This document shows, piece after piece, positions 1 through 64,000 of a stretch of 64,000 nucleotides of DNA. The position numbers were made by a program, and so were the translations under genes. The stretch is from positions 4,526,001 through 4,590,000 of the forward strand of contig JAWMAR010000122.1 of the NCBI GenBank assembly GCA_036785375.1, given 5' to 3'. Each line of letters begins with the position of its first letter. Within the stretch, counting starts at the first letter, position 1. Source of the stretch: Leucoraja ocellata. Lineage: Eukaryota. Under the pieces are notes generated by a model. It did not search any database. It saw only the letters and a list, made by a program, of their open reading frames with translations, and had not been told where the DNA came from.

Positions 1-787
1 CATAAGTGTGTAGAATAGTGATAGTTTACGGAGTAATTGCTGGTTGCGGGGTCAAAGTGCCAGTTTCAGTGCTGTTTCTCTGATGTCTAAAGTCTGAAAA
101 CTAAACTGGAAAAATAGAAAGTAAGTGTGTTTTAAGTTGCAGGGAGAGGGAGGGGTGAAGAGAACAAAGGGAATGTTTATGATATGATGGAGACCAAGTG
201 TTCTCAGCTAACTTCTAGTTCTTGAAAGCTATCTTCCCGAGGGACACTATTTGATCACCTTGATAACAAGATGATCCTATCCTTCAGGTGAGGTTCATTC
301 AACACAACTTGCTTTACGCGAAGATGGACGGTGAACTCAAATGTGGCCTCGTGGAGCTGGCACCAGGGCAATCTCTTCCATCTTTCCAGCATGCAGGCCA
401 CTGGTGGGCCTACACATCCTGATCCTACCCTCTAATCAAATCCTCTGCACATGCCAGAGATGGTGTCAGGTGGTGAGACGATGTTCCCGCTTCGTCACTC
501 AGCCACTGACACCAGGCCAGAGAAGGAACAGGGAAGCTTAGTCCCCTCCCCCCTCCATCTCTCCTTGACAACATTCCCCACCTTCCTGTCAGTCTGCAGA
601 AGGATCCCAATCTGAAACTTCACCTGTCCATGTCTTTCGGAGTAACTGAGTTACTCCAGCACTTTGTGTTCTACTCGTTTTTGTAGTGCTCTGCAATTAT
701 CTCACCATATGCAACCCACCTCCTGAACCTTTTATCTTTTTCATTAACGTGGACTGTGTCTTTAACTGTTGGGGATCTCATGCATAA

Positions 788-1354
788 ACACTCACCAACT
801 TCTACAAATGCGCCGTAGAAAGCATTCTATCTGGATGCATCATTGTTTGGTTTTGGAACAGCTCCATCCAAGACCACAAATATTGCAGCTCACTGTGGTC
901 ACAGCCCACACCATCACACAGACCAACCTCCCTGCATTGACTTAATTTACACCTCACGCTGCATCGGAAAGGCCACCTGCATAATCAAGGATGAGTCGCA
1001 CCCTGGCCACTCCTTCTTCTCCCCTCTCCCATCGGGCAAAAGGTGTAGATGTGTGAAAATGCACAACTCCAGATTCAGGGAAAATTTCTTCCCAGCTGTT
1101 ATCAGGTAACTGAACCATCCTACCAACAACTAGAGAGCATGCCTGAACTACTAATTACCTCGTTGGAGATCTTCCGACTATCTTTAATTGGACTTTACTG
1201 ACTTTATCTTGCACTAAACATTATTCACATAATTCCCTTTATCATGTATCTGTACACTGTGGATGGCTCGATTGTAATCATGTATTGTCCTTTCGCAACA
1301 AAAGCTTTTCACTTTTCTTCGGTACACGTGACAATAAACTGAACTAAACTAAAC
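788..1354 (+). mobile_element. Rex/Babar LINE 3' fragment
   Basis: The ORF remnant SHPGHSFFSPLPSGKR...FFPAVIR matches the Rex C-terminus. (TAAAC)n tail. Confidence 0.85.
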
Positions 1355-1756
1355 TATGCAACCCACCTCCTGAACCTTTTACCTTCTTCATTAACGTGGA
1401 CTGTGTCTTTAACTGTTGGGGATCTCATGCATAAACACTCACCAACTTCTACAAATGCGCCGTAGAAAGCACTAAACTAAACTATGTTTCCAGTTGCCAA
1501 AAATACGGTAGAGGGTATACTTTCTGCTGGAGGAGCAAGCTGAAGAGGAATGAGCTGTTTCTATTCTCAACCTGAAATGTCACCTATTCCTATTCTTCAG
1601 AGATGCTGCCTGGCCCGATGTTAGAGTTTACAGCCGCCACAGCAATCTCATCAGTCTCTTCAGAGCCCACAAAACCAGAGTGGACACTGTCCGAGGGGCT
1701 GCCCATGCAGATAAATTCACTATATCTTGATAAAAGTAAACAAATATATTTATACT

Positions 1757-2100
1757 TTAGAGATGGATAATGGAAACAGGCGCTTTGGCCCGCCGCGTCC
1801 GTGCTGACCAGTGATTACCCCATACACTTGATTGGTTGATTGATTGATACACTAGGGCCACTCTACACACTAGGGACAATTTACAATTTTACTAAAGTCA
1901 ATAAACCTACAAACCTGTACATCTTTGGAGAGTTGGGAGAAACCGGAGCCCCCGGAGAAAACCTATGCACTCACAAACAGCACATACAAACTCCATTTAG
2001 ACAGCACATATAAATGCCGTACAGACAGCACCTGTAGTCAGGATCGAACGCGGATCTCTGGCGCTGTAAGGCAGCTACTCTACCGCTGCATCACTGTGCC
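1757..2100 (-). mobile_element. V-SINE (HE1-like, tRNA-derived)
   Basis: tRNA-like head (box A/B), V-domain ggttttctccggg...ccggtttctccc, and CR1-derived 3' end cctgtttcc. Confidence 0.8.
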
Positions 2101-2711
2101 AACGTTATTTTATTCTGAAGCACTATGTATACTGTTACATTTTCAGTCCAGGCAGGTAGGTATAAATATGTGTGACATTAGTGATACACTGCAGGAGTTT
2201 TTTTGCACCATTTGACTAAACAATTGGTTCCAGTTATGTGTTTTGGAAGTCTTGACAATGTACAGGCTGCCTGCTGGGAGACACTTGTGGAGACTAACTC
2301 CTTGCATACTTCGGACTTAACCTATTGCATTTCAAACAATCCCTTTGCTCAGTGCTACAAGCTCCTCACGTACCTGATCTGTAGCTACCGAGCTCTCAGT
2401 GTTTGGATATGTTCGCTCATGCAAAGTCCCAGAGGTCTGTGAGTTTGCTAATGTGACACAGAGGCTCTGGAGGTTCCTGGCTCTTGGGAAGATGTTGGTG
2501 TGAACTCTGACTACTTTGGAGAAAATCTGTCAAAACAATTGACCTGCAGCATACTTGTTGGCTGTGTCAGTTGTAGGCAACCATTATTCATGCTGTGGCT
2601 CATGAATGTGCACCAGCAGCTGAGGTAAGAAGAGAAATGTAAACACTTACGAATTCAGCCAAGATAGTTTCCATTCCCTCTAATCCTCAGTATTGCTCCC
2701 TCTCAACGTTA

Positions 2712-3007
2712 GACCAGACTTTAAAGATACAGCATGGAAACAGGCCCTTTGGCCCACCGAGTCCTTGCCAACCAGCGATCATCTGATACACTGGCACAAT
2801 CTTACACACTAGCAACAATTTACAATTTTACTGAATCCAATTAACCTATGGTTTTGGGAGTGTGGGAGGAAACCGGAGCACCCGGAGAAAACCTACACGG
2901 TCACAGCGAGAACATAGAAACTCCATGCAGACAGCACCCAGAGTCAGGATTGAACCTGGGTCTCTGGTGCTGTAAGGCAGCAACTCTGCAGCTGTGCCCC
3001 TGTGCCA
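2712..3007 (-). mobile_element. V-SINE
   Basis: Same consensus, full length. Confidence 0.8.
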
Positions 3008-3379
3008 ACCAATCTCTAGTTTCAACCTTCCTGTGGATGCCCAGGATTATTATTAAGAGAATTTTTACAGCTGATTAAATCTCGTTTTTGTTTTGTGCGT
3101 TACTGATCAGGTTGTAATTGTGTGCAGTTTAATCTCGGTCTTTTGGTGGTTCTGCTTAATGATCAAAGAGGATCAGGGGGAACATCCTTATGAGAATTCT
3201 CATTTTGAATGTGTTATTTGCAGATATTACCAGCAGTCTCAGAAGGCCTTTTTTTATTGTTTGGACAGAAATAGTAAAGATGGATGAATGGATCAAATAA
3301 CATGCAGCTTAATATAAACACACAATGGAAAGCTCCATCATTAGGTTTCACTGTGTAGTTGCTCCAGTGGTTGTATTTA

Positions 3380-3565
3380 AAGTGTAAGAAGGAACTGCAG
3401 ATGCTGGTTTAATCTGAATATAGGCACAAAAAGCTGGTGTAACAAAAAGCTGGAGTGACGTTTCTGGTCGGGTCTGAAGAAGGGTCTCGACCCGAAACGT
3501 CACCCATTCCTTCTCTCCAAAGATGCCGCCTGTCCAACAGAGTTACTCCAGTTTTTTGTGTCTAT
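3380..3565. mobile_element. Inverted doublet of the PLE terminal repeat
   Basis: A minus copy followed by a plus copy of the ...gatgctgcc...gagttactccagc... repeat. CTCCAGTGGTTGT is duplicated at 3362-3374 and 3566-3578. Confidence 0.8.
3470..3505 (+). ncRNA. Minimal hammerhead ribozyme motif in a PLE-derived repeat
   Basis: GGGU-CUGAAGA-A-GGGU(CUCG)ACCC-GAAA-CG-UC/ACCC. The core is intact, stem I is GGGU/ACCC, stem III is a vestigial palindrome (ACGU), and the predicted cleavage is after C3501. Confidence 0.7.
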
Positions 3566-3899
3566 CTCCAGTGGTTGTGTTATTGGGCTTTACATCCTCA
3601 ACAGCAAATAAGCAATTGGTTCGATGTTTAATCGCATGCCTTAGCAAAGAAGCTTGACCAGTCATGGTGATTTATCCTCAACTTCACTGGCCCAGAGCAC
3701 AAAGTGGCTTAGCAGAACAAGAATAGAGTTCCCTTGGTCCTCACCATTCACCTCACCATCCTCTGCCATGCATGTTCTCTGGAGATGCTGCCTGAGCTGC
3801 TGAGTCATTACAGCAGTTTGTGTCTTCTTTTAATGAGAAACTGACCATTGACTGTCATGACGCCTCCCCCCACTCTCCCCTCCCATCCCCCCAGTACAT

Positions 3900-4236
3900 T
3901 GATTGAAAGACCCACAGAGTCCGTTCCCACCATTGATCACCTGTTCACACTAATTCTGCTATCCCATTTTCGCATCCACTCTCTGCACACTAGGGGCAAT
4001 TTTACAGAGGCCAATTAACTTACAAACCCACACGTCTTTGGGATGTGGGAGGAAACCAGAGCACCCATAATTTTTAAGTCACTGATCAGGTTGGAATTGA
4101 ATGCAGTTTAATCTCTGACTCATGGTAACATGGAGAACATACAAACTCCACACAGACAGCACCCCGAGTCAGGATTTAACCCAGGCCTCCGGTGCTATGA
4201 GGCAGCAGCTCTACCGGCTATGCCACTATGCCACCC
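3900..4236 (-). mobile_element. V-SINE with an internal foreign insert
   Basis: Consensus is interrupted at ~4067-4120. Confidence 0.75.
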
Positions 4237-4246
4237 ATTGACATCA

Positions 4247-4660
4247 TTACTCCCACTATCTTGCTTGTATTTTCCCCCATTCCCATCCCCCTTCGTGTGC
4301 TCACATTTCTCCCATTATCCTGCCTCTCTCCCCACCCTGGGTCTCCTTCCACCTATATCCCTCCCTTTAGCTTTACAATTCACTCCTCTCCTTATCTGAA
4401 ACCATTTTGTCTCCTTTTCATCTCTGGCGTTTGTCCACCCGTCTGCAAATCAAAACTCATTCACCTATCAATTTCCAGGCTTTGTACCACCACTACCCAT
4501 CTATTTTTCCAGCTTTCTCCCCCCTGCAGCAATCAGTCTGAAGAAGGGTCCTGAGCCATAGCATCGCCTATTCATTCATTCCACAGATGCTGCCTGACAT
4601 GCTGAGTTACTCCATCACTTTGTGTTTTACGCAAGATTCCAGCATCTGCAGTCCCTTGTC
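4247..4660 (+). mobile_element. PLE 3' end fragment with terminal repeat
   Basis: Pyrimidine-rich 3' region, then agtctgaagaagggtc, gatgctgcctgac and the cagcatctgcag tail. Confidence 0.7.
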
Positions 4661-5122
4661 TCCCCACTAGTCTATGTTACTGATCTCAATGTACTTTCAG
4701 CTCCACATTCCCACCTCCTCTCATTCACATTTCACACCCCTTATTTATAAAGAATCTATCTTCCTATGCCAGAAAAAAAATGTTCAAAGTTTATGTTTCC
4801 AACTGGGGGAAAGAAAATTGCCTGATTTCCATCTCGGATGGACAACCTCCGATTTACTTGCAATAACTCCTCCGCTCTAGATTCTCCCTCAAGCGGAAGC
4901 GGAAACTATGAGCTTGGATCTAACTTGGCTGTGATGTTCCATTGTTTGCTCCCACTGCTGAAACTTGTTGTTCAAGCCCACATGTTAAAATGCTTTTAAT
5001 CAGAATTTCTGTAGAAGCTCTCCATAACACCGGTTTGATTTGTAGGAGGACAAGATGTTTCTGTTTGATGTTTTTATCTTACATTATCCATCTAATCATA
5101 TTTACATTAAATGAGTTTTATG

Positions 5123-5550
5123 ACGGCACAGTGGCACAGTGGTAGAGTTGCTGTCTTACAGCGCCAGAGACCCGGGTTTGATCCTGACTATGGGTGCTGT
5201 CTATATGGAGCTTGTACGTTCTCCCTGTGACCGCGTGGGTTTTCTCTGGGTGTTCCGGTTTCCCCCCACAGACATGCAGGTTTGTAGGTTATGTAGGAAG
5301 GAACTGCAGATGCAAGTTACTCTGCTACCAAATGAGAAAAAGGATGGGTGACGATCTCGGTCGGAACCTTTCATTAGACCAAGTCAGATCCTTTTTCAGG
5401 TCAGGTTTGTATGTTAATTGGCTTCTATAAATTGTAAATTGTCCCTGGTGCGTAGGATAGTGCTGGTGTACAGGGTGATTGCTGGTGGGTATGTACTTGG
5501 TGGGCTGACGGGCCTGTTTCTACGCTGTGCCTCTAAGTAAAGTAAAGAGC
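5123..5550 (+). mobile_element. V-SINE interrupted by a PLE repeat piece
   Basis: ggcacagtggcacagtggtagag head and V-domain, with an insert at ~5290-5385. Confidence 0.8.
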
Positions 5551-5886
5551 AAAAATCTTTATGTTTAGCAGCTTAAAGTTATGCACCACTATGTCATGGG
5601 TGAAGGAAGTTCGAAGCTGCAACACTAAAACAATGGCACATTTGCCTTGCCTGCTACAAGCTTTAGAGTTATCTAACAAGCTACCGTGCCAGCATGGAGG
5701 ACAGGCATGCGGCAATACTTATCAGCAGGAGCTTTTGCACCATGTTAAGGCTGTGAAAAATAACAAACTAAATAAATATTTCAGTGTGTTTCAATCCAGA
5801 AGGTGCATGTAGAAGGAAATGTTTCCTGTGTGTTAAATCCTGCCTCACTGGCCTCTTGGAAACAACATTAAGCCGCAAGGTAGCAA

Positions 5887-6370
5887 TGTAGAAACAAGGA
5901 ACTGCAGAAGCTGCTAAAGAGACTAAGGGATGCAAAGTGTTGGAGTAACTCAGCAGGTCAGACAACATCTCTGGAGAACATGGATAAATGACGTTTCGGG
6001 TTGGGACCCTCCTTCAGATTGATTGTGGTGGGGAGGGGGGGGTGGGGAGAAGAAAGATAGAAGAGGGGAGAGGCAGGACAAGGTGTGGTAGCTAATAGGT
6101 GGAATCAGGCAAGCGGGGAGGGGGGAGGGGATGTTAGGCAGATGGCTGCACTAAAGCTACCCCTCCTCCTTTCCTTCTAGCATCATAGTTTGAAACTCTT
6201 CAACCCTCTCTCATATTCTGTTTTTATCTTTGCCCTTTGTCCCAACCTTATTCCTCCCCTCCCCTCCTCCTCCTTCTCCACTACAGTAGGGTCACAACAC
6301 AACATTACCTATCCATGTTCTCCAGAGATGCTGCCTAACCTGCAGAATTACTCCAGCACATTGTGTCCTG
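5887..6370. mobile_element. PLE-derived inverted repeat pair
   Basis: Minus copy at ~5887-6150 and plus copy at ~6290-6370 of the same terminal repeat. Confidence 0.7.
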
Positions 6371-6639
6371 TAGAGACGACCAATGGCTCGTACATGAAAC
6401 TGCTTCTCACATTAAAAATATATGGTGCTGAAAGTATAAGCTTTCTGTGACATATAGTACAGCTATCCACGTCAGCTGTACTATAATACTAAGGCAAAAT
6501 CTGATCCTAGTCCTCTTGTGGTGCTTGAAATGCCCATTTCTCTGATCTGGTCCACTGGGATAAAATATTTACAAATCACATTTCGAATTTTGCTATCAAA
6601 CGCAGTTTCAAACAAGATATACCTTAAAAGCATAATTGG

Positions 6640-6997
6640 ACACCACAAAGAACTGCAGATGCTGGAACAATCGAAAATGTGGACAAAAACTGCTGGAGAA
6701 ACTCAGCGGGTGGGGCAACATCTATGGAGAGAAGGAATAGGTGACATTTCAGGTCGAGACCCTTCTTCAGGCTGATGTCAGGGGGAGGGGGGGGGCGGGA
6801 TAAAGAAAGGAAGTAGGCAGAGACAGTAGGACTGTGGGAGAACTGGGAAGGGGAGGGGAAGGAGGTAGAAAGCAAGAGCTATCTAAAATTAGAGAAGTCA
6901 ATGTTTATACCGCTAGGGTGCAAACAACCTAAGTGAAATATGAGGTGCTGTTCCTCCAATTTGCACTGGGCCTCACTCTGGCAATGGAGGAGGCCCA
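6640..6997 (-). mobile_element. PLE 3' fragment (end of GIY-YIG region + terminal repeat)
   Basis: Collinear with 57707-58030 (tcaatgtttat...aatatgaggtg...ggaggaggccca). The minus-strand hammerhead core CUGAAGA...GAAAUGUC is at ~6739-6775. Confidence 0.85.
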
Positions 6998-8363
6998 ATG
7001 AACATCATGTGTTCACTGCACTCAAGGCATAACAACTGTACAGTGTCTGAGACAAGGTCCTAACCTAAAACATCACTTATCCATGTCCTCCAAAGACGTT
7101 GCCTGATCTTCTGAGTTAATCAAACACATTGTGCTCTACTTTTGGATAGATCATTGGATTATAATGGATCTGTCAACACATAGAGTGTCCTATGTCTGAG
7201 AAGCTTAAATCCTCAGAATGAGTCTGAAGAGGGGTCCCGACACAAAACGTCACCTATCCTTTTTCTCCACAGATGCTGCCCAACCCGTCGTGTCTACCTA
7301 GAGTGTCCTAAACCAATCAAACTTTATTTAGCAAATAATTGTGTTTTTATTTTGTCAAATTTATAACTGTTTCAAAATTATTCGCATCTATCCAGGGGAT
7401 AGCTGTTTGAAATATTTAAAAATAGAAATTTGGATGTGCATTCAATCAAATCAGACAACAAGTAATAACTACTCACACTGTTAATTAAGCTGTTTCAGTA
7501 CAGCTACATTACTGGCATCTACCCAACAACATGGAGCATTGCCAATTTATGGCCCATACATGAAAAGCAAGACAAATACAATCCAGCCAATTACCTTCTA
7601 TCAATCTTCCCTCCATTTAACCACAGATAGACATTTGCTCACCAATTACCTGTCTCAGTTTACCTTGAGTTTCACTAGGGCCACTCTATACTGACCTAGA
7701 ATGACTTGGACCAAACGTGGGTAAAAGAGCAGAACTCCCAACTTGTGATGAGGGAGATTGCACTTTACATCACGGTAGCTTTTGTGTGTGCCATTTTCCT
7801 GTAGCTTTCATTTTATTTCTATATCTGGTCTTTTCCCAGTAGATCAGACTGCTGCACAAGATCACCCAGACTTTACAACACATTACACTGACAAAAGAGC
7901 TCATCTTTTCACAGACTGCAAAGCACGCATCGGGAAAAAAAAGCTTTTCACTGCATCTCGGTACATGTGACAATAAACTAAACTAAACTAGAATAAACAA
8001 AACTAGACTAATCGAAACATGGGTGTTGTGGATTTAGCATCAACAGTGAAGCTTTCCTGGAGCAAGGTGCGGAAATTAGATCATAGTGAAAAGGATTGTA
8101 AAACAATGACAGATTCAGCCCGATTCTCACTACCAGTAGAATTACCCAAAGCTTATGTAACAATATCAAGATGGGAGCAGACCCAAGAGCAGAGAAGACA
8201 CAGGAGTAGTTAAATTCAAAAGTTTTGTTTTTAGTTAACCACAGTTTAATACAGCATGGAAACCGCCCCTTCAGCCACTGGGTCCACTGATTGCTGATTA
8301 GCTATCACCAGTTCAGGCTGGATCTATGTTATCCCACTTTCTTATCCACTCCCTACACATTAG

Positions 8364-8527
8364 NNNNNNNNNNNNNNNNNNNNNNNNNNNNNNNNNNNNN
8401 NNNNNNNNNNNNNNNNNNNNNNNNNNNNNNNNNNNNNNNNNNNNNNNNNNNNNNNNNNNNNNNNNNNNNNNNNNNNNNNNNNNNNNNNNNNNNNNNNNNN
8501 NNNNNNNNNNNNNNNNNNNNNNNNNNN
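8364..8527. other. Assembly gap (164 N)
   Basis: Run of n. Confidence 1.
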
Positions 8528-8850
8528 GACCGAAATTATGTTGCCTGCAGTCATACACAGAATCAATAATAACAAAACATACAATAAACACAAATTAAAC
8601 ATCCACCACAGTGAGTTCACCAAGCACCTCCTCACTGTGATGGGGGCAAAGTCTTAGTCTCCGTCTCTTCCCTCCTTGTTTTCCCTCTGCGCTGAGGCGA
8701 TCGATCCAGGCCGAAAATGCCGCTCTCCAGTCCAGCGGACCTCCGTGGTGATGTCGCCGCCGCCGAAAGCCGGAACGCCGTCTCTGCTCCGAGACGGCCT
8801 GCCACAGCATCAGCTCCGGGCAGCCGCCCCCGCTCCAGGTCCCGCAGTCT
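8528..8850 (-). mobile_element. 5'-truncated copy of the 23478-24440 family
   Basis: The reverse complement closely matches ~24110-24405. It abuts the N gap. Confidence 0.85.
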
Positions 8851-9167
8851 CCTGCAAACCCTCACGTCTTTGGGATGTGGGAGGAAACCGGAGCACCCGA
8901 TGGAAACCAATGCGGTCACAGGGAGAATGTTCAAACTCCACACAGACAGCAACCAAAGTTAGGATCGAACCCTGGCCTCTGCCATTTTGCCATTGTACCC
9001 CAATATTTGATCACAAAAATGTGATTTTTCTCCCCCAACTTGGAAGGAGGCCAATCAGCCCATTGAGTCTATGCCAACATTCAAAGCAATCCTATTGATT
9101 CCATCCCCCCACTTGTTTTTCTACAATATTCACTCCCATGTGCCCCTTATCGCTCCTCCAATTTTAG

Positions 9168-9445
9168 GGGCGGCGCAGTGGCGCAGCAGCAGAGTTGCTG
9201 TCTCACAGCGCCAGAGACCCAGGTTCAATCATAACTATAGGTGCTGTCTGTACAGAGTTTGTACGTTCTCCCTGTGACTGCGTGGGCTTTCTCCAGGTGC
9301 TCTGGTTTTGTCCCACACTCAAAAGACCTACAGGTTTGTACGTTCATTGGCTTCTGTAAAATTGGCTGTAGTGTGTTGGATATAACAAATGCTGGTTGGC
9401 ACAGATACAGTGGGCTGAGGGGCCTGTTTCCATGCTGTATCTGAG
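9168..9445 (+). mobile_element. V-SINE
   Basis: Consensus head, V-domain and 3' end. Confidence 0.8.
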
Positions 9446-10354
9446 CAAAACAATTCTCCTCTAGCCCACCCATCATTAATTTAGATTAAGGTAGCTAATT
9501 AAACTACCAATCCTCGTGTCTTGTTATGTGCAAATAAACCAGAGCGTCTGGAGGAAACCCACACGGCCGCAGGGAAAACATGCAAACTCCACAGTGTCAG
9601 CAATGGGGATGACAATCCAACACATGTCACCAGGAATTATGGGATAGTAGTACTACCTTATGTACCACTGTGCTGCCTTATGATTTATAATAGTAGAAGC
9701 TGCTTTGTGTACTTTTATAGATCTGGTCAGGATAACGATGGCTCTGATATCTCAAGGGACACCATTATTGTTACTTCAGGATTGATATTGAGAAATGGAG
9801 CAAGGCTTGATCATTCAGCATCTCTCTAACATGTAAAGGCAGACTGATGAAATTGGTAAGAGTAGTTAAGGGAAGGGAAAAGTATATGAATTGATGAATT
9901 ATGGCCTCTGGCTAGCCTTCATACCAGAAATCTTGCATAAAATTGGCAAATATTTAAGCAGTTATTTAAGTGCTTTTAGCAGGTTTTTGGGCAGATGATA
10001 AAAATGAATAGGTGAACACATCTGTTTTCTGACAAGTTAATTTGCAACAGATTGTCAGTTTTGTTGCTGTGTAAAAATATATCAACACAGAAATGGCTCT
10101 TATTATGTGTATATATGAAGATGTCTTGTGCTGAATATATTTAAAGCGGGAAATCAATACCTTTAAGTTATGTCCTTCAGAATAACTCGCACCGACTGCA
10201 TTTCAGCTGAAAGGGCCCCACAGTACTTGTGATTTTTAGGACATCAATCTAAACCACTTATGCACCACTAGTTTTTGTTTTAATGATACAGCATGTAAAC
10301 GGGCTCTTCAACCCACTGAATCCACACTGACTAATGATCACCCATTTTTCACCC

Positions 10355-10660
10355 CAGGGAATAGATCAGGTAGACACACAGTCTTGCTCCGAGTAGGGGA
10401 ATCAAGAACTAGAGGACATAGGTTTAAGGTGAGGAGGGAAGATTTAATAGGAATCCAAAGGGTAACTTTATCACACAAAGGGTGGAGGGCGTATCAAACG
10501 AGCGGCCAGAGAAGGTAGTTGTGGCACGAACTATTGCAATGTTTAAGAAAAGAATAGACAGGTACATGGATAGGACAGGCTTAGAGAGAGATGGGCCAAA
10601 TGCAGGCAGATGGGCAAATTGGGCTGAAGGGCTTGTTTCCACTCTGTATCACTCTATGGC
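10355..10660 (+). mobile_element. CR1/HER1-like LINE 3' fragment inside a V-SINE
   Basis: Remnant of TRGHRFKV...FTQRVV...FKK-LDRYM and the 3' tail. Confidence 0.8.
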
Positions 10661-11287
10661 TCTATTCACACTAGTTCTATCTTATCTCACTCATGGGGCA
10701 ATTTTGCAGAAGCCAACTAACCTACAAACATACATATATTTGCGATGTGGGAGGAAACCGGAGCACCTGGAAGAAACCTATACGGTTGAAGAGCCTGCTT
10801 TGTATCTTTCTGAAATTCTATGACTCTTCTTCCCACTAGGGGCCTTACAGTGACTTACCACATGAGAGACTAAAGAGTGGGAGACACGGGCTGCTTAGTG
10901 CCAGTAAGTTAACTGCAAAAGACAAAGAAGAATAGAGGATTTTATAGCATAAATATTGTAACATCATTTATCTTAGATTTGGACCATGGAATCAAAACAA
11001 AGTATGGATCTGCAAATTATGTCTATTTCGTAGAGGAGACCCAGTAGTGAGGAGGATTACACCCAATTAGAGGAATGCATTATGCAGTTTCCATAATAGA
11101 CAATTAATTGCCAAAGCAATTTCTATCTGGATTATTGTGAGTACATTTTAATAAAGAGTTAGCATTTGTTAGGTTGAGAATTGGAATGGGAAAGAAATAG
11201 AAACTTGCAGATGGAGGAGAAGGCAAAGAACAAAGAGTGGGAGGAATTCAGTGGGTCAGGTAGCATTTGTGAAGAGAAAACGACATA

Positions 11288-11568
11288 CAGTTTGAGTTTG
11301 AGTTTAGTTTATTGTCATGTGTACCGAGGTACAGTGAAAAGCTTTTGTTGTGTGTTAATCATTCAGTGGAAAGACAAAACATGATTCCAATCGAGCCATC
11401 CACAGTGTACAGATACATGATGAAGGGAATAATGTGAATAACTTTTAGTGCAAGATGAAGTCCAGCAAAGTCCGATCAAAAATATCTAAGGGTCTCCAAT
11501 AAGGTAGAAAGTGGCTCAGGGCTGCTCTTTAGTTGTTGGTAGGATGGTTCAGTTGCTTGATAACACCT
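11288..11568 (-). mobile_element. Rex/Babar LINE 3' UTR fragment
   Basis: Reverse complement of ~1095-1354. Confidence 0.8.
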
Positions 11569-12084
11569 TGGTTTGGTAATTTGGATTCGGTCCCTGCTTC
11601 AGACTGATAAGAAAAAGCTAAGTTTGGGGACCAATAGTAACTTATTCATACACTTCATATGTATTATCCTCATATGAAAGTTCCCGATCCAAAACGTTAC
11701 CTATCCATGTTCTCCAGCGATGCTGCCTGACCTGTTGAGTTATCTCCAGAGCTTTGTGTCTTTCCTTCCACACATGTAGGATAAGTCAATGCCACACAAA
11801 AACACTGTTGACCACCCCCCTTCTTGCCGTCAGTTTGCTAACTGTTGGGTGATGAATCTTGGATAAATATATCTTTGGGTTATGGTTATCCTGTTCTCCT
11901 CATGAAAAGGAGATACTTGGACATTATTTTATGTTGCTAGGGAGACGCTAGTATTGTTGCAATGTTGTGATAGTTCAACTGAGGAGTGGCCATTCCTGAA
12001 GCACTTCTTTAAGCGTTGATGGTAGGATGATGTTATAGTTCATTGGTAAATCCTGAATAATCAACCATTTCTGGATATTGTTAA

Positions 12085-12378
12085 GTTCAGTTTGGTTTAG
12101 AGATATGGCATGGAAACCGGCCCCATGGCTCATCGATTCCGCACTGACCAGTGATCACCATACACGAACACTATCCTACACACTATAGGGACACTTTACA
12201 ATTTTACCAAAGCCAATTAGCCTACAAACCTGTATGTCGGCGGAAACTGGCATTCTCGGAGAAAACCCATGCAGGTCATGGGGCGAATGTACAAACTACG
12301 TTCAGACAACACCTGTGGTTAGGATCAAACCCAGGTCTGAAACGCAGTAAGGCAGCAACTCTACCACTGTGCCACCAT
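12085..12378 (-). mobile_element. V-SINE
   Basis: Consensus match. Confidence 0.75.
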
Positions 12379-13007
12379 ACCAGATTGTGTGATATGTTTG
12401 CCTTGTCTCAAGCAGCTGAAGACATTAAGTTGATTATCTTTGGAGTTCATGGTAAATGTCGAGATGTTTCCACAAGTTGGAGAGCCTCAGATGATGAAAA
12501 AGATAGTTGCAAGATAAAGAGCTTCAAGCAAACTAATTTAATTATTAGTTTTCTTGAAGCTGCTGGAAATCAACTGACTTTTTAAGTAATCCTTCTCGAC
12601 GAATTACTTGTGCTTCACAGTTCCTGCTTTAAATTACTCATGAGTCAAGAGTCAAGAGTGTTTAATTGTCATCTCTACCGGCAATGGAGCAATGAAATTC
12701 TTACTTGCTGCAGCTGAGCAGTCCCATTAACATGAATACATACAAATAATACATTACATTAATAATCAGTAATACTAGATAACCAGACCACTGCAAAATC
12801 CAAGTGAATGGTGCAAACAAAGTCCATAGAAGAGAATTGTTGCTGAGGTAGTGGTTAGTATTGTGTAGTATTCAAGTTGAATGCTAAATGACCAACCTCT
12901 CAAAGCATTTCATCGCCACAGACATGAGGTATGTCACCTCACACTTCTTGGGCAACATTTTATGGATGTGATCTTAAAACTGGTGGAAGCTTTAGCACTT
13001 AGGACAT

Positions 13008-13305
13008 GGGCACAGTGGGTGGTGCAGTGGTAGTTACATCCTTACAGCACCAGAGGTTAGATTCTGACTATGGCTGCTATCTGTACGCAGTTTGTACGTT
13101 CTCCCTATGACCACGTGGGTTTTCTCCGGGTGCTCTGTTTTCCTCCCACACTCCAAAGACGTGCAGGTTTGTAGGTTAATTGGCTTTTGTAAAATTGTAA
13201 AATGTCTCTAATGTGTAGGATGTGTTAATATATGGGGTCGCTGGTTGGTGCAGACTCGATGGGCTGAAGGGCCTGTTTCCACTCTGTATTTCTAAAGTCT
13301 AAAAC
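13008..13305 (+). mobile_element. V-SINE
   Basis: Consensus match. Confidence 0.8.
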
Positions 13306-14699
13306 CTAATGAGAGGTTGAAGGTTTCTGCCATAGCTCGCCAGTTTGCTAATTGCTAGCATGCTGGATGAGAAATATTTTTCCATAGAAATTGATTATTT
13401 CTACATTCCCAATAGACTAGGACACATTGTGCGGATCTTACAAAGATTCCTTACTTACCAGTACATTATTTTCTCCTTCATTTAGCCTTGGGCTATGTAA
13501 CCTAAGATGTAATTTACTTAATTTATTTGGGCTTTCTCCAGCACTGTTCTCACTTGTCAACTACTTGATGATGTCTTCTGAAAATTGCTTCCTTTTCACA
13601 TTGAAACCTGTGTCTTTCACTCTGTGAACATTGCTCAGGGCTAATAATTATCATGTTGCCTGGCAACGCTATGTGCACTAGTATTTAAATTGGAATCCCA
13701 GTGGGTTTCGTGCCAGTCCAAAACTTAGAAAACTTTATTTTGTTAAATCGTTTAGTTGAAATTTTTTCTATAAGAAAAAATCAATTTTCTTTTTACAATT
13801 GTATAATTCACAAAAGCAGTGACCCCCAACTTGAATATTTATTTGAAGAGTCATCTGTTCCTCTCACCAATTTCTGTCTGGCATTTGAATAACAAAGGTT
13901 TATACAAATACTATAGATGATAGGAGCATGGTGGGAAACAATATGCACAGATTGGTCTTTGCTCTGAAGCCTGCCGTCTCACCACAGATGCTGCCTGACC
14001 TGTTGTGTGTTTCTGAATATTCAGTTTTCATTTCAGAGTTCCAGAATCGTTTTGTTTTTTAATACTCTATTGAGGATATTGGACTTTGTCTATGGTACTA
14101 TTGGACTACAATGCCGAGAAGACTATTCTGTACTCTGCATATTCCCCTCTGCTCTATCTATTGTACTTGAATTGGAAGACTGTATCTATGTATGGTATAA
14201 TTGGTTAGCATGCAAAACAAAGCTTTGCACTGTACCTCGGTACACGTAACAATATTAAGCCTAACCTAAGCTAATTATTATGCTGAAGATCAGTCCTAAG
14301 AAACTATTGCTCAATTCAATTTTCACCATATTCTCACATCGATATTTCACTAGATATAAACTATCTATGTTCTCCATCTGATAGTGTGGAAAATTGCCTA
14401 ATTATGCTCTATACACAAAAGAGTGTAATTAGCATTCTATCAGCCTGCACACATTCAACAGCGATGCATGAAAGTAGTCTTCATTTATACCTTAACGTAC
14501 CATTAATACGTCAAGTGCTCACTGATATTTCAAGTTCTGCTAAAACTGTTTCATTCTAGATCTCATGCAAGCTTTGATTTAGTTATTCCCGCAAGAGTTG
14601 CTGGTAGCAAAGAAGCAGATGCTCTCAAGAACAAAGCACCCTTCTTTAGTGTCCTGGGTCTGAAGAGATGGTCCCAACTCGAAACATCGCCTGAAAATC

Positions 14700-15022
14700 T
14701 GGAGAAGGCCCTCGACCCCGCTGTGAGGGAATGGGAAGAACAATGGCGGACCCGACGTGGGGGGACCATCAATCAGGGAGGGAGGGGGAAGAACAATGGC
14801 AGTGGGGTGTGGGGGAACCCCTCCCTCGTGTGGGGGAACCGCTGTGGGGGGTGGGGGGGGGGGGGGGGGGGGGGGAGAACAAAGAAGGAGCCGGTGAGCT
14901 TTGCAACTTTGTCAGTGCCATAGATGGCCACTATTTGTATACATTGAGTATTCAAACAAAGAATTTCACTGTGCCTTGTCACATGTGACAATAAAATATT
15001 CCATTCCATTCCATTCTATTCC
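14700..15022 (+). mobile_element. Short retroposon with Rex-like 3' end and (TTCCA)n tail, inserted in a PLE repeat
   Basis: G-rich body, then gaatttcactgtg...acatgtgacaataaa, then ttccattccattc. Confidence 0.55.
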
Positions 15023-15089
15023 AAAACATTATCTGTTCATTCCCTCCTCATGTGCGACCTGACCTGCTGAGTTCCTCTGGATGCATCCC

Positions 15090-15525
15090 AGACTACCACA
15101 TAAATCAACCTCCCTACCATTGACTCCCTCTACACATCATCCTGCCTCGGCAAGGCCACCAGCATAATCAAGGATGAGTCTCACCCAGGTCACTCCCTCT
15201 TCTTCCCTCTCCCGTCAGGCAAGATGTGAAAATACATACCTTCAGATTCAGAGACAGCTTCTTCCCAGCTGTTATCAGGCAACTGTTTCATTAGATCAAC
15301 AACTAGAGAGCAGTTCTAGGCTACTATTTACCACATTGGAGACCCTCAGACTATCTTTAATTGGACTTTACTGGACTTTATCTTGCATTAAACATTATTC
15401 CCTTTATCACGCATCTGTACACTGTGGATGCCTCGATTGTAATCATGTATAGTCTTTCCGCTAACTGGTTAGCATGCAACAAAAGCTTTTCACTGTATCT
15501 GACAATGAACTAAATAAAACCAAGC
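15090..15525 (+). mobile_element. Rex/Babar LINE 3' fragment
   Basis: Collinear with ~910-1350. Confidence 0.8.
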
Positions 15526-16039
15526 TTTATATTTTGCTCAATATTCCAGCATCTGCAGTTTCTTGTCTCCAGTCAAGTTATAGCATTTTATGCTGTCCTG
15601 ACATTTCTTTCAGATGTGAAGGGGTAGATGACGAAACACTTCCAATTCCTGCTCTCCATAGATGCTGCGTCACCCGCTGAGTTACTCCAGCATTTTGTGT
15701 CTACCACCTCTGTCCTCACAGATTTCCCCCAGGATGGTCAATACACTCTGTATCAACGAACTATCCATTGAGTGGAGTCGTTTGGTTGCATGGACTACAT
15801 TCTGTTCTTTGACAACTCACTGGTTGATAACAGCTCTTGAATTAAATTAATGCCACTGATAGAGATACTTTTCAATTATTCAAAGAGATCTAAATTATTA
15901 AAAATTTGAAAAATACTCCAAAAAAAAGAAAACTAACCAAAAATATCTCAAATGCTAATAATTTAAACAGTTAAACTATCCATATAGGTGTGATACTTAT
16001 CACACCTATATGGATAGGAAACTTTCTGAGGGATATGTA

Positions 16040-16175
16040 CTAGTGTACTAGTCAGGTCTCTACTATTTATTTCATTCCGCTTACATGTTTTTCCTCTACT
16101 TGCTAAATTTTTGTAAGGTGTCCTTGAGACTCTTGAAAGACGCCCATAAATAAAATGTATTATTATTATTATTAT
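16040..16175 (+). mobile_element. L2-type LINE 3' tail inserted in a CR1 remnant
   Basis: tgtaaggtgtccttgag...gaaagacgcccataaataaaatg followed by (TAT)n. Confidence 0.6.
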
Positions 16176-16339
16176 ATGGGCCAAATGTGGGCAAGTGGAC
16201 TAGTGCAGATGGGGCATCATTGTCAGCATGGGCTAGTTGTGCCGAAGGACCCGTTTCCATGCTGTATGACTCTGACCCTCTCATGGAACCCATCCATATA
16301 TTGTTCTCCCTGAGTTAATGTTGATGAGGTAATCAGATG

Positions 16340-16895
16340 GAGACACAAGAAACTGCAGTTGTTGGAATATTCAACAAAAAAAACATACATCAGCAAGACC
16401 GAGCTCAGACTGGGCGATACACCAAACACCAACGCCAAGTCCGTCTTAGCCTACATGATCTCCTTGTTACCTAACATCTTAACTCTCCTTCCCATTCTCA
16501 TACAGACCCCACTGTCAGTGTGAAGCCAAATTGGAGGAACAGCACTTCATATTTCATGAGCAGCTTACAACCCAGCAGTATGAATATTGATTTCTCTCAT
16601 TTCAAGTAATCCTTGCATTCTCTCTCTCTCCATCCCTCCCGTACCCTGGTCGGCCTGCGAATTTCACTGTCCGTATTCCTTTGTTATCATCTCCTCCACA
16701 GCCAACAATGGACCATTGTGAGCTCTTTGGTCATCGGCGCCATCTTTGATTTGTTCTGTACCACTTCATACCTCTAGTTTCCCTCTCCCCTGAATCTCAG
16801 TCTGAAGAAGGGTCTCAACTTGAAACGTCATCTATTCGTTTCTCTTGAGATGCTGCCTGTCCCGCTAAATACTCCAGCACTTTGTGTCTATCTTC
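16340..16895 (+). mobile_element. PLE 3' fragment preceded by a short inverted tail
   Basis: GIY-YIG remnants (aaattggaggaacagcacttcatattt; caacccagcagtatgaatattga) and a hammerhead-like core at ~16800-16833. Confidence 0.8.
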
Positions 16896-17162
16896 TTCAA
16901 TCTGATCATCAGATGCTCTGATATCTGACCTCCTCCATGTTTGATGGAGTATATGTGGAATTCTGAAATGGATTGATGTCCACAGGATTGACATTTGGTG
17001 AATGCCTGCAAGAACCATGACAGATGTCAAGATAATGAGTCAGCGACACAAAGTCCTGAGATCGAATTAAAGGTTGTCAAACTGTGAAAGGCAAATTCAA
17101 AAATGTGGTAATTTATGCGTTGGCAACATCAAAGATGAACATGTCAGTTATCAACTTCAAAG

Positions 17163-17350
17163 ACAGATTCAAAGTACTGGAGTAACTCAGCAGTCAGGCA
17201 GCATTTCTGGAGAACATGGTAGGTGACATTTTGGGTTGGGATCCTTCTTCAGACTGCAGAAGATGCTAAGATGCTGCCTGACCTGCTGAGTTACTCCAGT
17301 ACTTTGTGTATTTTCTTTTGCAAACCAGCATCTGCAGTTCCTTGTTTCTA
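17163..17350. mobile_element. Inverted doublet of the PLE terminal repeat
   Basis: Left arm aaagtactggagtaactcagca and right arm tgctgagttactccagtacttt. Only the right arm carries the tail. Confidence 0.8.
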
Positions 17351-17464
17351 TCAATTGTCAACTTATTGTAAAGTAAAATAATTTAAAGAATATATAGTAC
17401 AGCACAGGAACAGGTCCTTTGGTCTACAAAGCCTGTACCAAACATGAATTCAAGACCAAATCTT

Positions 17465-17731
17465 TAAGTTTAGATATACAAGGAAACAGGTCCTTTGGCC
17501 CACTGAATAGACCAGCAGACACTTGTAACCTAGTTCTATCCTACACATGAGTTTACAGAAGCCAATTAATCTACAAACCGACACGTTTTTGGAATGTGGG
17601 AGGAAACTGGCGCACCCAGATAAACACACATGGTCACAGGGAAAATGTATAAAATCCGTACAGACAGCACCCATCGAACCAGGGTCTCTTGTGCTGTAAG
17701 GCACCAGATCCACTGCTGCACTGGTGTGCCC
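17465..17731 (-). mobile_element. V-SINE
   Basis: Consensus match. Confidence 0.75.
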
Positions 17732-17789
17732 CTTACTCAAGCTAAAGTGTAAATGGAAACTGATTTGTCCCAAGCTGTGTGAATTGTGA

Positions 17790-18135
17790 GAATAGAGGAA
17801 GGGATGAAGGTGGAAGAGGGTGGAGGCAAGAGAAGGGGGGGGGGGGGGTTGTGGTGGGAGAAGTGGGTGTGCATTCCGTTGGGGCACATGGAAGAAAAAA
17901 GCAAAAAGAGGACGTGGGGGAGGGGGAGGGGGGTTGGTGTTGTTGGTTAATGACCTAAATTTGGAGAATTCAATGTTCATACCATTGGGTTGCAATCTAC
18001 CCAAGCAGAGGCAGGGTGCCAATCCAAAATGTCACCTCTCCAAATTCCCCAGTGATGCTACCTGAACCACTGAGTTACTCCAGCATGTTGTGTTGTTTTG
18101 CTCAAGATTCCAGCATCTGCAGTTCCTACTGTCTT
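17790..18135. mobile_element. PLE minus-strand fragment joined to a plus-strand terminal repeat
   Basis: gagaattcaatgttcataccattgggttgc (minus strand LQPNGMNIEFS), followed by an inverted terminal repeat. Confidence 0.75.
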
Positions 18136-18184
18136 ATCTTAAACAAGGTTCATTCAGTTTTGTGTGAACATTTGGAAGCACTCA

Positions 18185-18745
18185 TGGAGTCAGAGTCATA
18201 CAGTGGGGAAGCAAAGCCCTTTAGGCCAACTTGCGCACAATGGCCAACATGTCCCACTCACACTGGTCCCACCTGCCTGTGTTTGGCCAATATCTTAAAC
18301 TTAAACTTTGCAATAGTACCTGCCTCACCTACCTCCTCCGGCAGCTTATTCCATATACCCACCACCCTTTGTGTGAAAAGGTTACTCTTCAGATTACTAA
18401 TAAATCCTTCCCCCCCTCACCTTAAATCTATGTCCTCTGGTTCTCAATTCCCCTATTCTGGGCAAGAGACTCTGTGCCCAATCAATTCCTCTCATGATTT
18501 TCTACACCTCTATAAGATCACCCCTCATCCTCCAGTGCTCCAAGGAATCGAGTCCCACCCTGCTCAACCTCTCCCGACAGCTCAGGCCCTCGAGTACTGG
18601 CAACATCCTAATAAATCTTCTCTGCACCCTTTCCAGCTTGACAACATTTTTCCTATGGTGACCAAAGCTGAACACAATACTTTAAATGCGGCCTCACAAA
18701 CATCTTATACAGCTGCAACATGACCTCCCAACTTCTATACTCATC
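18185..18745 (-). mobile_element. CR1/HER1-like LINE 3' fragment
   Basis: The minus strand encodes remnants of the CR1 C-terminal region (KLERVQRRF, RRMRGDL, TRGH). Confidence 0.8.
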
Positions 18746-19332
18746 TCTACTATTCTATACACATTCTATACACTTCCTCCATGTTGAAACAATAGTAGAA
18801 TGGACACTGTGATGAAACATAGGGGTTGACCCAGAATGGACAAGTCAATCAGTCTGAAAAATACTGCTTGTAAAATAAACAAGAGCTGTTATATGTGGAG
18901 CTGTTATACATAATTGAACTGGGAACTGGCAGTCATTTGAAAATAGATGAACAAATGTTCTGTGAAATAAGCAACTTATTTATATTCCAGGTATAAAGTA
19001 GAAAGGAAAGTAACTTCCCGCATGGACTAACAACTTTCTTGCCGGCAACTGACATTTCACTTAAACTACCTCCATTTGAGCTAGTGCATATAAATGTGTC
19101 AAAATTAATTTACCCAGCTTGGCCTCGGAAGGACTATAATACAGCACAAGACATTATTATGGAAGGATCAAAGAAACAATTCGGAGCCAAGACCTGCGTT
19201 GAATAAATTTCCCATTCCAACTTTTTCCACCATGCATTGACAAGCAGTAAGCAACACAACATTTTATCAGTCAACACAGGGATAATTATGCAGAACAGAG
19301 AGAAATAGCAAAGATATTCTCATTTTAGTTTA

Positions 19333-19420
19333 AGGTAGACAAAAAAGCTGGAGAAACTCAGCGGGTGAGGCAGCATCCCTGGGGCGAAGGAATAGGCAAT
19401 GTTTCAGGTCGAGACTCTTC
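19333..19420 (-). mobile_element. 88-bp PLE terminal-repeat insertion
   Basis: Flanked by CTCATTTTAGTTTA at 19319-19332 and 19421-19434. It is truncated inside the hammerhead core. Confidence 0.8.
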
Positions 19421-19434
19421 CTCATTTTAGTTTA

Positions 19435-19710
19435 GATTAGTTTAGAGATACAGCATAAAAACAGTCGTTTGGCCCAGCGAGTCCATTCGACCATCCATCA
19501 CCCATTCACAGTAGTTCTATGTAATCCCACTTTCTCGTGCACAATAGGGACATTTTTTTTTTGCCAATAAACCCTCATACCTGCACGTCTTTGGGATGTG
19601 GGGGGAAACCGGCACACCTGGAAGAAACCCACATGGTCGCAGGGATCACGAGGTCGTGATCGAACCCATGCCTTTGGCTATGTGAGGAGTGGTTCTACCA
19701 GCTGTGTCAC
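19435..19710 (-). mobile_element. V-SINE
   Basis: Consensus match. Confidence 0.75.
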
Positions 19711-20262
19711 CTAATTCGATTTTCCCATTTTCCATTGTGTTGTGTAATGAATTGGAAAATGGGAAAATCGAATTAGCCGACACAGTTGAGTAGCAACTAC
19801 CATCAACTACCATCAAACTAGATGAGACAGATTTAAAACCGAAATAGCAGCTGACATCTGGGCATCCATGATGTGTTGAGGAACGCTGGGAGCAGCAGCA
19901 ATGTATATCACCACAATAGGAAACCTCAAAGCTTAGCAACCCCCCCCCCCCCCCCCACACTATGTAGCCATTTTGTTTAAATGGATGTTGCAAGCAATTA
20001 ACAACAATGCTACGTAACCTATCAACCACTTCCTGCCATTAATAATTACTAGAGTGATTTTCTTACATTCCTACACATCAATTTGACATTTCCTCAGTCC
20101 TGACATACACAGAATGGAGCCTGAAGAAATATTACAGCAAAACAATAATGTATAATTGATGAAAGATGTCTAGATTTGCTCAACTTGGGAACACTTTCAC
20201 ATTGATTCACCAATAATCCATTCTGGGCTTTTAATCTCAGAAGCCCACACATATTCAGTGGG

Positions 20263-20590
20263 TGAACAAGGAACCACAGACATTAGTTTACACAGACAGC
20301 ATGAGTTGGAGCAACTCATCGGGTCAGGCAGCATCTCTGGAGAACATGGATAGGTGGCGTATCCAGTTGGGCCCGCTCTTCATACTGATTGTAGTTGGGC
20401 GGGGGGAGGGGGGGTGATGGGGGTTTGGTGGAAAAAGCTGGAAGGGAGGGGAAATTGAAGAATTCAATATTCATGCTGTTGGGTTGCAGGCTACCGAAGC
20501 CGGGGAAGGAACCCGACTCAAATGTCACTGATCCATGTTCTCCAGAGATGCTGCCTAACCTGCTAAATTACTCCAGCACTTTATGGCTTT
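20263..20590. mobile_element. PLE-derived inverted pair
   Basis: A minus copy with the LQPNSMNIEF remnant, then a plus terminal repeat. Confidence 0.75.
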
Positions 20591-21599
20591 TTTTTTAATA
20601 TTCTCAGTGGGATCTGACGTAAAGATATTTCATTTCTGAAATGTGGCTCAATAATGGAAGTCATTTTCTTTGAACAGAATGTCAAAATGAATACCAATAT
20701 AATTATATTATGATCTCCATGATCAATAGATTTCACACTCAATATTTGTTTCATGCAGATGCAGATAATCATCCAATCCTCACTCCATGAGACATTTTGA
20801 ACTATTTTTAATACAGTGCTAATGAGCAAAGAAGTGAATACCCGTTATGTTTACATAATCTGCCTTTCCTGTTTAATTCCTAATGCATGTTTGTGGAAAC
20901 TTTATAAATGTTCATATTTACATTTAAAATTAGTTTTATAAATGCAAATCATCACCATAGTTGGTCAATTAACTGCAGGATTCTCAAAAGAATTCTCACA
21001 AATTGCTCTCAAAAATTTAGTCTAATGACCATTTGTTTCCTTAATTGCAGTTAAAACGAGGGTATGAAAATGACCTTTCAAGAATGAATATTAACATCTA
21101 GAAGTTCAATGGTTAATAATGCAAAGTTTGCTTTATAAAAGGTTCTGCCTGGTATGCCCAGCTTGATATTAATTGGAAATTTTGCACGACAGTCTGGGAA
21201 TAAATGTACACACTTGCACACTTCATGATAACATCATTAAACTTATTAGATGAATATTGCATTGATACTCTGCTATGTGTGTTTTGAGTCCTAAGGAAAT
21301 AAGAAAACTTTGGTAGAGGTGTTAATGGACAGAGAGCAATGGTTAAAGTGAAGAACAAGGGATCGGGGAATAATTTTTTCACTAAGAGGATGGTTCTAAT
21401 CCAGATCACATTGTACAAGAAGGTGGTGGTGGCAGGTAAGCATCTAGATCATGAAGGGATAGAAGGCAATCGGCCAAATGCTGGTAAATTGGTATAGATG
21501 GGGGCAATAATCAAGATGGGCATGGTGGGCCAAATAGCCTGTTGTTGAACTATCCCTCTCTTTGAGCCTGTGATCTCTCATTATCAGTGTGATCACGTC

Positions 21600-21958
21600 G
21601 TCATCTCCCCTCTCCCATCAGGCAAGAGTTTCAGAAGTGTGAAAACAAATACCTCCAGATTCAGGGACAGTTTATTCCCAGTTGTTATCAGGCAACTGAA
21701 CCATCCTTTCAACAACTAGAGAATGGTCCTGACCTACCATCTACCTCGTTGGAGACCTTCAAACCATCTTTAATCAGACTTTACTGGACTTTGTCTTGTA
21801 CAAAACATTATCCCCTTCATCCTGTATCTGTACACTGTAGATAGCTTGATTGTAATCATGTATTATCTTTCCACTGACTGGATAGCATGCACCAACAACA
21901 CTTTTCACTGCACCTCAGTACACGTGACAATAATAAACTAAACTAAACTAAACTAAAC
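21600..21958 (+). mobile_element. Rex/Babar LINE 3' fragment
   Basis: Collinear with ~1015-1354. (TAAAC)n tail. Confidence 0.8.
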
Positions 21959-22294
21959 ATTTGTGAGGCAAAACTCTGAAAGAATGTTTATCATTTTCCA
22001 ATACGAGGAGAACTATAGCAATGTAAAGAGCAACTTAATTCACATTAGATTTATCTTACAGGTGCCCCATCCCCTGAACTCTTTCACCATTTCCAGCAAT
22101 GCTGGTGCCCTGAGGCTGCAATATACATTCAACTGCATCGTCAACGAGCATAATATGACTGTATCTCCAGGCCTTACACGATATAAACTTCAAAATGACT
22201 GAAACCTCCAAATGACCCTAAATGTTCTAATATATCTTACACAGGAACGTATGCCTTTAATATTATAATCCTGCCATACATTATAAACATAAAA

Positions 22295-22710
22295 CTCCCC
22301 TTCACCTGTATCCACCAATTAATTAGAAACAAAGAACTGCAGATGCTGGTTTATAGCAAAGATAGACACAAAGTGTTGGAATAAATCCACGGGTGAGACT
22401 GCATCTTTGGAGAATAAGAATGGATGACGTTTTGGGAAGAAATTTTGAGAAGAGTCCAGACCCTGAAACATCACCCATAGTTTTTTTCCAGAGATGTTGT
22501 CTGAGCCACTGAATTACTCCAGCATTTTGCGTCTATTCACCTATTACATGCCAGGCTTTGTCCTGCCCCTTCTCTCTTCCGGCTTTATTTACCCCCACCA
22601 ATCCCCGCACAATCAGCCTGAATTAGAGTCCTGACCTGAAACGTCACTTATCCATGTTCTCCAGAGATACTGCCTGATCCACTGAGTTACTCCAGCGTTT
22701 TGGGTCATTT
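22295..22710. mobile_element. PLE inverted doublet nested in another PLE 3' fragment
   Basis: The doublet at ~22322-22533 is flanked by TATCCACCAATTA and TATTCACCTATTA. The host fragment continues to a terminal repeat ending ~22710. Confidence 0.7.
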
Positions 22711-23477
22711 TTTATTATTATAATCATAGCACCATTACTACAAGGAAAGGAACAATTCACCTAGAACCAATTCTCAGAGTAAATTGGGGATGGATAATAA
22801 AAGGATTACTGCTGTCTCACAGATGATTTATTTATAAAACTAAACTACAATTCTCCTGCCAAATAATAGTGAGTTTAATGGCTCTCACGAACATACATGT
22901 ACATTTTTCCATTATTCAGCAATTTTAGTTGAGCAAGAGATATCCTGTGAATTTCATATAGTGACAGGTTACTGGATAAAATGTGATGCTCTGTTATCTG
23001 TCTTGTGAAAATATAAACTGGCTTTCAAGTTCTTGTGAATTTTATAAAACTGTTATATTTCTGCATTAATTGCCAATTAAATATCATATAATGTTAGTGC
23101 TGATGCTTCACGGCATTAATCTCTTTGGTTAAGGGTTAATAATTGATTGGATTGTTGTTTATTATATATTATTGATATGCATTGTGTTTACAGGCCTGCT
23201 TTGCTGCTGCAAGTAAGAATTTCATTAGTTTAGTTTAGAGAGTTTAGTCTAGAGATACAGTGTGGAACCAGGTCCTTCGGCCCACTGCATCCACGCCGAC
23301 CAATGATCACCCATTCACACCAGTTCTATGTTATTCCAATTTTACATCCAATACACAAGGGACAATTAACAGAAGCCAATCAACTTGTACACCTGCACAT
23401 CTTTGGAATGTGGGAGAAAACTGGAGCTCCCAAAGAAAACCCATGTGGTCACAAAATTAATGTGCACACTCCACAGA

Positions 23478-24440
23478 ATAAAATTCCGGAAGTGGCGGCG
23501 CTGTTAACAGCTGCGGCTCGCCTGCAGTCCGTCTGTCTTTACTTTTTGTTGTTGTTTTTTTTGTCTTGTTTTAGCTAAGTTTTAGTTTGTTGGGTTGTGT
23601 TATGGGGGGAGGGGGGGGGTGAAACATGTTTCTTTGTCTCTTCCTTCAGGGGAATGCGACTTTTTCTTGTCGTATTCCCCTTCTCTGCCTCCGTCTGCGC
23701 TGAGGCCTAATGGCAGAGCTGGCGGTCTCCAACCTGCGACCGACCTCAAGGCTCCGGAGGCAGAGCCAGCCAGGACTTACCAACGCGAGGCTGGCCGTCT
23801 TCGGGGTCGATGCAGCGGTGGCCCGACTCGCTGATGCGGCGTTCCAGCTTTCGGCAGCGGCCCAAAGCTGAGACTGCGGGACTTGGAGCTGATGCAGCGG
23901 CCCGGGGCTGGGGCTGCGGAACTCGGGGCTAATGCAGCGGGACTTGGAGTTGAGGCAGCGGCCCGGAGCTGTTGCAGCAGGACTCGGAGCTGTTGCAGCA
24001 GCCCGGGACTGGGGCTGCGGGACTCGGAGCTGATGCAGCAGGACTCGGAGCTGAGACTGCGGGACTCGGAGCTGTTGCAGCGGGACTCGGGGCTGATGCA
24101 GCGGGACTCGGAGCTGAGGCTGTGGCCGGCCGACTCGGAACGGAGCGGAGACAGTGTTCCAGCTTTCGGCAGCGGCGACATCACCACGGAGCTCCACTGG
24201 ACTGGAGAGCGGCATCTTCGGCCTGGATCGATCGCCTCAGCGCAGAGGGAGAACAAGGAGGGAAGAGACAGAGACGAAGACTTTTGCCTCCATCACAGTG
24301 AGTAGGTGCTTGGTGAACTCACTGTGGTGGATGTTAATTTGTGTTTATTGTATGTTTTGTTATTTATTGTTACTGTGTATGACTGCAGGCAACGTAATTT
24401 CATTCAGAATTTGAATCAAATTCAAATTCAAATTCAAATT
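23478..24440 (+). mobile_element. Non-autonomous GC-rich retroposon with internal VNTR and (CAAATT)n tail
   Basis: Starts near CCGGAAGTGGCGGCG, has 18/21-bp tandem repeats at ~23875-24125, a 3' stem-loop at 24289-24331 and a tandem tail. It interrupts a V-SINE. Confidence 0.75.
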
Positions 24441-24669
24441 CACACAGACAGCACCCAAGGTCACGATTGAACCCGGGTTTCTACCGCTGTGAGGCAGAAG
24501 CTCTAGCACTGCACCACTATGCCACCCTATTGTTCTGTTTTTGGTACATATGACAATTAAACATTTTTGATACTGTATAATGTGTTGGTCAGGTTGTCTA
24601 TGACAATTTCAAAAGTCCTGTTATTAGGGCAAATCCATAGAGAAATAAACAGTGAACAAAATGAATTTC

Positions 24670-25100
24670 AACTAGCTTCAGGAAAATTGGACACCGAATA
24701 GTGGAGAGTGAAGAAGACCTCCTTTGATCTCCTTCGACCTCCCTTTGACTATGTTGAAGACTATCCACGACTACCTTCGACTACCTTTGTTTACCTTCGA
24801 CAACTCTCGATTACCTACGAATAAAATGCCGACCTACTACGACCTACTTCGACTAAACCCACGAGTGAAAAAATATTTATTTTTTTCCATGGCGACCTTT
24901 TTTTAATCACGGGCATTTTTCAGCATGTTGAAAAATACGCCGCGACCTAACTGAGGCCTCGAGTATGTGGGGACTTTTCTCGAGCATTAAGGAGAGTTAC
25001 AAAGATCTCCGAGGACCTCGTGTCGACCATGCTGCGAGTATGAGTCGAGGGCAAACTCTTCTAAACTCGCCAATTTGGTCGCCGCAGTGGGACAGCCCCT
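24670..25100. mobile_element. One-ended Harbinger-type MITE
   Basis: The right TIR CAGTGGGACAGCCCCT is followed by TTA. It shares the internal palindrome of the 40323 element. The left TIR is missing. Confidence 0.7.
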
Positions 25101-25269
25101 TTAGACCTTTGACTGTAAAGATACAGCCGTTCGGCCCACTGATTATGTCTTTGGAGCATGGGAGGAAACCGGAGCACCCGGAGAAAACCCATGTGGTCAC
25201 AGGGAGGATGTACAAACTCTGTACAGTTAGCTCCCATGGTCAGGATCGAACCTGAGTCTCTGGCACTTT

Positions 25270-25570
25270 AATCATATTCATAATAATAATCCTAATCATA
25301 CTTTATTAGCCAAGTATGTTTTGCAAAATATGAGGAATTTGATTTGCCATACAGACATACCAATAAAAAGCAACAAAACACACAAAATACATTCTAACAT
25401 AAACATCCACCACAGTGACTCCTCCGCATTCCTCACTGTGATGGAAGGCAAAAAAAAAAGTTCAATCTCTTTTCCTCGTTCTCCCGCGGTCGGGAGCCTC
25501 GAGCCTTCCGTTGACGAGGCGACCTTGGCTCCCGTAGCCGGCGCATTGGGGCGATCAAGCTCCTGCATCA
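25270..25570 (-). mobile_element. Related non-autonomous retroposon (divergent subfamily)
   Basis: Same 3' stem (ccatcacagtga...tcactgtggtgg) with a different loop, a GC-rich body and an ATT-rich tail. Confidence 0.65.
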
Positions 25571-25605
25571 GGAGCAACTCCACGACTGCGCCGCTGTGCC
25601 ACACC

Positions 25606-25885
25606 TGTGGAAACAGGCCCTTCAGCCCACCTAGTCTGTGCCGACCCACGATCACCCATAGTTCTATATTATCCCAGTATTCCAGCCTACACATTCGAGG
25701 CAATTTACAGAAGCCATTTAATCCACACACCGGCATGTCTTTAGAATATGGAAAGAGCCTGGAGGATCCAGAGAAAATACACCTGGTCACAGGGATAACG
25801 TAGAAACGCCACACAGACAGCATTCGAGGTCAGGATCAAACCCAGGGCTCAGGTGCTGTAAAGCAGCGACTCTTATGTCTGCGCG
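25606..25885 (-). mobile_element. V-SINE
   Basis: Consensus match. Confidence 0.75.
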
Positions 25886-25994
25886 GGTTCTCCATGATGT
25901 TTCTGAAGAAACGTCTACTACAGAAGCACCAAGCAAATCATTGAATGATAAACATTATCACTTCATGCGCATTCTACCCACTCAATATCTTAGA

Positions 25995-26485
25995 TACACC
26001 AGCGTAGGTTCACAAGGTTAATTCCCAGGATGGCGGGACTGTCATACGTTGATAGAATGGAGCAGCTGGGCTTGTATACTCTGGAATTTAGAAGGATGAG
26101 AGGGGATCTTATTGGAACATATAAGATTTTTAAGGGTTTGGACACGCTAGTGGCAGGAAACATGTTGGGGGAGTCCAGAACCAGGGGCCACAGTTTAAGA
26201 ATAAGGGGTAAGCCATTTAGAATGGAGATAAGGAAAAACGTTTTCACACAGAGGGTTGCGAATCTATGGAATTCTCTGTCTCAGAAGGCAGTGGAGGCCA
26301 ATTCTCTGGATACTTTCAAGAGAGAGTTAGATAAAGCTCTTAAAGAAAGCAGAGTCAGGGGATATGGGGAGAAGGCAAGAACAGGATACTGATTGTGGAT
26401 GATCAGCCATGATCACTGGGAATGGCGGTGCTGGCTTGAAAGGCCGAATTGGATCACACCTGCACCTATTGTCTATTCTCTATTG
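25995..26485 (+). mobile_element. CR1/HER1-like LINE 3' fragment
   Basis: ORF 26030-26392 reads LGLYTLEFRRMRGDLI...TRGHSLRI...FTQRVANLWNSL. Confidence 0.9.
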
Positions 26486-27324
26486 TCACCAGTGCATATG
26501 TTTCCAGAAATACTTTGTTTCACAGAGAATGAGTGCATTCATTGGCTTAGTCATAAAAACAGCAAAAAACGCAAAAGAGCAATTCAATTCCTAGATTATT
26601 TTAAAATGACCACTAAAAACCATCATTCTGTATTAAAAGGTAGAAATCATTTTCTCCTGCTCACTTGTTACAGTAATATTTCTGTGAGGATCTGTGCCAA
26701 CCGAAGATGATGTGGCTTGTTTGGGTACACATTTGTTTTCTAGGTGGTGTTAAGGACCCAGTGTTTCAATGGAACTTTCCACTGCATTTCACAGCATTGC
26801 TGTTTATTGGTGTCTATTTTGCAGCTAATGATGCACACGTCTTTAAAATTTTAAACAGTCAGACCTTCTTCTCATTTTTAACCTGAAACTCCCTATGAAA
26901 TCCTTATGCTGTACATCCTCTCTGATAATTATATCTTGTTTTCTCAATGTCTCAAAATGGAATTCACCTCCTTGGACCTTGTATCTGTTAAAATGCCATT
27001 GCATAATCAGTTAAAAAAATGCCCAATTATATTCTGTCATTTTTCACCTTTTCTTCAAAACTACAGAAATCTTCATGATTCAAAGATCAATAAAATGCTT
27101 AAAACCATTCGGAGTCCTGACTTTGGAATGCTTGATACTCAGAAGAGGAGCCAACATTTGTGGAAAAATAAATATTATTTATTTTCAAAAGAGTTATCAT
27201 TTCAGATCAATGAGCCTTCAACAGGTCTACCATGCACATTATCCCTTCTATTTCACATTTTTAATTAATTGTACTAAACTAAAATATTAAATGTACTTTC
27301 TTATACAGGCACAGTCTACCAGCA

Positions 27325-27635
27325 CATAGAACATAGAACAGTACAACACAGGAACAGACCCATCAGCCCACAATGCCATGTCGATATGATGTCAAATTAA
27401 ACTAATCATTTCTACCAGCACATGACCCATATCCCTGCACTCCTTATGTACCAATCTAAAAGACTCATATCAAATTCCACCACCACTGCTGGCAGTGTGT
27501 TTCAGATGCCCACCACTCTCCACGTAAAAAACTTACCCCACGTATTTCCTTTACACTTTGCTCTTCTCACCTTAAAACTAATTCCACCCTGATGCAAAAA
27601 GAGTCTGACTGTCTATTCTATCTATGCCTCTCATA
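27325..27635 (-). mobile_element. CR1 3' fragment
   Basis: (ATAGAAC)n tail and decayed CR1 3' sequence. Confidence 0.65.
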
Positions 27636-27636
27636 A

Positions 27637-27687
27637 GTTTAGTTTAGTTTAGTTTAGTTTAGTTTAGTTTAGTTTAGTTTAGTTTAG
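27637..27687. repeat. (GTTTA)n microsatellite, an expanded SINE tail
   Basis: About 10 perfect pentamer units. Confidence 0.9.
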
Positions 27688-27719
27688 AGATACAGCATGG
27701 AAACAGGCCCTTAGGTAGG

Positions 27720-28469
27720 TACTCACACACACACGCACACACGCACACATGAGGCTTCGGAGGCTCAATCCAGCGCTAGATGCAACTCAACTCTGCCTGT
27801 CTCGCCGGGTTAACCTACAGCCCTGCCTGTACTGACGGGACACCAGCGCTGCTTCTCCGCGCTGGCTGTAAACCTGGGCCATATTTCCCGCAAGCCCAGG
27901 CAGGGCTGTAGGTTAACCTGGCGGGACAGGCAGAGTTGAGCTGGGTTTAGCGCTGCTTCTCTGTGCTGGCTGTGGGCCTGGAGGCACAGCTCCCATCTGA
28001 CTCCCGACGTCTCTGGCCACCTCCGGGCGTGGTGGGGGGGGGGGGGGGGGCACTCGGGTGGGGACGGGACAGCGCCGGAGAGCCGGGATCGATCCTGGCT
28101 GCGGATGAGGTGCAGGTCTGTGCCGAGAGTGTTTTGGCATGTCTCCCTCCTCTAATCACTGCGCTCTGTCCTCAGTCTCACCCCCCCTACTTCCGCCTCT
28201 GATCGCGCACCTCCCTCCTCCAATGATCGTACAGAATCTTCATGTCCTGCCCCATTGCCTGCTGACTGACGTCTCTCTCGTCCAATCGACGCCCTCGATC
28301 AGCAGTCCCACCCCCACTGTCTCGCGGAAAGCGGAGATTTAACCGGGTTTTAAAATCCGGATTACAAAAAATAGGGGGGGGGGGGGGGTGATCGTCCCCC
28401 ACCTCTCAAAACAGGGGGGGGGGCGTGTGTCCCCAGCCCCCCCCCCCCCCCCCGGGATTTCCGCCCCTA
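27720..28469. mobile_element. GC-rich insertion, possibly a non-autonomous hAT-like element
   Basis: Right end gggatttccgccccta with C/G-run subterminal repeats. TAGGTAGG occurs at 27712-27719 and 28468-28475. No clear left TIR. Confidence 0.45.
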
Positions 28470-28530
28470 GGTAGGCGAGTCCAAATAGAAGCATACCAAA
28501 TTACGCATATCATATCATGTCAAAGGAAAG

Positions 28531-28815
28531 AACGGTGTCGCAGAGGTAAAGTTATTGCCCAGGTTCAATTCTAACTATTATTGCTGTCTGTGCAGAGTTT
28601 GTATGTTCTCCCTGTCACTGTGTTGGGTTTCTACAGGTGCTCTGGTTTCTTCCCATATCTCAAAAACGCACAGGTTTGAAGGTTAATTGGCTTCTGTAAA
28701 ATTGCAAAAGTGGCCCCAGTGTGTCGGATAGTGCTAGTCTACGGGGTGATCGCCGGTCTGTGTGGACTCAGTGTGCCGAAGAACCTATTTCCATGCTCTA
28801 TCTCTAAAGTCCAAA
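28531..28815 (+). mobile_element. V-SINE
   Basis: Consensus match. Confidence 0.75.
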
Positions 28816-29557
28816 GTGCCACCTTCTCTTACATGCAAGAGCTACTAAGTGTCTTCAATTTGATCTGTTGAAACAGTTCTGATAATAGGTAGCTGACCTG
28901 AAATGATAGCTTTGTTTTCTCTCTATATGGAAAGAATTATTATTAGTTTCCCATTTTCCTTTGTTTTGCTTGAATCACTTGAACAATCTCAGCATTCTCT
29001 TCTTTATATACAATCTGAAAATTCATGAAGCAAAATAAAACATATTTTCTTTTTCGAATGTAATTACATTACATGTAAATTCAATGGTAAAATATGTTGT
29101 ATTTTAACAAGATATGTATATATTGGAATATACATAATGTATTGGAAATATATTGTAGACTGCTCACTACAATAGCTGTCAGCTCAATACTGGACAGGTA
29201 GAATGGTAGGAAAGCTGTAAATGAAATGTAGTCTCTCCCCTGAAATGGAGATAGAGAGCTCCAAAAAGGGGAGATCCAGAAAGGGGAGAGAGTAGTCAGA
29301 GATAGTCCAAGGAAATTTGAGGACAAAGGGGGGGGGGGGGGGGAGTTGATGGTGAAGTTCTTCCATTAATAATGTATTGTGTCCACACTGTGGAAAGACC
29401 AACAACATTGTCACTCCATCCATGCCTCTATACCTATGCCTATCCAACATCTCCTTTTAGGACCTTATTCTTGCCATCCATTCCTTCCAATCTAGTCTCA
29501 AACATGGACACACACAAGCAACAATGTAATTAATTTCCCCATTTATACTATTTCAGT

Positions 29558-29880
29558 ATGTAGAAACAAGGAACTGCAGAGGCTGGTTTACACGAAAAAG
29601 ACACAAACTGCTGGAGTAATTCAACAGGTCAGGCAGTATCCTTGGGAGAACATGGATAGGCGACATTTCAGGTTTGGGACTCTCTTTGAAAAAAGGTTAA
29701 AAAGTGCTGGAGTAACTCAGCAGGTTAGGCAGCATCGCTGGAGAAGACGAATAGGTGATGTTTTGGGCTAAGACCCTTCTTCGGGCCTCTCAAAAAGGGT
29801 CCTAGCCTGAAATGTCACCTATCCATGTTCTCCCAAGGATGTTACCTGACCTGCTGAATTACTCCAGCACTTCATGCCTT
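29558..29880. mobile_element. PLE terminal-repeat cluster (two minus copies, one plus)
   Basis: Repeated gctggagtaa...ggcagcatc...ataggtga units in tandem, then inverted. Confidence 0.75.
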
Positions 29881-31692
29881 TTATTTGTGTCCTAATTGTT
29901 AATATTTATTGTTTTCTTGGGTTTCTATAAAATGTCTTCAGTTTACCTATTCTTCCTCTGCTGCCAAAAGTTATTTGTTGAACTATACATTTAACCCTGC
30001 TGGAATATTTATCCAGTGTTATTTTTCCAGTTTGATTTCTTGTACTGTATATCCCAATATATCTTTTGATATTTGAGGATTATGTGAAATAATTTATATT
30101 GTCTCAAAACTCTCAATGACTTTGAATAAATCATTACAGTTGTCATTTACAGTTCTATTGCCAGCAGGTAAGAAATCACAAAACTGTACAAAAAATAAAA
30201 AGCTTAACCTGTAGCAACCAATATTTCTAGGAGTTTTAAATTCTTAGTGACACCAAGTATTATCTTTTCAAGATATATCCATCGTCAACCATTATAAGAG
30301 TATTAAGTCTAAGCGAGTATTTGGGTGTTTTAATGTAGCTGGTTAAATTCTCTGTTTCCAGAGAGGGATCAAGGAGAGGGATGGGTAGGATTTGAGCAAT
30401 GCCGAGGTAGCTCCTGACTGCTTCTGGTGCATGCAAATGCAAAGAATAACACTCTAAGGGATCTCAGCACATCCCAAATATTAGGATAGGCTTGAAAACA
30501 CAGCAGCTAAAAGTGTGATTTAATGATTGGAACTAGACTAATTTGTAAATTTGTGCAATATGACAGAAATTAGCTGAAAGCGGAAATAGGTTGGAATCTT
30601 ACATTATAACATTGTTTTTAGGGGCTTCCGTATGATGCCTGAAGGTCCATTGACTTTCCAATGGGTTAGGCATTTTTTGCCCCATATCCCTCTATACCTT
30701 TCCTATCCATGTACCTGCCCAGATGTCTTTAAAAGGTTGTTAAACATGTTGTTTTAAATGTTCTTCTTTGTGTGTTTGTAGTATGGCATGCCATATTTCT
30801 CATTTAATCCTGAAGTCATAGAAATGGATCATAGTTATAGAGAGTTATAGAGTCATACAGCGTGGAAACAGGCCCATACCGACCTGCATGTCTCAGCTAC
30901 ATTAATCCCATATACCTGCATTTGGCCCATATGCCTCCAAAACTGTCCTATCCATGTACCTGTCTATTTTTTTTATTAACATCAATTCGCTACATGCTAG
31001 AAGGTAATTTCACTGAAACCAATTAACTTACAAACCTGCACGTCTTTGGAATGTTGGAGGACAGTGGAGCACTAAGAGGAAACTCATGCATGTACAAGGA
31101 GAATGTGCAGACTCCACACAGACAACACTTGAAGTCAGGATTGAACCGGAGTCTCTCATGCTGTGAGGCAGCAATGCTACCACCCATGCCATGCCCTGCA
31201 TGACTTGATCTTCCAAAAAGAAACCAGCACCTCCATGAGAACTTCCAGTCTCAACAGTCACAAGCCATTACTCTGTAAAAGCTTCAAGCAGTGGAGCTGA
31301 ATTGTGTTCTATTTTCATGTCATACGGCAAACAGCAACATCAACACCACTGTTTATTAACTATATTTCTGCCGTCAACATCATAATTCCAATACAACTCA
31401 CGCTGACTTCCTGGACCCTGGACTCAGCACACACTTTGCATCATAATCTCCACTTACTGACCAACACACCACAATCATAAGCACAGGTAATAAAACAACC
31501 ACCACGAAAATTCTCAATACTGGTGCCATGCAAGGATGTATTCTCACTTCTCTTGAAAGCCTGTACCATCAGCTTCTTCCCCACTGTTATCAACTATTGA
31601 ACCGACCTCTCATAAACTGAGGATGTAGTCCTGATTCTCAATCTACCACTTCGAAGCACTTGGAATTTATAAAATCTGCACTTTCTCTATTT

Positions 31693-31945
31693 TTAGTTTA
31701 GGTTAATTTAGATACACAGTGTAAAAACAGGTCCTTCAGCCCAATGAGTCTGCACTGACCAACCATCACCCGTGCACGAGTTCCATCCTACACACGAGGA
31801 ACAATTTACAAAAGCCAATTAACCGATAAACCTGCACGTCTTTGGAATGTAGGAGGAAACAAAAGTACCCAGAGAAAACTCATGTGTTTACAGGGAGAAT
31901 GTACAAACTCCATTCAGACAGCACCTGTAGTCTGGATTGAAACAC
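31693..31945 (-). mobile_element. V-SINE
   Basis: Consensus match. Another partial copy lies at ~31010-31197. Confidence 0.75.
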
Positions 31946-33689
31946 AGTAACATTAGTTGTAACGTTATATTCTGCACTCTGTTTCCTTTCACTTTTGACA
32001 CTACTTGTTGCACTTGTGCACTGTTCGATTGTACTCATGTACAGTATGATTTGCCTAAAGAAACAAAACAAAGTTTTTCACTGTATCTCTGTACATGTAA
32101 CAATAATAAATCAATAGCAAACCAGTACCAATACTAACGAATTATTATATCATTATCACCTCCATCCGATTGACTGGACATTGTTTGCTCATTCTTTACG
32201 ACACCTATGCCTCTTTATTGACACCCAATTTGTCCCTTGCTCTACGTGTTAGCCTTCAAATCCAGAAAAAAATGGTAATGACATAAAGTAAAATCATCTT
32301 GCCTCTATTTGCCTTTCTTATCTCCTCAACCTTTCTTCTTCTGCCTTGAATCCCCTGAGGTGTCTGATTGTAAACTACTGCTGAGATTAATGAATGGGAA
32401 TTAGTTAAGTTGTGGGCATTAGCAAAAATGATTTTCATGGAATACCAAACAGAACTGATGATCGCCACGCACAAGACATGATTAAAACCACAGGGCTGTG
32501 CACTAAAAGCTGGATTCTTACTAATTTTAGCTCTGTTGGAAGCACATTTGTAATAAATTAATTTAAATTGGAATGAATCAACTTCAATCACAAGATCATT
32601 TAACCTTAAACTTCAAACTAAGGAAATTATAGCTGTGGTGATGACTACATGAAAGTGCCTAAATATTAAAGATTCTGAAGGTCAATGCACAACTGGTTTC
32701 TTCCCTTAATACATTCTACCCTAACCACAATTAATTTGCTGACACTTATTATAAATAAGTCATAACAGCCATAAGCAAGTGTGCATTGTTGAAAAGTTTA
32801 CAGAAGATAGAATTTAGACAGATGACAATAAATAAACACCTTCAAATAATGTATTGTTAGTTTGTTATCTGCTCTAAGGGTGTAGCTTATATTTACATTG
32901 ACTCAACTGTCATATTATTTGAGCATAAAATATAATTAGTATTGGAAATTGCAAGTGCCTTGTGATTTTTTGTTTTGATCAGATTGTAAATTACACTGAA
33001 ATCCAATGAAAATAAAGCTTTTGTCAAACATTTGAAGATGATTGGAAATGGATTTGAATTTCATTTGTAGATCAGAGATAAAGAATACCATTGAAAACTA
33101 ACAAACCCAATAATTTTCATTTTATTTCCAGTCATTTTGAAGTTTCCAGTGAAAGCTGATAAGTGACACAGAGGTAAGACTAGATTTGATTACAGGTACT
33201 TCGTTCTAAGGCTTTGCTAGTAATTCCACACAATCATGCCATGTGCCTCTGTTAATCCCGCAGTGATTCGCTACTGCACACTGGAAGGTTTCTGCACAAG
33301 AACTAAAAATTGAGATCCATCCTGACTGAAATGAGTGTGCTTGAAGTATATAGGGACCATTATAATCAGAGGTAAACACTGTTCATGGATACACTTAAAC
33401 AGGTTTCAAGGGTTTATAGATCCTTGTTTTGACTTAAGGTGGGTCGATATGTTTAGAGCAGGTTGACTGAGCGAAGTTGAATAAATAATCCCTCTTGATG
33501 ATCCATCCTTCCAACTGATTTATTTTTAATTGCATTGGATGTTTGGATAGGTTTTTGTTTAGTCCATAAATTAATGGTTGATGTTGACTAAATAAATTAT
33601 TAATGGCAGATCCAAATAAAATTCCCTTTCTTCCTTCTGTGTGTTGCTAAATCAGCACTGGAACTGAACCAGGGATATCTCTGAAGAAG

Positions 33690-33890
33690 ATGAGGGGGGA
33701 CCTCATTGAAATGAGCCCCCCCCCCCCCCTCCCCCCCCCTCCCCCCATCCTTCTAAACTCCAACAAGTAAAGGCCCAGTGCCTTCAAATGTTCATCATAT
33801 GTTAACCCAATCTTTCTTGGGATTATTCTCGTAAACCTTCTCTGGACCCTCTCCATTGCCAGCACATCCTTCTTCAGATATGGAGAAAAA
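33690..33890 (-). mobile_element. CR1 fragment
   Basis: ORF remnant ERVQRRFTRIIP...LGLYLLEFRRM. Confidence 0.8.
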
Positions 33891-34247
33891 ATGGTTCACA
33901 ATACTAACAATACACAATATTCCTCACAGTCACAGGAAGGAAGTGCCAACTCAACACAGATAGCACCCGAGGTCAGGATTGAATCTGGGTCTCTGGTGCT
34001 GCGAGTCAGCAGCTCTACCAGCTGCGCCACTGTGCTACCCACTTACCAATGCCCCAAGTCTAATTGAACAGTATTACATTCGCTGTGTATTGTACTCCAC
34101 TTTCATTTCATGAGCATGAAATGGTAAAGATAATATACAGCCGGTCAATTGGTCAATATGTAAGCAGAGAGGACCAACTTCAGAAATAGAGTGGCTATCT
34201 TCGGTTTAAACCAGCATCTGCAGTTCCTTCTGACATAAATAATATTA

Positions 34248-34618
34248 AGCCCCCTGTCCCACTTAGGAGACCTAAACAGCAACCTCTGGTGACCTTGCCC
34301 GCCACCCAAAGTTTCCATGAGGTCACCAGAGGTTTTGGTTACTCTGGTAATGGTCAAAAGTGGTTTCCGCATGGTCGAGGCTTCATCTAGGTTGCTGCTA
34401 TTTTTCACCATGTTTAAAACCGGCCTTGACTAAAAATAGGTTGCCGTTTTAACAATCGATAATTTTTTATTCGCAGGTCTAGTCGAAGCCGGTTTTCTTC
34501 ATAGTCAAGGAAGGTTTTCAACATATGCGTGGGAGGTGGTAGGAGGTTGCAGGTCACCTCGACCTTGATTTTTATTTGGGTGGTGGGCAAGGTCACCAGA
34601 GGTTTAAGGACAGGGGCT
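34248..34618. mobile_element. PIF/Harbinger-type MITE
   Basis: Termini AGCCCCCTGTCC / GGACAGGGGCT, a TTA TSD, and subterminal inverted repeat aacctctggtgaccttgccc / gggcaaggtcaccagaggtt. Confidence 0.85.
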
Positions 34619-34926
34619 TTAGTTTTTAACTCACAGGTAGACGGAGAATGTTCCACCGTGGTGCAACTTCAGTTAATGCTGCTGCTTCAGATCTCCAGTG
34701 ATATTGGTTCAATCCTAACCTTTGGATGCATGGATTTGGCATGTTCTTCCTGTGGCCGCGTGAGTTTTCTCCGCGTGCTCCGGTTTCCACCCATGTCTCA
34801 AAGTTGCATTACTAGGTTAATTGTCTGCTGTAAATTACCCTCTAGTGTGGGGTAATTGGTAGAAAAATCAAACGTGACTTATTGGCCATGATGAATTTTA
34901 TGATGAAAAATGAAAGGTGACTTTTG

Positions 34927-35612
34927 GTCAGAACCAAGTGTCACAGTTTAAGAATAAGGAGCGGCCATTTAAGACTGAGATGAGGAAAATCTTTTTCACC
35001 GAGAGAGTTGTGAATCTGTGGAATTCTCTGCCACAAAAGGCAGTGGAGGCCAATTCATTGGATGTTTTCAAGAGAAAGTTAGATATAGCTCTTAGGGATA
35101 ACAGAATCATAGAAACATAGAAACATAGAAAATAGGTGCAGGAGTAGGCCATTCGGCCCCGAGCCTGCACCGCCAATCAATATGATCATGCCTGATCATC
35201 CAATTCAGTATCCTGTGCCTGCCTTCTTTCCATACCCCCTGATCCCTTTAGCCACAAGGGCCACATCTAACTCCCTCTTAAATATAGCCAATGAACTGGC
35301 CTCAACTACATTCTGTGGCAGAGAATTCCAGAGATTCACCACTGTGTAAAAAATGGTTTTCTCATCTCAGTCCTAAAAGATTTCCCGTTTATCCTTAAAC
35401 TGTGACCCCTTGTTCTGGACTTCCCCAACATCGGGAACAATCTTCCTGCGTCTTTCTTCATATGAAAGTCCCGACATCCCAGGAATCAAACAATATGAGG
35501 AGAACGCAGGAATGGGGTACTGATTTTGGATGATTAGATATGATCATGTTGAATGGTGGTGCTGGCTCAAAGGGCTGAATGGCCTACTCCTGCACCTATT
35601 TTCTATGTTTCG
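34927..35612. mobile_element. CR1 3' fragment (+) interrupted by a same-family copy (-, 35110-35482)
   Basis: GAATCA TSD at 35104-35109 and 35483-35488. The inner copy is the reverse complement of the outer one. Confidence 0.85.
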
Positions 35613-36811
35613 ATGATTATGGCTGCAGTAAATTGCAGGATGCACAGGGAAAATGGAAGTGATAGGAATTCTCAGCAGAGATCCAATGGGCTGAATGTCC
35701 TTCTATGTCACAATATGTAAGTAATTAAACATTATAGCTTTGCACTAAATCTGGTCCCTTCATCGCTTATCTTTGCATTGTGGATGGCTTGATTGGATTC
35801 AGATGGAGTCTTGTTTTCATTGGATACCACATAAACAAAGCTTTTCATTGTCTCAGTACACGTGACAATAATAATAATAAACTAAACTAAACTAAATGAT
35901 GCATCTAGCATTCAGAAGTAGATAAATGGTCCTCTTTGTTCTGTAATCCATCAACCTAATTAGTATAAAACTGACTCACAGAACATAAATGTCATCGGTT
36001 TTCTCTACTCACAAAACATAGGTAACATTTTACGAGTAAAACTGTGTAGAATAAAATTCATCATGGTTTCATTTGAGAATTAGTCTCTAAATTACTTTTC
36101 TGGTGCTGTGGACCATATGTCAATGTTTGGTTTGTTCCTAACACAGCACGGACACTATGAAATATAAGATGTGGAAATCTATGTAATTATATAAACCAAC
36201 ACTATGTAATCTGTAACATCCATCAGCCCTTAAAATGTGAGTGGCTGAATAACTGTCAGAGAAACATTCCTTCAGTAAGAGGTGAAGAGGTCACATCTCT
36301 TCCTTTATTGGCAAACACACACAATAACGTGTACTTGGATTTGAAGTGCTGTAATATAATGAGAACTATAACCTTTATCTTGTGATAGGGATGTGGTGAG
36401 GCCAATACAAGGGAAACACAAGGGTACTGTGCCATGGATCATTGGAAGGCTAGCAAATGTAAGACAGATTACAAGATTTGAATTGGGTATCGAGTGGCAG
36501 AATGAAATAATCAAATAAATAGCTTGTCTTTCCAGCTGCCTCACAACTCACTAGCTCTGATAGCACCATTTCAAACAGAGTGGTATATAAATAAAACTTT
36601 TGTGAAGTAAAGATTTACAATTGGTATCAGCAGTAGCTTAAAGAAATAAACCATGAAGTTGAAGTATGCCAACATAACAGGTTAACTCATTATTTACAAC
36701 TATAACCACAGACTGTGTGATGACGTGTCCCATCTGACAGTTTCATGACAATCTCCTGTGAACAAATTATTCGAATATTGCCCAAAATAACTCAGTTAAA
36801 TCGAAGCGCAG

Positions 36812-37128
36812 TGGATTGGCTGATTGAAAGATATGGCGTGGAAATACACCCTTCGACCACTGAGTCCGTGACATCCATCAATCATTCATTTACATTAGTT
36901 CCACTTTTGCACACACTCCCTCCAAACTGGGAGGAATTTACAGAGGGCAATTAACCTACAAACCCACATATCGTTGGGATGTAGGAAGAAACTGGAACAT
37001 CCGGAGAAAACTAACTCAGTCACAAGGAGAACGTGCAAACTCCACATAGACTGCAGCCGATGTCGAGAATGAACCTTGGTCTCTAATGCTTTGAGACAGC
37101 AGTTCTACTAGCTGTGCCTCTGTGCTGC
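36812..37128 (-). mobile_element. V-SINE
   Basis: Consensus match. Confidence 0.75.
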
Positions 37129-37189
37129 ATGCATGTTAGGGTTAATAATGGTTTCTCAATAAGCTCAAGTGCTCAGAATTGTAAATGTG

Positions 37190-37400
37190 AAAGACATAAA
37201 GTACTGCAGTAACTCAGCGGATCAGGCAGCATCTCTGACGAACATGAATAGGTGGCATATCGGGTCGGGACCCTTCTTCAGAAGAAGTGTCTGACCTGAA
37301 ACATCACCTATTCATGTTCTCCAGACATGCTGCCTGATTCGGTGTGTTACTCCAGTACTTTGTGTCTTATTTTGTGGACCAGCATCTATCATTCCTTGTC
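37190..37400. mobile_element. Inverted doublet of the PLE terminal repeat
   Basis: Minus arm ~37190-37281 and plus arm ~37278-37400 share a central ttcaga/gaagaag. Confidence 0.8.
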
Positions 37401-39801
37401 TTACAGATTTGTAACAGTATTGGTGATCCCTCCTGATGCTAATGCCAAGCTTGCAATGAAAGAGCTGCATACTGCCATTAGCAAACAACAGACGCACAAC
37501 CCCGAGGCAGCCTTCATTGTTGCGGGTGACTTCAATCACTCCAACCTGAAGACTGTACTCCCCAAATTCCACCAACATGTATCCTTCCCCACTAGAGTAG
37601 ACAAGACACTGGACAAAGTCTACACCAATATGGCTGAAGTTTACAAAGCCATCCCCCTCCCCCACCTTGGTCAGTCTGATCACGTCTCATTGTTCCTGCT
37701 CCCTAAGTACTCCCCACTCATCAGACGGGTTAAACCAACTATAAGGACAGTTAAAGTCTGGTCAGAGGAAGCGGACTTCACACTTCAGCAGTGTTTTGGA
37801 AACACTGACTGGAAGGCGTTTGCAGCCCAGGCCACCCTTGACTCTCACACGGACATTGATTCCTATACATCCTCTGTTCTGGACTTTATAAACTCCACCA
37901 TCAATAGTGTCACCTCCCTCAAACAGGTGACCATATACCCGAATCAGAAGCCATGGATGAACAGCGAGGTCAGGCTACTGCTGAAAGCACGGGACACCGC
38001 TTTCAGGTCAGGCGATGCTCGAGCCTACAGTTCATCCAGGGCTAACCTGAAGAGGGGCATCAGGAAGGCCAAGCACTGCCATAAGCTCAGGATTGAGGAG
38101 CACTTCAACAACAACTCCGACCCCCGACGCATGTGGCAAGGCATCCAGGCCATCACGGACTACAGACCCTCCAACATCACCCCCACATCCAGCGACGCCT
38201 CCTTCCTTGAGGAGCTGAATCACTTCTATGGCCGCTTCGACAGGGACAATCTAGAGACAGCCATCAAGGCTGTGCTACCTGCCGATCACCAACCCCTCAC
38301 ACTCACCCCCTACGACGTGTACGTGGCACTGAGTAGGACTAATGCGCGTAAGGCTGCTGGCCCTGACGGCATCCCCGGGCGCGTGCTCAGTGCCTGTGCT
38401 GCGCAGCTGACAGACGTCTGGACTGACATCTTCAACCTGTCACTTGCCCAAGCAGTTGTCCCCACTTGCCTTAAAGCCACCTCCATCGTGCCAGTGCCAA
38501 AACACTCCACTGCGGCAAGCCTCAACGACTTCCGCCCAGTTGCACTTACCCCCATCATCACCAAGTGCTTCGAGAGGCTGGTCCTGGCACACCTCAAAAG
38601 CTGCCTACCCCCCACACTGGATCCCTATCAGTTTGCCTACCGCAAGAACAGGAGTACGGAGGATGCCATCTCAACGGCACTTCACTCCGCCCTCTCCCAC
38701 CTTGACAACAGAGACACTTATGTAAGAATGCTGTTCATCGATTACAGCTCAGCATTCAACACCATTATTCCATCAAAACTGATCACCAAACTCGGTAACC
38801 TGGGCATCGACCCCTCCCTCTGCAACTGGATACTGGACTTTCTAACCAACAGACCCCAGTCTGTGAGGTTAGACAAGCACACCTCTTCAACCCTCACCCT
38901 GAACACCGGCGTTCCTCAGGGCTGTGTGCTGAGCCCCCTCCTCTACTCCCTCTTCACCTATGACTGCACACCTGTACATGGTACTAACACCATCATCAAG
39001 TATGCAGATGATACAACGGTGATTGGCCTCATCAGCAACAACGATGAGCTGGCCTACAGGGAGGAGGTCCAGCACTTAGCAGCATGGTGCGCTGACAACA
39101 ACCTGGCCCTTAACTCCAAGAAGACCAAGGAGCTCATTGTAGACTTCAGGAAGTCCAGAGGCGGCACGCACACCCCCATCCACATTAATGGGACGGAGGT
39201 GGAACGTGTTTCTAGCTTCAGGTTCCTGGGAGTCAACATCTCCGATGACCTCTCTTGGACCCACAATACCTCTACTCTGATCAAGAAGGCTCATCAGCGT
39301 CTCTTCTTCCTGAGGAGACTGAAGAAGGTCCATCTGTCTCCTCAGATCCTGGTGAACTTCTACCGCTGCACCATCGAGAGCATCCTTACCAACTGCATCA
39401 CAGTATGGTATGGCAACTGCTCTGTCTCCGACCGGAAGGCATTGCAGAGGGTGGTGAAAATTGCCCAACGCATCACCGGTTCCACGCTCCCCTCCATTGA
39501 GTCTGTCCAAAGCAAGCGCTGTCTGTGGAGGGCGCTCAGCATCGCCAAGGACTGCTCTCACCCCAACCATGGACTGTTTACCCTCCTACCATCCGGGAGG
39601 CGCTACAGGTCTCTCCGTTGCCGAACCAGCAGGTCGAGGAACAGCTTCTTTCCGTCCGCTGTCACTCTACAACGTACCTCGGTGACTGCCAATCACCCCC
39701 CCCCGGACACTTATTATTTATTTTTTTATTCAAATCGTTTGCTATGTCGCTCTTCAAGGGAGATGCTAAATGCATTTCGTTGTCTCTGTACTGTACACTG
39801 A
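37327..39801 (+). CDS. 824-aa chimeric ORF: ATG from an upstream PLE-derived repeat, in frame with the truncated Rex endonuclease-RT
   Basis: Listed in the ORF track. The first ~33 codons come from the repeat ctccagacATGctgcc and flanking DNA; LINE homology starts at IPPDAN. Expression is unknown. Confidence 0.55.
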
Positions 39802-39832
39802 CAATGACAATTAAAAAAAAAAAATTGAATCT
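37428..39832 (+). mobile_element. Rex1/Babar-type non-LTR retrotransposon, 5'-truncated, young
   Basis: Contains the C-terminal half of an APE endonuclease (GDFN, DKVY, SDH), a complete RT ([16 protein letters not shown]) and a C-terminal PSGRRYRS motif. It ends in an A-rich/GAATCT tail and has GTGAT direct repeats at 37423-37427 and 39833-39837. Confidence 0.95.
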
Positions 39833-40199
39833 GTGATATGACAAAGCTAAGATGAATGTCAACATTGTTCCTGAACACCAAACTCCTTTGAGAGGGTTTG
39901 AGGGACCGTGTTGACATTGAGTTACTACAGCATTTTGTGTCTATCTTTAGTATAAACCAGCATCTGCAGTTCCTTTTTAATACATGTTGACGTTAAGCTT
40001 GGGTTTAACAAAATGTAGGGAAACAGTCATCAGTGTGTCAGGAACCAGCATTAAAAATTCCGAAGTTGCTGAGGAGTGTGGCAATGAACATACTTGAAGG
40101 ATGGTACATGTTGATCAGTGGGCCTGAACATGACAATCATATCAATGTTATTCACATGTTCACATCCTCTGATCAACATAATGTTTATTGCCCAACAAC

Positions 40200-40772
40200 T
40201 ACCCTTTGAAGGTAAAAGGAGAAAGATTTAACAATAACCAGTGGGGTAACTTTGTTACACAAAGGGGGGTGGGTATATGGAACAAACTGCCAGAGAAGGA
40301 AGTTGTGGCAAAACTGTCATAAAGGGGTTGTCCCACTGTATGAGCTATTTCAAGGGTTCTCCCGAGTTTCCCCTGATTTGAACTCGGAGAATTACGGTAA
40401 TAGCCGCTCGTAGGTACTCGGGGCTCTCGTGGACATTTTTCAACACGTTGAAAAATCTTCACGAGTCTTCACGGGCTTACCGCATTTCCCAAGTACCTGC
40501 CGTTAGCGATACGAGCCACTAAGAGATCCCGAGCTCCGAGGTACCCGCTAAGTACATTCTACGTGCTTACCACGAGTTTGATTTTTTTTTTAAACTCGGG
40601 AGAGCTCTTGAACACCTCATACAGTGGGACAGGCCCTTAACATTTAAGAGAAATTTTGATTTACAGGGTTATGGGCCAAGCGCTGGCAGATGGGACTAGA
40701 GTAGGACATATTGGTCACCATGGGCAAGTTGGACCGCAGGGCTTGTTTCCATGCTGTATGACTATGACTCTA
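40200..40772 (+). mobile_element. CR1 3' fragment (hosts a MITE)
   Basis: aaggtaaaaggagaaagatttaa...tggaacaaactgcc...acatttaag and the 3' tail tatgact. Confidence 0.75.
40323..40637. mobile_element. PIF/Harbinger-type MITE inserted in a CR1 fragment
   Basis: 22-bp TIR AGGG(G/C)(T/C)TGTCCCACTGTATGAG and a TAA TSD. Confidence 0.88.
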
Positions 40773-41894
40773 TAAGAAACTCTATACATGAGCATGAGTT
40801 TAGTGTGACCTTTGCTGGGTCGTAATCAAGGACGAACAAGATAGTGAAAAGGTGCAAGCAACAAACCAAATGTTATTTTTCTCTTCAGAAACCAATTCTT
40901 ACCAGAGGCTTATTTCAGCTGATAAAATGAAAGGCTCTCAACCGCTGATTGTTAACCTGTCCATAACCTACCTCACGCAAGACAGATTCAACTAAACCTT
41001 TAGTTGCTCTCTCCTATAGGTCTTTGCTCCCTGAAGCTAAAGGAGAGATGCTATACCAGTATGAATTTTCTTTCAGTGTTATGATCTCCTGCTCCCAACA
41101 ACAAGAACAAAAAATAATGACCCAATTCCATCTGAACTTTACACATCTCAGATGTTTCAGGACTTTGTGTTGTTCATAGCATAAGGGATGGTTAGAAGGG
41201 TTCAGTCATCTGGTTGCCAAGATCTTTTGTATATTGTGAATTTAAATTGTGAAGAAAAGATATGTATCCATCCGTGTAACAGGATGTTTATGCCTCACAT
41301 TCAGTTATTATGGCAAAAATAATCATGTTCAGAATAAAATAATCAGTACAGGGATTTATACAAAATTGTTAAAGCAAGATTGATGTGGTGCATTGAAGGA
41401 TCAGAGATTCATAAACCATTAAAGTTGAGTCCCTCATTAAATATCTATTTCGTTTTTCTTATTTTCCCCCAGATGGTCAAACTTCTCGTTCCCATATGAG
41501 CATCTTCAGGAATAACTAAATCTTGGAAGATCCTGAACAGCTTGTGTCTGCAAAAAATATTTTAACAGTTCCCATTTTACAAACACTGGCATGGATCTCA
41601 AACGCTTCCATCTGCCAATTGGGAACTGATTAAAAATTGGGCATTGCCATTTGTAAATTAATCTTTACCAGTCTCAACGAATGTCTTGCCCACATTGTTC
41701 ATTGGTCCGTGCCAAACAAATAATTTTAAAAGAAATTGAAATATATGATGTGTCAATTTTCTCAACCGCAGTCACATATATATATTTAAATGGAAAATAA
41801 TTTTGGTCAATTATGCTAATTAAGTTACCTTTTTAATCTTAAATTCAAAAAAATATATATTTTTGATCAACTTTCATCTCCAAATCATCCTAAA

Positions 41895-42210
41895 ATTGCC
41901 TAGAGTAGGTGAATCGAGGACCAGAGGATATTGGTTTAAGGTGAACGGGAAAAGATTTAATAGGGATCCGAGAAATAACTTTTTCACACAAAGGGTGGTG
42001 GATGTATGGAACAAGCTGTCAGCGGAGGTTGTTGAGGCAGCAACTATCACAACATTTAAGAAACACTTAGACAGGTACATGGATAGGAGGTTCAGTGGGA
42101 TATGGACCAAACGCAGGCAGGAGGGTTTAGTGTAGATGGGACATGTTGGCCGGGGTGGGCAAGTTGGGCCAAAGAACCTGTTTCCACACTGTAACACTCT
42201 ATGACTCTAT
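41895..42210 (+). mobile_element. CR1 3' fragment
   Basis: ORF remnant PRVGESRTRG...NFFTQRVVDVWNKL...FKKHLDRYM. Confidence 0.85.
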
Positions 42211-42611
42211 AAAAGTATCTTCCCATGCTTAGATATAATTTAAAAAAAATTGTACTGTAGAAAGCATATTGATTAAAATTCGAATAATTGGTCAACTTGC
42301 TCCATATTAGTATATTTAGAATAGTCTAATTTACAATTTGGAGTATTCTTAAAGAGTGAAAGATTGCCCTACTTTTGAAATCACTCAGAAATCCTATCTT
42401 TAAAAGTTCTTGACATTTTTAATTTTGCTTTTTTTATATATTAATATTTATTTTTAGATTTAATAACAAACTAGAAGGGGGCATTCAATGTACAGTAGTT
42501 TTAACACTCGTAGAATGGTTAGATTCCATCCAAGTGCTGTAGATTGAATACATAGAGGATACATGGAGGAATAGCACCAAATATTGCGCTTGGGTGGTTT
42601 ATACCCCAACA

Positions 42612-43077
42612 TTGAACATTGAAATTTCAATTTCTAGTAATACCCCCTTCTATCCCACTCTCTTTCCTATGCTCTTACTACCCCAGTATGCACCCTTCCT
42701 CCCTGGTCATCCTGCTCCCTCTTTAGTACATTCAGATCCTCTCTCTGAATCCCTCATTTCTCTCATCCCACCCACTTTCCACTCCACCCCTATCCCCTTC
42801 CACCTATGATCCTTAATGTGGCTTTACAATTCGCTCATTCACATCTCTCCCTATCTGACCTTTTGTCTCCTTGTCACCTCTAGTTTTTGTCTTACTCCAC
42901 CCATATGGCAATCAAACCACCCTCACCTGTATCCACCTATCACTTGCCAGGCTTTGCCTGCCTCACCTCACATTTCCAGCCTTCTCCCCCCTACTAGAAT
43001 CAATCTGAAGAAGGGTTCTGCCTGTCCATTGGTTCCACAGATGCTGCCTGACCTGCTGAGTTCTTCAAGCACTTCGT
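42612..43077 (+). mobile_element. PLE 3' fragment
   Basis: aacattgaaattt, then a C/T-rich 3' region, aatctgaagaagggt and gatgctgcctgacctgctgag. Confidence 0.7.
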
Positions 43078-43331
43078 AAATGTGTCTTTCCACCAGAATG
43101 ACATTGCAAATCTTTCATCTGCATGACGGTTAACAGACGGACAATCAGATCTTTGCGAAATTGGGCTTATTTATTTTACATACTTTGGTTATTGATCTTA
43201 ATGAGCTTAAAAATGTACCTATTCCTTTTCTCCGGAGATGTTGCCTGACCCGCTGAGTTATTCCAGTATTTTGTGTCTACCTATGGTGTAAACCAGCATC
43301 TGTAGATCATTCCTACACATTATTTTTATGT

Positions 43332-43568
43332 TGTAGCAGCACCTGCTGGTGCTCGCAAGTATCGAACCCTGCGGTTGGAATCCGCGCACACGTGACTCTG
43401 GGAGAGGTCGTGTTTTCGCACAGTTTTCAGGACTCTGCCCTTCAGTTGTTGTGAGGCCACTGTTGTGGTCAGTTGTGTTTTCACTGGCAATTGTCAAGAC
43501 CGTGATCGATGAATTATGTTGAGAATAAATCTGATTTAAACCAACCGCCTTTGTCTTGATCTGTCAAA
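43332..43568 (+). mobile_element. Solo LTR of the same Gypsy element
   Basis: Collinear with 44437-44664 (TGTAGC...TCAAA). The flanks ATGT/ACAT fit a CpG-decayed ACGT TSD. Confidence 0.9.
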
Positions 43569-46500
43569 ACATGTTCTTTTCACTGAGATTCATTTTTACC
43601 TGAAAAATAGGGCCTGCTGTTCAATATGTAGATGTGAAGAAGTGCCTAGATGCTGTGCACATTTAACTAAACAGCTTGTAGTGAAAACATAAACATTCCT
43701 GCAGTTGCGTAACATCAGTAATGTGATTACAACTTGGGACAGTGTTACTTTGTGAGTTTCTGTCAAGAACTACATTTCTGAGGAGCAATTAGTAAATTCC
43801 ATTGCATTACTCCTTTCTTAAACATATTTTCAGTCTTGTTTGCTTGATGATGCCTATTATTGATCTCAAGGTGAATTCTTTATGATTCTTGCTGCTTAGT
43901 TTGCCTTGGATAATTAATACTCTCATTCGCTCGCATTTTGTACAGCTTGTACTACGTGAAAACAAAAAAACAATAGAAATAGGAAATCACAGATGTATAT
44001 CTGAGAAAAGGGCCCTCTGGCACAATGTCCTTTTTGCCCATCCATACCAAACCTATTTCTCTGCATTAGGAATGTATCCTTCTTTGTCTTATTTACTTCA
44101 GTGTCTGCCTAATTGCCTCTTTAAACATGGTAATTGTATCTGTTTGCACCACCTCCTCAGGCAGCATATTCCAGGCATCAACCACATCGATGTCATAATG
44201 ATAAAGGCAAAATACAGCTTCTACATTCTAAGAAGTTTTAAGAGATTCAGCATTTTTCCAAATACTCCAACAAACATGGCAGCACAGTCGTGCAGCATGG
44301 TCTTAATGAGCTTAAAAATGCGCCTATTCCTTTTCTCCAGAGATGCTGCCTAACCCGCTGAGTTATTCGCGCATTTTGTGTTTACCTTTGGTGTAAACCA
44401 GCATCTGTAGATCATTCCTACATATCCTTTTTACGATGTAGCGGCACCTGCTGGTGCTCACAAGTATCGAACCCTGCGGTCGGAATCCGCGCGCACCTGG
44501 GAGCGGTCGTGTTTTCGCGCAGTTTTCTCTGCCCTTCCGTCATTGTGAGACCACCATTGTGGTCAGTTGAGTTTTCAGTGGCAATTGTCAAGACCGTGAT
44601 CGGAGAATTATATTGAGAATAAATCTGATTTAAACCAAACGCTTTTTTGTCTTGATCCGCCAAATTGGTGACCCCGACCCGTCGGAGTTAGACAGAGAGA
44701 CCATGCAGGACAATTACCTTCCCACCGGCGCTGCGGGCATCCAGCAGGACACGGTCAGCCTCAGACTGCCCCCGTTTTAGCCCGATCAGCCCCAGGTATG
44801 GTTCGCGCACGTGGAGGCGCAGTTCTATCTGCACCACATCGCCGCTGATGAGACAAGATATTTCCACGTGTTGGGAGTCCTACCGCAGGAGTCTGCCTAC
44901 CGTTTGCTGTCCTATCTGTGAGACCCACCTGCAACGGCCAAGTACGATGGTCTCAAGTCTCTGTTGCTGCACACGTTCGGGCTCAGTCGTCGTGACCGTG
45001 CGTGCCGCAAGGATCCTTCACATGGACTGTATGGGCGATCGAAGACCCTCCACCCTGATGGCCCAGATGCTGGCCTTGATGGATGGCCACCGCCCCTGCC
45101 TGCTTTTCGAGCAGGCTTTCCTCAAACAGATGCCCGATGATGTCCACCTGATGCTCGCCGGCACCGATTTTAATGAACCTCAACAGCTCGCGGAGACGGC
45201 CAACGAACTGTGAATGACATGGCACCAGGAGGTCTGCACCTTCAGCCGTCACGCTGCACCGGCTCGATTACCGCCACGGCGGCCACGCGAGGAGGCCCCC
45301 CAACCGGCCCCCTTTGAGTAACAGCCGCCATGCCCCGAGACCCATAGTAATCGCCACTAATGCTACTATCACCTCCGTTTCGGCATGGAGGCGCGACGCT
45401 GCAGAAATCCCTGCACGTTTCAGGGAAATGCCTTGGTCGATTCCTGTAGAGGCGACTGCGATCGGCCGAATGAGCGCCTCTTCGCCTGTGACCACCACAC
45501 TGGCCGCCATTTTCTCGTGGACTGCGGTGCTATCGTCAGTATCCTTCCTCCGACCGGCCGCGATACCCCTGATGGTAAGATAGGCCCCGTCCTCTGGGCC
45601 ATTAACGGGAGTGACATTTGAACGTACGGTACGCGGACTCTTAATCTCATTTTCGGCTCCCACCCGTACAGTTGGAAGTTTGTTGTCGCTAACGTTGCCC
45701 AGACGATCTTGGGGGCCAATTTCCTGCGCGCGTTCTCTCTTATCATCGACGTGTGCGGGAGTCGTTTGGCCCCGTTGTCGGACCTCTGCCCCAACACTCT
45801 GCACAGCTTACCCCCACCCGGCCCACAACCCGATGACATCGCGGAGGTCGAGGGCCCTTTCGCTGCTCTACTCTCTGAGTTCCCCGTGCTCCTTACACTT
45901 CGTTTCAGTGGGGCTGCGCCCTGTCATGGTGTAGTACATCATCTTCCTATCTAAGGCCCACCGGTGCACGCCCGCGCGCGCCGCCTGCCACCAGACAAGC
46001 TGCGCATCGCCCGCGATGAATTCCAATTGATGGAAGACATGGGCATTGTCCGGCGGTCCGATAGTCCGTGGGCCTCCCCACTCCATATGGTCCCGAAAGC
46101 GCCTGGATGGTGGAGGGCATGTGGTGATTACAAGCGGCTTAACGGTGTAACCACGGTGGACCGTTACCCATATGCAAGATATTTTGGCGCACCTCAAGGG
46201 TGCCACTTACTACTCGAAAGTGGACCTGGGCTGGGGTTATAATCAGATCCCTGTCCACCCCGATGACATCCTCAAGACGGCCATCATCACCCCGATCGGC
46301 CTTTTCGAATGACTTTGAATGTCGTTCGGCCTAAAGAACGACATTCCAGCATTCCAGTGGCTTATGGATCAGGTCGGGCGGGGCCTGCCGTTTGCCTTCA
46401 TTTACTTGGACGACCTTCTGGAGGCCAGCGGTTCGCAGGCAGAACATGTTAAGCACCCTTGCCTTTTGTTCAAGTGACTGCACGAACACGGCTTGGTGAT

Positions 46501-47672
46501 TAACCCCACGAAGTGCCAGTTCAGCCTGCGCTCCATTTCGTCCTGGGGGATCAGGTCACCCCATAGGGTGCTGAGCCGCTTTCCTCAAAGGTAGATGCTA
46601 TTCGACAGCTCCCTCGGCCGTTGACCGTCAAGGGTTCATCGGTATGGTGAGTTTTTACCAGTCCTGCAACAGGTTGATGACCGCTGGCAGCCGCCTCCGT
46701 TTTTCAGCCAACAGCTGTGAGCTCTGGAATGCAAGTACAGCGCATTAGACAGAACTCCTGGCGCTCTACCTAGCGATCAGACACTTCCGTTATATCCTTG
46801 AGGGCCCGCGCTTTCACTCCTTTCGCAGACCACAAACCGCTCACTTTCGCGCTGAGTAAAATCGTCGATCCGTGGTCCGCCAGGCAGCAGTGGCACCTTG
46901 CCTACATATCCAAGTTCACAACTGACATTCGGCATGTGGCTGGGAAACGTAACATCGTTGCCGAAGCTTTGTCCCGCCCGGAAATCGACTACAGTGAGAT
47001 GGCAGCGGCCCAACAGGCTGATGCCAGCATGGCATGCCTTAGGCAGCTATAAGGCGCCCGTCTGCACCAAACGACAGCTTATCACCCAGAGGCGAATGGG
47101 CTGGTCGAGAGATTTCATCGGCACCTTAAGTCGGCGTTGAAGGCCCGGCTCACCGGTCCGGATTGAATGGACCAGTTGACCTGGGTCCTCCTGGGCATTC
47201 GTACTATGCCTAAGGAGGACCTGGCCGTCTTATCGGTTGAGCTCGTTTACGGCTCAGCCTTACAGGTGCTTGGGGATTTCCTGCCTGCCGCCCGCAGTCA
47301 GGAGGTTTCGGCTTCGGTGATACTGGCCGAACTTCATGAACGGTGCACCCGTTGGCTCCTGTCCCTACTTCCAGGCATGGGTTGACCTCAGTGCATGTGC
47401 CACAGGCGTTGCAGAATTGTGCTTATGTTTTCCTTCACAGGGACGTTCACTGCTCGCCACTGCAGCGGGTTTATGAGGGGCTGTTTCGGGTGCTGCGTAC
47501 CGGAGTCACCACATTCACGTTGGACGTGGGTGGCCAGGAGGAGTTCATCCCCGTCGGCCGTCTCAAGCTGTTCATGGGGACGAGGACAGCCCAGTGTTAG
47601 TGGCTACACCGCGGCGTTGGGGTCGTCTTCCGGTCATTCAGCCCTCTCTTAGTACTACTGTTCCCGGTTCTG

Positions 47673-47836
47673 GATAGGGCTCTTAAAGATAGCGGAGCCA
47701 GGGTATATGGGGAAAAGGCAGGAATGGGGTACTGATTGGGGATGATCAGCCATAATCACACTGAATGGCGATGCTGTCTTGAAGGGCCGAATGGCCTACT
47801 CCTGCACCTATTGTCTCTTGTCTGTTGTCTATTGTC
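47673..47836 (+). mobile_element. CR1 3' end inserted at the Gypsy PPT/3' LTR junction
   Basis: Matches 26330-26485 (gctcttaaaga...gatgatcagccat...cctgcacctattgtct) and ends in a (TTGTCT)-like tail. Confidence 0.85.
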
Positions 47837-48014
47837 TTTGACCATGATCGGTGAATTATATTGAGAATATATTGAATTATATTGAGCACGTGTCTCTGGG
47901 AGGGGTCGTGTTTTTGCGCGTTTTTCAGGACTCTGCCCTTCAGTCGTTGTGAGACCACCGTTGTGGTCAGTTGTGTTTTCAGTGGCAATTGTCAAGACCA
48001 TGATCGGTGAATTA

Positions 48015-49366
48015 TCTATATTACTAAAAGTCTCATCTTGACCACTTCCTGGTGCACTGCATATTGATTATATATAGAAAAAACGCTGCCACTTACAGCA
48101 GTGATTTTTGGCCATCTTACTCAGAGCCCCCTTCCGCTGCGCAGGACAAGAGGATTTTTTCCATCGATGAAAAATAAAAGACTTATTAATGTTTAGAAAA
48201 TGTTGAGATTCTCTCTCCTGAAGGCCACGCCCCTTCCAGAGGGACTATGAAACCCGGAAGTATGGAGGTGCCTCAGTTCTCTGCAAGATTGGGTGTGAGA
48301 GGTCGCCATTCTCTGTCTGAGCTGTGAATAACACTGAACACATGTCTACTAAACTGTGAGTGGTTTTACAGACCTGTCAGTGCCCTTAATGCGGTTTGAA
48401 AACATAGTTTGAAAATGCCAAATTTATTTTGGTTTGAAAATGCGAAAGCTGTGTTGCCTTTGGTTTTAAAATGCTAAAGCTGGGTTGCCTTTAGCATTTT
48501 CAAACCAAAGGCAACACAGGTTTACCATGTTGAAGCCAAAGGCAACACAGTTTTTGCATTTTCAAACCAAAGGCAACACAGCATTAGCATTTTCAAGCTG
48601 TTGCCTTTGGTTTGAAAATGCTGAAGCTTCCTTGCCTTTTGTTTGAAAATGCTAAAACTGCCTGTCTTATTAAAGTTGCCTTGCCCGATTAAAGTTGTCT
48701 TGCCTAATTAAAGTTGCCTTGCCTAATTAAAGTTGCCTAGCCTAATTAAAGTTGCCTAGCAAAATTAAAGTTGCCTTGCCTTCTATATAATTAAAAGTCT
48801 AATCTTGAGCACCTCCTGTTTGCGCTTTATATTGATTTTAGAAAAAAGCTCTACCACATACAGCTGTGATTTTTGACCATCTTACTCAGAGTCCCCCACC
48901 GCTCATCAGGTGCCGAGGAATTTTCCCATCGATGAAAAATAAAATAATTATTAGTGTTTAAAAAATGTTGAGATTCTCTCTCCTGTCAATCAGGCAACGA
49001 AGGCCACACGCCCCTTTTGGTGGGAGGAGGAGGGACTATAAAACCCATGGGCGTGGCTCAGATTCTGCAAGATGGGGGAGAGAGAGGTCACGACTCGCTG
49101 AAACTGCACCTTGAATTTGGTGGCCTTGCACCCTGCTTGAAGTGGTATGAAACTGCATTTGAATTTGCTTAAAATGGAATTTCAATAAATAGCCATGTCA
49201 ACTGCCAGCCCACCAGCCGTGAGGGAGTGAGCTGCCAGCACAACAGGCTTGAGTGACTGAGCCGCAAGCCCATGTCCACACTAGCACTCTGTAAACCAGT
49301 CCCTTCAGCCCACAACACCCATACTAGCCCCCCCCCCCCCCCCCCAATGGGTCCCACTTAGTCTAG
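48015..49366 (+). mobile_element. Non-autonomous composite Helitron
   Basis: Starts TCTATATTACTAAAAG and ends CTAG. It sits between A and T with no TSD; the empty site gaatta^tattgag is seen in the 5' LTR. A second 5' end lies at 48782. The 3' hairpin is degenerate. Confidence 0.88.
48395..48781. repeat. Minisatellites inside the Helitron: ~31-bp unit with an inverted block, then a 19-bp unit x6
   Basis: tttggtttgaaaatgctaaagctgtgttgcc units, inverted at ~48490-48595, and ttaaagttgccttgcctaa units at ~48669-48781. Confidence 0.9.
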
Positions 49367-49592
49367 TATTGAGAATAAATCTGATTTAAACCAACCGCTT
49401 TTGTCTTGATCTGCCAAAACGTGTTCTTTTCACAGGGAGTCATTTTTACCAGAAAAGTAGGGCCTGCTATTGAATATGAAGATGTGAAGAAGTGCCTAGA
49501 TGTTGTGCACATTTAACTACACAGCTTGTAGTGGAAACCCTGCAGTTACGTAACATCGGCAATGAGATTACAATTTGGGACAGTGTTACTTA

Positions 49593-50245
49593 AGGGCCTG
49601 TCCCACTTGGCCATCATTTGCGCGCCATTCACGAGACCTGGTAGTTGCGGGTAGCACGTTGGTGGCATGTGGGTAGCGCGGGACGGGCGCATAGAGTGAC
49701 GTGGAGGAGGGTGGAGTTGTGTGCGGTATCACGCAGCGCTCCAGGATTTCGTTCTGCACAAAATCATCGCGCGCCACTGGCCAGTCGCATAAATGACGGC
49801 CAAGTGGGACACCCTGGCATGGCGCAATGTCTCACCTCCAACAGCAGCAGAAGCAGGCAAGCGATCGCCGAGCTCGGCCTGGGGCTCATGGCCATTGCGG
49901 ACCCGGATCCACCCCCACTCCTACTCCCAGAGCGGGGCCAAGACGATTGGAGATAGACACAAAATGCAGGAGTAACTCAGCGGAACTGACAGCATCTCTG
50001 GAGAGAAGCAATGGGTGACGTTTCGGGTCAAGACCCTTTTTCAGACTGAAGACCCGAAACATCAACCATTCCTTCTCTCCAGAGATGCTGCCAGTCCCGC
50101 TGAGTTACTCCTGCATTTTGTGTTTATCTTCAAATGAAGTCACGCGCTCCAGACGGCTGTGTGGACTCATGATGACGTGCGCGACTGACACGCGTCAGTC
50201 ACTACCGGCCTGTCGCATAAGTGACGGCCAAGTGGGACAGACCGT
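49593..50245. mobile_element. PIF/Harbinger-type MITE
   Basis: TIRs AGGGCCTGTCCCACTTGGCC / GGCCAAGTGGGACAGACCGT with flanks TTA/TAA. The 3-bp empty site is at 43749-43751 in the paralogous unit. An extra internal TIR copy lies at ~49790-49812. Confidence 0.85.
49946..50134. mobile_element. Near-perfect palindromic PLE terminal-repeat doublet inside a MITE
   Basis: Arms of ~84 bp (49946-50029 and 50051-50134) are reverse complements with few mismatches. Confidence 0.85.
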
Positions 50246-50799
50246 TAAGTGAGTTTCTGTCAAGAACTACATTTCTGAGGAGCAATTAGTAAATTCCATT
50301 GCACTACTCCTTTCTTCAACATATTTTCAGTCTTGTTTGCTTGATGATGCCTATTATAGGTCTCAAGGTGAATTATTTAAGATTCTTGCTGCTTAGCTTG
50401 CCTTGGATAATTAATACTCTCATTCTCTCACATTTTGTACAGCTTGTACTGTGTGAAAACACAAAACAATTATAGAAATGGAAAATCACAGATGTATATC
50501 TTAGAAAAGGGCCTTTTGGCTCAATGTCCTTTATGCTCATCCACACCAAACCTATTTCTCTGCATTAGGAATGTATCCTTTGTCTTATTTACTTCAGTGT
50601 CTGCCTAATTGCCTCTTTAAAATGGTAATTGTATCTGTTTGCACCACCTCCTCAGGCAGCATATTCTAGGCCTCAACCACATCGATGTCATAATGATGAA
50701 GGCAAACCAACACCTCTACATTCTTAGAAGTTTAAAGAGATTCAGCATTTTTCCAAATACTTCAACAAACATGGCAGCACAGTTGTGCAGCATAGCCAA

Positions 50800-51262
50800 T
50801 ACAGTGGTACAGTAGTAGATTTGCTGCGTTACAGTGCCAGACACCTGGGTTGGATCCTGACTCCAAGTGCTGTCCTTCCGGAGTTTGCAAGCTCTCCCTG
50901 TGACCGCATGGGGTTTTTCCGGGTGTTCTGGTTTCCTCCCACATCCCAAAGATGTGTAAGTTTGCAGATTAATATACCTCTGTAAAAAAATGTGCCCGGT
51001 GTGTCGTTTAGTTTAGTTTAGTGTCACATGTACTGAGGTACAGTGAAAATCTTTTTTTGTTGTGTGCTATCCTGTCAGCGTAAAGACTATACATGATTAC
51101 AATTGTTCACAGTGTACAGATACAGGATAAAGGGAATAACATTAGTGGAAGAGAGAGTGGATTAGAAAGTAGGACAAAATAGAACTCATGTGAATGGGTG
51201 ATCGATGGCCAGGGTGGACTCGATGGGCCAAACTGCCTGTTTCCATGCAGTATCTCTAAAAT
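50800..51262 (+). mobile_element. V-SINE interrupted by a minus-strand Rex tail (~51006-51150)
   Basis: Consensus match on both sides of the insert. Confidence 0.75.
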
Positions 51263-53454
51263 TAATGCAGAACAGTGTGTCCCAATCTGAGCTGTCCCAG
51301 TTTAATTTAGGTTGTCAACTGCATTTGACTTTAATAATTACGCGCATGGCAGAATTGTTTTCTTTAAATTTATGAGGAGTGACAGCGAATACTGAGGTTA
51401 ATTTTCACCTTCACGGGTAGTAATATAACTAAGCTGATTGACCACCATCATGGAGCTCATTCGATTTTCATCGTGTGTGAGCTTATTTAATGTAATCATC
51501 TTGGCCACATTAATTGTGCAGGTTGTGAAGGTGAGAATCACCTCCAATCTAAATTCCAGCACAATTTAATAAAACCAGTTACATGTCCTCAATGAATTTG
51601 AATTAAAAATTATTCCTGACATATACCATTCAACTTCTTTTGCTGAGGTCAGAAACCAGGACAAATCAATTCTGATTAATTTTTAATATAAGCAATCTGA
51701 CACAAGCCTTTTACCAATACTGCACCCTCATATCAAAATACTTTCACATTCATCTCTTAAAAATGTGCAATTAATCTGTTCATTGTTAATGAACTTGACT
51801 CCGTAAAGTCTGCTGTGAGGATAATGGTTCTCATTAAATAAGTGCCTGCTCAACTTTATCTTCCCAGAATCAACAGTTCAAAGGTTGGTGAAATGGTTTT
51901 GCAGAATTTTTTTTAATCTTTACCTCATGAATGTAAGTTGGAATTTTGCTTCCTGTGCATATCTACCATTGGCATAATCACAGGCCTCATTTTGGGCAAC
52001 ATGGATTAATTGATCTACAACTTAACTTCAGTCTTAATCATGGAGCATTTTGCTCTCATTGAGGTAATGAAACCTTCATCTCCAAGTGCAGTTGAAGACA
52101 AAATACTACTGAATTACTATTAAAACACAAACTGTTTGTGTTACAGTATTACACCTGCATAAATGCTCAACTGAGAAAACCAAGCCCAAAGTCAAAGTCA
52201 TCTAAACTACCGACACACACTTATGCTATAGGACAAACACACAAGCCAAATGTTTAACCATGAAACCTAATCCTAATGCCAGATGAGAATCTAAAATACC
52301 TTTACACAGTATACAGTGCACTGTAAATATAGAACGAGTTAACCACTGAAAAACCAATAATTGATCACAGGCAAAAAAATAATGAGAATGAATTTGAAAA
52401 CATCTTTAGACAAGTCTCCACATCCTATCTTTGATCTTCAATTGATTTATATAAAAACTGTTTGCAGGAATGTTCAAAAGAATTGTAAGGTGGGAAGATA
52501 TCTGCGGGCAGATTTTATGCCATCCTTCGCAAATGTCAACCATCAATTATTTCTATTTTTGAGTAAAACTGAGCCAGTGAAGAAGATCTTAAAGAAATTC
52601 AAGTGGAACGAAGGCAAAGGAAAACTCTCTTATCCTTCTAAGGCAGGCAACGCAACAAGGGGATCAGAATTAGCACCTGTCACATACATTCAAATTAGCT
52701 TGGTCTTAGTGTGAAAATAATGCATGCAAAATAATACATTTCTTTTGATGCAGCAGGAATTCTTGGCAGGTTGAAAGAGTCGGGCTACAGTATCTGTTGT
52801 CGGGGAAAGAATAATGTGGGCTAATAACTGGTAAATAGGGATGTGGATTGTGCTAATGTGGTGATAGGGAACCGGAGACAAAGCCTAAAAAGTATTAACA
52901 TGGAACACAGCAGTGATGACATCCAAGTTTCTGGAACTTCATTGATTATGTTATAATGTGCACCCATCGTCGTAACAGAAAATTGGATCGACCATTCAAC
53001 AAAGTTAGACTTCGGGATAGTCATTTTATTTTGTAATCAAGACCTAGCTTGTTGCACTGCTAATCTAGTTTCTATGTAATCTTGTCATCTGAGAACATAA
53101 TAGCTGTACCAAAGTCATGCTCAGGAGATCAACTTTGACTAGTCTCCTGGTACACATCAGTTTTAATATATTGCCCATTACTTCGAACACCCGCTCAGCG
53201 TGGCCTTTCCATTTCCTCCTACTGTATCAAACCAAACTCTTCAGAGTATGATGCTAATTCTATTGTGCTATTTATTTATATAACTGCAGTTGTTATGAAA
53301 ACTTACGTTTATGTTCTTGACCACTATGCATTGGATCAATACTCTACTGTTTATCATTTAATGTTGAGGAGCACAGATTTTTAATAACAAAAAACCTTAA
53401 TAACCTGGTATGTGTTTCAACAGAATTGGTCTCCAACCACAACAGGTCAACCAT

Positions 53455-53880
53455 CATAGAACATAAGGCATAGAAAAGTACTGCACAGGAAAAGGCCCTT
53501 TGGCTCACAATAACTATGGCAAACATGATGTCAATCTAAATTAATCTCATCTGCCTGTACGATCCATACTTCATTCCTTGCACATCCATCTATCTAAAAC
53601 TCTCTTAAATGCTGCTTTCATATCTGCCACCTACACCACCCCCAACAGCATATTCCTTGCACTCCCCCAACCTCTGTGTAAAAGATTTGCCGCACACATC
53701 TCGTTTAAACTTTGCTCCTTTCTTTTTAAATCTATGCCCTCCAGTCTTTGACAATTCCACCTCGGGGGAAAAGGCTCAAACTATCTTTCCAATCTATGCC
53801 TCTCATACTTTTACATATTTCTATCGGGTCTCCCCTCAGCCGCCGGTGCTCCAGAGAAAACAAGCCAAGTTGATCCAAGT
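53455..53880 (-). mobile_element. CR1 3' fragment
   Basis: Decayed CR1 C-terminal region and tail on the minus strand. Confidence 0.65.
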
Positions 53881-54807
53881 TGTTATTCTTTCCTACATAA
53901 AAGGTTGGACCATCAATTCTTTTGAGAGACTTGATGACCTGCTGTTCATCATTTCACCTCAGAAACCAAGGGTAATCTGTCCATAATAGTAAGCTCAGAG
54001 TATGAGAATATCCTGTTCTGTATTTAGGCATCCAGGACATGTTCATAAGTTCATAAGTGATAGGTGCAGAGTTAGACCATTTGGCTCATCGCATCTACTC
54101 CGCCATCCAATCTTGGTTGATCTATCATTCCCTCTTAACCCCATTCTTCTGCCTTCTCCCCATTACCCTTCTCCCCATGTTCAGTGCTGTGGTAGGAAGC
54201 TGGCATTATGGCCTCCTCAGGAAAATTATTAACTGTGCCAGATTGCAAGAGGGATTCACATCAGGAGGTATCAAACCTTTTGAGTGATACAGTCGTTCAG
54301 TCGGAAATTTGAATTTTCAATCATACGGTGTTCATGTGAAAGCTGTGCATTTGAATTTTCATGCAGTAGTTGTATCTGTCAGTAGAGGCTTGGGCACATG
54401 GCCTTTCAATACGAAAAACAATAACACATTGACAACCATACTGTTTATGATCAATAAAAACATTTCAGAATATTACTCCAGTACAAATGTCACTCAGTCA
54501 CTTAGCATTGAAATTCACTTCACTGACATTTGGTTCAAATGTTAGCAGCAGATTTTACCACTTTTCAAATAAGTTCAACCCTTTCCTTCCATGGCTAATG
54601 CTGATCTTATGACCCATAATGCTCCAAATGCCCTCTCTACAATAACGTTCCCCGTAGAATTCCAATTCACCAATTTCAATCCACCAGTAAAATCAATACA
54701 AGGAACAAAACACCTTTTCAACAAAATAGAAACCCTTTTTTTTTAATTCATCAAGATAGACAGACAATGATTTAAAATATAAAAGGGAAGTGAATATAAT
54801 GGCTGAC

Positions 54808-54995
54808 CATCACAGAAATGTGAAGGATCCGGAGTTCGTCCTCAGCCGAGTCCGACTCGGAGTAGATGGTTGGGATCAGGCCTGGCAAACGATGAGCGAT
54901 ATTCTGATGGTGGACGTGGAAAAGCAAGGTTCCGTTTTCCAGCCATTGTTGCCTCCAGCGAACGTATGGAATCTCTTCGGTGTAGCCAGATATTT
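54808..54995 (-). CDS. ASTN1: Internal coding exon of astrotactin-1 (probably exon 2)
   Basis: The minus strand has ttttatttgcAG acceptor, 188 bp, then GTcagc donor. It translates as (E)[62 protein letters not shown]. This matches recalled vertebrate ASTN1 ([31 protein letters not shown]...[13 protein letters not shown]) better than ASTN2. This frame is not in the ORF track. Confidence 0.93.
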
Positions 54996-55948
54996 CTGCA
55001 AATAAAATAACAAATGTATGAATTCAAATTCCATTGAAGAAAGTGGTAAGTTCAAAGCATATTGAAAGCAATTTCAAATTTAATAATATAACAACACTTC
55101 ACTAATGCAATAATATGTAATCTTTCCCCTGTACTCATGGTAACTTATTTATTGATTCAAACAAAGGAGAAGCTCGAAGCATCCCTGAACTTCAATTAAA
55201 TTTCAATCAAAAAGAAGTAAAAGATATTGAACTTTCAAATTACAGAGTAGATGAGGTAAGAATTAATGGGCACTCGCATACTTCATTCCGCTCCTTGTCA
55301 ACCCAAATCATGAAATAATAATGACTGGTTCGATTATCATGAATAATATCCCTATAATAGCAAGAAATATTTAATCATGGCAGTGCTTTTCATTGTGATA
55401 AGGAGAGCATTAGCCCTACACCCAAATCCATCAAGTGAATTACAGCTCCAAGCACATTTCTGGACTATGTATCAATCAACCAATTCATGTTTATATAATC
55501 ACAACAATATCCCTCTATGTGGAGAATAGTATGGTTTCAGCATATTCTCTATTACAAAGTATAAAATCCACATCAAAATCATTAACAGATTAAATAAGTT
55601 AACTTCCATGTTTCAATTAGACTATAGATATGTACCTCTGACCCAATATTTGTGGATTCAGAGGTATCAGTTTGGCACAGATGTTAGTTTGGTGAATCTC
55701 TATCCCATGAAATATATACAAATTGTTTAATATAATAAGTAGAAATGTACAGTCCCATGGGAGTCATTGTCTAAACATATAATAAAAGACCTGAAGGTAC
55801 TTCATAAAGGAATTGAGAGCACGAGAGCATTCAGAGGACTGTGGATTCCAGATGAAAAGAGAATGAAACCTTCTCTTCACTGTATACATACAAACATGTA
55901 TTATATGTGTTAAAGTAGTTTCATGACAATGACTTTACAGAAGGCATT

Positions 55949-56270
55949 TGGCAGTACAGTGACACAGCTGGCAGAGCTACTGGCTCACAACACCAGAGAC
56001 CCCAGTTTGATCCTGACCTCAGATGCTGTCTGTCTGGAGTTTACGTGTTCCCCCTGTGACCATGTGGGTTTCCATCAGGTGCTCTGGTTTCCTCCCATGT
56101 CCCAAAGATGTGCAGGTTTGTAGGTTAATTGGTCTCTGTAAAATTGCCCATAGTGTGTAGGGAGTGGATGAGAAATCATAGAACTAGTGTGTACGGGTGA
56201 TCGATGGTCGGTGTCGACAATGCGGGCCGAAGGGCCTGTTTCCATGCTGCATCTCTAAACTAAATTAAAC
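55949..56270 (+). mobile_element. V-SINE
   Basis: Consensus match, full length. Confidence 0.8.
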
Positions 56271-56753
56271 ATTGCATTGATTCAAAACTGGAAAAGAATC
56301 TCAACAATGGGAGTATGTTCAAACTATTACTGCATCTGAAAAAAGTCAATAGTTTGATCGACAAGAGTTTTCATCCATGCAGAATGGGAGAATTAAACAA
56401 AACTCAGCAATCCATAATAACAGAGCAAAAATTCAATGGTCAATTATGCACTCCTCATCTCAACCAGAGGCACATGCTGGTAATTTGTTGAACTGGCAGC
56501 TGAGAGAAGAGAAGGTAAGCTACTTTGTGATGCCCTACAGTCTATTAGTCAGGCACCATGAAAATAACAAAGCTTGTATGAAAATAACAAGCACTTGTGC
56601 AAGGTACAGTATTTGCATAAACAGCCATTTAGGCAATCTACCCTCGAGGACAAAATGGTAGAAAATTGGTGAGCAAGAAAAGACTAAAATGATGAATAGT
56701 CATTGACAAAATGGTCAGATTAATGACCATGGATTCATTTTCGATGTCAGCAA

Positions 56754-57023
56754 GTAGAAATGTAGAAACAAAGAACTGCAGATGCTGATTTACAAAAAAA
56801 GACACAAAGTGCAGGAGTAGCTCAGCGGGTCAGGCAGCATCTCTGGAGAACATAAATTGATGACATTTCTGGATGGGACACTCCTTCAAACTGATTCCGC
56901 TGAGTTACTTCAGCACCTTGTGAATCAATCTGATGAAATGTCCCGATCTAAAACGTCACCTATCCATGTTCTCCAGAGAAGTCGCTTGACCTGCTGAGTT
57001 TCGACAACACTTTGTCTGCTGCA
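56754..57023. mobile_element. PLE inverted terminal-repeat cluster
   Basis: ATGTCAGCAA is duplicated at 56744-56753 and 57024-57033. A minus copy is followed by plus copies. Confidence 0.75.
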
Positions 57024-57706
57024 ATGTCAGCAAATTGGTTGTATTTTTCTAACTATTTCTCATGAAGTAAAACCCAAATTAGCCTTTGAACTATGTTACA
57101 TAATGTATTGTGCAAAACACAAAGCGCTGGAGTAACTCATCTGCTCAGGCAGCATCTGTGGAGGGAATGGATAGGCTTTGTTTCAGGTCGGGACCCTACT
57201 TTAGACTTGGAGGGGGAGCACTAAGAGTGGGTCTCATAGGACTCCCTTTGGAGAGAGGAGAACTTCTTCAAAGTGGGCATACTTTGAGGAGATTTTGCAG
57301 TGGAGTGTTAGAATGGAGGCACAAGAAACTGCAGATGCTTGAATTTTGAGCAAAATGCAAAGTGCTGGAGAAACTCAGCAGGCCAGGCAGCATCTGTGTG
57401 GAAGGAATTGATACGCAATAATTTGGGTCAAGATTCTTTTTCAGATGTAATGTTGAAACTACTAACCAGCTCCGTACTAAAATGAAATTCCATTTTGTGA
57501 ATAATTTTTGGATTTGGTCAGAGAGTATACTAGGATTGATGTTCACATTTTCAGATCTATTAAATAACATAGTGAAGAAAGCTTATATTTTGTGAAGAGT
57601 TCATTATAAATTAGGATTTATTACAAGAATGAGGTTGTGCCAACTCTTGTACCGCAACACAGTGAATATTGATTTACTGATGGATACTGACTTTCAATGA
57701 TAAGTA

Positions 57707-59127
57707 ACAAAAGTGCTGGAGAAACTCAGTGGATGCAGCAGCATCTATGGAGCGACGGAAATAGGCAACGTTTCGGGCCGATACTCTTCTTCAGACTGAT
57801 GTAGGGTGGTCGGTGGGGGGGGGGGGGGGGGGGGGGCGGAGAAGAAAGGAAAAAGGAAGAGGAGGAGCCCGAGGGCTGTGGGAGAGCTGAGAAGGGGAGG
57901 AGACAGCAAAGGCTACCGGAAATTGGTGAATTCAATGTTTATGCCGCTAGGGTGCAGACTGCCCAAGCGGAATATGAGGTGTTGCTCCACCAATTTCTAG
58001 TGGTGCTCACTCTGGCCATGGAGGAGGCCCAGTACAGAGAGTTTGGATTTGGAATGGGAGGGGGAGTTGAAATGCTGAGCCACTGGGAGATCAGGTTGGT
58101 TAATGCGGACTGAGCGGAGGTGTTCGGCGAAACGATCGCCAAGCCTACGCTTGGTCTCACCGATGTAGATCAGCTAACATCTAGAGTAGCGGATGCAATA
58201 GATGAGGTTGGAGGAGATGCAGGTGAACCTCTGTCGCACCTGGAATGACTGCTTGGGTCCTTGAATGGAGTTGAGGGGGGAGATAAAGCGACAGGTGTAG
58301 CACCTCTTGCGGTTGCAAGGGAAAGTGATTGGGGAGGGGGTGGTGTGGGAGGGAAGGGAAGAATTGACTAGGGAGTTACGGAGGGAGCGTTCTTTGCAGA
58401 AAGCAGCTGGGTGGGGGGGGGGGGGGGTGGGGGTGGGAGATGGAAAGATATGGCGAGTGGTGGGGTCACGTTGGAGGTGGCGAAACTGACAGGGGACTAT
58501 TTGTTGTATGCGATGGCTAGTGGGGTGAAAGGTGAGGACTAAAGGGACTCTGCCCTTGTTACGAGTGGGGGGGGGGGGGGGGGGGATGGGGAGAGAGAGC
58601 AGTGTTATGGGGTATGGAAGAGACCCTGGTGAGAGCCTCATCTATAATAGGGGAGGAGGGGAACCCCTGTTCCCTGAAGAATGAGGACATTTCCGATGCT
58701 CTGGTGTGGAACACCTCATCCTGGGAGCAGATGCGGCGTAGACCAACAAATAGGGAGTAGGGGATGGAGTCCTTACAGGAAGCAGGGTGGGAAGAAGAGT
58801 AGCCTAGATAGCCATGGGAGTCAGTGGGTTTATAGTGGATGTCGGTCTGAAGTTTATCACCTGCGATGGAGATAGTGAGGTCAAGAAAAGATTGGGAAGT
58901 GTCGGAAATGGTCCCGGTGTATTTGAGTGCCGGATGGAAGTTAGTGGTGAAGCAGATGAAGTCAGTGTGGGTGCAGGAGGTAGCGCCAAAGCAATTGTCG
59001 ATATAGCAGAGGTAGAGGTCGGGGATGGGGCCCTGGTACGTCTCGAACAAGGATTGTTCGACGTACCCGACAAAGAGGCAAGCATAGCTGGGGCCCATGC
59101 GCGTGCCCATAGCTATGTACAGCTATG
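57707..59127 (-). mobile_element. Penelope-like element (RT C-terminal part + GIY-YIG endonuclease + terminal repeat), decayed and 5'-truncated
   Basis: RT motifs MGTRMGPSYACLFVG, YIDN and FLD...YKPTD, a Cys motif CNRKRCYTC, and GIY-YIG-like NLIYCIR...YIGETKRRLGDRFAEHLRS. ATGATAAGTA is duplicated at 57697-57706 and 59128-59137. Confidence 0.92.
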
Positions 59128-59229
59128 ATGATAAGTAGTTTATTTTTCTTAACAAATTGAATAAAGAGATATGCAGTGTTTTAATCTGCAATAGATAGCT
59201 TGAAATCAAACAGTTCTGAAGGGACAGTT

Positions 59230-59535
59230 TAGCTTTTAGTTTAGTTTAGTTTAGAGATACGGCATGAAAACAGGCCCTTTGCCACTGAATCTACGCCGAC
59301 CAGCGATCGCTGTACACTAGTTTTATCCTACACATTAGGGACAATTTACAGAAGCCAATTAACTTACAAACATGCACATCTTTGTAATGTGGAAGGAAAA
59401 CAGGAGCACTTGGAGGAAACCCACGTGGTCACAGAGAAAATACAAACTGCATACAGACAGCACCCATAGTCAGGATCGAACATGGGTCTGTGGCACTGTA
59501 AGGGAGCAACTCTACCACTGTGCTACTGTGCTGTC
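59230..59535 (-). mobile_element. V-SINE
   Basis: Consensus match, full length. Confidence 0.8.
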
Positions 59536-60602
59536 CTGGTCAGTTTCAATGATCAAGTTAGGTGAGCTCAGTCAGAACAGTAATCTTGTCTTCCTTTATT
59601 ATCATTACATAATAATAAACAAACACCTATTTGGGCCATCACAATCATGTTGGCTCCCAGGGAACCAATTCCATTTATCCCATTATCTTCTCCTAATTTA
59701 CCTGTATACATGGAGTTCATGACAGATATAGCAGTTATCAGACTACTCTCTCAATAAACTAGGGTACTGTACAATCCATCTCTAACCCAATGGACATTGG
59801 ACATCGTTTATGAAAAACATGTGCTTCAATGCTTGAAACTATATTCTGCAATTTGTATTTTCCCCTTTGCTTAACCTATTGTACATGAATTTGACTTGAT
59901 TGTATTTATGTATAGCAGTATCTGATCTGATCGGATAGAATGCAAAACATATCTTTTCACTATATCTCGATTCACATGACAAGAATAAACCTAAACTAAA
60001 CTTGAAAACAATAGGTTTTACATCTTTTAGTTTAGTTGAGTTTATTATTGTCATGTATACCGAGGTACAGTGAAATGCTTTTGTTTGCATGCTATCAAGT
60101 CAAAGAAAAGACTATCTATGAATACAATCTGCAAATTGAGTCAGGATGGAAATTGTTGTAAATTGGTGTAAATTCAAATAACCATCATTGATTGATTAAA
60201 TTGAGCTTATTATTTGCCTTTTGCTTCAAGGACTGGGGTTCAAATCAAACTCTAAGTAATTGAATGTAATTATTTTCTGCAAAGCTGCCAAAATGCAGAG
60301 GAACATTGGGTGAAACCAGTTTGTACTTCACAGATACATTACTTTGTGACCTTCGTTGTGCGGATTTTACATTCGGATTGATCACACGTTGAAGTACACC
60401 TGCCATCAGCTCCTGAAAAGCTGTCAACACAGTGAAGAAAGCTCAAGGCCAAATAACAAATCAGTTGTTAGCACCCAAAAGGCAATTCCTGGCAGAATAT
60501 TTGCTCCACGTTGAACCTCAGTTGCTGAACAATATCCTTTTAAGTCTGAACCATCATGATTCCTTCCTGTACCGCCGCTCTCAGAAAAAGCAAAGAAGGT
60601 TC

Positions 60603-60822
60603 AAGGAAAGATACTAAAAGCTGGAGTAACTCAGTGGGTCAGGCAGAATCCCTGGAGATCATGGATAGGTGACGATTGGGTCAGGACCCTTCTTCAGACT
60701 GGGGACCCGAACTGAAACATTGCCCATCCAAGTTCTCCGAGGATGCTGCCTCATCCGCTGAGTTACTCCAGCCATTTGTGTCTTTCCTTGGTAAACCAGC
60801 ATCTGCAGTTCCTTGTTTCCAC
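60603..60822. mobile_element. Inverted doublet of the PLE terminal repeat
   Basis: caaggaaagatac...gctggagtaactcag on the left and ctgagttactccagc...tctttccttg on the right. The tail is on the right arm. Confidence 0.8.
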
Positions 60823-61248
60823 AATGTAGGATTAATTTGCACTGATTTGTAAAGATGTCCGTATTATAAACTCTTTGTTTTGCACATAATGTAGGAATAT
60901 AAACCAGAATTTAGTGCTTTTAGATTGGTATTATTTAAAAAAATTAAACAGTAAAACTGCTATTTAATTTTCAAAACAAATTATTTGGTTTATTTTCTTG
61001 ATTTCAGAACATAATCCTGATTTCAAGTTTTCATAATTGTTCATGTCATTAGTTATAATTTTTCATAATTACTACACTCAAAGAAAGGAATTGTATTAAA
61101 TGCCAGCATTATAATTTTACAATCACTAGGTCACACTCAATTAATTAAAGAAAAATACTAACTTTGAGGCAAGCATCATTAATTGTGATTATTGACAAAA
61201 AATGCAAAGCAGAATTATTGCTTCTAAAAATGCCAACAAACCAATATC

Positions 61249-64000
61249 TGAATGAATGAATGAATGAATGAATGAATGAATGAATGAATATGTTTATTGT
61301 CATTGCCCAATACTGTGCAACAAAATTCCATTACATCTCCTACGGTTAAAAAAATAATTTAAAAAAAATACAAACACGACATCCATTGACTGTCTCTGTA
61401 CTGTACACTGACAATGACAATTAAATTGAATCTGAATCTGAATCTGAATCTTGACACATATGTACACTTATTAGTAAAATAATAAATAAGTATTTAAAAA
61501 GAATTAAAAAGAATTTGGCGGCATTTCTTGGAATTACATTTTGCTTCCCCAGTGTTCTCTGTTGGAATTAAGCTCTTTTATCGCACATGGGTAGAAATTA
61601 TTTCAGAGACCTGAATCGCCTCCCAGAGGGTAGCAGAGTGAAAAGGTGGTTGGCAGGGTGGGATGGGTCCTGCTTGATATTTGTGGCCCAGCGCAAGCAT
61701 CGGGCCCTATATATATCATCCAAGGAGGGCAGTTGAGCGTTTGTAATGCTCTGTGCAGTTTTTATAATTCCCTGCAGCGCCCTCCTCTCAGCCACAGTAC
61801 AGCTGGCAAACCACACCAGGATTCCATAGGAGAGGATACTTTCCACGGCGCATCGGTAAAAGGACAGCAGCAGCGGCTGTGAGACGTTTGCTCTCTGCAG
61901 AGACCTCCGGAAATACAGCCGCTGATGTGACTTCTTCACGAGAGTGACGGTGTTCATTTGCCATTTAAGGTCCTGGGAGATGTTTATTCCCAGTAACTTA
62001 AAACCAGTGACTCTCTTCACCATGTCTCCTGTAAGGGAGCAGGTTCCTCTCTCCTCTTCCTCCTGAAGTCAACGACCAGTTCTTTTGTCTTTGATGGGTT
62101 GAGTACCAGGTTGTTTTTGGTACACCAGACGGTCAGTTTTTGGACTTCATCCCTGTAGGCAGACTCGTCGTTGTTGTTTATCAGTCCCACCACAGTCGTG
62201 TCGTCCGCAAACTTGATGATCCTGTTTGTACTGTGTGTTGGTATACAGTCATAAGTGTATATTGTATACAAGATGGGACTCAGCACACAACCTTGTGGCG
62301 CTCCTGTGCTGAGCGTCAGGACTGGGGAGCAATTGGACCCCATCCTGACAGTCTGTGGGCGGTCTGTTAAAAAGTCCTTAATCCATCCACATGTGTTTGC
62401 ATTAACACCCAGATCAGACAGTTTGTCCACCATTCTGCTGGGGATGATGGTATTAAATGCAGAACCAAAATCTACTAATAACATCCTCACATATGAGCCA
62501 GGATGCTCCAGATGTGTCAGTGCAGAATGTAGAGCTATGTTGATGGCATCCTCCATTGACCTATTAGCTCTATATGCAAACTGATGCTGATCCAGGGTGG
62601 ATGGGAGTGAGGACTTAATGTGGGCCAGGACCAGCCGTTCAAAACACTTCATCACCGTTGAAGTGAGAGCAACAGGTCTATAGTCATTCAAGCTGGTAAT
62701 GGATTTTTTTTGGGTACAGGCACGATGGTAGCAGTCTTAAAGCATTTAGGGACAGTGCATGTTGACAGAGAGAGGTTAAAGATGTCACTAAAAACCTCCA
62801 CTAACTGGTCTGCACAGTCCCGCAATACTCTCCCTGGGATGCCATCTGGGCCAGCAGTCTTCCTGGGGTTGACCCTGCGGAGTGTTCTTCTGACGTCCTC
62901 CGTACTCACAGTGACTGCCAGGTCGTCAGTGCTGGGTGCGGCTGCAGGTGCAAGCTCCGCCTCATTCAGCTCAAAACGAGTGAAAAAGTGGTTGAGCTCC
63001 TCAGCTAGCGAGTTGTTACTGCTGCTGATGATCGGCCCCCTCTTGCCCTTGTAGTTTGCGAGTTGCTGAATGCCCTGCCAGACACGCCAAGGGTCCCTCT
63101 CGTTAAAATACCCCTCTAACCTTCTTCCATAGGCTGTCTTTGCCTCTTTAATGGCTCTCTTTAGTTTAGTACAATTCATCACTGCCAGATCTAAAGGCTG
63201 AGTTGCGTTCCCTCAGCAGTTTCCTGACATCCCTGGTCATCCATGGTTTGTTGTTTGGATAGCACCTGACCTCCCTGTTGACAGTGACGTTGTTGATACA
63301 GTTCTGTATATAGAACATGACTGTGGATGTATATTCTTGTATGTCCTGGTTTGCAAACAGGTCCCACTCGGTGCACTCAAAACAGTCCTGAAGTTGGGCG
63401 GCAGCGCCCTCGGGCCAAGTCTTTATGTTTCTCACACTGGGCTTAGTTCTCATAATGAGAAATCTGTATGCCGGGGTGAGAAAGAACGATAGATGGTCAG
63501 ACTGGCCGAGGTGCGGGAGAGAGGAGTCTTTGTATCCATCCCTAATGTTGCTGTACACGTGATCCAGTGTATTTTGACCTCTCGTCGGACACGTGACATG
63601 CTGGTGGAATTTAGGGAGGACAGTTTTTAGATTAGCCTTGTTGAAGTCTCCAGCCATGATGAAAATCCCATCAGGGTGCGCAGTCTGTAGTGTGTTGATT
63701 GATGCTAGCAGGGTGTTCAGTGCTAGCTTGACGTTGGCACTTGGTGGAATATAAACAGCCAGAATAACGACAGCTGTGAACTCCCGCGGCAGGTAGAAGG
63801 GTCGACATTTCAATGTAATAAACTCCATGTCTGGTGAACAATGTCTCTCGACAACGTTTACATTTGTACACCATTTGTCATAGGAGTAAATACATAGCCC
63901 CCCTCCTCTGCTCTTACCGGAGTCACTGCTCCTGTCGGCCCGGTGTGCTGTGCGACCTACCAGACTGATGGCCTCGTCCGGGATCCCAGTGTGAAGCCAG
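61249..64000 (-). mobile_element. Rex1/Babar-type LINE, frameshifted, running off the window end
   Basis: Consecutive ORFs 63166-63828 (endonuclease: GDFN, SDH), 62688-63182, 62017-62691 (RT: [14 protein letters not shown]) and 61598-62023 (PSGRRFRS). (ATTC)n tail at 61249-61288. Confidence 0.95.
61391..61450 (+). mobile_element. 60-bp 3' tail of the Rex family seen at 37428-39832
   Basis: 61391-61420 is identical to 39781-39810. It has a (GAATCT)n tail and a TTGAC TSD at 61386-61390 and 61451-61455. Confidence 0.85.

Follow-up and report, generated by a model that had tools for sequence, protein, structure and literature searches.

The window, i.e. the whole 64,000-nt stretch of Leucoraja ocellata DNA analysed here, carries a 187-bp head-to-head insertion that spans positions 3379 to 3565 between a 16-bp target duplication. 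Its sense arm contains a minimal hammerhead motif of a Penelope-like element (PLE), and a longer broken element of the same kind lies at the other end of the window. The features are:

3362–3377, + strand: left target-site duplication, 16 bp, 15/16 identical to 3566–3581
3379–3470, − strand: left inverted arm, an antisense terminal repeat (pLTR) end with a ~30-nt tail (BLAST self-hits; nhmmer hit 3443–3385; arm read antisense)
3455–3470, + strand: left-arm segment complementary to 3488–3503 (15/16), from folding
3470–3471, + strand: junction-derived GG that, in this copy alone, turns a 2-bp stem I into one of 4 bp (column counts; the family has CA)
3472–3503, + strand: minimal type I hammerhead of the family (the 33-mer 3472–3504 has 11,534 exact copies), made up of a 2-bp stem I (GU/AC), CUGAAGA, the extra A, a 4-bp stem II, a CUCG loop, GAAA, ACGU and GUC
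3504–3565, + strand: right-arm remainder, pLTR end to the inner 3′ end cluster (around model position 100)
3566–3581, + strand: right target-site duplication, matching the left one at 15/16
57706–59122, − strand: 5′-truncated, frameshifted PLE of putative Neptune type, with RT thumb, linker, GIY-YIG, 3′ UTR, hammerhead at 57794 and tail

The right arm is a sense copy running from the motif through the inner 3′ end, and its tail is 86% identical to the nearest reference copy. The left arm, on which the longer tail lies in antisense orientation, begins within stem II, lacks CUGAAGA and has suffered a ~44-nt internal deletion and a short duplication. The upstream initiator-like TCA of the family is replaced by the inverted arm. 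Inverted arms are present in 43 of the 200 family copies reaching C3, and inverted copies as well as one-sided tails are usual in PLEs (PMC8557442, PMC3846280). More decayed head-to-head mini-elements of the same family lie at 49948–50132, 37189–37367, 29599–29867 and 60606–60817 of the window. A contig of run X1 covers the unique left flank (3150–3404), with other letters at 3222 and 3291, and enters the left arm; the left junction of the insertion is present there as well, and this run may represent the source sample.

The motif at 3470–3505 is a minimal type I hammerhead core

The motif reads GGGU (3470–3473), CUGAAGA (3474–3480), A (3481), GGGU (3482–3485), CUCG (3486–3489), ACCC (3490–3493), GAAA (3494–3497), CG (3498–3499), UC (3500–3501) and ACCC (3502–3505). 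Re-reading the sequence bore out the preliminary description of these letters, with all core nucleotides, a stem II and the palindromic ACGU in place. CUGANGA, GAAA and UH stand in type I order, A3481 is the extra nucleotide between A9 and 10.1, and G3482–C3493 provides the G10.1–C11.1 pair. The extra A before stem II had been described as common to the family, and an A is indeed found in 152 of the 166 copies having a letter there. The palindromic minimal stem III (15.2–16.2) is ACGU at 3497–3500, with CG as the commonest pair (76/163 copies, the remainder being mostly CpG decay), and each of the four positions of helix II is paired in 82–91% of copies. From the sequence reading, the cut is predicted after C3501, at the GUC site.

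When up to three mismatches were allowed, the 28-nt core matched five times in the window against 0.00 expected. The only match free of any mismatch was 3474–3501 and no other strictly intact copy was found in the window, in agreement with the earlier view of this motif as the best-preserved copy there. We then used a minimal type I hammerhead descriptor (core, a stem II no shorter than 4 bp, a 15.2–16.2 pair and UH, with stem I not demanded) on 663,636 nt. These comprised the window and a neighbouring 100 kb, another 100 kb from contig C1 that had been picked for richness in exact copies, and 400 kb of blindly selected sequence; all extrapolations are made from the blind 400 kb only. The descriptor yielded 30 matches versus 0, 0, 0, 1 and 0 in five order-2 Markov controls, and all 30 motifs belong to the same pLTR hammerhead family. 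An Rfam scan of the window gave 22 matches at E up to 5, with no hammerhead model among them, and the isolated 36-mer (3470–3505) is about as stable as its shuffles (z 0.07). The motif is a genuine minimal type I hammerhead core and not a chance resemblance.

The hammerhead belongs to an abundant family of Penelope-like elements

The preliminary description had placed the motif, as a minimal PLE-type hammerhead, inside a tiny PLE-derived element, and this placement stands: a sibling motif follows an RT plus GIY-YIG frame at window 57794. In a set of 20 loci selected for their long RT frames, the motif lies 60–200 nt 3′ of the ORF in 16; of the other four, three are without the motif and one was mis-oriented in scoring. 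Many copies have a pyrimidine-rich UTR upstream of the motif, together with the end of a reading frame. Because motif and tail also run on into the ORF in 8/20 loci having its 5′ part (seven by script and L147 by eye), the motif-bearing repeat is a pLTR. Some 160 nt separate the core from the start of the main ORF, which is preceded by an upstream frame of 41 codons. This upstream frame (MLLHPLSF...KVCLL; L145:902–1030, also in L132, L133, L136, L140 and L144) begins within the tail of the pLTR and overlaps with the ATG of the main ORF, which itself lies within a donor-like AAG/GTATG; it is shorter in the subfamily of the window and may not be conserved.

Pfam gave no match on the broken PLE frames of the window. 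In the element protein, RVT_1 was matched with E values of 2e-5 and 2e-4, under Pfam's cut-off, and the C-terminal domain was closest to GIY-YIG clusters (score 0.97). The translations contain a DKG motif in the RT plus, at the C terminus, a GIY-YIG with CCHH, and the RT–EN linker, CNRKRCNTC, is a CX4CxxC of the Zn-finger-like CX2-5CxxC class that is a trait of Neptune/Nematis PLEs (PMC8557442). Judged by its sequence motifs, which supply the clade label in place of a tree, the source element classifies as a Neptune-type EN+ PLE. The RT piece of the 57706–59122 element has 48,386 first-look candidates in the genome, some of which keep open frames that reach 1,073 codons, so part of the family is young.

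The 33-mer is found in its 11,534 exact copies in a 3.44-Gb genome, and an intact-core 35-mer pattern over subfamily variants in 31,053 exact copies genome-wide, with no copy of the reversed control in either case. A profile of the motif and its downstream sequence gave 380 matches in 664 kb; the 188 arms in the blind 400 kb make up 4.5% of its bases, which extrapolates to ~1.6 million family arms genome-wide. Intact hammerheads are extrapolated, from 15 hits in the 400 kb, at about 129,000 (72,000–213,000). The copy number is accordingly at least 31,053 exact copies here versus about 4,000 in coelacanth and 9,000 in Xenopus (PMC4209133).

Numbers of this order, up to 126,247 in axolotl, are given in the literature on non-LTR retrozymes (Cervera and De la Peña 2020, PMC7229834; Li et al. 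2026, bioRxiv 10.64898/2026.07.22.740005), which share type I hammerheads and a PLE origin with the family described here. A derivation of retrozymes from PLE pLTRs, and their presence in one chondrichthyan genome, have been reported, and the locus could in principle be one of them, with tandem hammerhead repeats that spread via circular RNA. We find this hardly credible, given that the locus has no tandem array or direct repeat, that its arms stand head to head, and that none of the 17 strictly intact copies in 664 kb is a tandem unit. Two same-strand pairs among these 17 fall within one 10-kb stretch, spaced by 0.95 and 5.6 kb. In retrozymes the units are repeated directly and in tandem, mostly with canonical hammerheads, whereas the copy here is dispersed, inverted and minimal.

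Stem I is 2 bp long in the family and dispersed copies decay neutrally

In the family, CAGU precedes the core and the cut is followed by ACC or GCC, which gives a 2-bp stem I. Among the 30 intact motifs, stem I is 2 bp long in 20, 0–1 bp in seven and 3 bp in two, and reaches 4 bp only at 3470. The 4-bp stem I that had been presented as a feature of the ribozyme is therefore not one of the family, in which stem I positions 3 and 4 pair in just 6% of 128 and 2% of 108 copies; in the 3470 copy it is an accident of the junction with the inverted arm. A longer stem I, formed by UCAGU with a downstream GCUGA, was considered and set aside, as no UH triplet was seen before it by eye.

For the analysis of decay, 47 of 361 hits were dropped (short tail match or proximity to the end of a stretch), leaving 314 tail-anchored copies, of which 171 span the motif. 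In these 171, non-CpG core columns match at 1559/1673 positions (0.932) and the invariant tail at 4124/4416 (0.934). G12, C11.1, C15.2 and G16.2 are brought down to 0.69–0.76 by CpG decay, G12 being kept in 121/166 copies. The excess conservation of core positions and the stem II covariation by which the preliminary description was to be judged are thus negative at the level of dispersed copies. Equal decay of core and tail speaks against selection on single copies; it does not speak against a role in the source element. Dispersed copies decay neutrally, and source elements with unrelated UTRs have kept the core.

Subfamilies differ in loop II, in U-A versus U-G pairs, where the change is one-sided, and in H17, which is C or U. 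Neither subfamilies nor copies offered a convincing two-sided compensatory change in the stems, and the subfamilies may be too close to one another to show any; there were no clear doubles at II.2–II.4 among copies. At G10.1–C11.1, seven A-U doubles in 162 copies stand against ~2.5 expected by a hand estimate, an excess for which CpG decay and copy age are confounders. A candidate compensatory C2.1–G1.1 pair, seen in L144–L146, was rejected: C2.1 is found in 693 copies versus 31,053 and mostly pairs with A1.1, with G1.1 in 34 of the first 100 C2.1 copies (hand count; the two lists of 100 come from different genome regions).

The 3470 copy itself has no change over 32 hammerhead positions and a tail that is 14% diverged. 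Equally clean copies make up 3/71 of those with similar tail identity, the 3470 copy among them. Such a clean hammerhead fits the choice of the best of ~40 window copies, and local constraint is possible.

The inverted arm is predicted to block the fold of this copy

The preliminary description further took the locus for a working ribozyme. Folding predictions point the other way, with the hammerhead fold lost to pairing of 3455–3470 with 3488–3503. The test RNA that had been proposed, 3455–3530, is predicted to form this hairpin at −29.7 kcal/mol, by which the left arm would sequester the 3′ strand of stem II, GAAAC and the GUC site. The predicted fraction of hammerhead fold is 18% in the bare 36-mer, 5.7e-6 when the RNA starts from 3460, 1.3e-10 in 3455–3530 and 1.3e-12 in 3381–3565. 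The ViennaRNA energies leave out tertiary contacts and proteins, and ordinary family copies also disfavour the hammerhead fold (ViennaRNA stem II probability with a median of 0.007, exceeding 0.1 in 6/47), so that a poor predicted fold alone is no proof of inactivity. Because the left arm is predicted to pair over its core, the copy at 3470–3505 is nevertheless likely to be inactive, i.e. unable to cut.

Could the copy still be active, cutting a host or element transcript as an ACGU dimer with help from its chance 4-bp stem I? All its core bases are intact, the 36-mer is hammerhead-compatible in 18% of the ensemble, it is cleaner than 68/71 copies of similar age, and thousands of identical partners are available in trans. 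However, 10–15 nt of upstream sequence are predicted to destroy the fold (5.7e-6, 1.3e-10), and the initiator-like TCA upstream has given way to the inverted arm. Co-folding of two 36-mers favours a non-hammerhead dimer at −29.1 kcal/mol over a dimer with one active site at −15.0 kcal/mol. Moreover, the minimal hammerheads of PLEs in published work do not cut as monomers and have low activity as dimers (PMC4209133), and 8/9 Xenopus dimers reportedly did not cut. An active 3470 copy is, in our judgement, very improbable.

In natural copies of the family, a competing hairpin of GAAGAA with downstream pyrimidines dominates the predictions (median 0.78). This hairpin, formed by GAAGAAGGG with a downstream pyrimidine run (e.g. 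window 3476–3485 with 3502–3516), turns up in the predictions for the two main subfamilies alike. A tendency of positions 11.4 and 1.1 to change in step (A/A or G/G) may reflect an on-off switch or subfamily history alone.

Copy ends point to an RNA that probably starts at the hammerhead and is copied uncut

The starts of three BLAST hits in the window appeared to coincide with the cut site, as would be expected of a cleavage footprint; no peak of 5′ ends at the cut site was found among the 314 tail-anchored copies, and the footprint was rejected. Model positions 33–37 hold 13/314 of the 5′ ends (2.6 per position) and positions 21–32 hold 41 (3.4 per position), while 182/314 copies, UTR-bearing ones counted, have their 5′ ends at or before position 8. 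In bare copies, with neither UTR nor inverted arm (n = 106), A at −3 has a frequency of 0.76 and C at −4 of 0.49, and composition is close to background from −6; in UTR-bearing copies (n = 51) both letters stand at 0.88. Four ORF-bearing loci, two of them near-duplicates, begin at the same edge before the core. Target duplications were detected in 18/104 bare copies versus 15/307 in the control, and 8/18 of them end at −1 to −7, the other ten further upstream. At the 3′ side, ends cluster at 96–105 (26/104) and at 128–132 (36/104), and the references end at ~132.

The letters of the edge are TCAGTCT, or CCAGTCT as a variant. Both fit the initiator consensus, YYANWYY, with the A as +1. The RNA of the element therefore seems likely, on this sequence evidence, to start 3 nt upstream of the core, with the A of TCAGT as its first nucleotide; a start there would explain why stem I has no more than 2 bp. 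Taken together, the sharp edge before the core and the lack of a pile-up at the cut site make it likely that the RNA starts at the ribozyme and that new copies are made from uncut template. Other sources of the edge fared less well. Cutting in trans at NUC/AGU was rejected as one subfamily has ACC/AGU, which fits the initiator and not NUH, and a cap-derived extra G at −4 is not enriched (0.11).

As the main alternative, the edge could be a 3′ splice site, with its pyrimidine tract and CAG, as in Penelope of Drosophila virilis, splicing supplying the other strand of stem I. The UTR is pyrimidine-rich and CAG is invariant in all subfamilies, and the D. virilis Penelope intron ends at helix I (PMC4209133, PMC8557442). 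Yet bare copies share no common upstream exon, their composition being that of background from −6 outward, and target duplications adjoin the edge. One search for candidate junctions between ORF end and hammerhead gave two hits, of which the one that was read, L151, proved to be an unspliced UTR variant; this counts for little, since PLEs retain introns in genomic copies. Contigs of sequencing runs gave, among the matches listed, no GT-AG joints and no starts or ends, and weigh on neither side. On the whole we regard a splice site as decidedly unlikely, and an RNA start at TCAGT as the better account of the edge.

Discussion

We conclude, with a probability of roughly 0.85 that includes the proposed origin, that the motif at 3470 is the minimal hammerhead (min-HHR) of the terminal repeat of a Neptune-type PLE, lying in a decaying 187-bp palindrome and probably inactive. 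Ribozymes of this type have been in print since 2014, and the locus is an ordinary relic among tens of thousands. As regards its origin, the RNA of the source element probably started at the A of TCAGT, 3 nt 5′ of the core. By analogy with the Anolis element, in which reverse transcription starts at two internal sites and the hammerhead cuts only with protein (PMC11167929), the RT-endonuclease probably used both ends of the cut target to prime cDNA, at internal sites that lie ~100 and ~130 nt downstream. One cDNA would have reached the 5′ end of the RNA to give the right arm and the other would have stopped within stem II to give the left arm, the two being joined head to head between the 16-bp target duplication, an arrangement that is itself observed. 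By analogy with other PLEs, the hammerhead of the source element probably cuts only weakly, either as an ACGU dimer or with help from the element protein, and uncut RNA would be the likely template for new copies.

The family shares with the min-HHRs of metazoan PLE pLTRs (Cervera and De la Peña 2014, PMC4209133) the type I core, the extra nucleotide at 9/10.1, G10.1–C11.1, a palindromic 15.2–16.2 without loop III, the pLTR position, and the occurrence mostly as solo relics with some close pairs on opposite strands. It differs in helix II, which has 4 bp here versus 7–8, and in helix I, with 2 bp here versus 4–5 bp in the Schistosoma examples, 2 bp being described there only for a D. virilis variant. 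All the defining sequence features of the 2014 min-HHRs can thus be read here except the typical length of helix I. The 2-bp helix I suggests that descriptors requiring a longer helix I undercount such motifs.

Poseidon of Anolis carolinensis (PAc; Frangieh et al. 2024, PMC11167929) is alike in its hammerhead at the pLTR-ORF junction, its two internal 3′ end sites around a ~30-nt tail and the lack of ends at the cut site, and probably also in the extension of both target strands and an uncut RNA template. Unlike PAc, it has a Neptune-type linker, and the main ORF starts not within stem II but ~160 nt after the core. With other Neptune EN+ PLEs (Craig et al. 2021, PMC8557442; Arkhipova et al. 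2013, PMC3846280) it has in common the C-terminal GIY-YIG, DKG and the CxxC linker, as well as partial tandems, inverted 5′-truncated copies, a one-sided tail, palindromic junctions and an initiator-like sequence in the pLTR; compared with these, the window copy is an extreme miniature reduced to two pLTR ends. No passage on a start site 3 nt before the hammerhead core was found in the available text of these two papers, and a literature search that covered part of the supplements found none on a start site at the hammerhead edge. Likewise, a search of the literature, readable supplements included and Repbase and Dfam lying outside its scope, found no description of this PLE family in cartilaginous fish.

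The role of PLE hammerheads has been stated as an open question (PMC8557442). The copy ends of the family provide a genome-scale readout that bears on it: their sharp 5′ edge, with no excess at the cut site, agrees with the in vitro work on uncut template. One answer would be that the family motif is hammerhead-derived and no longer cleaves, and that it is kept in source elements as part of a promoter, of the 5′ UTR or of a protein-binding site. Stem I is merely 2 bp long, no two-sided covariation was found, the alternative hairpin dominates natural copies in prediction (median 0.78), ends do not pile up at the cut, and hammerhead mutants of the Anolis element left insertion in vitro unaffected (PMC11167929). 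Against this, subfamilies with unrelated UTRs keep every core base and vary only where a hammerhead tolerates change, the PLE hammerhead of D. virilis likewise has a helix I of 2 bp (PMC4209133), and the Anolis hammerhead does cut once its protein is added (PMC11167929). We therefore hold loss of cleavage in the family to be unlikely, and retain a hammerhead that probably cuts weakly in the source element. More tentatively, and with doubt on our side outweighing confidence, the hammerhead may be the first 36 nt of the element mRNA and its cleavage a removal of the cap in place of a release of monomers out of a tandem precursor, an off-switch triggered by the dimer or by protein, such that only uncut RNA is copied. 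If this were true, the estimated 1.6 million arms would form a fossil record against which to test what PLE hammerheads do.

Other features of the window

A LINE RT frame of 833 codons lies at 37300–39801 on the + strand (RVT_1 E 6e-34, ALKBH8_N E 5e-15), and a broken relative at 61598–63212 on the − strand. A GC-rich stretch at 44692–45923 contains overlapping frames, one of which reads like the gag region of an LTR retrotransposon. Long hairpins or palindromic repeats at 19691–19793, 27784–27942 and 48420–48803, the last with 31-bp and 19-bp tandem units at 48428–48803, gave hits to miRNA models far under the cut-offs and are likely non-autonomous DNA transposons. Finally, a GC-rich tandem array of ~12 copies of a 21-bp unit, at 23853–24117, lies inside a repeat that is also present near 8658–9098.

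Follow-up and report, generated by a model that had tools for sequence, protein, structure and literature searches.

In a 64,000-nt stretch of the Leucoraja ocellata genome (GCA_036785375.1, JAWMAR010000122.1, positions 4,526,001-4,590,000 of the forward strand; hereafter the window), copies of a short repeat recur in head-to-head pairs. The question raised by these doublets is whether they move by themselves, as non-autonomous units cut by their own ribozyme and copied by PLE RT, or are left behind by a larger element. The doublets are not a new class of ribozyme element. Their arms are terminal modules of a Neptune-type PLE, namely pLTRs that measure 128 nt when they carry a 33-nt tail and ~95 nt when they do not, and their production by PLE RT, which had been predicted originally, holds. 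Each doublet is probably one short insertion made by the autonomous PLE, being a product formed at landing and not a parent.

The terminal module and its parent element

The 128-nt module constitutes both the 5' UTR of the element's mRNA and the 3' end of the element in DNA, and the ORF starts at +164. Full-length units are repeated in tandem with a period of 3,985 bp, and the 3' termini of copies fall on two fixed points 33 nt apart (+93..96 and +127..129). Tandem units, inverted truncated (long) partners and a 30-40-nt tail at one end were all found, as in the pLTRs of PLEs. Locus L192 carries a single RT ORF, a 1015-aa frame with DKG and YIDD and one frameshift, which matched Pfam RVT_1 at the cut-off (E=7e-07). 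In translation, a C-terminal GIY-YIG domain was recognized by its two motifs, the CxxC separating them and two His residues; its Pfam match is below the cut-off (E=0.002). The linker before the endonuclease in L192 and L161, C-X4-C-X2-C, fits the CX2-5CxxC by which the Neptune/Nematis clade is defined in PMC8557442. Judged from the translations, the parent appears to be a Neptune-type PLE, the diagnostic linker belonging to Neptune and Nematis jointly; the available parts of a preprint (10.64898/2026.07.22.740005) report only Neptune and Poseidon among vertebrate PLEs.

A profile search detected 45 module copies in the window and none in the reversed control sequence, and the copies fall into five subfamilies (P1, P2, E, B and K). 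By extrapolation, the genome holds ~1.7 million module copies and ~270,000 doublets, and the module accounts for 4.7% of the sampled DNA. The very high density claimed for the window turned out to be unexceptional (0.69 copies/kb vs 0.49/kb across a sample of 60 stretches of 10 kb each, P=0.075). In each of the five subfamilies, copies that are short, paired in doublets or long and linked to the ORF could not be told apart by their alleles. One locus (L041) is a three-unit head-to-tail array of 130-nt modules.

Head-to-head arms are present at all ten places named in the original prediction, but only eight are compact, and three (22322, 29558 and 56754) hold a third piece. The ~33-nt tail is, as predicted, on one outer arm only at nine of the ten sites, the site at 49946 being tail-free. 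Subfamily B doublets lie at 17159..17350 (tail-less arm, module positions -4..+92; tailed arm from +47, without hammerhead; TSD-like flanks), 37190..37399 (tail-less and tailed arms, 5-nt junction overlap, TSD-like flanks) and 60607..60822 (tail-less arm, -4..+92; tailed arm, +8..+129; blunt junction). The subfamily E doublet at 3384..3567, flanked by a direct repeat of ~13 nt, combines a broken tailed arm on the minus strand (+68..+128) with a tail-less plus-strand arm (-2..+94) bearing an intact minimal hammerhead. The B set at 22324..22713 comprises a tailed arm (minus), a tail-less arm (plus, 22446-22538) and a further copy, in tandem, that lacks the tail and has the 3' UTR. The three B arms at 29560..29888 are a tailed and a tail-less one in tandem (minus) and an inverted tail-less one (plus), and the B set at 56762..57015, with TSD-like flanks, is made up of a tailed arm (minus), a 26-nt sense fragment and a tail-less arm (plus). 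In the B pair at 5888..6367 (predicted at 5887), the tailed arm with 3' UTR (5888-6118, minus) and the tail-less arm (6285-6367, plus) are 166 nt apart and do not form a compact palindrome; the B pair at 20265..20595 (predicted at 20263) has a tailed arm with 3' UTR and a GIY-YIG ORF-end fragment (20450-20500) opposite a tail-less arm.

The E doublet at 49951..50131, tail-less on both arms, is a passenger inside a MITE, a TTAA-flanked element with short terminal inverted repeats (49590..50248), which we take to be Kolobok/T2-like by resemblance. This doublet has multiplied as a unit, but inside the DNA MITE that carries and has spread it; the recurrence of its junction was rejected as evidence, since its flanks recur as well (30/30). 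The window also contains 5'-truncated PLE copies of subfamilies P1 (57707..59119, minus; frameshifted, with the C-terminal half of the RT, linker, GIY-YIG, 3' UTR and tail-less pLTR), P2 (6647..6998, minus; GIY-YIG end, 3' UTR and tailed pLTR) and E (16385..16895, plus; GIY-YIG end, 3' UTR and tail-less pLTR with an intact minimal hammerhead). The P1 copy had been thought to end in the same repeat as the doublets; it ends instead in that of a related subfamily, with which the B and E arms of the window doublets share only 70-85% identity.

Formation of the doublets

In 600 kb of unselected genome, neighbours within 60 nt were arranged head to head in 47/78 cases vs tail to tail in 3/62. These 47 doublets are free of duplicate loci; the pooled counts of 74, 76 and 58 given below include two duplicate pairs (one locus each) among 22 flank-derived doublets. 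TSD-like repeats flank 32 of 74 doublets, vs 4.5% of the shuffled flank pairs used as the control; among 20 loci with a palindromic junction, they flank 14 (vs 5%), the direct repeats measuring 10-19 nt when their overlap with the element ends is counted. Exactly one arm is tailed in 34 of the 47 doublets (23.4 expected, P=0.008); in the palindromic-junction class, 19 of 20 have one tail and none has two. At odds with the simple form of the insertion model set out below, ten of the 47 have one short outer end (<+80) and five have two tails. Arms of one doublet share non-consensus alleles at 0.148, vs 0.068 between doublets; gene conversion between arms is an alternative source of shared alleles.

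All-unique junctions, together with no RNA ends at the predicted site, had been named in advance as the mark of ordinary inverted, truncated PLE insertions. This pattern mostly holds: the junctions are largely unique (non-recurrent in 44 of 47), the breakpoints of old copies being uncertain because 17 of the 47 junctions have >5 unassigned bases. Some junctions do recur, via repeated independent formation at internal palindromes: exact recurrence was found at hairpin-forming palindromes, at 2,166 and 473 loci. At 20 same-junction loci, the base at the centre was supplied by the tailed arm in 11 and by the tail-less arm in eight, and is mutated in one; at least four haplotypes are represented, and the two arms within a doublet have alleles in common, some of them private. 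Because TSDs are frequent, junctions are locus-specific outside internal palindromes, the commonest junction is spread over several haplotypes and either arm can supply its centre base (11:8), the doublets appear to have been formed at insertion.

Insertion would begin with a staggered cut of the target by the endonuclease. One target end would prime at the far start site, by which the tail is kept, and the other at the near site of the same RNA, giving the tail-less arm. Both cDNAs would be extended to the RNA 5' end at the first hammerhead base (G-2, most likely the transcription start), a stop that would resemble retroviral strong-stop DNA. Without an onward jump, the cDNA 3' ends would be joined head to head by end joining, most readily where small palindromes of the module make them complementary. 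In vitro, both strands are nicked and extended by an anole PLE, of which the RT starts at two internal sites bounding the tail (PMC11167929). We tentatively propose a PLE strong-stop step, in which transcription would run from the first hammerhead base, one RT dimer would copy the same RNA twice, beginning at each of the two start sites and once per cut end, and the one-tailed palindromes would be frozen products without a template jump.

The 5' stop, fold-back and the hammerhead

The 5' ends of 87 of 293 copies fall at -5..+1, the proportion being alike in solos (53/171) and doublet arms (29/94), and the stop is at a single base, the first of the hammerhead (G-2). By hand count, among the 45 short copies within the 100 exact matches listed, 17 end at -2 and nine at -3; G-2 also headed the 5' loose ends in the RNA reads and in the DNA runs from two other organisms. 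Alignment artefact as the cause of the peak was ruled out by a uniform-truncation simulation. The Inr-like A is -3, yet the modal 5' end is -2, and an extra G does not precede it more often than expected (6/17 among the matches listed). In D. virilis, the start site lies 46 nt upstream of an intron ending at helix I (PMC2377424, PMC4209133), and an upstream start would therefore be expected by analogy, which counts against a start at -2/-3. The RNA data comprise one polyA run of a related organism, of which 6% was read and 9,163 reads were placed. These reads look like passive transcription, because 90% extend into unlike sequence and the two mate strands cover the module to about the same depth; one weak begin was seen at -39 (5 molecules), and no pile of begins or ends at the cleavage site or -2/-3, with a threshold that is insensitive under passive transcription.

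It is quite possible that this one step of the landing model is instead due to a block or to processing, i.e., that splice-acceptor factors or a bound PLE protein halt the RT, or that the RNA is cut by another activity. A pyrimidine tract-CAG is kept before the core in all five subfamilies, and in the fly element helix I begins where the intron ends (PMC4209133), both of which would suit such a cause; nevertheless, no shared upstream exon was found before the short copies, the TSD abuts the 5' end in 17 of 66 solos ending there (vs 4.5%), no copy spliced from ORF end to core was found in 963 kb, and no RNA splice joint was seen among the 15 joints listed (204 more lay outside the listing).

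A single priming followed by fold-back or template switching, i.e., the self-priming at palindromes proposed by Arkhipova et al. 2013 (PMC3846280), with the tail boundary set by endonuclease resolution, seems an unlikely origin of the doublets. It would explain why exact junctions recur at hairpin-forming palindromes, snap-back predicts the tailed arm with a short, ragged-ended partner seen in six of 47 doublets, and shared private alleles are equally compatible with it. However, fold-back of a tailed first strand requires a tailed arm reaching at least as far 5' as its partner, whereas in the 58 one-tail doublets the tail-less arm is longer in 27, the tailed arm in 17 and neither in 14. The centre base should likewise come from the tailed arm, but the tail-less arm gives it in 8 of 19, and the tail-less ends of doublets match those of solos (+91..99 in 16/28 and 45/66, respectively).

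The hammerhead motifs of the original prediction are real insofar as the module carries the minimal motif of PLEs: a hand-written descriptor (CUGANGA, helix II, GAAA, palindromic ACGU, NUH, short helix I) is satisfied by the majority sequences of P1, P2, E and B, and not by that of K. Intact motifs are rare, being found in 29 of 294 single copies, 2 of 44 window copies, one of seven called window doublets (on one arm) and 3 of 47 random doublets, and the core is reached on both arms in 10 of 47. In Rfam searches of the window and eight loci, neither a hammerhead nor any other ribozyme rose above chance, single-arm MFE folds did not yield a hammerhead, and, as to covariation, the helices of 21 copies are 92% paired with one two-sided change only, not above shuffles. 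An HDV-like fold from G-2 was dropped, having neither an Rfam match nor fitting helices by eye. The envisaged hairpin RNA containing a ribozyme is not supported: the GAAA core is buried in the doublet hairpin (unpaired probability averaging 0.20, vs 0.54 in the arm alone, 49 strands), and the commonest doublet (2,166 exact loci) lacks the CUGAAGA core on both arms. No 5' end among 293 falls at the cleavage site (+27/+28). Minimal hammerheads of PLEs are poor cleavers that depend on another copy in the same sense (PMC4209133), and insertion in vitro can do without cleavage (PMC11167929). The ribozyme has no visible part in doublet formation.

That the palindromic doublet is itself a non-autonomous element, transcribed from either strand, hammerhead-cut and copied by PLE RT, is very improbable, and for the bulk largely refuted: the 188-bp doublet of one junction at many loci (97-99% identity), the doublet spread as a unit (though within a DNA MITE), the L041 array and the short-partner doublets, which could be re-copied doublets, would fit it, but the 188-bp class starts at +10, lacks the CUGAAGA core and is heterogeneous in centre polarity (both occur), haplotype (several) and the position of its tail-less ends (+85 to +102), and the non-recurrent junctions, the cleavage site without 5' ends, the buried core, the need for a same-sense copy and the cleavage-independent insertion all speak against it. 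Doublets do not have the matching inverted ends and fixed-length TSD of a MITE, as the tail makes most ends differ, nor the diagnostic alleles and one fixed junction of a master element. They are also inverted, with both arms intact in 0/47, where a retrozyme has at least two head-to-tail units with a complete hammerhead each.

Comparison with known systems

The origin of inverted pLTRs and one-sided tails in PLEs is called unsolved in PMC8557442 and PMC11167929. The skate genome offers a very large set of minimal products, whose ends, centres and alleles tell PLE models apart and yield exact predictions that suit the in vitro system already established. If the strong-stop reading is true, one scheme would explain the tail, the inverted pLTR and circular permutation, and hundreds of thousands of natural read-outs of the PLE mechanism would be at hand. 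A ~130-nt PLE module making up ~5% of this genome will be mislabelled as MITE, SINE or microRNA hairpin; the module indeed matches many miRNA models below the cut-off.

L1 twin priming, in which both target ends prime, gives an inverted, microhomology-joined insertion with TSD. The two L1 cDNAs cover different parts of the RNA, whereas the skate arms begin at fixed sites and share nearly their whole length. Among the papers that the literature searches returned, none links PLEs with strong-stop or twin priming and none treats the skate module family in cartilaginous fish, although tables of the preprint may list it.

In its core boxes, the unpaired base before helix II and the palindromic ACGU replacing helix III, the skate variant, a predicted hammerhead, resembles the minimal hammerhead of PLEs, and its 2-bp helix I is as in D. 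virilis. The minimal-hammerhead paper notes opposite-strand pairs 100-700 bp apart in Schistosoma; cartilaginous fish, sharks and skates included, are not named in its available parts. Non-LTR retrozymes (Li et al. 2026, preprint 10.64898/2026.07.22.740005) are ORF-less and pLTR-derived, with a type I hammerhead and one chondrichthyan case, and the L041 array fits them; they are head-to-tail arrays with a complete hammerhead per unit, whereas skate doublets are inverted and mostly without it. In the anole Poseidon element PAc (Frangieh et al. 2024, PMC11167929), two internal RT starts likewise bound the tail, both strands are extended and the start lies beside AC; at the skate tail ends, A comes next in 49 of 76 and the mRNA continues with AC. 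PAc belongs to the Poseidon clade and its ORF starts inside the hammerhead, whereas the skate ORF starts at +164 and has a Neptune/Nematis linker.

Another close likeness is to the insertion units of EN+ PLEs (PMC3846280, PMC8557442), which share the head-to-head inverted terminal module, TSD, tandem full-length units and graded 5' truncation. The palindromic junction overlap is 15 bp in both Pen2a_Av and skate P1, and the one-end tail is ~31-34 nt in EN+ PLEs and 33 nt in the skate module. Unlike in those reports, skate insertions are mostly the module alone and their TSDs are 10-15 nt, and a 5' stop confined to one base at the edge of the hammerhead does not appear in the available parts of the EN+ PLE papers. 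The architecture is not novel: PLEs with an inverted pLTR, a tail on one side, a TSD and a palindromic junction have already been described (PMC3846280, PMC8557442, PMC4209133). What is new in the skate is the tail on exactly one arm (34/47), the origin of both arms from one template and the stopping of 5' ends at one base.

Copies of the module and their parent element

Using a profile built on 18 window copies together with self-comparison, we found 45 copies of the module, the terminal repeat (pLTR) of a Penelope-like element (PLE), in the window and none in the reversed control. Positions are numbered on the sense strand of the element, 0 being the C that opens the CTGAAGA core; the predicted hammerhead cut lies between +27 and +28. 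Head-to-head arms were present at all ten places of the original prediction (near 3380, 5887, 17163, 20263, 22322, 29558, 37190, 49946, 56754 and 60603), albeit not in a uniform compact form: eight doublets are compact and three carry a third piece. One of the ten places includes ORF sequence and one sits inside a MITE.

We sampled the genome in 60 stretches of 10 kb, unselected and all lying on large contigs (C1-C178). They contained 294-302 module copies, covering 4.7% of bases; 94 of 294 copies were arms of 47 compact doublets. Extrapolated from these contigs, the genome would carry 1.7 million modules (1.4-2.0) and 270,000 doublets (195,000-356,000). The window is not exceptional in density as had been supposed, its enrichment over the sample being non-significant (P=0.075).

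The module is common to five subfamilies (P1, P2, E, B and K) and is joined to GIY-YIG ends in P1, P2, E and B; the subfamily comparison found no alleles separating long, solo and doublet copies. The window doublets, formerly equated with the repeat ending the P1 element at 57707-59119, belong to B and E and are 70-85% identical to that copy. Relatives of the P1 element are numerous; they are truncated to varying degrees at the 5' end and have long partners in inverted orientation. A complete parent unit of 3,985 bp, recovered from a tandem array, comprises the module, an ORF starting at +164, RT with DKG, a C-X4-C-X2-C linker, GIY-YIG with CxxC, a ~110-nt 3' UTR and the module again. Judged from its sequence, the parent PLE would be of the Neptune/Nematis type as defined in PMC8557442. 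The near-intact full-length unit in this array (G000:C1:8664400-8668560) has a long proline-rich stretch upstream of RT and one frameshift in its ORF.

The window also carries LINE reverse transcriptases at 37300-39801 (+), with an open 833-aa frame matching RVT_1 and ALKBH8_N, which we take to be Rex1/L2-like, and at 61598-63212 (-). Broken LTR-retrotransposon-like pol pieces with protease, RT and RNase H-like motifs (44692-47140) adjoin a ~1.1-kb repeat (43193-44664). Palindromic repeats unrelated to the module (19695-19793, 27771-27955, 34929-35618 and 48428-48660) scored weakly against miRNA models.

Formation of doublets at insertion

The doublets are made during insertion and are very unlikely to be copied as units. 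TSD-like repeats occur at 32 of 74 doublets (control, 4.5%), and 34 of 47 have the tail on one arm and not on the other (23.4 expected, P=0.008). Among these 47, 12 junctions overlap, 5 are blunt, 13 have 1-5 extra bases and 17 have more. Recurrence of central junctions, at issue if the doublet were itself the mobile unit, was confined to 3 of the 47, each lying on the stem palindrome of P1 (+10..+24); the other 44 did not recur. Exact loci numbered 2,166 for this junction and 473 for one at a second palindrome (-5..+3), compared with 42,368 exact P1 motif matches. Arms, alleles and TSDs were read in the first 20 of the 2,166 loci: 17 pair a tailed with a tail-less arm, two a tailed with a short arm, and one has no tail; the centre base comes from the tailed arm in 11 and from the other in 8; at least four haplotypes occur, each common to both arms, with some private alleles; and 14 have a TSD. 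Both centre polarities, the haplotypes, the private alleles and the TSDs together exclude a single parent for this commonest class.

The 49946 junction recurs solely because a TTAA-flanked MITE carries the doublet. This ~660-bp element (49590-50248), with short terminal inverted repeats, took up a PLE doublet, which has multiplied along with it: of 20 matches to the left part of the element, 19 have at least the first arm, and a related end lies at 40624-40640. Elsewhere (contig G000:C10, L024:391-658 and 1367-1725), subfamily B positions +20..+87 make up a 66-bp minisatellite.

The 3' ends of copies are bimodal (+93..96 and +127..129), differing by the 33-nt tail, and both classes reappear as loose ends in runs of other organisms. 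The doublets display two start points, TSDs, the one-tail rule, a shared template, variable junctions and a fixed 5' stop. For PLE insertion, nicking and extension of both strands, two RT start sites and a predicted dimer have been described (PMC11167929). We consider twin priming on one RNA the probable origin of the doublets: each target end would prime at one start site of a common RNA, and the two cDNAs would extend to the RNA 5' end before being joined head to head. Fold-back from a single primer is an unlikely source, as the tail-less arm is longer in 27 of 58 doublets and is the source of the central base at 8 of 19 loci.

The hammerhead and the 5' stop

Hammerheads had been predicted within the doublets. 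The majority sequences of four subfamilies do match the PLE minimal hammerhead, but among individual copies the motif survives in just 29 of 294, and among doublets in 3 of 47, on a single arm in each. Both arms reach the core in 10 of 47 doublets. Cutting of the doublet by its own ribozyme is not upheld, since the commonest class is without the core, the long hairpin buries GAAA in the predicted fold (z=-11), and none of 293 copies has its 5' end at +27/+28. PLE minimal hammerheads are described as requiring a same-sense partner and cleaving weakly (PMC4209133); insertion in vitro proceeds without cleavage, and anole RNA showed no ends at the cleavage site (PMC11167929). An 8-bp helix pairing +49..+56 in mid-module with +103..+110 in the tail can form in every subfamily, with 96% pairing but no covariation, and would enclose the near RT start site.

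The 5' ends cluster at -5..+1 (87 of the same 293 copies), in equal share for solos and doublet arms; an alignment artefact was rejected as the source, a simulation with uniform truncation yielding no such peak. Among the exact P1 matches listed, 100, the first on contig C1, were counted by hand: 55 extend into 3' UTR sequence and the other 45 end at -7..0, with 17 at -2 and 9 at -3. This distribution is consistent with a single end at G-2 together with chance matches. G-2, the base with which the 2-bp helix I of the hammerhead begins, is also the commonest 5' loose end in three sequencing runs, two of DNA and one of RNA. We tentatively favour a transcription start at G-2; a second candidate, almost as probable, is that copying is blocked or the RNA processed at the pyrimidine-CAG site, and some other cause is also among the candidates.

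Comparison with known systems

Inverted pLTRs, palindromic overlap, one-sided tails and TSDs have been described for PLEs (PMC3846280, PMC8557442), as have opposite-strand hammerhead pairs (PMC4209133), and retrozymes are reported from one chondrichthyan (2026 preprint 10.64898/2026.07.22.740005). Three 130-nt P1 modules, each running from -2 to the tail end, lie head-to-tail on contig G000:C61 (L041:8969-9355) in an array like those of retrozymes; the same tail-to-start joint occurs in DNA runs. Our literature search, with the repeat libraries Repbase and Dfam outside the comparison, found no paper on this module family or its 5' stop. The doublets add useful mechanistic detail to a known kind of PLE insertion.
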